Under the pieces are notes generated by a model. The model was given only the letters and a program-made list of their open reading frames with translations, ran no database searches and had not been told where the DNA came from. This document shows, one piece after another, positions 1-64,000 of a stretch of 64,000 nt of DNA (the stretch's first letter is position 1; each line of letters begins with the position of its first letter). Source of the stretch: Azolla caroliniana. Taxonomy: Eukaryota > Plantae > Polypodiophyta. Both the position numbers and the translations under genes were made by a program. The DNA is taken from assembly GCA_043228905.1 (NCBI GenBank), contig JBHGNT010000003.1, positions 16,864,001 through 16,928,000 on the forward strand, read 5' to 3'.

Positions 1-546
1 ATATCCAGCAGTGACACGGAAATTGCGACATGTCACCACGACAGAACGGGGACTTGTCAACCCATACCAAAAACCTCAACGACTTATGATGCGCCTAATC
101 AAAATGTTCTCTATAGAAGGAGATTGGATGTTAGACTTGTTTTCTGGCACAAGTATTCCTCGAACTAGGTTTATGTTGTTGAGATAATCAATACTGATTC
201 TTTTTTGTTTGAAAATTAATTCTTCTTGTCACTTTCTTCACAGGGACAACGTCTACATGTGTATTGAAGCTCTTCTGAAACATTGTTGAATTGGAGAATG
301 ACGAGGAGCGGGTTATATTTATAAATATGAGGATTAAGGCCTTGTGGGAATGCCCAGACCAGGACAAGGAGGTCGGTGCAAAGCACATTGCTGATACCGA
401 AAGGTTTCAACCTACTTCACGAGAGCCTATTCCTCCGTTAGCCGGGGAAGCTAATTGAGCTTGATGATGAGCTTATAGAAGATCTTATGGTGGCTTGGCT
501 AACAAGGGAAGACAATGCACTTATAGCCGAAGTATCATAGACACAA

Positions 547-616
547 TGGAATGTAGGGGGTTGAACCCATGACCTCCTAGTCTTATTGGACAACCTTACC
601 AATTGAGCTACATCCA
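547..616 (-). other. tRNA-like Pol III A-box/B-box module inside the Ty3 LTR
   Basis: Minus strand reads TGGATG-TAGCTCAATTGG-TAAGGTTGTCCAATAAGACTAGGAGGTCATG-GGTTCAACCCC-CTACATTCCA. A and B boxes have tRNA-like spacing. No clean anticodon arm. Confidence 0.65.
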
Positions 617-675
617 TCTATGCATTATTGTATTGTAATATAAGTTTCAACTTATTACATTCTATGTTAATCACT

Positions 676-695
676 AGAACTTTCAAGAAACTTCT
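676..695 (+). promoter_or_regulatory. Perfect 4-unit heat-shock element in the LTR U3
   Basis: aGAActTTCaaGAAacTTCt, about 90 nt upstream of the TATA box at 782. A partial HSE-like unit follows (tctaGAAgtTTC, ~719-730). Confidence 0.6.
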
Positions 696-1013
696 AGCGA
701 ATGCATCTTCATGCACGCTCTAGAAGTTTCCATGCACTCTCTAGATGTTTCCTAGCTTTCATGCATACTACCACATTCTTGTATAAATACTTCGGTGCAC
801 CTTGATTACAATCAAGGTGAACAACACCAATTACGGAAGCATAATTTAGTTCGTTCTCTTTTGTCTACCTTCTCTCTCTCTTGTTCTCTCGTCTATGATG
901 TCTCTCTATCTATATATCTATCTTACGCTCTCTCTTAATATTTAGCTCGCCTACTTATCCCTGTCATGGTCTACCCGTCCGTGATATTTTGTTCACCTTC
1001 CCTTCTTGTTACC

Positions 1014-2260
1014 ATGTCCGACTTGGCCTTAAGCCAAGTAATGGCAGCCTTGGAACAACTTAAATTAGAAAATTAAAGCCTTCGTCAATCATTACGGGAG
1101 CTTTAAAATAGCACAGCCAACAACCCTCCACCCGTTGAGCCTCACCTTCCGTTAGCACCTAACCCAACCCCTTCCTCTTCCCATTTATATGTCCTCGAAC
1201 CTAACGTCAGCCTATTTGACAAATTCAACGGCTCGAGGGCGCATCTTTGTGGCTTCATCAATCAAATTTGGCTTATCATCCGCTTACAACCCCAACGTTA
1301 TGCTAGCGATTTCTCTCGGGTTGCCCTCGTTGGCACGCTTCTCTTGGGGCTAGCACAAGCGTTGTTTGCACCATTGATCGAGACCTCATCCCCACTCTTA
1401 GACAATTTTCCTGCCTTCTTGTAGAGCTTGAAGCCACATTTGGAGAGACAGATCGACGACGAACAACACTCACGAAACTCTATACCTTACAACAAGGCTC
1501 TCGTCCAACTTCCGTCTATGCTTCAGAGTTTCGTCAGATCATGTGCGATGTCAATTGTGATGACCAAGCTTTATGCGACCAGTTTCGTCGAGGCCTCAGA
1601 AATGATGTCAAGACTCTTCTCTTAAACTTTCCGGAGCCCACATCATTGTCCTAGGTAATCTCCCAAGCTGTTCATGTGATAATTTTCTTTTCGAGCTACG
1701 ACAAGAGGAACGTGGGACTCGAGGCTTTCCGTCTTCCTCCCACAATGCTCCACTCACAAGGCCATATATATCAGTTTTGCCAAGCATGCCATGGTTGCCA
1801 TCTTCCAATGATACTCATACCCCGATGGAGGTCGACCCCCGTACCCCAATGGAGATTGACAATGCTCGGTTCCAACCATTAACCGATGTCCAACGACAAC
1901 ATCGACGTGACAATGGCCTCTACCTCTATTGTGATACCCCCACCCATGTCATTCGCCATTGCCCGATGCACAACCCTCATCATCAATCCCACCGTGCACG
2001 TCTTGCAGAGGTTTCTCGACAACAAGAAAACGATCATGCATGTCTTACGGAGGTTTCTGGACAACAGGAAAACAAGAAAGTATGGCTACAATAGGAGCCA
2101 TGCCGCTGGACATTTCCCATCGCCCTACTTCTCTATGCTCCTACAATTCAATCACGCCAGCAGGAGGTTTTACTTTTCAAGTCTTTGTTTTGGGTCTATT
2201 TCAATAAAATCCCATGCCTTGCTCGATTCTGGTGCATCGACTTGTTTCATCGATATCGCA
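1014..2260 (+). pseudogene. Degenerate Ty3/gypsy gag and start of protease (Tcn1/PEG10-like)
   Basis: Translations include DKFNGSRAHLCGFINQI, PMEVD/PMEID, a zinc knuckle (YLYCDTPTHVIRHCP) and the protease motif ALLDSGASTCFID. Contains stops and frameshifts. Cut at 2260 by a copia insertion. Confidence 0.85.
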
Positions 2261-2309
2261 TGTAAAGAAATGAAGAGGCAAGAGTGGTTGTAATGCAACA
2301 GAAGATGAG

Positions 2310-2389
<80 letters not shown>

Positions 2390-5300
2390 CAAATGAGAGA
2401 GAGAGATAGTGAGAGCTTAAGACAGAGATAATCAAACTGTATATTACATAAGACTTCCAACAGTCACTAAGTTACAATGAGTTGGTTTATATACCAACTA
2501 AGCTAGGGCAAGCGCCCTTTCTGCTATTTACAAAACTAGCCTGGTATGTCCATGGGTTAGTGTGAACCTATTCCTATGGGAAGTTGAGTTTGATTCTCAA
2601 CACACCCCTTCGAACACAACTTCCATCTGTTCGGTTTGAAGTTCGGCGTACATATTTGCGTATCAATGCGTACTCTGCGTACTCCCCCTCAAGCTCGGCA
2701 ATGTAGGCGGCATGAGACCAAGATCCGATGCAAATTGCCGGAGCTTGTCTACTCCTAAGGCCTTCGTAAATATACCAGCAACCTGAAGGTGTGTGTTGAT
2801 ATGTTGGAGATCGATTTCCCCGGCTTGTACGCGCTCGCGAATGAAGTGGTAGTGCACTTCGATGTGTTTAGTCTGTGCGTGAAAAACGGGGTTGCGCGGC
2901 AAGTAGATACTGCTCATGTTGTCGCAGTACAAGCATATTGGATCTTTGATGGGAACGCGCAGATCCTTCAGTACGCGCTTAAGCCATACGGCTTCACATG
3001 TGGCGACTACTGCACCCCTGTATTCGGCTTATGTGCTCGATAGTGCGACTGTCGGCTATTTCTTGCTACTCCAGGAGATCGCTCCACTTCCGAGGGAGAA
3101 GACGAATCCGGATGTGGATCATCTATCTACTTTGTATCCTGCCCAATCCGTGTCTGTGTACCCTCCAAGTCGAACTGTCGTATTCGACTTATATAAAATG
3201 TCGTGATCCATTGTCGTACTAACATACTGTAGTACCCTCTTAGCACAATCGAGATGAAGGTTACGCGGATTCTACATGAATTGACTAAGTAGGCCGACCG
3301 AATAACTTAGGTCGGGTCGCGTAATGGTGAGATAGATCAAGCTATCGATCAGTTGGCGATACTGAGTCGGTTCAATCTCGGTCGTGCCGGAACTGGCATC
3401 AATCTTGATATTGCGATCAAGAGGGGTACTCACAGGTTTGCACTCTATCATTCCGAATTTGTAAAGTAAGTTGAGGATGTAGTGCCGTTGTGAGATCATT
3501 ATCCCGACTGGTGTCCGAATTACTTCAATACCTAGGAAGTAATGAAGTTCGTGCAAGTCTTTCATTTCGAATCTGCCAAAAAGAAGTGATTTAACTTTGT
3601 TAATCTCGGCGAGATCCTTTCCTCCGATGACCAAATCATCCACGTACAAGATGATGATTATCAGGCTATCCGACTGTTATCGTTGCGGATGTACAGGGAA
3701 GTGTCGGATTTTGACATCCGAAATCCGACTTGATGAAGATATTGCGTGATCTTCGAATGCCAAGCACGCGGTGCTTGTTTGAGGCCGTGGTGTGCGGATG
3801 TTTACGTGATTCAAATACGGGTTGTATCATATAAACTTCTTCTTCTAGCTCTCCTTGGAGGAAGGCATTTTTCACATCCATCTGGTGGAGGTGCCACCCT
3901 TTCGCTGCGGCGAGTGCAATTACGATTCGTACTGTTGTCATCTTTGCCACCGGGGCAAAGGTTTCTACGTAGTCTACACCGTGTGTTTGCGCGTATCCTT
4001 ATGCAACGAGCCGTGTTTTGAAGCAATTTACAGAGCCGTTGGTATTATGTTTCACTTTGTAAATCCACCTACAACCAATCGTTTTCTTGTTCGGGGGATG
4101 AGGAACGAGATCCCATGTCTCATTTTTACATAACGCTTCCATTTCCTCATTCATCGCATTAACCCATCGCGGATCCTTCACGGCTTCAGAAAGCGTTTCT
4201 GGCTCCCGTACTGACACTACCTTGATCATGAAGGCATAATGATACGCTAAGTACTCGTCATAACCGTAGCGGTTTATGGGGTTCTTCTCACACGTAGATC
4301 GACGTGGCTTGTCGTTTGCAGACTCTAGAGGTTTCTTCACGCTGTCCGTGTGAATGTCAAGGCCTTCAAACTCATTGTCAAGATCGAAATGATCTTCGTA
4401 TTCTTGCATTTTCGCCTTGCCTTTGTCTAGCTTTGGACTTGGCCGAAATGTGCTTTTATCACTTGGGGGCTCTTGCGGTCCACTCAGTCGTGTCGTAGTT
4501 GGGCTGTCTTCGAACATCTGTGTGAGCCGATCCTCGACTTCTATTCTTATTTCGGTGTCATCCGCGTCGAGCGGAGTCAAAGTATTCTCTGGTGCGTACC
4601 AAGATGTGGACTCATCGAAGACTACGTCTCGACTTATGCGAACTTTTCGAATAGATGGGTTGTAGCATTTGTACCCCTTTTGTTCGAGCGAGTATCTCAC
4701 GAGGATACTTTTCTCCGACTTTGGATCAAGCTTTTGCCGCGTATTGTCGGGAATGTGTACATAGGCGATTGAGCCGAAAATGCGGACATGCGATAAGTTC
4801 GGCTTCTTCCCGAAAAACTTCTCATGCGGAGTTATGTCGTGTACTCCTGAGGTTGTGCACCTGTTCATGAGATATACGGCTGTATTTGCCACTTCTGCCC
4901 AGTATGATTTCGGCAAGTTCTTCTCATTCATCATAGCTCGCGCGACTTCGACTATGTGCTTGTTTTTCCGCTCTGCTACGCCGTTTTGCTAAGCCGTATG
5001 TCGGCACGAAAACTCTCGTTGGATTCCTTCTTTTTGGAGATACTTTGTGAACTCATTCGAAAAGTATTCTTTACCTCTGTCTAATTGAAGGCAGCGTACA
5101 TGACGGCCCATAGCTTTTTCTACTTTGGCTTTGAACTTCTGTAAGTGTCTGAACACTTCGCTCTTCTATCTCATTGGGTAGATCCAGGTGTTCCTAGAGA
5201 AGTCGTCGATGAGCGTGACATAGTATCGGCATGCGCCGAATGTAGTTGTTTGGGTTGGTTCCCATACATCTGAATGTATTACATCCAGGATCCCTTTGCT

Positions 5301-7002
5301 CACATTCCACTCATTAGGGAATGGGTGACGGCGTTGCTTTCCAAATTGGTATGCTTCGCACACGCCCGTGATCTCCTTTGCCGTAAAGTTCGGAAGTCCG
5401 ATTACGACTCCTTTCGTCTACATGTTCTGAAGCTTCTGGAGATTAATGTGGCCGATCCTCTTGTGCCACAATTTCAAGTTAGTTTTGACTTTCTGGCCCT
5501 TTGCGTACATGGCCGACTTTACCTCGCTCGACTCGAGGATGAACATACGGCCTTCACAATGGTCGTGGGCTACGATTCGATCGCCTTTTTCGATAAAACA
5601 ACCATCATTGTTGAATCGTACTTGCATTCCCTGTTCAACAATCCAACCTACTGAGATCAGGTTCTTTGTGATTGTTGGGACATGCAACACGTTCTTGAGG
5701 TAAGTCTGGTCCCCGTCATTTCCGAATGGGACATTCCCGATATGTTGTATTGAATGATTCATGTCATCGCCAGTCTCGACATATCCGAGTTGATCGGGTT
5801 TACGCAGTTCCCGGAAACAATCTTCATGAGATGTCATATGGTTGGACGCACCCGAGTCAACAAACCATACACTATTTGAGGCGGAGGCGCTAGTTGAAGC
5901 CTATGCGGACATTGAGTGTGCTTTATGCCTCATTACGAACATTCCGCCACGATCGTCATAGTCAGAATTTGTTGCATAGTTCGTGAGTTGTCGGCCTACC
6001 TCACGTTTCTTCTTCTGGCACTCTTCTTCGTAGTGGCTGGGTTTTCCGCAGTACCCGCACTCAACTAGGTTTTGGCGATTGCTCAGTCCGGCGTTATGAC
6101 TCCCCCTTCTGCCAAGTTCTCTGGGCCTGTTCCTGTCTGCTTGCCACTGGTGGGAGTTACGCCCTTGATTCCGTCGATCATTATGGCCTTGTCCGAAATG
6201 ACCTCTTTTTCCACGACCGAAATCTCTTCTATTATCCGACTGGGAGTAGAGAAAATGACCATTTGATGCGTTGCTCCTCTATTGGGCATGATTCTCTTCG
6301 ACCAGTAATATCTATTGAAGGTCGAAGAAGCAGGGAGGGTTCTCCCTTGCAAGAATGGCTAATCTAATCGCGCCGAAACGTGGTGCTAAGCCTCCGAGGC
6401 ATATCTACACAAGTTCGTCATCATCGATAACGACGTTGATCGATCCGAGGGCGTCACATAGCTCCTTGATCTTCAAGGTATAGCTTGAGATTGACATGTC
6501 CCTTTGTTGGATGCTATTTAGCTCCTGACGAAGCTGGAGCTTGTGTGCGGCCGTGTTGGCTGCGAAAATCTTTTTGAGATTTTCCCACGCCTGCTTCGGC
6601 ATTTTTGCCTCTCGAATGTAGCCAAGCATATGATCATGAACGCATGATGCTAGACAATACAACACATGGCTCGCGGCCTGCTCCCAAACGGGATAGTCGG
6701 CGTGTGTTGGGTTGGGTTGTGTTTCGTGAGCTCCTTCAATGTAGCTCCAGTAACCTTGTCCGACAAGGTATTGATGCATCTTGTACTCCCAAGATGCAAA
6801 GTTCATTCTGTCGAGCTTCTCCGTAGGAAGAGCGCTTCCCATCTGAGTGTTCATGGTGATTTCTTCTTCTGTTGATTAACCGGTTCTGTTGATCGTCGGC
6901 GTGCAGCACAACACAATTGAATAGGCGTGATCAGACAACCACACGCTCTGATACTATGTAAAGAAATGAAGAGGCAAGAGTGGTTGTAATGCAGCGGAAG
7001 AT

Positions 7003-7047
<45 letters not shown>

Positions 7048-7197
7048 AACAGATGAGAGAGGGAGTGAGTGAGTGAGAGCTTAAGACAGAGATAATCAAA
7101 TTGTATATTACATAAGACTTCCCATAGTCACTAAGTTACAATGAGTTAGTTTATATACCAACTAAGCTAGGGCAAGCACCCTTTCTACTATTTACAA
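2261..7197 (-). mobile_element. Ty1/copia element A (degenerate gag-PR-INT-RT-RH)
   Basis: 3' LTR 2261-2602 (TGT...ACA) with PPT aaggggtg. 5' LTR 6957-7197 is truncated. Mutated tRNA-iMet PBS (tagtatcagagc) at 6945-6956. ORF fragments: Gag KLDRMNFASWEYKM, PR FVDSGASNHMT, INT HSDVW...[19 protein letters not shown] and YVDD, RH YCDNMSSI...KHIEVHYHFIRE. Confidence 0.95.
2308..2387. repeat. (GT)n microsatellite inside the copia A LTR; shorter copy at ~7005-7046
   Basis: Read directly: about 40 units in the 3' LTR versus about 21 in the 5' LTR. Confidence 0.95.
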
Positions 7198-10100
7198 TGA
7201 AGAAGAATCTATGTATGCATGAGCAAGATAGACACAAAGGGAGAGATAGAGATAGAGAGGCACAAAGGATACGTTATATTCCAAATAGCAATTGTTACAA
7301 CAATGACAAGAACAACAACCTTCACTAAAGGTTACAAAGTCACTTTATATAGTGACTATCCTAGGGCAACTACCCTTTATGTTATTTACAGAAATAGCTC
7401 GAACTTGGGTTGTCCAAAGGGACAGTGTGAATACAGCCATTATACGCTTGTATTCGACACTCCCCCGTAATGGGCATATACATGGGTTATCTTAAAGAAT
7501 TACAGGTATATATACAAGGTTTATTGGACAGATCGGTTTTGTTAGAGTCGGCAAGATCCAAAGACAAAAGACCGAATTGGTCGGGTCGGAAGAGCTAAAG
7601 TCGATCCTCAGAGAACCGATGTTGGTGGCCCAAAACCGTCCTGTGTGGTGCCGAAGGGACCGGAAACGATCAGCCGAAAGACACTTGGTCATTCCATCTG
7701 CAACATTATTGGTTGTGGATATCTTCTCTAGACCGATTTTCCCTGAAATGACGCAGCCCCGAACGAAGTGATATCGAACGTCGATATGCTTGGAGGCGTT
7801 GTGGTGAACCGGGTTTTTTGACAAAGCAACAACACCCTGACTATCGCTTTAGAGCATTGGAGCCGAGTCGGAGTCGACCTATCGAAACGTGTGCGCCAGC
7901 CGACCGAGCCATAAAGCTTCTTTTGCCGCGTCGAACGCCGCTACATATTCCGCTTCGGTCGTTGAGGTGGTTGTGCACTCCCGAAGTTTCGACTTCCACC
8001 AGATTGCTCCATTGCCGAATTTGAAACAGTATCCGGTTGTTGATTTCCGACTGTCCACACAACTGGTGAAGTCCGAGTCGGTGTAACCGACTATGCCTAA
8101 GGTTGAGTTCGGGCCGAAAAGAATGTCGTGGTCTTTTGTGCCAGCTAGATATTTGAACACATGCTTGATTGCTTCCCAGTGCAATCGGTCGGGGTTGTGC
8201 ATGAATCTGCTGACGACTCCTATGGTGTGAGAAATATCAGGTTGTGCCACGACCATCGCGTACATAAGGGAGCTGACTGCCAGTGCATACGGTACCGACT
8301 TCATATCTTCCCCCTCTGAACCGGATGACGGGCAGTCTCGCTGAGATAGCCAAAGGTTAATGGGGAGCAGGGTCGAAGCATACTTGGCTGAGTGCATGTT
8401 GAAGCATTCCAAGACATGTCCAATGTAGTCGGTTTGAGACAAAAAAAGTTGTCGTTTATCATGATGCCAACTAATCTTCATACCAAGTATGTGTCTTACC
8501 GGACCAAGGTCCTTCATGGCAAACTTCAATCGCAGTTTCCGAACGAGTTCGGTGAGCTCTCCGGCATGCCGGCCGGAGAGGAGCATATCGTCCACGTAGA
8601 TGATGAGGAAGACGAGAGACCCGTCTTGAGTTGTTTTGGTGAAGAGACAATGGTCCTCATCGCTCTTTGAGAAGCCGACCTATTGGATGAAGTCGTCGAA
8701 CTTCTTGTACCACTGTCAGGGTGCCTATTTGAGGCCGTAGAGACTCTTCCTGAGTCGGCAAACTAGATGTTCCTGGCCGGATGCCAGAAAGCCTTTCGGC
8801 TACTCCATATAGATTTCCTCCTGTAGGTCACCATGGAGGAATGCCGTTTTTACGTCTAGCTGAATCAACTCCAAGTTGTTGGCGGCCACGACGCCGAGCA
8901 TGAAACGAAGGGTCGTCATTTTTACCATTGGTGAAAAGATTTCGTCGAAGTCGACACCATATTCTTATCGGAATCCCTTCGCAACTAATCTGGCCTTGTA
9001 CTTTGGGTTGGTTGAGTCGGACGTCTCTTTTAGTCGATAGACCCACTTACATGGAAGAACACGTCAATTCTTCGGTAATTTGACCAAGTCCCAAGTCTTG
9101 TTTGCCCAAATGGAGTGCATTTCCGACTCCATCGCCAGATGCCATGTGGCTGAATCGGAAGATGCCGATGCTTCTTCATAAGACGTCGGTTCACCGGTGT
9201 CGGTAAAGAAAATTCTGGAGGTTGCGACAGTCTCTCGGATCTTCAAGGTATGACTGGATTGGTCGCATCGAGTATAGGTGTTAGATGGTCAAAAGCCGAG
9301 CCACTCGGTTGTGCTGAATCGGTGGATTCAGTGCGGGAGGTGTCGGTTACCCATGAAACCGATCCCGTGTTGTGGGTTGGGCCTTCATGAAGGGTTGGCA
9401 CTTCGGAGAATATTACCCTTCGGACTTCAATAGACCTTTCGGCCGTTTTATGCATAGTCGACTCATTGAACACGACATCCGAACTTCAGACGATTTGTCT
9501 GTGCTCGGGGTCCCAGAGTCGGTATCCGATCTCGCCGTCAGGTTCATACCCAAGGAAAACACATTTCCTTGATCTTGGTTCAAGTTTCCCGCGATCGTCT
9601 TTCGGTATGAGGGTGTATGCCTCGCAACCGAAGATCCTCAGCTTGTCATAATTCGGCTTACTGCCGGTCCATATTTCCTGAGGTATTTGAAGTCCTCGAG
9701 ATCAACTTGGCGACATATTTATTATGTGTACTGCCGTAAGTAGAGCCTCCGCCCAAAAGCCATCCAACAGTCCGGAGTGTTGGAGCATGGATACTACGCA
9801 TTCTTGAATCGTCTGATTCATGCATTCTGCAATTCCGTTCTGCTCCGGACTATGGGGTGTCGTATATTCACGTCGAATGCCGCGTTCCCGGCAAAATTTG
9901 ACGAATTCGTCGGATTTGAATTCTCCTCCGTTGTCGGTTCGGAGACATTTCAGTTTTCGACTGGTCTGATTTTCGACCATTGCAAGCCATTCGGAGAAGA
10001 TCGAGAACACTCGATCTTTGGTTCTGATGGGGTAAGCCCACACCTTCCGAGTCGAGTCGTCAATAAAACTGACGAAGTACGAAGCACCTCCGAGAGACTG

Positions 10101-11736
10101 ATGTGGCATCGGACCACAGACGTCCGAGTGGACCAAATCGAGGGGACTCGATTCCCTCGGTGCTGATGTCGAATGTGATGCGGCTAAATGTTTGCCATAT
10201 TGGCAATGCTCGCAAAATTGGTGATCCGAGAAGGAGAGCTTGGGGATGTAACCAGCTTTGGATAGGTGCGTTATGTTGGCCTTGCTGAGGTGTCCAAGTC
10301 GTCCGTGCCATAACGATGACACGGGGATATCAACGAAAAATAAGTCACCCTCTTTGAGTGTGACATATAAGGGGTACAAAGAGTGTACCTTCGGTCCTCG
10401 AGCAAGCAGGAGGTTCCCTTTGTGGAGTGTCCACCCTCCTGATGAGAATCCGGCACGGATGCCGACTTCGTCAAGTTGTCCGACTGAGATCAAGGGCCTT
10501 GAGAGCTCAAGAACGTGTCAGACGTTGTGTCGTACGAGTGTAGAGCCACCCAGAAGGTTGAGCTCTACGATGCCGATTCCGATTATAGCACAGTGCTACG
10601 AGTTTCCGACTCGAACTGAGTCGGAGTGCCAGTCCGAGTATTGCCGAAACTGAGATCAGTGAGGTGTCACATGATACGATGCGCCCGAGTCCAGGAGCCA
10701 TGTGCTCGATTCCTCAGTCGTAACAGAAGTTGAAGTTCGAACCGTCGAACCTCCTTAGACTCATCTCCGAAGAGCCGGATGTTGATGCCATCTGATTCGG
10801 TTTTGGTTGGGAAGACTCGTTTCGGAGTTGACTACAAACCGTAGTGGGGTGCAGCCACTCGGCTCACCTGATATCGTTCTAGTCGGTTTTGAACCCGAGT
10901 CGGTTTGGTTTCAATACTTGTTGTTGAACCTGCTCGAAGTGACTCCGCTAACTTGTGGGACAGAACCAGTTGGTCTTCCCGAATGTTGCCGAGTCGAAGT
11001 GAGCTCGGTTAGCTTCCGATTGTATGCCAAATACCGATTACGCGAAACCAATTGTTTGGGCTGATTTTGCTTCGGATGACTACAGCGATGAGAGGGACGG
11101 ATCCAACTGATCCTCCCGAATGTCGATCAGCCGAGTGAAGCACGAGTGGTTGTTGCCGGGAGACCAATCTGCAGCGGGTGAATAGCGTCCGATGAAGCAC
11201 GATTGGGTCGGTTGTTGCTCAAGGAGCTACCCTCAAGCGATTACAATCACAGGAACAGAGTACGACTGATTGGCTTACTCCAATTTGTGATTTAACACAG
11301 TGAGATGCGAGCTCTTCGTCTTTTTCTTCTCCCTTCTCTATTCTTCAAAGAAAACGAAAACAGAATGTTGTGTTGTGCGATGACGGCCGGCAGCAGGTTC
11401 AAGAACCTCCAACGCTCTGATACCAAATGTTGGGGACAAGGCCGTCAATGCGGAAGTGCAAGCAACATTCGTGATGAAGAAGAACCTGTGTATGCATGAG
11501 CAAGATAGACACAGAGGGAGAGATAGAGAGAGAGAGGCAAAAAGGATACGTTATATTCCAAATAGCAATTGTTACAACAATGACAAGAACAACAACCTTC
11601 ACTAAAGGTTACAAAGTCACTTTATATAGTGACTATCCTAGGGCAACTGCCCTTTATGCTATTTACAGAAATAGCCCGAACTTGGGCTATCCAAAGGGAC
11701 AGTGTGAATACGGCCATTATATGCTCGTATTCGACA
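7197..11736 (-). mobile_element. Ty1/copia element B1 (Tnt1/Tork-like), gag deleted
   Basis: 5' LTR 11428-11736. PBS tggtatcagagc at 11414-11425. 3' LTR 7197-7459 lacks its last ~47 nt. PPT gggggag. INT (HSDVCGPM, RTDNGGEF), RT (YVDD) and RH (GYTDSDF) present. Same family as 48165-53825. Confidence 0.95.
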
Positions 11737-24877: not shown

Positions 24878-27800
24878 TTTTCTTTAAAGGATTTTCTTCG
24901 ATAGTATTGAAAAAAAATGCCCGAAGGCTACAACTTGAACCTACCCGGCATGAAGGTTACAACTTTTCTTATACAATGATGTAAAATAATCCTAGGAACA
25001 TATATCGAACTTTGTAGAAGATGTTTACATTTTGTTGATATTCAAGAAAGAGTCCATGGAAGTCGATGTTGCCATTGAGGTTCTTAAGTTGACATTGTAA
25101 ACAGGGGCAACTTTTTCCATAAGTGAAGAAGCTTTTTCCCTTTCTTGTTCACAATATCTGGGGAACCCTGCATATTGTCATACTAGCCACGGACTATTGC
25201 CAACAAGTTCTCTCATATCTCAAACAACACATCTGAGAGATGAATATCTACCGCATCATAAAGTTGGTTACATCGATATTTCCATAATGCCCATAATGTT
25301 AATGTGGTCACTGTTTTCCAAATCTGGGCATCGCACCTGCTTTTGAGGTTGCTAGAAGGGACTAACTAATATCAATATTCTATTATGTATTGTCATTGCC
25401 TCATGAGCATCGTTTGCCTCATACAACATCAAGCTGGAATGTAATACTCCCCATATCGTTGATCCCCATGAGAATAGGCAACCTACATTGATTGTTAGGA
25501 ATAAAGAAATAACTTTCTTCCATACTTGTTGAGCAAAGGGACAAGACCATAGGACATGCTTGGTAGTCTCCTGAGGTTCATGGCAAAAGCTACATTGCCG
25601 CAAAAATTGGGTGCTACATTCCCTTTCAATGAATGACCAACTAGTAGTGCCATATGCACTAATAACCATCGAAAGAGAATAAATTTAGTTGGCCCCATGA
25701 ATGACCATATCCATTTCCAGTAGGTTCTCAAATGCAAATTTGAGACACCCCAATTGGTCCAATGTTTCTAAGCTGCTGATATCGTTACATTCCGAGAGAG
25801 CAGTAATGATCTTCCAAGTTTTATTGAGTACTGAAAGAACGAGACCTTTACAATCTTTTCCCCCAAGGAGTGTGACCAAAGCCAACCCCCCGGATCCCAT
25901 GTTAATCTTGCAACAAGATCTTTTGCGTATAACCACAAGATATCACACATATGAGCAATTGACGGATAAGGATCAAGGATCCATCTCTTTCCAGTTTTAG
26001 CAACCACTCGGATTGGTGCACTTCGCAAGTCCTGTAGATAACTGCAATCAAAGGTATAAGATTGCAATTTATTGTTGTCTAGGACCTCAAAATAAGAAAC
26101 ACACCCATTAGGTGAAACACCCTTAACAACCATCAATGTATCATTTGTGAAGCATCCAAACCATAGATGTTCCTGCTTGGGTTGGAAGGTTGTAAACAAC
26201 GAAGAATATGTTGTTGATATGGTAGCCGTCATTATCTTGGCACGATGAACTGATTGTAGATGTGAAAGTTAATTTCTTGTAACATTTACTAAAATTGAGT
26301 CCATGTTCTTACATATGCAGCTGGCCCATTATGCAATTTACCCCAAGCAAGGTGAGTTTGCAGGCCCAATACTTTTCCTGCATTATCCCAAAATAGAGAA
26401 TTAGCAAGCATAGGTTGATTATGTAATGCATCCCATGTAGAAGGTTTGTCCTTAAGCAAAAATGATTTAATCACATCCCACACTCTTATGATTCCTAGCA
26501 AAAATCTATTGGATGCAAGATTCCACCTTGGCGTTTTCATGTCATTCAAGAACAACCACTTTAGAAAGGGTGACCATGCTCCTCTTGTCTTAGGAGTAAA
26601 CTACATTAACTGATTAAAAAACATTCCTTTCCAAGCTTCTGATCCTGGCAACAATCCTCTGATCACAAACTTAGTCAAGAGGCTCTTGACTGCATCAAAG
26701 GATCTATCAAACCCAACCCTGCATTGATTTTAGGCTGAATCAACACATTCCAAGCAACTTTGGCTACTATGTAGGAGAGCCCCCCCCCCCCCCCCCCCCA
26801 AAGGAACTTATGGATGAAGCTTTGCACTTTTATTATTGTTAATCTAGAAAATAGCCACACAGATGCTATAAACTACATTGATGCCAATAATACTGTGTTT
26901 GCTACTACAACCCGACCCGCAAAAGACAATTGTTGGGCATCCCAATACAGTAATTTATGTTTTATTGATAATAGTAACGGAGATAACATTCCTTCTGGCC
27001 TTAAATCTATTACAACCATACGTCCCAAATATCGAACTGGCTCACCATGATGAAGCCATCGGAAAGTAGGACCTGGGTACCACGCAAGGTGAGTTTCTGC
27101 ACCCACCCAAAGGCCAACTGACTTATTCCAGTTAAGTGATGCACCTGTAGCATCTGAGAATACTTGCAAAGCATTTTGTACCCGGCCAAGATTACCAATC
27201 TCCCCGTCAACATAGAGGGTTGTATCATTTGCAAACTCAACGTCCACTACAATGAACTTTGTAATAGGTAATACTATGCCTTTAATACCAGCAGTTGACG
27301 ATCTTAGGTAGGAGGACAAAGCTTCCCCAAACAAGATAAAAAGAAATGGGGCAAGAGGGCATCCTTGCCTAACAGACCTTGAGATAGGAAATAGTGTCTC
27401 GCATTCTCCAACGAACAAAATTTAACTAGAAGCATGTTTGTACAGGGCTGAAACACCTTTTATCCACGAGGTAGGAAAACCTACTCTTGACAGCACCGCC
27501 TCAAGAAAGTCCCAATCCACTTTATCATATGCCTTTTCAAAGTCAAGCAATAAAGTTGTAAGTTGTTGTTTATGTTGTTGAGCTAATGCAACCATTTCCC
27601 AGAACAAAAAGATATTATAAAAAATACTTCTATCTTGCAGAAAACCAGATGTCATGAATAATAGACGACAATACAACTCGTAGTCTAACAACAATAGTTT
27701 TTTGCCGCAATTTTATACACAACATTTAGCAATGTTAATGGATGCCACTTGAAGACTTCATCACATGTCATTGAGCATCCGACTTAGGAATAATATATAT

Positions 27801-30800
27801 GATTCTATATGATTCCTTCTGTCCTTCTAGTAAGGAGAGGTCCAAGAAAATCTCAATAATGCAAATAGAAGCCAATTGCTATTCCATCTTTTCCCGGACA
27901 AACATCCTTACCTAAGGATTTAGCGGCATCAAAAACCTCCTGAGATGTAAATGGTTGTAATAACTGAGAGGCCATTACATCTGTAACCTTTTGTTGAATA
28001 GTTGCAAGAAAAACTTGTTTCTTGTGAAAACTGTTTGTCGTAAAAGATTCAGTTGACAATAACTTATGATAATAATCTGAGACTATACTTCGCATCTCAG
28101 AGACATCTGACATATAGGATCCATCAACCCGCGTCAACAAAGTAATAGAAAGAGGTCTAGTTTTCTGTTTAAACTGATTAAAGAATTTCTTATTGACCCG
28201 ATCTTGCCTTTGCGACCAACGAGCAACATTACGATAGTAAAAGAACATCGAGCGTGCTTCCTGTTTTTCCCTTAAACCGCTTTTTACTTACTGCAAATCA
28301 CAACATAGCACATATGAAGTTGGATACCTTTCCAACAATTGTTGTAATGTTGCAAGAGCACGACGTAGATTGGAAATTTCTGAATTGCAGTGATAAACAG
28401 ACGCTAAAACTATTTTTGTAAATAGAATCTTTGTGTCGAGTATGGCATGAGCCATATTGCTAAGTAAACAATCATCCGAGAAATTGTAATTTGACCATAT
28501 CTGAGTGATTGACATCTGATGACTATCATTAGATAACAATGTAGGAGGGATACACAATTGCCTAGAGTGTCGCCTCTTAGTAAATGTGACATGTAACTTC
28601 AGAGGGTCGTGGTAAAAAAACACTACTAGCATAAAATATATCTAGTCGAGACAAATTTGTACCTGCTTCCCAAAAAACACTACTAGCATAAAATCTATCT
28701 AGTCGGGACAACTTTGTAGCAACCACACTCCCATCTGATCTAGAAAACTGAAGGGATCCTTGTATACGTGAAAATGAATGCACCTTCCATAAATCCAGCA
28801 AACCATAGGCAAAACAAAAGTAGTCCCAACACTTTGCTTCCCATCCTGGAATTGTAATAGTTATACCTCCCATTCTGTCAGCAACATCCTCAATCATATT
28901 AAAGTCGCCTCCCACCAACCAACAATCCGTTAAACTCGCATAATTAGAAAGAAATAGCCATAACTTTGCCTTTTCTGCCGTAGAATTAGGGGCATAGAGA
29001 TTCATAAGGCCAACCTTTTGGGATCCTATTTTTACAATAAGGAATTGTGCCTGTTTATTCATAATAGTAGCAGCTAACACGATGATAGACTGCAAATGTT
29101 GTTTAATAGCAATGCATAATCCAGCTTGGCGGCCAGTGGGGCCAAAGGCAGGAATCCAGAAATGAGTCCACTGTCCCAGTAAAATAGATCCATACTTCCG
29201 AATCCTATCCATGCATAAGTGATGCTCTTGTAAAAAAAGAATATCAATAGTACCTACATTAACAGTACCTAAATCCGAGCGTAAGAGTTCTTTAAATATG
29301 CAAAAAGCCTGACCACCCAAGCCTTGCACATTCAAGGAAAGAAGATGTAAGGTGTCCATCTTACACAGATTTTATTGGTGTCCTTTTCTCAAGGAGACCA
29401 TCCTGACGGCCTTTCTGGGCACCCTCATGAGCTCTTGCTTGTCTTTTTAAAAGTAGATAATTCCCTGCATACTGATGCACCCTATGATCCTTAACCTGTT
29501 TTTGAGGGTTTTGAAGTGTTAGGGTATCCTGTGAAACTGTGAATTGAAATCCAACACAAGGGAGTTTATCTACTCCTTGAGCCATTTCAACACCCATAAT
29601 ATTTGATTGACTAGAAATAGGTTTTCCGTTGAGCTTATCAAAAGGAACCGAATTAACAGAGACATCAATTTGTTGGTTTGCTTCGATTCCCATAACACTT
29701 GGAGGCATTTCCACATATGTAGTATCTTGAACAGAAACACATTTTCCTTTTAATTTTTCAGAAGAAGCCAAATTAACAGATGGTGTCAACTGCTGATTCT
29801 CAACCATTTGCAAGGGTGGTTGGCCTACTACTAACATTGGGAAAGACAAGTTAGGCAACTGAGTGGAAAGCAAGTCTGTTTTTTGTGAGGAAAACCCCGA
29901 ATTAAATCTCTGTTGGGAAAGATGGGATGATGGTTGATCCGAAGTATTCAATTCGTTTGACCGATCCTCTTCTACATGGAGAGTAGAATACCGATTTTCT
30001 AATGGGGGGAATTCCTTTAAATTATTAATTGATGATGAGGTTGTCATGATATACCTATGAAGATGTCTTCCTATGCCCTACCTCGGTCCAACCATCAGAT
30101 CTAACCTTATACGAAACTATAGTTGTATTGGGTACATGCTTGATTGTGTGTTTATTAAATTTAGGGAATTTTTTTGCCAAATGGCCAAATCCAAAACAAC
30201 GAAAACATTGATTTGGCAAACCCTTATACAAGATTTTTTGAGAATAAGATTCCTGCCTTGAATCAAGTAAATTGGGCAACAAGATATTTGAGGGCAAAGC
30301 TGTCGACTTAGAAATCTAAAGTTTTGTAGATGTAGTTCCCATATACCTATCCTCGATCTGACGAAGCTTATCATAAGTTTCCAAGACTATACCAATAGTG
30401 CTGGCAATTGGATGCACAAAAGGCACCCATTCTTTACGTAAATTGGGAAACACCGCCACACAAGTATGATATACCTTATTTGCGGAAAAGTTGTGAATCC
30501 ACTAGTGGAAGAAAACCCATCCTCCCCTGATTGCCACATTTTTCTTCTCCAATAAGATCGGTACCATTCGTTTGAGCTCGAACTCCACTTGATAATAGTT
30601 CCGACTAAGCATTTGGACATTCGAGATGTTGTCAACATCTTGTTTCGAAGAGGCTTGCAACAGTAAACGAAGATTAGCACGCCGAGGATGAATGCCGAAA
30701 ACCTGCACAATGATAGTCCTCTTCTCTAGACGTTGAATCTCTCTTACGATCTGTGCTTGATCTCGTTTTGACAACAGAAGCTCTACTACGTTGTCCGAAA

Positions 30801-31165
30801 TAGGTGTGATATCTGGGTTAGCTGCACGGGAGCCCTGATTAGACTATTCGCGACGACGCAACAATTGCTCTTAGTTCGTGGTTGCATCGAGGAAGACTGG
30901 GGTTATGGAGGAGGTTGAGAGGCTGATCGCGACAACTGGATTGGATGTAGCAGGTAGGCTGAAGGGGACAAACGGCTTTTCCAAGGCTACTATGGGAGAA
31001 GCGGAAACCCCTACACATCCCTCAGGATGATTTAAACAACCATCGGCTATAGTAGGTTGGGCGGTGGCAGGTTGAGTGGTGGAAGGCTGAGCAACAGAAG
31101 GTTGAGCAATGGTAGACTGGACGATGACAGGCGATGTGGTGGTCTTCATTGTGTAGGTGATGTTA
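24878..31165 (-). mobile_element. Near full-length L1-like LINE (ORF1 plus EN-RT-zf ORF2, decayed)
   Basis: 18-bp TSD ttgattaaactttatctt (24860-24877 and 31166-31183) and an A-rich tail. ORF1 31149-29361 with zinc knuckle CFRCFGFGHLAK. ORF2 from 29359: EN (SLNVQGL, GGDFN, SRLDRFY), RT (DFEKAYD, VRQGCPLAP, FANDT), zf (CSFCHEPQETTKHVLWSC). Confidence 0.95.
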
Positions 31166-31183
31166 TTGATTAAACTTTATCTT

Positions 31184-31600
31184 AAAGTAGAAGCCATGTG
31201 AACTTTCATGTTGGAGATTGTATTGCCAATTCTTGTGATTTATAAATCGATTGCGAAAGTACTTGTGAATAGAATTACATCAGACTTGTGTACAAGGATC
31301 CATCAATATGGTTTTCACCATGATGATAAATTATGAACAACATTGCAAATGCAAATTATGGTGTCAATTATGTGAAATACACAAACCAAGATGTTGTGAT
31401 TATGTGGATTGATACTAAGAAAGCATTTGTTACCATACAATAGAGCTTTTTAGAAGCTACAATGTATAAAATGGGGTTTGAAATTCCAAAAGTTATTTAT
31501 TGGTTTGATTAGAATAGCTTTATTGCATGTACATTGGATGGAGAAATCATTGACTTGTAAACATTATTTAATATGGTTAGGCAAGGTTGGTAACTCTATG
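31184..31600 (+). pseudogene. Ancient LINE RT remnant split by the 24878-31165 insertion (other part ~24400-24877)
   Basis: Decayed motifs IYKSIAKVLVNRI, QYGF, IDTKKAF and VRQG. The reading WKHALIKLYLK runs across the TSD. Confidence 0.6.
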
Positions 31601-33199
31601 AGATGTGAGAGTCTCCATCTTGAGTTCCCTTTTGTTACCTCATTAACCTAGTGTGGAACCATGTAGGGAATTCTTGTTAGACAAACAAGGTATTAATATT
31701 TAATGTGCTTAGCGAGGATGGGCATGTGTTTAGCTTTCGAGATACAACAATACATTATAAATTAGGTCCACATCACAAATACATATGGCTCAAAATATTT
31801 GATCAACTACTTCCATTTACTCGCATGTCACTAGTTGAGGCATAATAGGGCTCTTGATCATGAATTAAAGAGTTATAACACATGTGTTCCCATGAATGCA
31901 CTATTCAGTCATATACATACACATCCAACTACTTCCACCTACTTGGGTTCACAGGCATGTAAATGCTCTTGGGCAAATCACTAAACCAAAGAGATGGTGG
32001 AAGGAAAACTAGTCATTATTTTTGTTTCAAATGTCATGGAGGATAAAAAAATACTACTATTTTATTGTTATGGACATGTCCATTAATAAGACCTTTTATT
32101 CATAAACTTAAATGCAAACTTTGACTTGAATGTCCAAACACACAATTTGGAAAGTTGTTTTCATTCTTGCCCTCCCTCATCAATTGCAAGAGGATGCTAG
32201 TTTTTTCCATTGACTTTGATTTTGGGTAACTTGGAATTATGCCATATTTGGGTAGCTATCTATTGTTGAGTTTTGTTTCTTTAAGTGCTTTATTAGAAAA
32301 TCTCTTTATGATTGTTTTCAATTAGCTGGAATCTCCATATGAACATTTCACCTTTATTTTGAGTTCTTTTGATCACTACAAGTTTGTAGATATTTTTGGG
32401 TTTTTTCTTCACATTGAGGTTTCCCATTGGTAATTGTGTATAAAGAAAAAATAAGAGCATTGATCTAATGACCTTGAATAGTCAATTGTCACATTGCACA
32501 ATTGGGATAATGGCATGTAATTTCAAGGTCCTTCGTGGAATTGGTCAAGGAGTGCTTGTTCATCCTCAATTTACATTGCATGCAAGATAATGGAACCCTA
32601 GTGCGTACATTGAAATTCCTCCTGAGCCGTGGTTTAATAAGTTTTAACATTTATCGGTCTCATAAAATGTGGCGTCTGATTCGATGAGGAAGGCAAAATA
32701 GGCCTCAAGAAGTGGCAAGGAAGTCTCCACCAATGGAGTAAAACAAGTTTGTGACAGTCTACTTAGGAGGTTGAAGCCTAATGACAAGAGGGCTTTAGGT
32801 GATGAATCCAATAAAACATTCCACCATACATGTTCTAATATCTTCAGCTAGACTACTCTAGGTTCAATGGATTTTAGTCATTAACATAATGTGCTAAATT
32901 GACTACTCTCATCACATGTGCACCAATTCCCCATCTCAGATTGTAGTTTGTTTGAGCGAAGTTACATGGAAGCAATGGTTCGAAAGGTAGACAATGGGAT
33001 GGGCTCTAACATGCATTGATGTGTGCAGTTTCCATGTTCAGCGAAGAATATGGTTTTATAGTTAGGTGCAACATATATAGTGTAATGTGCGAAGCGTGAG
33101 CACCCACATTTTTCCCATGTCATGATACATTGGCATTGCAAAAAAGCTACATTTAAATAGAGGAATCTAGTGATGCAAAATGAAGCAAGTATGTTCCAT

Positions 33200-35130
33200 C
33201 CCACATTCCAAACCATTTGTCCATATCCTGCATCCAACCAAAACACACAATTTTGCTTTTATGTGTCTTTGGATATTTTTTCTTGCTTCCCATGTTCGTC
33301 TAGGAAATCTATGTGAGGGACGTTTCTAAACCTTTCCATGTTCATGATCTCAATGGGAAGTGATCCCATCTCAAGAAGTAGAAGGGTGCATGACATTTGT
33401 TTCTAAACTTGGAGAAACTTATCAGAAAATGCTTTTGGACATTTTCAAACCCTTTCCATGATCTATGTGAGAGACTTTTCTAAACCTTTCCATGTTCATG
33501 ATCTCAATGGGAAGTGATCCCGTCTCAAGAAGTAGAAGGGTGCATGGCATTTGTTTCTAAACTTGGAGAAACTTGTAAAAAATGTTCTTGGACATTTTCA
33601 AACCCATTCCAATGTGACTTAGAGATGCTCTCACCCATTACTTCTACCCCATAGAGAAGCACTGATGTCACCAAAGTGTTGAAAACGTATTTCTTGAGGA
33701 CCCAACACTTAATTTCTCCACGTTTGCATGTGTTCTCAAATGTATAATATGTTTCCTTTCCTGCCTCCAAGCGTTGCGTAGCACAATCATTTCATCTATG
33801 ATTTGATGGAATATCAAAGACAAGGTATTTGAAGCATTCCACAATTTCGAGTGGCTCATTATTATACATAATGCATAGTTCATCCTTTTTATGGCTCTTC
33901 ACAAGCATAATCTTCGTTTGAGAGTTCTTGACACTCAATATGCATGCAAAATTCTTCCAGTGAACCCATAAGGTTTTGTACATCTCCTTAAGTATTTGCA
34001 AGAAACACTACATCACCCGCATACAACAAAAGCATGATGACAACATTTCCAATGACAACTTCATCAACACTTTCTTTTGTTGTATACTTAGCAACCATTT
34101 GTTCTAATTCATCAATGGATAGACCAAGTAGACTGGTGAGAGTAGGCATCTTTGCTTTACACCAATAGTGCTATTGAATTTTTTTGAAATTCCATTGCCA
34201 TACATACAAAACATATAACCTTCTCATAGAATTGGGAAATTGCAAGCATATGTTCACTTGATGCCTAGAGTCCTTCCTTTTGCCTTCAAAGATGCTCACA
34301 AGGTACCATAGCAAAAGATTTCTTGAAGTCTACGAAGAAACAATATCAACTCTTACCTCTCAAGCAACTTTCCTCCATTAATACTTGAGGGATGACAAGG
34401 TGATCAATGATGCTACCACGTTTCCGAACGCTAGCTTGTCCATAAGCTCTCTTACCCTTTTTTCCTACCCATGCATTTACCTTTGATTCCATTATACATC
34501 CAAATCGTTTTGTCATTCGTGAATTGACCATGATGGTTCAGTAGTTGTTATCATTATTTACATTTCCACCTTTATTTAAAGGTATGATCTAATTTGTAGT
34601 CTAATCGTAGGGGATGTCACGTTGCAATGCATGGTAGCTTGTCCATAAGCTCTCTTACACTTTTTTCCTACCCATGCATTTACCTTTGATTCCATTATAC
34701 ATCCAAATAGCTTTGTCATTCGTGAACTGACCATGATGGTCCGGTGGTTGTTATCATTATTTACATTTCCACCTTTATTTAAAGGTATGATCTAATTTGT
34801 AGTCCAATCGTAGGGGATGTCACGTTGCAATGCATGGTTAAACATATCCTTGATCTGTGCTTGTGCTTTCTTTCCCATCCATTTGAGCATTCCAACCTTT
34901 ATACATTAAATATATCTTGCCTTTCGAGAGACCAATTTCTTAACTCCTATGCATATATCTTCAATCATAAATAAGGGCGACATATGCAAAAGAGAACCAT
35001 AATCCAACATCTTTCCAACAATTGATAACTCATATATAGTCGTACAATGCATTGACCAATCCATAAAAGTTAAGTCACTATTATTCTCAATAGGTTTTCC
35101 CTTTTATATTCCTCCAAAATTTAGCAAATG
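33200..35130 (-). mobile_element. RTE-like LINE fragment (RT and C-terminal part) with two internal duplications
   Basis: Homologous to 35500-36280 in inverted orientation (STIGVKQ.C.LSP, FNTLVTSVLLYGVEV). Boundaries are approximate. Confidence 0.75.
34432..34837. repeat. 203-bp tandem duplication inside the RTE-like fragment
   Basis: tagcttgtccataagctctcttac...gttgcaatgcatgg begins at both 34432 and 34635. Confidence 0.9.
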
Positions 35131-35499
35131 CATATGTTTTTTCTTGTGTTTTGGATAAATTGTTGATAAAATTTTCACATTAGGGTGAAAAAAAACTACG
35201 ACGTACTAACTTTTGGCTAAGATTTTAGTACTAATTTGTTAAAACTAAAGAGCATAAAAACTAAAGATTAATCTAAGAAATGTATCGAAAAATATATCTT
35301 CACTCCTAAAATTTAAAGTCATTTAATGTGATTTTTTTAATCAAACAAGCAGACATGCATACAATGTCTCTCATTGTTTCTATATCTATCCATGTCTTCC
35401 TCATTTTTTCCAATATTTGAGGTTGTTATTGCTATACCGATGTGTTTTTTTTAATCGAACAAGCGCATGTGCGCGCGTGCACACAAACACACACACAGA

Positions 35500-36285
35500 T
35501 AGACTTTTAGTTTTTTTTGATAGCACTATTGGTGTTAAGCAAGGATGCCCACTCTCACCAACACTATTTGGTTTATGCATTGATGAATTGGAAGAAGTCA
35601 TTGCCAAGTTTGTAAAGGAAGAAGATGTTGAAGAAGTTGCCATTGGGAATGTTGTCATTATGCTTTCGCTATATGTGGATGATGTGGTGCTTTTTGCAAA
35701 TACTTTAAGAGATGCACAAAAGCTTATGAAGGCATTGGAATTTTTTTGCATGCATACTAAATTAAGTGTCAATAGCTCTAAAACAAAGACTATGCTTGTG
35801 ATGAGCCAAAAAGAGATAAACCATGCATTATGTACAATATTGAGCCACTTGAATATGTGGAAAGCTTCAAATATCTTGGCCTTGAAGTTCCTTCAAATCA
35901 TAGATGGAATGAATGTGCTACATGCAGCGGTGGGTAAGAAAGCATATTATGCATTTGAGAACACATGCAATCATGGAGATATTAAGTGTTGGAACCTCAC
36001 GAAATACCTTTTCAACACTTTAGGGACACCGATGCTTCTCTATGGGGTGGACATGGAAAGAGTTCGAAAATGTCAAAAAACATTTTCGTACAAAGTTTCT
36101 ACAAGTTAAGAAACAAACTCCCTACACCCTCCTTCTTGAGACGGGATTGCTTCCCAATGAGATCATGGCCATGGAAAGGGTTGTTAAATACATGCTTAAG
36201 GTTCAAAAAAGTCCCTCACATCGACTTCCTAGAATCGCATGGGAAGTAAACAAAAAGATCGAAAAGACGCATAAAAGAAAGATTC
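35500..36285 (+). mobile_element. 5'-truncated RTE-like LINE fragment
   Basis: STIGVKQGCPLSPTLFGLCIDELE...LYVDDVVL RT motifs followed by C-terminal LLETGLLP...RLPRIAW. Confidence 0.8.
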
Positions 36286-38032
36286 CTCTCTTAGTACTAA
36301 TATTCCTCTCTTAATACTAATTTCTTCTCTGTCTCAGTACTATTCTTGACATATAATAATATATATATATATAATAAATATACATACATACAAGTGAACA
36401 TGCATACATATGTTTTCAAGGACTAAAGACTTTTGGAAATCCACTTGCACCACAATAAAGACCATTTTTTTTTTCCAAAATGAAGCTACTTTCCCATTAG
36501 TTAGGAAGGATTATTACAAAGAGACTATACAAGGAGGCTTATACACAAATCGGGGAATCTCCATCTGATCAATTTCAAGAAAATGAGACTACTTACATAG
36601 CCTTTCAGACTGACTACTTAATGCAAGTATATACCTATAGCTAAAAGCGGTGTCGTTCAGTGTTGGCTAGTACGAGCCAACTCTTGGGGCCTACAACGAA
36701 GGGAGGGTGGTAGGTGAGTAGGAAACAACCAGCGTGGGGGCTGGTAGTTCCACCTCGGGCCACTTCCTCCTTGCGTCACCATAGGTGTGTTCCGTCATTT
36801 TTGCCAAAAGCGCAAATGGGCAGTGACCACGTCGTTGGAATGGCTGCAAACCTCGTCCAATTGCCCTCGTAGGCAGTTGATAAGTGCAAACCATATGTCC
36901 ATGATCACTTCCTCTAGGGCCGTACCAGATCTTGGAAGACCTTTAGGCAACGCGCTTTCCATACACACCGTAGGGTGAAGCTTGTGATCAACATCCAAAT
37001 TTCCGGGAACCTAGGGGATGCGGATTGCAAGCCTCTCTCAAAACGGATCTTGACAAATTTGCCTCTCGTGCATACATAGCACCAACTATCCGCATTGAAG
37101 GCGTCCGTCCACCTATCAACCGAGTGATCAATCCATGCCGCATCACTCCACGATGATGTTCCTTCCACTTCACATGTCGCAAGGAGGTGAGTCACTCTAT
37201 CCCATACCTTTTGAGCTTGAGGTCAATCCCACAAACAATATCTCAGAGTCTCAATAGGTGAAGAGTAAAGTGGGCAACCTAACGGGCCGCCACGTTTACC
37301 TCGCCATTCACCAACAAGAACCACATTATGACCGATCTGCCACCAAAAGAGCTTGATCTTTTCAAGCATGTGGAGACACCAGAGACCCTTCCAAAAGGTA
37401 ATGAGCATCTCATCAGGGATGCCTAATGTTCGCTAGTCATTGCCTAGGGGGGCGTCTAGCTGCAGTTGTAAAGTTTGGCCCAATTTAGTGATGTATTTGA
37501 AGAAATGGCAAAGTCTGTCGTCATGTTTCCACTTGAAATCCCTTGGGTTCCATTCTAGTTTGGCGAGAGGATGACAACCGTATACCCATAACTTCCAATA
37601 GGGTTCCACCTTAGCAACATCCGGGTCTGTTTTCCAGTTGTTATCAACCTGCGCTGTCGTGAAGATTTTCGGCAATAGTGTGAAAATCCCATAAAACGTA
37701 CGAAATCGAGTATGAATCACATAGTACAATAATTGTGAAGATAACATTTTAAATAGATTTAATATCTAATTATAAAATGATGGAGGTTTCGAATGCACTT
37801 TATTACACGAGAAACGGACAACTAAATGTCAAGATATGAGGGTATAAAGTTTGTGAAAGGAAAAGAGAAAATTGTGAGATATCCCACATAGGCACGACAA
37901 ATACAGCTCTCATCATATATAAGGTGGAGCAAAAGATATTATCTTTGTGTCTATGTGTGGAGCATAGAGAGTTCAAGGTAACTAAGAGTGGAGGTCGGCT
38001 AGCTACTCGTAAAGGGTTGTGGCCAACCAAAA

Positions 38033-38188
38033 CCGGACCGGCGATGGAGCCGGTGATCTGACAGCATCCGACAGCAATTCGGCACCGGTAACCGACAGCA
38101 TCCGGCGGTGGCACTGGCATCCGGCGAGGCACCGGTATCCGACGACGGCATCCGGCGATGCACCGGTAACCGACGGCATCCGGCGACT
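38033..38188. repeat. GC-rich degenerate tandem array in the gypsy LTR (second copy ~45296-45462)
   Basis: Repeated units caccggtaaccgac and ggcatccggcga. Unit arrangement differs between the two LTRs. Confidence 0.85.
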
Positions 38189-38235
38189 AGATAAATAAAT
38201 ATATAAATATATATACATATTTACATATACAAGTA

Positions 38236-38306
38236 GGGCAAGTAAGGATTCGAACTTTGCACCTCCAAGTTAAGAGTCAATTGACTTACCATTAAGCCAT
38301 GCTATT
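38236..38306 (-). other. tRNA-like Pol III module in the gypsy LTR (second copy 45519-45589)
   Basis: Minus strand reads AATAGCA-TGGCTTAATGG-TAAGTCAATTGACTCTTAACTTGGAGGTGCAA-AGTTCGAATCC-TTACTTGCCC. D-stem GCTT/AAGT and a Lys(CTT)-like loop CTCTTAA. Confidence 0.7.
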
Positions 38307-38819
38307 TAGTTGAAATTATATTTCTATCATTGTACTTTTACATGTAAATTCTCATACATGAGAGCTAAAATGAGTGACATGGTTATCAGGCACCACATGT
38401 AATACATAAGCGCCAAATGGCAAACATGCAATTTATGCATGTCTTGTACCCTCACATGCATCATATGCATGAGAGCATCTATAAAAGAGGGAAGGGGGAG
38501 GAGAAAAAACACGGTTTTTTTTTATTATGAAATTAAGAAGAAGAAATTCGTTATCAAATTGATGGTGTAACTTGTTTCTTAAATCCAAAGATAAAAAGTT
38601 CAATCGATCTTTCTCAATCGTTTAATCTTAACTTCTCTCTTTCCCAATCTATCTTAAGTACTTTCTCGCCAAAGCTTGTATCGACTCTAAATCCTTCCGG
38701 TCCAGAACCCCGGTAGTTCTGCCTCACGATCCATGCGTAGTGACAGATCTTCACTACATAATTAAGTGGTGAACCCGACGTGAACGAGGCGGTAGGAAGG
38801 ATCAAGTCGAGATTAATAC

Positions 38820-41008
38820 TTGGAGATGGCATCCTCAAGCAACCAAGCGGGAGAGCTCGAAAGGATGATGCTAATCGTCGAGCAAATGATGAGATCTCAG
38901 GACAACGATGCGAGCGTGGAGAAGGCTGTCGATCGTGTCGTAGAGCTCGAGGGCCAATTCGATGGAAGGAACGTTACGAAGTTCCTTGATGCATATAGAA
39001 GGGAGATGAATCAAAGGCATTTGTTCGAGGCACGTCAAATCGCAAGCTTCAAGAGAGTTGTCGCCAACAACATCCAAAGACGCGTCATCGAGCTTCAAGA
39101 AGATAAGACAACATGGTCCGAGTTCGAGAAAACGATACTAGCGGAGTTCATGACTGAAGACTCAACGAGGATGACTCGACATGCCCTGATGAAGTGGATA
39201 GAGAAGAAGAATACGAAGATGAGCGTCTCGAGGGTGTACGACGAATTCGACCAGATGTTTAGTCGTCTCCTCAATATGGACCAAGTGTTGCTTGAAGAGG
39301 ACAAGACTTTATACTTCTTGAAGGCCGTGGACATAAAGGATAGACGGGAGTTGGGGACTCTTCTCGAAGATGATACCCAAGCAAATGGGCTCGTAGCGGA
39401 CTGGATCGCGGTGAAGCGGGCATGCAATAGGCTCAACAAGCGTCGCCAATGGGTTGATGACACCGACTTGACAGGACCGACTACCACGGAGAAAGCAAGA
39501 CCGCCGAAAGTAGCTGAGCCGCCAAGACAAAGTAACGTGGAAGAAAAGAAGATTGATGACGACATCATTGAAGAGCTAGCAAAGAAGTTCGAGAAGGTCA
39601 CTCTAGCCAACATGAATCGTCGAGGCCCTAAAGGAAAAGAACCCTTTAGATGCGTGTGGTGCGATAGCATGGACCACATGAGAAGGGATTGTGCGAGCCT
39701 TCGAGAGGCGATTCGACAAAATATCGTATACATAGAGGACAACATGATCTGCTCAAGCGAGACTAGAAGACCCCTACGGGTGAATTTCGGAAGAGGAGGA
39801 ATGAAGAGATCTATGGAGGATGTCGATGCGACTCATGTGGATGCGATGCACTATGCTGCGTCGGGAAAGACAAGACTGAAGCTGCTAGAGCGGGAGCAAA
39901 GTTTTGGGCTTCCGTTCTCGAATATGAGAAGAAAGGAAAAATCACATCGAACGAGGTAGAGCTTGTGGACCGAAGCGTGCAAAGCATAACCGGGTGGTCG
40001 GATCCGGTGGACGACAACACCATACTCGCAGAGGTGATGTGCGACAGCCACGAGGTGTTCGTCGAAGAAAAGAGAAAGAGAATAGAAGAGCAAAGGCCAT
40101 CAAAAAGACATGAAACAAGGAACGCGAAAAAGAAGGACGATGCGGAGACGAGTCGACCGTTACAAACAGAGGAACGAGAATCAAGCCGAAAAGGGGAGCC
40201 GAGCATACGAGTTGAAGAAACGGTTCAGCCTGTGAAGGTTGGTGTCGAAGACCCCGCTCGGAGGACAAGGACCATACCTACCTATAAGCTAAGGTCGGAC
40301 ATAGAGCAGACGACGGACCTAAAGAAGATTCTCGAAGAACGAGTTCTTGATAGCCACGTAACTTTGTCCTTGAGGGAATTGCTTGGCATTACGAAGAAGG
40401 AGTTCCATGACACGATCGTGGACCTTGTAAAGAGAAAGAGACAACAATCGGACGAGGAAGAAGAGAAGCCGCAAAAAGCAAAAACAAATGCCATAACGAT
40501 GGCAAGAGACGAAGTCGATGAAGATATGGTGGACAACCACTATACTCGACCTCATTGGGCACGAGCGACAACGGAGACGCCGGTAAAGATCGGGGAGAAG
40601 AAAGAGACTGTGGTAGCCTTGATCGACCACGGCTCGGAGATTAACCTCATGTCAACCGACTTCTACAAAAAAGGAAGATGGCCAATCAATACAAACCACG
40701 GATGGAAGATTCGCGCGGCAACAAAGTCTACGGAGGATTTGTATGGAGCTTGTCCCAATGTCAAAGTCACGATCGGGGATGTGGAGATGGATCAACACTT
40801 CTTCGTACAAGAATCGACGTCGCATCCTGTCATCCTAGGGCAACCTTATATCACACCATCTCGGATGGAGACCAAAGTGTTCGATAATGGAGTAGCCTTC
40901 GCACGAATAAAGAGTCTTGACAACCAAAGATCGGTCCAATTCCTAACGGTGCGAGCCAATCATGAAAGGAATCGAGATAGTCTCGGAGGCGAATCCTCGG
41001 ATTTTTAG
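38820..41008 (+). pseudogene. Gypsy Gag-protease ORF, broken by one frameshift near 39860-39960
   Basis: FDGRNVTKFL Gag motif, CCHC CVWCDSMDHMRRDC, protease ALIDHGSEINLM...VILGQPY. Confidence 0.88.
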
Positions 41009-44000
41009 AGCGGACTATTGAAGCATGGGGCACAAATAGTCTGAGCAATCACAAGACCCCACAAGAAAGAAGAGTGCGTGGATTGCAAGGAGAAGCAACA
41101 TGTGTCACACCTAGTGGTGCATGTAAACTAGTACTACCCGACAAGAAGCACAAGCGCCGGATACAAGAATTCGAGAAGATGCTGAAAGAAGAGAACATAA
41201 TAGAAGAAGGAGAGTTTGTGACTCATATTATGGAAGAAACCTCATTTAACGACACCATCGGCGAAATCGAGGACGTCGTGGACTTGAGCTATCTTCACAA
41301 CCAACGCGTGATTTCGGTTAACTCCGTCAACATGTACGCTATCATCGATGAATACCGTCGTGGCATCTCGATGAAGGAAGCTGACATCAATACGAAATAT
41401 AAAACGGTGGATAAGAAGATCAAGCCAGTTGCGGTTCCGCTACCGGAAGATAGTTGGCAAAAGATGAAGGAAGTCGCTAACGATCCAAGCTTAAGAGATC
41501 CAAAGAAGATAGGTCATGTCTTCACCAAAGAGATGAAGGGGAAGCTACGAGTTGGAAAGGAGGATTTCCTTCTCCCTGAAGAGGAGCGAATGTTTCGCGA
41601 TATGCTTGAGAGACATGGGAAGGCTTTCGCATTCTTCCCACGAGAAATCGGATGCGCCGACCCAAAGGTTATAGAGCCGATGGTGATCTTCACGGTGCCT
41701 CATGTGCCTTGGAATTTGAAACCAATACTGGTTCCGAGAGCACACCTTCCCAAGCTGATCGAGCTCTTAAAGGAGAAGGTGAGTATGGGAATTCTAGAAC
41801 CGTCGAATGCTCCTTATTCCAATAGGTGGTTCACGGTGCCGAAGAAGAATGGATCATTGCGATTCATCCAAGATCTTCAACCCGTCAACAAGGTGACAAT
41901 TCGAAATGCCGGAATCGGTCCGAGCGTGGACGAATTTGCCGAAGCGTTTGCGGGCCGGTCCATCTACTCCATTGGCGATCTCTACTCCGGATATGACCAA
42001 TTCCAATTGGCGATCGACAGTCGGGACATTACAACCATGAGGACTCCGATCGGGCTTGTGCAAATGTGTACCTTACCCCAAGGCGCAACGAACTCGGTGG
42101 CTCATATGGTGAATGCCATGAATAAAGTCTTGAAGGATTGCATTCCGGACATCACGATGCCATTCTTGGATGATATTCCGATAAAAGGATGTTCGGATGA
42201 GGAGAAAGATGAATCAAAAGATAACGAAGGTTGTAGAAAGTTCGTTACGGATCATATGAAAGATTGCGAGAAGGTGCTTCAAAGGCTCGAAGATGCGAAT
42301 TTGACATTTTCGGGAGAAAAATCCGCATTCGGGCAACCAGAGATCTTGGTGGTAGGTCACTTGTGTGGAGCATACGGCCGGAAGCCCTCGCCATCCAAAG
42401 TGAACGCAATCCAAGACATGAAAGAAGAATGCGAAAACCAAACGGAGGTTCGAAGGTTCCTTGGAGCGTGCGCGTTTTATCATATATGGATTCCTCACTA
42501 CGCTCATGTCGCCGAACCGTTATATGGACTACTAAAGAAAAGAATAAAGTTCGAATGGCGAGACAAGCACACAGAGGTGATGCGAAGATTAAAGAAACTG
42601 CTTCTTGAAGCTCCGACACTAAGGAAGGCCGACTATGCCGAAGGGAAACCAATTTACGTGACCGTAGATATGAGCCCAACCGGAATCGGGTGGGTCATCA
42701 ATCAAGAAGGTGAAGATAATGTGCGATATGCCGTCCGGTTCGGAGCAAAGGTTCTCAGCGAATGGCAACAAAGATATGCCCAAGTCAAGCAGGAACTTTG
42801 GGGTATTGTGTCGGCAGTGAAGACGGACAAAGATTACCTGATCGGGTCAGAAGTGATAATAGAGACAGATTGTCTCCCAATTCTCAGAATGGTCTCGGGA
42901 TGTGCGACCCCAGATCTTGCTATGCTAAGATGGATCGCCTACATCAAGTCTTTAAACCCAGAGATCCGTCACATTGCAGGGAAGAAGAACGCCATGGCTG
43001 ACATGTTGTCAAGGGCAAGATTTTCAAATGAAAGTAACATGGTTTCGAAAGATGAAGATGTCGCCCTCGACTTCTTCAAGATGGCTCGATTGTCGGCGGA
43101 AGACCAGGACACGCAAACCCTCCACGCCTTCAACGAGAACGAGTACGAAGGAGAGTGGTTACTCATCGGTAGATTCCTAAGAACATTGACGGCAGATGCT
43201 TCGTTGACAAAGGAGGAGGCCCTACGAATCCGAAAGAAAGCTTACCGATACTTCTTGAAGGGAGGATTCCTTTGGCGACATCCAAAAAGAAGGACAGGAA
43301 TACCACGTCGAGTGGTGGTAAAGAAAGAAGAGCAAGAGACGCTGATGACTGAATTCCACGAGAGTGCTTGGGCAGGTCATAGAGGAACATGGGCGACGTT
43401 CGAAAAGTTGAAGGAGAAGTACTGGTGGCCAAGCATGTACAAAGATGTACTCCATTTCGTGTCCACATGCGAAACTTGCCAAGTATATTCAAATATATGT
43501 CATCGTGATGAGTTAAAGCCGACATACCCACTCACCATACACTTCAAATGGATGGTGGATCTGGTCTCGATGCCAATGGGAGTGGGACAAATGAAGTACT
43601 TAGTGCTGGCAAGGGAAGACTTGACAAATCAAGTGGAAGGACGAGCCTTGACAAATAAGACGATTTCAGCCGTTTGCAAATTTCTACTTGAAGATGTTGT
43701 TTGCCGATATGGATGTGAAGGAAGAACCGGTCGCTTATTGATGCGACAAGGGCAATGCTGGAGGAGAAGAGCATGCCCAAATTCTACTGGGCGGAGGCAG
43801 TCCGAACGACTGTCTACATCCAGAACCGGATCGGTGACAAGGTGTTAGCTCACGAGTTGTATTTCGGGCGGAAGCCGAATTTGAGGCACCTTAAGATCTT
43901 CGGTAGCATTGCATATGTGCATGTACCGGACGAGAAGCGGAGGAAGCTGGATGCAAAATCGGAAAAATGCATCCTAGTCGGCTATGCTCAAGGGCAAAAG

Positions 44001-44839
44001 GGTTACAAGTGTTATAACCCCCGGACAAACCAGGTCCGAATCAGTCGAGATGTCAAGTTTGATGAATCGGCATCGTGGCCGACCGAGGGGAGTTGGACGC
44101 GCACGAAGCGACGAAGCTCTTCGAAAGACTAGGCGTGAAGCTCTCCCTCACGACTGCCTACAATCCGGAAGCAAATGGGAAGATCGAGCGAGGGCATGGA
44201 CCTATCGTTATAGCCATCGTACGGGCATGCAACGATCGAGTTGGGAATTGGCCACGACTATTACCCTATGCCTTGTGGGCCGATAGAACGACACATAGCT
44301 CGGTGACAGGGTATATGCCGACGGAGCTTATGTATGGACAAAAGCCGATTATGCCCATCGAAAGGACGATCGCCTCATGGGTAGTGATACCGTGGGAGAT
44401 TGAGATGAGCCGAGAAGAGTTATTAGTGGCGCGGATAAGGCAACTTGAAAGAAGACTTGAAGATTTAGAAAAAGCACGAAAGATGATGAAGGCAGCCCGA
44501 GTAAAGAACAAAGTTCGGTTCGACAACACGCATCGACTTCGTCCCAAGAAGATTGAAGAAGGGGATTGGGTTTTGGTTTACGACAGCACCCTTGACAATC
44601 AACACAGTACAACAAGGAAGTTCGCAAGAAGATGGTTCGGGCCGTATGTGGTGACAAGTGCCAATGATAATGCCACATACCACCTTGCGGAACTAGACGA
44701 ATCAAGGTTGGTCGTACCCATTGCGGGAAAAAGAGTAAAGATTTTCAAGAAAAGACAAGACAAGGATCCTGACCTCGATTACCTCGACGATGAACATAAT
44801 AGGCCGGATGAAAATGAAGACATGGAGGAATCTAATTGA
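41009..44839 (+). pseudogene. Gypsy RT-RNase H-integrase, interrupted at 43718-44078 by a copia fragment
   Basis: DLYSGYDQF, LPQGATNS, FLDD, VTVDMSPTGIG, ETDCLP, NAMADMLSR, HHCC zinc finger, VADRGE, NGKIERGH, WFGPYVV. Confidence 0.92.
43718..44078 (+). mobile_element. LTR-less Ty1/copia integrase C-terminal fragment inside the gypsy integrase
   Basis: RKNRSLIDATRAMLEEKSMPKFYWAEAV...FGSIAYVHVPDEKRRKLDAKSEKCILVGY...ISRDVKFDESASW, homologous to copia A ORF 3999-4934. Confidence 0.9.
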
Positions 44840-47800
44840 TCATCGTAGCCGAAATCTCACTTCTTCTCTTCTTGGCACGTACCGGAGGACGTGCGGTTTG
44901 GTGGGGGTGGATGTCGTGAAGATTTTCGGCAATAGTGTGAAAATCCCATAAAACGTACGAAATCGAGTATGAATCACATAGTACAATAATTGTGAAGATA
45001 ACATTTTAAATAGATTTAATATCTAATTACAAAATGATGGAGGTTTCGAATGCACTTTATTACACGAGAAACGGACAACTAAATGTCAAGATATGAGGGT
45101 ATAAAGTTTGTGAAAGGAAAAGAGAAAATTGTGAGATATCCCACATAGGCACGACAAATACAGCTCTCATCATATATAAGGTGGAGCAAAAGATATTATC
45201 TTTGTGTCTATGTGTGGAGCATAGAGAGTTCAAGGTAACTTGAACTAAGAGTGGAGGTCGGCTAGCTACTCGTAAAGGGTTTTGGCCAACCAAAACCGGA
45301 CCGGTGATGGAGCCGGTCATCCGACGGCAATCCGGCGACGGTGATCCGACAACATCCGGCGGCAATTCAGCACCGGTAACCGACAGCATCCGGCGGTGGC
45401 ACTGGCATCCGGCGAGGCACCGGTATCTGACGACGCACAGGTAACCGACGGCATCCGGCGACTAGATAAATAAATATATAAATATATATACATATTTACA
45501 TATTTACATATACAAGGAGGGCAAGTAAGGATTCGAACTTTGCACCTCCAAGTTAAGAGTCAATTGACTTACCATTAAGCCATGCTATTTAGTTGAAATT
45601 ATATTTCTATCATTGTACTTTTACATGTAAATTCTCATACATGAGAGCTAAAATGAGTGACATGGTTATCAGGCACCACATGTAATACATAAGCGCCAAA
45701 TGGCAAACATGCAATTTATGCATGTCTTGTACCCTCACATGCATCATATGCATGAGAGCATCTATAAAAGAGGGAAGGGGGAGGAGAAAAAACACGGTTT
45801 TTTTTTTATTATGAAATTAAGAAGAAGAAATTCGTTATCAAATTGATGGTGTAACTTGTTTCTTAAATCCAAAGATAAAAAGTTCAATCGATCTTTCTCA
45901 ATCGTTTAATCTTAACTTCTCTCTTTCCCAATCTATCTTAAGTACTTTCTCGCCAAAGCTTGTATCGACTCTAAATCCTTCCGGTCCAGAACCCCGGTAG
46001 TTCCGCCTCACGATCCGCGCGTAGTGATGGATCTTCACAACAACGCCACCACTCGGATTGGGTACCAAGAGCCCCTACTCTAACTCTCCCCAAAAATTGT
46101 ATATCTGCCTGATCCGCTCGCGCCCCTCAGCAACTTAACCATCCCAACCTCATCAAAGAAACTGAACCATGCATCTTCTCTCACCTCCCCCATCGGAACC
46201 TTGTCAACTACCTCAGCTATCAATCTCCGCATTTTCATAGCTCCCTTGAGGGGAGGGAATGGGTTCTCTTGAACTCCTCCTGAACCAACCATTCGTCTCC
46301 AATCATCTATAGAGTGGAGCCTCGTTTGCACCAGCTTTCCCCGTGTTAGGCCCTTAAGTTGCCCTAACATCATGTCATCACTTGTTCACACATGAGGGTT
46401 CCAAAATAATGGTTGTCTAGTCCACTCGATTAGTGTTTTCGGGGTGTGCTTGACCAAATGATGTCGTATGTGACACCATGCCCGCAAGATGGAGTTCGTA
46501 ACTTTGTCCTCTGGTTGACAAGCCATCTTGGGTGGGACTCCGCTCGTGCAACACTAGTTCAAGGAGTCAGGCCAAGGCCTACCATACTTGGGAGTCCCTG
46601 CTTGCAACCTGTTGCGAAGTAGTACCTTCCAACACCCCTTACCTGGTAGGAGGCATCGAACCACGATTTTGGCTAACAATGCTCGGCTCTACATTAAGGG
46701 GTCTATGAGGCCAAGCCCCCCTTTGGCCTGCGGCTGTGCTAACCAATGCCATCACACTCTGGCGACAACCATCGGGTTGTGCTTACCTAACCATATAAAC
46801 CCCCTGATGGCAACCTTAATCGTGTGCAAACTTGTAGGGTCCATAATCCAACATGAAACAGAGTGCCACATGGTGGTGAGCATCACTTGGTTCGCAATAA
46901 GGACCCTACCAGCGAAGGATAATTTAGATCTACTCCATTGGTTCAACTTCCTGCTTATTTTGGCTTGCACATGGGATAATTGTGCTTGGGTCTCGGCCTG
47001 TCGTTCCTAACCCGCTTCAAATAGTTCCCGTGATACATTTTGGCTCCTACACGGTTGCGCATCCTGCATCCCTCTATCCTAGAGAGTCGTCACCCAAACT
47101 AGGTGATGGTCTACTTATATTACCCTTCCCTTTGCCCTTGATCTGCTCGTCTGGATCCACGATTTCACTAATATGAGGTCACCACCATGTTCACGTTCCA
47201 TCGTGAGGGGGGCCTTTGTCAACATCTCCTCCGGGGTGGACAGTACAAGTTGTGGTTGCATCTCCATCGGGGTAGAGAACACGAGCTCAGGATCTCATGG
47301 GGGAAGGGACAAGGAGTCACATGGGGACAACGTTGTTGCCAACACTTCTGGGTCGCCATCCCCTAGTCCTTGGAGCAATGTAGCCCTCACTTGTAGGTCG
47401 TGTGCCTCCACACTCCCTGAGAGGATCTTCACTCGTTTCAAGGGTTGTTCATCCACGCTTGCTGGTAACAAGGTAGCGGGACTTCTTTCTAAGGGACGGC
47501 TTTGAGAGAGGGGGGGGAGAGGCTACACCTAGGCTTCCAAGTTTCCCCTTCTTCTTAATGGGTTGCCAAGGAGCCTCATTACCCTTGGTTGACACGACCT
47601 TCCCCGAGGTTCGAGATCCCAAGCTTCCCTTTCCAATCTTACGAGGACATTCCTTAGCTAGGCGTCCTTTCTATTTGCAGATGAAGCACTCCCCAAGGAG
47701 TTCCTCATAAACCACTTTCACCATTGTGAGACCTAGCTCCTCAAAGTAGAGCCTAATACTTGTTGGAAGTCCATGGAGGGAAGGCACTAAGATGCCCAAC

Positions 47801-48079
47801 TTGGGCACCTCCGCTATTGTATCTGCCATGGACATTTTTTGAGGGTAAATCGTCCCTATTTGTTCGCTAAGAAAAGGGAGCAGATGGCACAAGTGGGGAG
47901 GGAGGCTAGGAAATGTTGCGGTGATCACCCTAGGGTTGTTAAGTTTCCGTAACTCCTCAATTGGATTGAACCCTGGTGACCACGGCTGGAGCAACACCTT
48001 GCCGTACTTCAATTCAAGTACCTTGAGCTCTACCAATGGTTTTTGCACTATAGTCCCTTACAAGATTAAACAAAACATG

Positions 48080-51000
48080 GTTGTCCGTTAGCACCATTTC
48101 TTTTTATTTTATTTGGGGAAGCTTTATCAGCTTTTCTTTGATCCTCGATGGCGGGCATCCAAGGTGTCGAATACAAATGTATAATGGACGTATTCACACT
48201 ATCCTCTTAGAGAGCCCAAGTTCGGGCTATTTCTGTAAATAACATAAAGGGCAGTTGCCCTAAGTGAGTCACTATATAAAGTGACTTTGTAACCTTTTGT
48301 AAAGGTTGGTTGTTCATTGTTGTAACGGTTGCCCCTTTATGAATATAGATATATTCTTTGTGTCTCTCTCTCTCTCTCTCTCCCTGTACGTAATTTGTTC
48401 TTGCCTCTCTCATACGCAGGTATTTCTTCCTCACAGATTCATAATGTGTGATCTCTTCCGCACTGACGGCCTTGTTCATTCCCAACATTTGGTATCAGAG
48501 CTTGGATGTCCTTCATCCCGCTGTCGGCCGCCATTCGAATCTTTGGATCACAACATTCTGTTTTTTTTTGTTTTGTATTTGAAGAAACAGAGAAGAGAGA
48601 AGAAGAAGAAAAACAAGGCTTGCATCTCATCGCGTTAGATCATCTTCTCTTGGAGTAAGCCAGCCGGCTGTACTCTGTTCCTCGTGATTGTAACCGCTCG
48701 AGGTGAAATCCCCTTGTGCAACATTGACACGATCGTGCCCCACTCGGTTAAACGGCATCCGAACAGGTCACCAAACGCTACTCGCCGACCGTTGTAACCA
48801 CTCGGTGCAGATCAGTCTCAAGACAACAACCCCAATTCGTGCTTCATCCGGCTGATCGACATTCGGGAGGATCAATTGGATCCGTCTCTCTCGTCGCTGC
48901 AGTCACCCGAAGCAGAATCAGTCCAGACAATCGGTTTCAATAATCGACATTTGGCATATATATTCGGAAGTGAACCGGGCTCACTCCGACTCGGTAACAT
49001 TCAGGAAGACCAGTCGGTTCTGTCCCTCGAGTTACCGGAGTCAATTTGAGCAAGTTCAACAATACATATATCCGAAACCGAACCGACTCGGGTTCAAATC
49101 CGACTAGAACGATATCGGGTGAGCCGACCGGTTGCACTCCAACAAGGTTCGTAGTCAACTCCGAACCGAGCTTCGTCAACCGAAACCGAATCTGATGGCA
49201 TCAACATCCGGCTCATCGGAAATGAGTCTAAGGAGGTTCGACGGTTCGAACTTCAATTTTTGGAAGGAGCAAATGCAGGACTATCTTATAGTCAAGGGTC
49301 AGATCAATCCGATTAAGAATGAAACTGCTCCAGAAATATACAAGGCAAATGAGTGGCAGAAGCTGGACAGAATCGTCTGCGCCACAATTCGGATGCACCT
49401 GTCGGAGTCAGTGTACTTCACAGTGCAATCGTGCACGACAGCCTTCGAACTTTGGAAGAAGCTGTCGGAAACCTACGAAAAGAAGGTCGCCTCAACGAAG
49501 ATGTATTTGATCTGGCGCCTCTACAACCTACGGATGAAAGACTCTGATTCGGTTCAGGCACACATTAACGAGTACAAAAGTTTGAGCTCCCAAATCTCGT
49601 CACAGGGGACGACAATCGAGGATGAACTCAGAGCAATGATACTCATGAGCAGTCTCCCCTCCTCTTGGGAAACCTTCGTTACAACTGTGTGCAACGCTTC
49701 TACGACTGCCGTCAAGTACTCCGAAGTCACAAGTGCAATCCTGACTGAAGCAGCTTGGAGAAAGTCTTTCACCAAAGACTCGGCAGAAGAAGCCTATGTA
49801 GTACAAGGTTCGACCGACCGATCGAACAACCGGGGAAGAAGTTCTTCCCGACCGCTGACAAATCAGCGAAGCCGCAGCAAGTCCCGGGAAACCCGAATCT
49901 ACAACTACTGCAAGAAACCGAGACACATCAAGGCCGACTGTCGGGTACTCAAGTCAAAGACAGACAAGCTCAGAGAGCTTATCAGAGGAGTAACCGACAT
50001 GAGGAAGTCAACTACGTTGGCTCTTCAGCCGAGATATTGACGACCGACCCGAACATATTGTCCATAGAGAATCCAGTCGAATCAGAAGTTCTGCTTATGA
50101 CTGAGGAATCGAGCACATGGCTTTTGGACTCGGGCGCGTTGTATCACGTGACACCTCACCGATCACAGTTTCGGCAATATTCGGACCGGCATTCCGACTC
50201 AGTTCGAGTCGGAAATTCGCAGCATTGTGCTATCATCGGAATCGGCACCGTAGAGCTCAAACTTTCGGGTGGCTCTACACTCGTACTACACAATGTCCGA
50301 CACGTTCCTGAGCTCTCACGACCCTTGATCTCAGTCGGACAACTTGATGAAGTTGGCATCCGTGCTGGTTTCTCATCAGGAGGGTGGACACTCCACAGAG
50401 GGAACCTCCTGCTTGCTAGAGGACCAAAGGTACACTCATTGTACCCTTTGTATGTCACACTCAGAGAGGGTGACTTATTTCTGGTAGATATCCCTGTATC
50501 ATCCTTATGGCATGGACGACTTGGACACCTCAGCAAGACCGGCATCACGCACCTATCCAGAGCCGGATACATCCCGAAACTCTCCTTCTCGGACCATCAG
50601 TTTTGCGAGCGTTGCCAGTACGGCAAACAGGTAGCCGCATCACACCCGACATCAGCACCAAGAGAGTCGAGCCCGCTCAATTTGGTCCACTCGGACGTCT
50701 GTGGCCCGATGCCACATCAGTCACTCGGTGGTGCCTCGTACTTCGTCAGTTTCATTGACGACTCGACTCGGAAGATGTGGGCTTACCCCATCAGAACCAA
50801 AGATCGGGTGTTCTCGATCTTCTCAGACTGGCTCGCAATGGTCGAAAACCAGACCGGTCGGAAACTGAAGTGTCTCCGAACCGACAATGGAGGTGAGTTC
50901 AAATCTGATGAATTCGTCAAATTTTGCCGAGAACGCGGCATTAGACGTGAATATATGACACCATATCGTCTGGAGCAGAATGGAATCGCAGAACGCATGA

Positions 51001-54000
51001 ATCGGACGATTCAAGAATGCGTTGTATCCATGCTCTAACACTCCGGACTGTCAGATGGCTTCTGGGCAGAGGTTCTACTCACAGCAGTACGCATAATCAA
51101 TATGTCGCCAAGTAAACCTCTAGGACTTAAGATACCTCAGGAAATATGGACTGGCAGAAAGCCGAATTATGATAAGCTGAGGATTTTCGGTTGCGAGGCA
51201 TACGCGCTCATACCGAAAGACGACCGCCGAAAGCTCGAACCGAGATCAAGGAAATGCGTTTTCCTCGGGTACGGACCCGACGGCGAGATCGGATACCAAC
51301 TCTGGGACCCCGAGCACAGGCAAATCGTCCGAAGTTTGGACGTCGTGTTCAACGAGTCGACTATGCACAAAACGGCCGAAAGGCCTATTGAAGTCCGAAG
51401 GGTAATATTTTCCGAAGTGCCAACTCTTCATGACAGCCCAACACACAACACGAGACCGGTTTCACGGGTAACCGACTTCTCTCGCACCGAATCCACAGAT
51501 TCGGCACAGCCGAATGGCTCGGCTTCCAACCATCCGACATCGACACCCGGTGCGACCAGTCCAATCATACCTCGAAGATCTGAGAGACTGTCGCAACCTC
51601 CGAAGAGTTACTCTCCCGGAATTTTCTTCACCGACACCGGCGAACCGACGTCCTACGAAGAAGCATCGGCAGTTGCCGATTCAGCCACCTGGCATCTGGC
51701 AATGGGGTCGGAAATGCACTCCATCCGCGCCAACAAGACTTGGGATCTGGTCGACTTACCGAAGAATCGATGTGCTCTTCCTTGCAAGTGGGTCTATAGA
51801 CTAAAGGAGACGTCCAACTCGACCACCCCAAAGTACAAGGCCAGATTAGTTGCGAAGGGATTTCGACAGGAATATGGCGTCGACTTCGACGAAATCTTTT
51901 CACCAGTGGTGAAAATGACAACCCTTCGTTTCATGCTCGGTGTTGTGGCCGCCGACAATTTGGAGCTGATTCAGCTAGATGTGAAAACGACATTCCTCCA
52001 TGGTGATCTAAAGGAGGAAATCTACATGGAGCAGCCGAAAGGCTTTGTGGCCACCGGTCAGGAACATCTAGTCTACCAACTCAGGAAGAGTCTTTACGGC
52101 TTGAAACAGGCACCCCGACAGTGGTACAAGAAGTTCGACGATTTCATCCAGACGGTTCTCCCGTCTTCCTCATCATCTACGTGGACGACATGCTACTCTT
52201 CGGTCGGCATACCGGAGAGCTCACCGAACTCGTTCGGAAACTACAATTGAGGCTTCTCCAAGAGCGATGAGGACCACTGCCTCTTCACCAAAACAACTCA
52301 AGACGGTTCTCCCGTCTTCCTCATCATCTACGTGGACGACATGCTACTCTTCGGTCGGCATACCGGAGAGCTCACCGAACTCGTTCGGAAACTACAATTG
52401 AAGTTTGCCATGAAGGACCTCGGTCCGGCAAGACACATACTCGGAATGAAGATCAGTCGGAATCGCGCCAAAAGACAACTTTTTCTGTCTCAAACCGACT
52501 ACATCGGACGTGTCTTGGAATGCTTCAACATGCAATCGGCCAAGTCTGCTTCGACCCCACTTCCCATTCATCTTCGGCTTTCTCAGCGAGACTGCCCGAC
52601 ATCCGGTCCGGAGGGGGAAGACATGAAGTCGGTACCGTATGCACCGGTAGTAGGCTCTCTGATGTACGCATTGGTCGCGACACAGCCTGATATTTCTCAC
52701 GCCGTAGGAGTCATCAGCAGATTTATGCACAATCCCGGCCGATCTCACTGGAACGCAGTCAAGCATGTGTTCAGATATTTAGCTGGCACAAAAGACCACG
52801 ACATCCTTTTCGGTCCGAACTCAACTTCAGGCGTAGCCGGTTACACCGACTCAGACTTCGTCGGCTGTGTGGACAGTCGCAAGTCAACAACCGGATATTG
52901 CTTTAAATTCGGCAATGGAGCAATCTCGTGGAAGTCGAAACTTCACGAGTGCACAGCCACCTCAACGACCGAAGCAGAATATGTAGCTGCCTCCGACGCA
53001 GCGAAAGAAGCTTTATGGCTCGATTTGCTGGTGTACACGTTTCGGCAAGTCGACTCCGACTCGGCTCCAGTTGTCTACAGCGACAGTCAGAGTGTTGTTG
53101 CTTTGTCGAAAAATCCGGTTCATCACAACGCCTCCAAGCATAGCGAAGTTCGATATCACTTCGTTCGGGATTGCGTCATTTCCAGGAAAATCGGTTTAGA
53201 GAAGATATCCACAACCGATAATGTCGCAGATGGAATGACCAAGTGTCTTTCGGCAAACCGGTTCCGGTCTCTTCGGCAACAGATGGGCGTAACAACATAT
53301 CGGTCCGGTTGAAGCCGGACATAGTGCAAGATGGTTTCGGACAACAGACGTCGGTTCACTAACAATCGGCTTCAGCTTTTCCGACCCGACCAATTCGGTC
53401 TTCTGTCTACGGATCATGCCGATTCGAACAAAACCGACCTGTTCGAGAACCTATGCCTATACCTGTATTTTTTAGATAACCCATGTATACGCCCATTACG
53501 GGGGAGTGTCGAATACAAATGTATAATGGACGTATTCACACTATCCTCTTAGAGAGCCCAAGTTCGGGCTATTTCTGTAAATAACATAAAGGGCAGTTGC
53601 CCTAAGTGAGTCACTATATAAAGTGACTTTGTAACCTTTTGTAAAGGTTGGTTATTCATTGTTGTAACGGTTGCCCCTTTATGAATATAGATATATTCTT
53701 TGTGCCTCTCTCTCTCTCTCCCTGTACGTAATTTGTTCTTGCCTCTCTCATACGCAGGTATTTCTTCCTCACAAATTCATACTGTGTGATCTCTTCCGCA
53801 CTGACAGCCTTGTTCATTCCCAACACCAGGAATAGCCTTACCTATTGCAAACTCAACTGTTCTTGATGCAGAGTTTGCGATGACACTGCTCTTTATATTC
53901 GCGGAGATGTTGTTAATCTTGATCGGGTACAGAATGCTTTACAGATATTTTCAGATGCTACTGGAGCCTCTCTCAATTGGAGTAAATCTGTAGGCCTTTG

Positions 54001-56163
54001 GGCCAATGATGAACCGCACCCACAATGGTATCCAGGCCCTGCATTCCGTTGGCTAAATCATGGGAAGCTGATTCGTTACTTAGGTTGTCTTGTTGGTATA
54101 GATTTACCATCTGGAGCGATGCTATCACCATTGCTATTATCAATTAAGTGTAAGTTGGTTTATTGGGACTCGCAGCAGTTATCCCTTGCAGGTCAGGTTG
54201 TCATTGCAAATTCGGTGTTGTTGGCTTCAATGTGGTTTATCACATCAGCTTGGTTGTTCTCTCGGTCGGCAATCACGAAAGTTCAAAGCCTCATACGTAA
54301 CTTCCTTTGGGGTGGAAAAAATGGATCTTGTGCAATGGCCAAGGTGGCATGGGATGTTTTGATTGGGCCAAAAAGTCAAGGAGGGTTGGCTCTAATAGAT
54401 CCCTTGATACAATCTTGAGCTCTCTTGATAAAGTTTGTAGTTAGAGGACTGTTGCCAGGGACAGAGGCATGGAAGGGTATGTTGCTTAATCAGTTGATGC
54501 AATTATATCCCAAGACGGGAGGAAACTGGTTGCCGTCTTTGAAATGGATGTTCTTGACATATATTCAAACACCGAGACGGAATCTAACATCCAATAGATT
54601 TCTACTAGGGATTGTCAGAGCATGGGATGCAATCAAGACTTTTCTATGCAAGGAGATGCCTAACACATGGGATGGTTGGATGAATCAACTGCTTTTGGCT
54701 AATTCTCTCATTCGGGATTCTATTGGAAATGTCTTGGGCCTTGGACCTCGTCTTGCATGGGGAAAACTTGATAATGGGCCAGCAGCATCAGTAGGATCTT
54801 GGATTCATTTTCAGCAGATGCCAGAAGTGGATCGCCTTAAGCAGTTACATTCGATATGTGGCACAAAGACAATGACAATGGATATTTCAGCAGCCTTCTC
54901 TCAGGCCTCATCGCGACTTCAGCCAATGCAGGAGCATATGTGGTTTGGTTGCCTAATGAATGGCATAATGCTCTTTGTTAAGGGAATTTCTACATACGGG
55001 TGTATTTTTTATTTCCATATTCAACAGGATAATAAATTGCCGCCTTATACACCCTCTGATAATTTGCTACAAAACCTACTTGCTGTTCCAATTAGGGTGA
55101 TTGCCAAAACTGGTAAGAAATGGCTCCTGGATCCACAATTGTCAATAGCCCATTTGTTGGATATGCTTTGGCTATATGCATGCCAACCAATTAATAGGCT
55201 AATGTGGGACCCAAGGGGATGGTCTTGGACTAGTCCCATGATGGATCCAATGCAAAAAGTTCCGTTCTTTCAGTATATTGTGAAATTTGGTAGAACCTTA
55301 CTCATGTCTAAGAATATTCCAACTCCTGCGGCTCAAAAGCACTGGAATAAGTGGGGTGTATCAAGCTGTCATTTGAAGGCTTATTGGAAATGGATTTGGT
55401 CTTTTAGGAACCAACAAAATACACTCTCTTCAGATGGCTTTTGCTACATGCAGCACTACCGATAGGTCAATCTTTGAAAGGAAATGTGGCACCCATTCTT
55501 AGACAGTGTAGTTATTGTGGTGACTTGTAGGAAACTACCAAGCATGCTCTCTGGTCCTGTTCACTAGCTCAACAAGTATGGAATAAAGTTCTTTCTTTAT
55601 TCCTGACAATAAATGTAGGTTGCCTATTCTCCTGGGGATCAGCGGTATGGGGGGTTCTCCATTCTAGTCTATTATTGTACGAGGCAGATGATGCTCCAGA
55701 GGCTAAGACTGTCATCAACAGGCATCTAATATCCGTCTCGCCTTTTCAGCAGCCTCGAAAGCAAATGCGTGCAACCCAAGTATGGAAAACAATATCCATG
55801 GTTACATTATGGACCTTATGGAAGTATCGATGTAAAAGACGTTATGATTCCATAGTACCCCTTCTCTCAGATATATTGCTAGAATTATGGGACAACTTAC
55901 TGGCGGTAGTGTGTGGGCAGTATGACAATATGTCGGGCCCTTCAGAGGTTGTTCTTAAGAAAAGGAAAAAATTACTGCAATTATGGAGGAAGTTGCCTCT
56001 ATTCACGATCTCCTCTCAAGGACCAATTTGGAAATATCATCATCCCTAGCCCTTCGCCTGATTATCCTTTTTGTATATAATACTCTCTAAATTGTACAAT
56101 TTGTAGCCTTATGGCATTTTTTCTTAATACTAATGAAGGAAATCTTTTTGGAAAAAAAAAAAC
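48080..56163 (+). mobile_element. 5'-truncated L1-like LINE (same family as 24878-31165), split by copia B2
   Basis: Starts at GCPLAPFLFILFGEALS and resumes after 53825 (GIALPIANSTVLDAEFA). Poly(A) at 56152-56162. TSD gattaaacaaaacatg (48064-48079) and gatcaaacaaaacatg (56164-56179). Confidence 0.92.
48165..53825 (+). mobile_element. Full-length Ty1/copia element B2 (Tnt1/Tork-like)
   Basis: LTRs 48165-48487 and 53507-53825 differ by about 5 substitutions and one microsatellite indel (by eye). PBS tggtatcagagc 48490-48501, PPT acgggggag, TSD caagg/ccagg. Gag-Pol ~49195-53312 with a few lesions. Confidence 0.97.
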
Positions 56164-56524
56164 GATCAAACAAAACATGAGAAAAGTTTTTGTACAAAAC
56201 CCATTGTTCCGGATTTGAACCCACAACCATAAAGCTCTAAAAACACATGTCTTCTACGATTTCAAGTATCTTATAACATTGTTGCCTTCATTTGGCATGT
56301 AGTATGCCTATCTAGTGAGAGCAGTTTTGTAGGCACGATGAATGGAGAAACAAATACAATATAAAAGTGTGTGCATTGTAGTAAAGCTTGGAATGCAGCT
56401 AGATCTAAATAGGTGGGAAAGGAAAGCTAGTAATATTGTGTTGAGGCGTCGTTGATATATGTGAAATGGAACAATTCTAAGCATCTTCAGAACTTATTCT
56501 TGTCCAATAACAAAGAATGAAGGC

Positions 56525-56533
56525 ATACATACA

Positions 56534-56564
<31 letters not shown>

Positions 56565-56589
56565 GCAATGACATACATACATACATACA

Positions 56590-56620
<31 letters not shown>
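56525..56620. repeat. (CATA)n microsatellite
   Basis: Read directly. Confidence 0.9.
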
Positions 56621-57031
56621 GCTATGAAAAACAGTAAATAAATATATACATACACATATGCATACAGTATATGTATGTATGCTTTTTAACTCTCTATTCA
56701 TGAGGTCTTAAGAGGATGGATGTGTTGTGTGTGCAATCAGAAAACAGAGCTTTTTGTGTGCAGGGTGCATGTATGTAGGGCATGATTCTCTGCATCTGCT
56801 CTCTTGCACCTCCCCTGTGATCACCCACATCACGACGAAACTCTAATTTCTGCTAGAACCCCACTACCAAATTCTCTGCAAACCCCCCCCCCCCCGCCCC
56901 TAATCCCCGTTAAAACCCAACCCACCGCAACAAACCCTGATCCTTGCCGAAACCACAACAGGAGAAGCCAGTCTCTTCTGAAACTCACTCGCATCATGAA
57001 ATCTTTTTCCACGCCCAAAAACCATACCAAC

Positions 57032-57222
57032 AAACCCTAATCTTTGCCAAAACCCACTCACAATAGCTAACCCTAATCTCTTCCTAAACCCACAATAGGA
57101 AACCCTACATTTCATCACCCATCTCTCTGTGAGAGACCCTCTACTAGAACCCTAGAATCGTCCCCTCCAAAAAGGAAACGTTGCTGGTTTATTATTGTAT
57201 TGTTGCAACGATAAACCCTAAA
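57032..57222 (+). promoter_or_regulatory. Telo-box cluster upstream of the carrier gene
   Basis: AAACCCTAA at ~57032 and ~57213, with variants taaccctaa, aaaccctac and gaaccctag between them. Confidence 0.5.
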
Positions 57223-57236
57223 ATTCTGTCAGTGAG

Positions 57237-60200
57237 ATGCAAACAGAGGCGGCCACCGAGGCAAGGTTGCAGACGAGAAGAGCTCTGGTATCAGGGCAGA
57301 TCAATGAGGATCCCACTGGCGGAGAGTCAGGCCGCAAAGAAGGGGAAGAAGAAGAAGAAGAAGAAGAAAGTGGAGGAGGGAGAAGGGGAGGAGGAGAAAA
57401 TGCAAAGGCTTTGGCTCGCCAGGCTCAGATCGGGTCGGCTTCTCAGCTCCTCGCCGGTGGCATTGCGGGTGCTTTTAGCAAGACTTGTACTGCCCCTTTA
57501 GCCCGCCTCACAATCCTCTTCCAGGTCGGTTTAATTTCTCCATATATATAAAGATGTATGTGTTTATGTATGTGTATGTGTATGTGTGCGATCCATTTGT
57601 GTATGTGTGCATGTTCATGTGTATGTCTATGTATGCGAATGTATATGTTTCCTGTTGTGGTACTGCAAAGTAAGAAAGTGTAATCTATATGTGTGGTACT
57701 TGCCTGTCCAATCAATATCTGTTATTTAGGTTTTCCATCTCACGATCCCTTTCTGTTTTGTATGTCTCTCATAAATAGTTGGGACACCTTTAGGCCCTCG
57801 TTTTTGACTGATCTGACACGGTAATATTCTTCATTGGCTTTTACCTTAATTTAAGGTTTTCCACTAGCAATATAATGTAAATTGTGTGTATATGTGTGTA
57901 TGTATATGTAAATGCAAATGTATACGTATATGCATATGCATGATTGTGAATGTATACACGTGTATCTACTGGTTTCTCCCTGTGCTGGATGGAAGTTATT
58001 TTCTATTATGTAGGGTAAAGAGAGTCAGGGTGACCCAGCTATAAATATGTAGCTAACATGTGTTTGTTCTTCTCGTTATTGCTTGTGTTCTCTTTTCTTT
58101 GTTATGCGCAATTCTCCTTTTAGTTTTCTGGTAAGTTAGAGAGTTTATAGTGTAAAATACCCATTATGAACCCCTCTATGTGAATAGCTATGAAGATAGA
58201 TCCGGCTTTAGGGAATTTGCCACCACCTGAAAAGGTTTGGAAATTAGAATCATGATGTAGAGTTTATGTTACCCCTAAGTAACAAACAATTTTGATTGGT
58301 GGCTGTACATAATGGAACAAATGGCAGAAAATGAAAAAATGTTGGATTTATTTTAAACCTAACATTCAGCGAAAAATGTTGTCCTTCAATTTTGGAGTTG
58401 ATTGGTTCTGATTGGTGGTTTAGCAGATCAGAGAGAATCTGCATGAGTTTTGAGTTCATGTTAAAAATTTAAATGTGATGGTCAGCTGAGTCTACTTGAT
58501 TCCATTGCTGGAACTGGAGTGGGAGACAATTGTTAGAAAAAAACATTAACTGCACAGGTTGGAACCCAGAAACCATGAAATATGAGAATAGCAGGTTAAA
58601 TTTGTGATTTGAGATATTTATCTATGATGATGTTTTTGTTTTTGATAAGAGGGATGAAAATATAGTTTGAGACTCTATCACGCAGCTTGCAACCCCACAT
58701 AACCGTTCGTTTGTTTCTTTACATGCCGTTATTTGATTCTTTTGAGAATATTATTTTACTCTTGGCTTTTATTGAGTTTGCCATTTCATCTCGAAATGTG
58801 AAAAGAATTCAGCTCATTGCATCTTGAGATGAGTTTATTCCTACTCTTAGGAACTCATGACATGAAGAAGGATGACATAGTTTTATCCAAGATATAGGTC
58901 CTGGAGTGAATGTCATTGTATTTCTTGTGCTAGGAAGATAGTACTCATGCCTCGTGCTTCTCATATATATATATGCATGTTTTCATTTTCTTGTGTCATA
59001 TTATTTTCAATGTTTGCTTTATTTTTCATGTGCACTCTTGGATTTTCTTATACATGTGTTAGAAATACAGCACCCAGATGATTATAACTTTTTCCAATCA
59101 GGTCACTATGTCAGCAATCACATCAGTTTTTCTACAGGTTGTTTTTCTTGAATTCAGCTGGACATGACATTTTAGGGTTGAGCCGTATAAATCCGTATAG
59201 CCATGTTTTCTGATATAGCATTTAAGGTTTCATGTTGTATTATTCCTGGAAAACTCTCACTATCATTCCCAAGCTGTACAATGTTATCATATTGTACACA
59301 ATTGTTCGTAGCTTCAACAATGATTCCCCATATCGTCTCGTCCTGTTGCTTGCAGAGAAGGGGTTGAAATTGGAGAACTTTGAACCCAGCTTCATTTGGA
59401 GGCTAGTCAGTTTTAGAAAAGCAGATCAGAAATAACATTTTTTTCATCATTACTACTCTCAAGTATACCCTAATCTTGGTTAGCCGGTTGCAACATGCAT
59501 GGGATCATTGCCTTATATCTTCATTTTCGGCTCCAAGAGCTCATGGCAATAATGATATATTGAGCATCAAGTTGGGTGCATCAAGATAAGATGGTATTCT
59601 CTCCGCTGACACTGTGTGAAGAATCTGAATGTATCCTATTTCAAACCCTATTTATAGCAAGTCAAAAGTCTCTCTTGCACAGCTTATACCTCCAATTATT
59701 ATTAGTTTTTGTACTTTGTTTGGGAGTCAGAGGCTTGATGTCCTGGATATTTGAATGTTCATTATGTTGCACTGTTTGGTTTACAGTGCATGTATGTGAC
59801 AACTATAGTTTTAATCTATCATATTTTCTCTCTCTTTCTCTAATCTAGAGGATCCTCTGATGGTGAAGAGCTAACCACCTCGGTTTTCTGGTAGAGTTCT
59901 TTCTAGAACTATTGAAGTTTTTTGAAGAGATTCCAGAGGTGAAACTAGGTGCTGTTAGTCACATGGGCTTCCTGCTGTAAACTCAGCTAGAGGATCATTT
60001 TGGCTCTTTGTTCCTGCTATTTGAGATTCAGAAATAAAAGTATGGTCAAGCAAATGCAAAGGAGAGACAGATCGAGCACTTTCACTACATCTTCCAGATT
60101 TTAAGTTTGAGTTCAAAGAGGGAACCATTTCAATGACTTTGCGTTCTTTGTCTTAAAATTTGAGAGGGGTTTCCAGTTCAAACACTTAGTTCATATTTCT

Positions 60201-62660
60201 GGGGAAAGCCACTTAGTTCCAGATTCCAGAGGCAGGGGGAGGGTCCAGCCGAACATGCCTTCTTGATGCACAAGAGTCCATGATGCAGCCAAATAAGGGG
60301 GCTTCCTTATGCATTTGTTCATGAAGCTAGTTTCACATTTGTACCTATAATTAGGTGTGTGTTCGCTTTATTATATGCTTTCATTATCATCTTTTTCATT
60401 ACCCTTGTAATATTCAAAGTTTTAGATCTTCAGTGTATGTACATATGTATATTAGTTGTAGTAAGTATATTTCCACTGTAGATACAACCATCGGAATTAG
60501 ATCACTCGGCAATTGTGGTGATTGTTTTGTATCCTTAATGTAAAACCCTGTTTCACAAGAAACCAATAAACACATATTGATGAAACAATTGCATACTGAT
60601 CATTTTGTAATTAAGGACGCACTTACACTAATTGGCCTTCATTTTCTATTCATGTTTATCAAAGTAGTTATAATTCCTATGTCGTTTTCTTTCTTACCAA
60701 TGCAAATGTTTGCAGTGGAATGATATTATTATTGTTTTTCCATTAACACTTGTATTTTCTATCTTCTGTTTCAGTTTTCCTTTATATATCTGAACTGTGA
60801 AATATCTGACTTAAATTTGTTTGATATTTTCAGCTGCAAGGCATGCAGACGGAGGCAAGTGCATTGGGTCGTCCAAGCATTATCCGAGAGGCATCGAGAA
60901 TAGTGTCAGAGGAAGGAGTGAGAGCATTTTGGAAGGGAAATGGTGTCACAATTGTGCACCGCCTACCATACTCTGCTATCAGCTTTTATGCCTATGAAAA
61001 GTACAAGAGGGTAACTGTTGTTTTACAACATGGATTTTAATGCAAATTTTTTCCAATTCATATTTGACAGCTGTTATATGGAGGTGAATAACACCTCTTT
61101 ATGGCCAGTTTCTTTTAGGCATAGTTGGTATGGAGGGAAGACCAGAAAGCTTGAGTGTAGGAATGGGCACTAAGCTTCTTGCTGGAGGTGGAGCTGGGAT
61201 AACAGCTGCATCAACAACATATCCCCTCGATCTTGTTCGCACTCGGCTGGCAGCACAGGTACAAAATTGTTAGGAGCCGATAGCTCTCTCTAGTGGTAAA
61301 TTTTGTACTACAAGGGGGGATAGGTGGTATTCTGGAAATATGTAGGGGTATTTTCCTGAATACCGAACTTCCAAAGTTAGGGGTGTTTCAACTAAGTTTT
61401 CTGTTTCTCTATGAATGCACCATGAAATCTTAAAATTTTGGTGGTTTTATTGTGTTGCAGAGAAATGAGAGGTACTACAAGGGTATAGCCCATGCCCTTC
61501 AAACAATTCACCGTGATGAAGGGTTGAGAGGTCTTTATAAAGGAATGGGCACTACATTACTGGTAATAACTTGGCACAAATTGCTTAACTGGTATATAGA
61601 ACACAGGATCATTATTGACATGTATATGAAATTCAGTTAACTCTCACAAACTACTTTTAACTGATTTATATAACACATGATCATTATTTACATGTATAGG
61701 AGATGATCAGGATTGACATGATCGTTGTTGACATGTATATGACATGATAGTCATTGACACACACACACACATATATATATATATATTGAAGTCCAACATT
61801 ATTTGTGCTTTACACAATCTTACAATGGCTGAAATGCTGATATTATTTCACCTTATTTGCTTCTAGGGTGTGGGGCCAAACATAGCAATTAACTTCTGTG
61901 TATATGATACACTTAAGTCATTCTGGACTGTGGGAAGGTATTGGCTGGAGTAATTTTGGTCAATTCTTTTCCGTTTCACTTAATTGCAACCATTTGTTTT
62001 AGCTACCAGAATATGAGAATACCATATGTAACTACATAGGGGTATTCTCTGAAATTTCTGAGAACATGGTGGTATTCTGGTGAAAATACCCAATATGTTG
62101 ATGCTAATGTTTTTTAGTATTTTTCTTGCTTTACACCTTGAATGTGGTTTATCTAATTACAGGTCGGATTATTCGGGTCCTTCAACAAGTTTGGTTTGTG
62201 GTAGTGTGGCTGGGATTGCATCATCAACTGGTAAGTTCGTAAAATTTTATTTTATGACCCTAACTGGTTGGGTGTTTACCATATCTACTGTATATGGTAC
62301 AAATAATACCCTTATTGCAAATGGGCAAAGTTGCAATTTTTTGAAATTTCAGGTTATTGTTGTAAATATCTAAAATGTTAGGCTATTTTTGTATTTGTTT
62401 AATCTCATTCCTAGTATATGTATTTTCCAGTAAGCTTTCCACTTGATTTGATAAGGCGAAGAATGCAGTTAGAGGGTGCAGGAGGCCGAGCACTAATTTA
62501 CCGATCAGGCATTTTGGGCACATTTATGCATATTGTGAAAACTGAAGGGTGGACGGGACTATATAGAGGCATACTACCTGAATATTTGAAGGTGGTTCCG
62601 AGTGTCGGTATCGTGTTCATGACTTATGAAAGCATAAAACGATTCTTATCGGGTGCATAA
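57237..62660 (+). CDS. Mitochondrial substrate carrier (SLC25) protein, adenine-nucleotide-carrier-like, ~361 aa. Exons 57237-57524, 60834-61010, 61109-61258, 61461-61562, 61867-61937, 62163-62230, 62431-62660
   Basis: Three carrier repeats with signatures APLARLTILFQ, YPLDLVRTRL and FPLDLIRRRMQ, plus EG...F/LY(K/R)G motifs. N-terminal MQTEA as in the plant subfamily. GT-AG introns with consistent phases. Confidence 0.95.
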
Positions 62661-64000
62661 GAACTCGGTGGTCAGTAACGAGAAAAGTTTTGGCCGATGA
62701 AAACAAGACTTTTTTCTCGGATTGGTATAGCAAATTTGTATTTAATTGGTTGGTGGGTACCGAATGATTTAGAATAGATACAGTACACTTTTGCATCTTT
62801 GAGGAAGTTTGATATATCAAAATGTCAAGAGATGGAGAGGCATATAGAAGAAACACATTTTTTGCTTCATTTAGTTGCCCTTCGAGAAAGAAAGGAGAGG
62901 TCTCCAGGGAGAGATGAAGTGGTTTCTCGAGGCACATTCCACATATATACATAATATATGGTGATCAATCAATGCCATATGATGCTCTGATAATTAACAT
63001 TTATGAGGAAGCAGAGAGAAAGGACTTTAAAGTGTATTTCTATTTTCCCTTGTGCAATACTTAGTTTTCCAAGATGGAATTGTAGAAGGATCCATCCCAT
63101 TGGGTTACCACAAGAGCAATGTACTTTTGCATGAATTTCAATTTTGATAAAAAAAAATCCCTTTAAAATCCTCTATTTTCATGTATACACATTTTGACTC
63201 TTTTAGCTATTGCTTGCCTTCTCATACAGATCATATGCTGTCTGTTTGTCAAATTTGATGGGAAATTGGTTTGTAATCACAGTCTAGAAGAAAATGACCA
63301 TCTAGATGTATTTGACTGCTAATATTCAACGGAAGATTTTGACAGGTGTATCTAATTTTTAACACTCTGAGGGGAAACTTAAGTGTATGCATGAATACAA
63401 TTTATATTAGCCAGGTAATAGTTATTCTCTAGGTTGTTGCACCACATGATGTAAATTCATCTATTGCTCCCACTTTGTAACATTTTGTGAAAGGTAGATT
63501 AGTATATGGATAAACAATTTTTATCGTAGTTTTGCCCTAGTTATTCTTATGGAGGCAATATGCAATTCTCTCCAGACAATGTTATATTTGATGAATGTTC
63601 ACTCTTGATTAGGGGTGAAATACTATGTGCAAAAGTAAAAATTGCAATAGACATGCCATAGTTACTCTTAGGATAGAGGTTGTATATCTTGTGTCTAGTC
63701 AAAAGGCAACAATAAGCGGTGATGTCCCACATGATGTCAAATTCATGTTGAATTTATGTGCTTTCAAAAAGGCAAAGTAATGTACGAATAAATAAAATTT
63801 ACAATAAGCTTGTCATAGTTACTCTAATGATGGAGGATGTATTTCTAGTCTACTGGTTCTAAGTTGTGTTTTCATGGAGTAGTGTGCACTACTCCCCCAC
63901 ATCATGTAAGATTCGTTCAATGTTTGCAATCTAAATGTAACACTTTGTGAAGTGCAAAGTAATATACAAATAAATAATTATTCTTATGATGTAGGATATG

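What the first reader, a model, noticed from the sequence alone, without database searches (positions are those of the whole stretch)
547..38486. Two unrelated Ty3/gypsy LTRs carry an antisense tRNA-like module at the same distance upstream of their TATA box
Seen: the chromovirus-like LTR (module 547-616, A-box 599-610, TATA 782) and the tRNA-Trp-primed gypsy LTR (module 38236-38306, A-box 38289-38299, TATA 38480; retained at 45519-45589) otherwise show no obvious similarity. Both contain gaac......acctcc.agt...cttacca.tt.agc.a on the + strand, which is an outward-facing A-box/B-box unit. In each LTR it is followed by an AT-rich spacer that reads on the minus strand like a plant Pol III upstream region (TATA-like plus CAA), then several CATGCA (RY) motifs, then the Pol II TATA. 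A-box to TATA distances are 172 and 181 nt. Known: TFIIIC-bound tRNA/B-box sites act as chromatin barriers in yeasts and mammals, and Cassandra TRIMs carry 5S-derived Pol III promoters in their LTRs. Inference: these LTRs may carry a built-in Pol III/TFIIIC module that insulates the promoter from silencing, positions a nucleosome, or makes an antisense small RNA. This is the best candidate here for an undescribed system.
Basis: partly seen in the sequence, partly recalled or inferred. Interest (0 to 1): 0.85.

Follow-up and report, generated by a model that had tools for sequence, protein, structure and literature searches.

The report
Backward tRNA relics in fern LTRs
Two abundant jumping-gene families of a likely fern genome each carry, backwards and just upstream of their main promoter, a broken tRNA-like piece that still has its polymerase III signal boxes; these are likely two separate captures from small mobile elements, and no job for them has been shown.

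Summary
The modules are real: minus-strand A-box/B-box units at 547-616, 38236-38306 and 45519-45589 (3 window matches, 0 in 100 shuffles). They are family traits, seen in 7 further family-1 and 11 further family-2 LTRs from metagenome contigs. The host is likely a fern. The families are a Tcn1-like chromovirus and a tRNA-Trp-primed non-chromovirus.

- A-box-to-TATA distance is not fixed: 148-183 nt (6 LTRs) and 134-201 nt (13 LTRs).
- The two modules are 58% identical, no closer than unrelated tRNA/SINE heads.
- There is no cloverleaf, no conserved terminator and no enriched upstream TATA.
- Module 1's head also occurs in a free ~230-nt SINE-like element in (AG)n (8 loci).

Best reading (0.5): two separate captures of tRNA-derived heads, tolerated because they face away from the promoter. 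A working TFIIIC/TFIIIB barrier or promoter-opener remains open (0.3): the boxes are intact, and in family 2 the module is the outer edge of the conserved promoter block. My sample was selected on the boxes, so selection on them is untested.

Closest known: Helenus TRIMs, but these hosts are protein-coding, antisense and keep a Pol II promoter. The scan noted similar antisense relics in gypsy elements of other genomes, outside LTRs.

The parts
533..986 (+). 5' LTR of element 1 (Tcn1-like chromovirus); the terminal TG and CA are decayed in this copy
   Evidence: LTR start and end shared with related loci, four of which show a purine tract just before the start; loose ends at 540
547..616 (-). 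tRNA-like module 1, 14 nt inside the LTR's outer end (14-23 nt in 7 relatives); A-box 599-610, B-box 558-567
677..765 (+). Element 1 enhancer block: alternating GAA/TTC pentamers (heat-shock-element-like; label recalled) and RY motifs at 710, 731, 760
   Evidence: the repeat number varies among relatives
782..789 (+). Pol II TATA box of LTR 1
989..999 (+). Likely self-priming site, complementary to 814-824 near the predicted transcript start
   Evidence: self-priming is typical of Tcn1 (PMC6317226)
1015..2260 (+). Broken gag/protease of element 1, cut off by a Copia insertion
   Evidence: DUF4939 hit at 1107-1421
37655..38758 (+). 5' LTR of element 2 (non-chromovirus gypsy)
   Evidence: 17 substitutions in 1090 aligned nt against the 3' LTR
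38236..38306 (-). tRNA-like module 2; A-box 38289-38299, B-box 38247-38256
38346..38487 (+). Conserved CATG/RY block and TATA box (38480) of LTR 2
   Evidence: 86-93% identity across 10 LTRs
38767..38784 (+). tRNA-Trp-type primer-binding site
38829..44839 (+). gag (DUF4100)-protease-RT-RNase H-integrase, without chromodomain; the integrase is interrupted by a short Copia-type piece near 43719-44066
44912..46042 (+). 3' LTR of element 2
45519..45589 (-). Second copy of module 2; TATA box at 45763

Best explanation
Each LTR family carries a broken, backward-facing tRNA-like head with intact A and B boxes at the outer edge of its promoter, likely picked up separately from a tRNA-derived SINE-like element and likely kept as a tolerated passenger. 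Shown: the boxes, the orientation, family-wide presence, loss of the cloverleaf, variable spacing, and a free element that shares head 1. Inferred: a head landed in one LTR, reverse transcription copied it to both LTRs, and it spread with a successful RY/TATA promoter cassette, in family 1 probably by LTR exchange between diverged pol lineages. Also inferred: the shared geometry comes from a filter. An insertion inside the enhancer-TATA block, or one that sends Pol III through it, would be lost, so survivors lie just outside that block and face away. TFIIIC may bind, but no benefit is needed to explain the pattern.
For: (1) Module 1 vs module 2 is 58% identical; 17 of 30 unrelated non-redundant heads are at least as close to module 1, and 10 of 30 to module 2. 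(2) 8 of 26 fern-like loci carry head 1 (82-87% identical) in a dispersed element with varied flanks and (AG)n ends, which also shares about 8 nt beyond the head with family-1 LTRs. 27 contigs leave the LTR at 619 with mixed flanks. Family-1 heads form one clade (99/94) among the free heads (75 columns). (3) Spacing to the TATA box is 134-201 nt. (4) Module columns outside my search pattern are no better kept than their neighbours: family 2, 0.75 against spacer 0.70 and RY block 0.86-0.88; family 1, 0.83 against 0.82-0.87. Against four-fold gag sites the figures are 27/36 vs 21/32, Fisher p 0.43. (5) No tRNA hit by ARAGORN or Rfam; folding z is -0.06 and +0.53, against -2.95 for the real tRNA-Leu. 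(6) Kojima found that 'not a few LTRs' hold tRNA-like sequence and proposes SINE insertion into LTRs (PMC10886601).
Against: (1) In family 2 the module marks where homology begins: upstream U3 is 0.48 identical and 133-630 nt long, R 0.60, U5 0.56, yet the module is kept. (2) B-box positions outside the pattern are nearly fixed: R57 26 of 26, A58 26 of 26, C61 24 of 26. (3) The two module variants among the 40 rows shown from genomic contigs keep the A-box consensus or complete a D stem. (4) The spacing between the boxes is identical in 11 of 11 family-2 loci, although the pattern allowed 14-19 nt. (5) In family 1, pol four-fold sites are near saturation between subfamilies (31-41%) while LTRs stay 60-92% identical; strong constraint explains this as well as exchange does. 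(6) No free element was found for head 2: 11 of 11 loci are LTRs. (7) One unstarred branch (92/97) groups both fern heads with three unrelated heads, so one ancient origin is not excluded.
Confidence: 0.5

Rival explanations
1. The module is a co-opted DNA element. TFIIIC bound to the boxes, with TFIIIB on the AT-rich spacer facing the enhancer, would hold off flanking heterochromatin or keep the RY/TATA block open; two gypsy lineages evolved this convergently.
For: Same strand and a similar zone in two distant lineages. Outermost position in LTR 1, 14-23 nt from the end, in a chromodomain-bearing element predicted to insert into heterochromatin. Retention through several U3 replacements in family 2. 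Intact boxes without a cloverleaf. CAA above shuffle expectation. TFIIIB/TFIIIC barriers are known in yeast (PMC9540200 passages).
Against: Spacing is free. Columns outside the boxes are not specially conserved. An upstream TATA is not enriched. The three Copia elements in the window lack any module. The same review says no yeast- or animal-type barrier homologs have been reported to act so in plants. Box conservation in my sample is built in by the search pattern.
Confidence: 0.3
2. The module is transcribed by Pol III into a defined antisense small RNA that tunes silencing of the element.
For: Intact A/B boxes and an antisense orientation.
Against: No conserved terminator. In family 1 the first T4 lies outside the LTR in 6 of 8 LTRs; in family 2 it ranges from 87 to 318 nt in 9 of 13 LTRs, three contigs ending before any T4 and one having it inside the head. 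No stable fold. The window's real tRNA-Leu has T-runs directly downstream.
Confidence: 0.08
3. In the element's RNA the module is complementary to a tRNA, so it acts as a 3' part of a split primer-binding site, as in yeast Ty3, and helps priming or strand transfer.
For: Ty3 uses U3 sequence to pair with the T and D arms of its primer tRNA (PMC5371799 passages). The strand sense fits.
Against: Element 1 appears to self-prime and needs no tRNA. Module 2's 3' third matches its own primer tRNA at only 3-5 of 15 positions. Element 2 already has a full 18-nt PBS. The D and anticodon arms could not be compared, because no tool returned a plant tRNA-Trp.
Confidence: 0.05

Closest known systems
Helenus / TRIMp3 (Kojima 2024, PMC10886601; parts 1-4 of 6 of the text and supplement passages read)
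   Same: A tRNA-derived sequence inside LTRs, conserved around boxes A and B, unlikely to be a working tRNA, proposed to come from a SINE insertion; one plant case, in Selaginella.
   Different: Helenus elements are non-coding TRIMs of 311-1263 bp whose Pol III promoter is thought to drive the element. The two Helenus LTRs I saw in the supplement passage read as sense-strand (by eye). Here the hosts are protein-coding gypsy elements of about 8 kb, the head is antisense, and a Pol II RY/TATA promoter is kept.
Cassandra TRIMs (bioRxiv 10.1101/2023.07.14.548913, passages; PMC10886601)
   Same: A Pol III promoter from a small-RNA gene inside plant LTRs, including ferns.
   Different: 5S-derived, non-autonomous, replaces the Pol II promoter and is transcribed in sense.
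Tcn1 chromoviruses and Phygy/Selgy-type non-chromoviruses (Neumann 2019, PMC6317226; Novikova 2010, PMC2864245; passages)
   Same: Element 1 has a chromodomain integrase (in relatives), a self-priming-type site and an LTR of about 450 bp. Element 2 is compact, lacks a chromodomain and has a Trp PBS.
   Different: The passages read mention no tRNA-like unit in their LTRs. Both papers place Tcn1 in mosses and lycophytes rather than ferns. I did not place either element on a reference tree.
tRNA-gene / TFIIIC chromatin barriers of yeast and mammals (PMC9540200, passages)
   Same: A/B boxes next to a promoter, at a boundary with possibly silent DNA.
   Different: No occupancy or barrier activity is shown here, and none is reported for plants in that review.
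Ty3 bipartite primer-binding site (PMC5371799, passages)
   Same: tRNA-complementary sequence in U3.
   Different: Ty3's sites match its own primer; module 2's tested third does not, and element 1 appears not to use a tRNA.

Membership tests
Helenus / TRIMp3 | tRNA-derived sequence with A and B boxes inside the LTRs | tested here: met
Helenus / TRIMp3 | Short non-coding TRIM (about 0.3-1.3 kb) | tested here: not met
   Element 2 is 8.4 kb with gag-pol; family-1 LTRs follow integrase-chromodomain coding sequence
Helenus / TRIMp3 | Pol III promoter oriented to transcribe the element | tested here: not met
   Antisense in 21 of 21 LTRs examined (3 window + 18 loci), with a Pol II TATA box downstream where the contig reaches it
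tRNA gene | Cloverleaf fold and ARAGORN/Rfam recognition | tested here: not met
tRNA gene | Oligo-T terminator just downstream | tested here: not met
tRNA-derived SINE (the free ~230-nt element) | Dispersed copies with varied flanks, tRNA head, body and simple-repeat end | tested here: met
   8 loci; 3 reach the far (AG)n end
tRNA-derived SINE (the free ~230-nt element) | Target-site duplication and a partner LINE tail | tested here: inconclusive
   Both flanks are (AG)n, so a duplication cannot be read; the body has no blastn match in the window
Tcn1 chromovirus (element 1) | Chromodomain at the integrase end | tested here: met
   PF00385 in L155 and L203; the window's own copy is truncated
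Tcn1 chromovirus (element 1) | Self-priming site instead of a tRNA PBS | tested here: met
   11-nt complement 989-999 / 814-824; sequence match only
Tcn1 chromovirus / Phygy-Selgy clades | Placement on an RT-RH-INT tree with reference elements | not tested
   The reference FASTA of PMC6317226 was too large to read
TFIIIC barrier / insulator | TFIIIC occupancy and block of silencing spread | not testable with these tools
   No ChIP, ATAC or methylation data on hand
TFIIIC barrier / insulator | Boxes under selection beyond their flanks | tested here: inconclusive
   Sample selected on the boxes; only 3 B-box columns were free to vary

The most novel reading that the evidence does not exclude
Protein-coding fern LTR retrotransposons of two distant gypsy lineages have convergently co-opted outward-facing tRNA-type promoters as a portable TFIIIC/TFIIIB barrier at the outer edge of their Pol II promoter, letting them stay transcribable inside heterochromatin. 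This would be a plant tRNA-type insulator built into a transposon.
Probability: 0.27. Interest if true: 0.78.

Novelty: new variant of a known kind. Interest (0 to 1): 0.42.

Why it matters
Even as passengers, the modules extend tRNA-derived LTR sequence from tiny non-coding TRIMs to high-copy protein-coding plant elements, in the opposite orientation and beside a Pol II promoter. They also offer a traceable SINE-head-to-LTR capture, a step that Kojima could only propose. If they work as barriers, they would bear on an open question, since tRNA/TFIIIC-type insulators are not reported in plants in the review I read (PMC9540200). Two high-copy families give a ready population-level test of selection on the boxes.

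Tried and rejected
- No whole genome is held for this window, so the all-copies test could not be run. Metagenome contigs are not held as searchable records.
- Viral-contig scans with gag1, an RT-RNase H stretch, an RT alignment and two LTR promoter patterns returned no relatives.
- Sequencing-run search: no RNA holder listed; no evidence either way on expression.
- Contig depth over the modules is of the same order as the rest of each LTR, with no spike at module 2. The tool warns that this is no copy number. Only 40 variant rows per call were shown (152 and 243 hidden), so box-position variants could not be read.
- A few single contigs skip part of module 1.
- No tool returned a plant tRNA-Trp, -Ala, -Lys or -Cys gene, so the source tRNA is unassigned. 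Module 2 has a CTT triplet at the anticodon position with a CTCTTAA loop in 8 of 13 LTRs. Its likeness to tRNA-Lys, and module 1's likeness to tRNA-Ala, are recalled only.
- Rejected: one shared module exchanged between the families; an incidental single-copy SINE insertion; functional tRNA genes.
- Rfam miRNA hits are low-complexity or palindrome matches below the gathering scores.
- Literature searches that found no description of this arrangement: (listings and abstract starts only, open-access library). The reference element sequences in the supplements of PMC6317226 could not be read and may hold moss or Selaginella cases.
Full report
Observation. The reverse complements of 547-616 and 38236-38306 read as tRNA-like units with an A box, a variable-loop motif and a B box. 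A pattern built from their shared letters matches three times in the window, the third at 45535-45580, and never in 100 shuffles. An independent generic A/B-box expression finds the same three sites and the real tRNA-Leu gene at 22202-22281, with a shuffle mean of 0.28. The TATA positions, the RY motifs and the distances 172 and 181 nt are as stated. Neither ARAGORN nor Rfam calls the modules tRNA, in the window or in 20 of the 26 related loci that I submitted. They fold no better than shuffles (z -0.06 and +0.53; tRNA-Leu -2.95).

Host and elements. The SUN-domain gene in the window has 4 homologs at E <= 1e-8; the 3 named ones are from Adiantum and Ceratopteris, so the host is likely a fern. 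Element 2 has LTRs at 37655-38758 and 44912-46042 that differ by 17 substitutions in 1090 nt. It has a Trp-type PBS and gag-pol with DUF4100 and no chromodomain; its named relatives are from Riccia. Element 1's LTR runs from 533 to 986, with an 11-nt self-complementary priming site, and relatives carry a chromodomain. That fits the Tcn1 description in PMC6317226 (passages), but I did not place it on a reference tree. The module lies 14-23 nt inside the LTR end in family 1, but about 130-630 nt inside it in family 2.

How I sampled relatives. No genome is held. I laid contigs of four genomic runs on both LTRs and scanned the metagenome collection with a relaxed module pattern. The scan returned 118 of an estimated 190 loci. 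Of these, 26 match the window's LTRs by blastn and 92 do not. The 26 split into 7 family-1 LTRs, 11 family-2 LTRs and 8 copies of a free element. All were selected on the A and B boxes, so box conservation among them is not evidence; species are unknown.

Family-wide, but not fixed in spacing. All 18 further LTRs carry the module antisense, at the same point relative to their own promoter block. The A-box-to-TATA distance is 148, 150, 169, 172, 182 and 183 nt in family 1 (two contigs end before the TATA box), and 134-201 nt in 13 family-2 LTRs. The variation comes from gain and loss of RY-containing repeats, so the 172/181 match is a coincidence within a broad zone.

Not one shared module. The two modules are 58% identical. 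Against 30 non-redundant unrelated heads caught by the same pattern, module 1 averages 58% and module 2 56%. The shared motif also matches 13 of 13 ordinary phage tRNA genes of several isotypes and 120 bacterial loci. Spacer-to-TATA regions do not align. A 75-column tree separates the two fern heads by long branches, but leaves one unstarred branch joining them with three unrelated heads, so one very old origin is not excluded.

A likely source for module 1. Eight loci hold the same head (82-87% identical) outside any LTR. They have varied, often (AG)n, flanks, a shared body, a second inverted and more decayed tRNA-like unit, and an (AG)n far end in the three copies that reach it. Family-1 LTRs share the head and about 8 further nt with it. 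In genomic contigs, 27 records leave the LTR at 619 with mixed flanks. LTR heads form a supported clade (99/94) among unresolved free heads, which weakly favours capture from the free element. No free form of head 2 was seen.

Tests of function. There is no conserved terminator, and an upstream TATA is not enriched; CAA is about 2.7-fold over shuffle among related sequences. In family 2, pairwise identity over 10 LTRs (L178, L216 and the window's 3' LTR left out as near-duplicates) is: upstream U3 0.48, module columns outside the pattern 0.75, spacer 0.70, RY blocks 0.86-0.88, TATA box 0.93, R 0.60, U5 0.56. The module is thus the outer edge of the conserved block but not its best-kept part. 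Against four-fold gag sites of one diverged pair it is not significantly higher (27/36 vs 21/32, p 0.43). In family 1, pol four-fold sites are 31-41% identical between L170 and L155/L203 while LTR segments are 60-92% identical. This means either LTR exchange or constraint on the whole U3, and does not single out the module. For function: free B-box columns are nearly fixed (R57 26/26, A58 26/26, C61 24/26), the spacing between the boxes is constant in family 2, and the two variants shown in unselected contigs stay box-compatible. The three Copia elements in the window have no module.

Mechanism. I favour separate captures of tRNA-derived heads that were fixed by LTR copying and carried along with a successful promoter (0.5). 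Orientation and position follow from what an autonomous element can tolerate (inference). It is attractive for a chromodomain element whose module sits at the very edge of the LTR, but it is untested, and PMC9540200 (passages) notes no such barrier reported in plants. A defined antisense RNA (0.08) and Ty3-like primer pairing (0.05; PMC5371799 passages; tested in part) are weaker. A tRNA-like stretch in HIV-1 U3 is a recalled parallel that I did not retrieve.

Comparison and novelty. It works like the capture step proposed for Helenus/TRIMp3 (PMC10886601), but is not a member, because the hosts are coding elements, the head is antisense and the Pol II promoter remains. Eight literature searches listed no description of this arrangement; the library is open-access only. 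Earlier scan notes report antisense tRNA relics in gypsy elements of other genomes, outside the LTR, and nothing by sequence for these LTRs. Verdict: a real, new variant of a known kind, with function open; interest 0.42.

Noticed in passing
L143, L158, L159, L160, L181, L191, L223, L256: A dispersed ~230-nt element set in (AG)n microsatellites, with two convergent tRNA-like units (one at each end, the second decayed). L256 has three extra tandem partial heads. Possibly an undescribed fern SINE-like family.
   Followed up: partly
window 677-765: LTR 1 enhancer: alternating GAA/TTC pentamers (heat-shock-element-like, label recalled) interleaved with RY motifs, forming a near-palindrome whose repeat number varies among copies.
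   Followed up: partly
L155, L203, L170: Chromovirus pol 3' ends with near-saturated synonymous sites share LTRs that are 60-92% identical, suggesting LTR exchange between diverged lineages.
   Followed up: partly
window 43719-44066: A short Copia-type integrase/SH3 piece sits inside the gypsy integrase of element 2.
   Followed up: no
window 38759-38766: An 8-nt gap between the LTR end and the Trp PBS in element 2, also seen in L152 and L173; longer than usual (recalled).
   Followed up: no
window 533-999: A Tcn1-like self-priming chromovirus in a likely fern; the two papers read place Tcn1 in mosses and lycophytes.
   Followed up: partly
window 14870-16198 (-) and 22202-22281 (-): A fern-type SUN-domain gene exon and an intact tRNA-Leu(CAG) gene among nested Copia, gypsy and LINE copies.
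   Followed up: partly
92 non-matching metagenome loci among L140-L257: Most look like tRNA-derived SINE heads of other eukaryotes (one family dominates one assembly) or true tRNA genes; used only as background.
   Followed up: no
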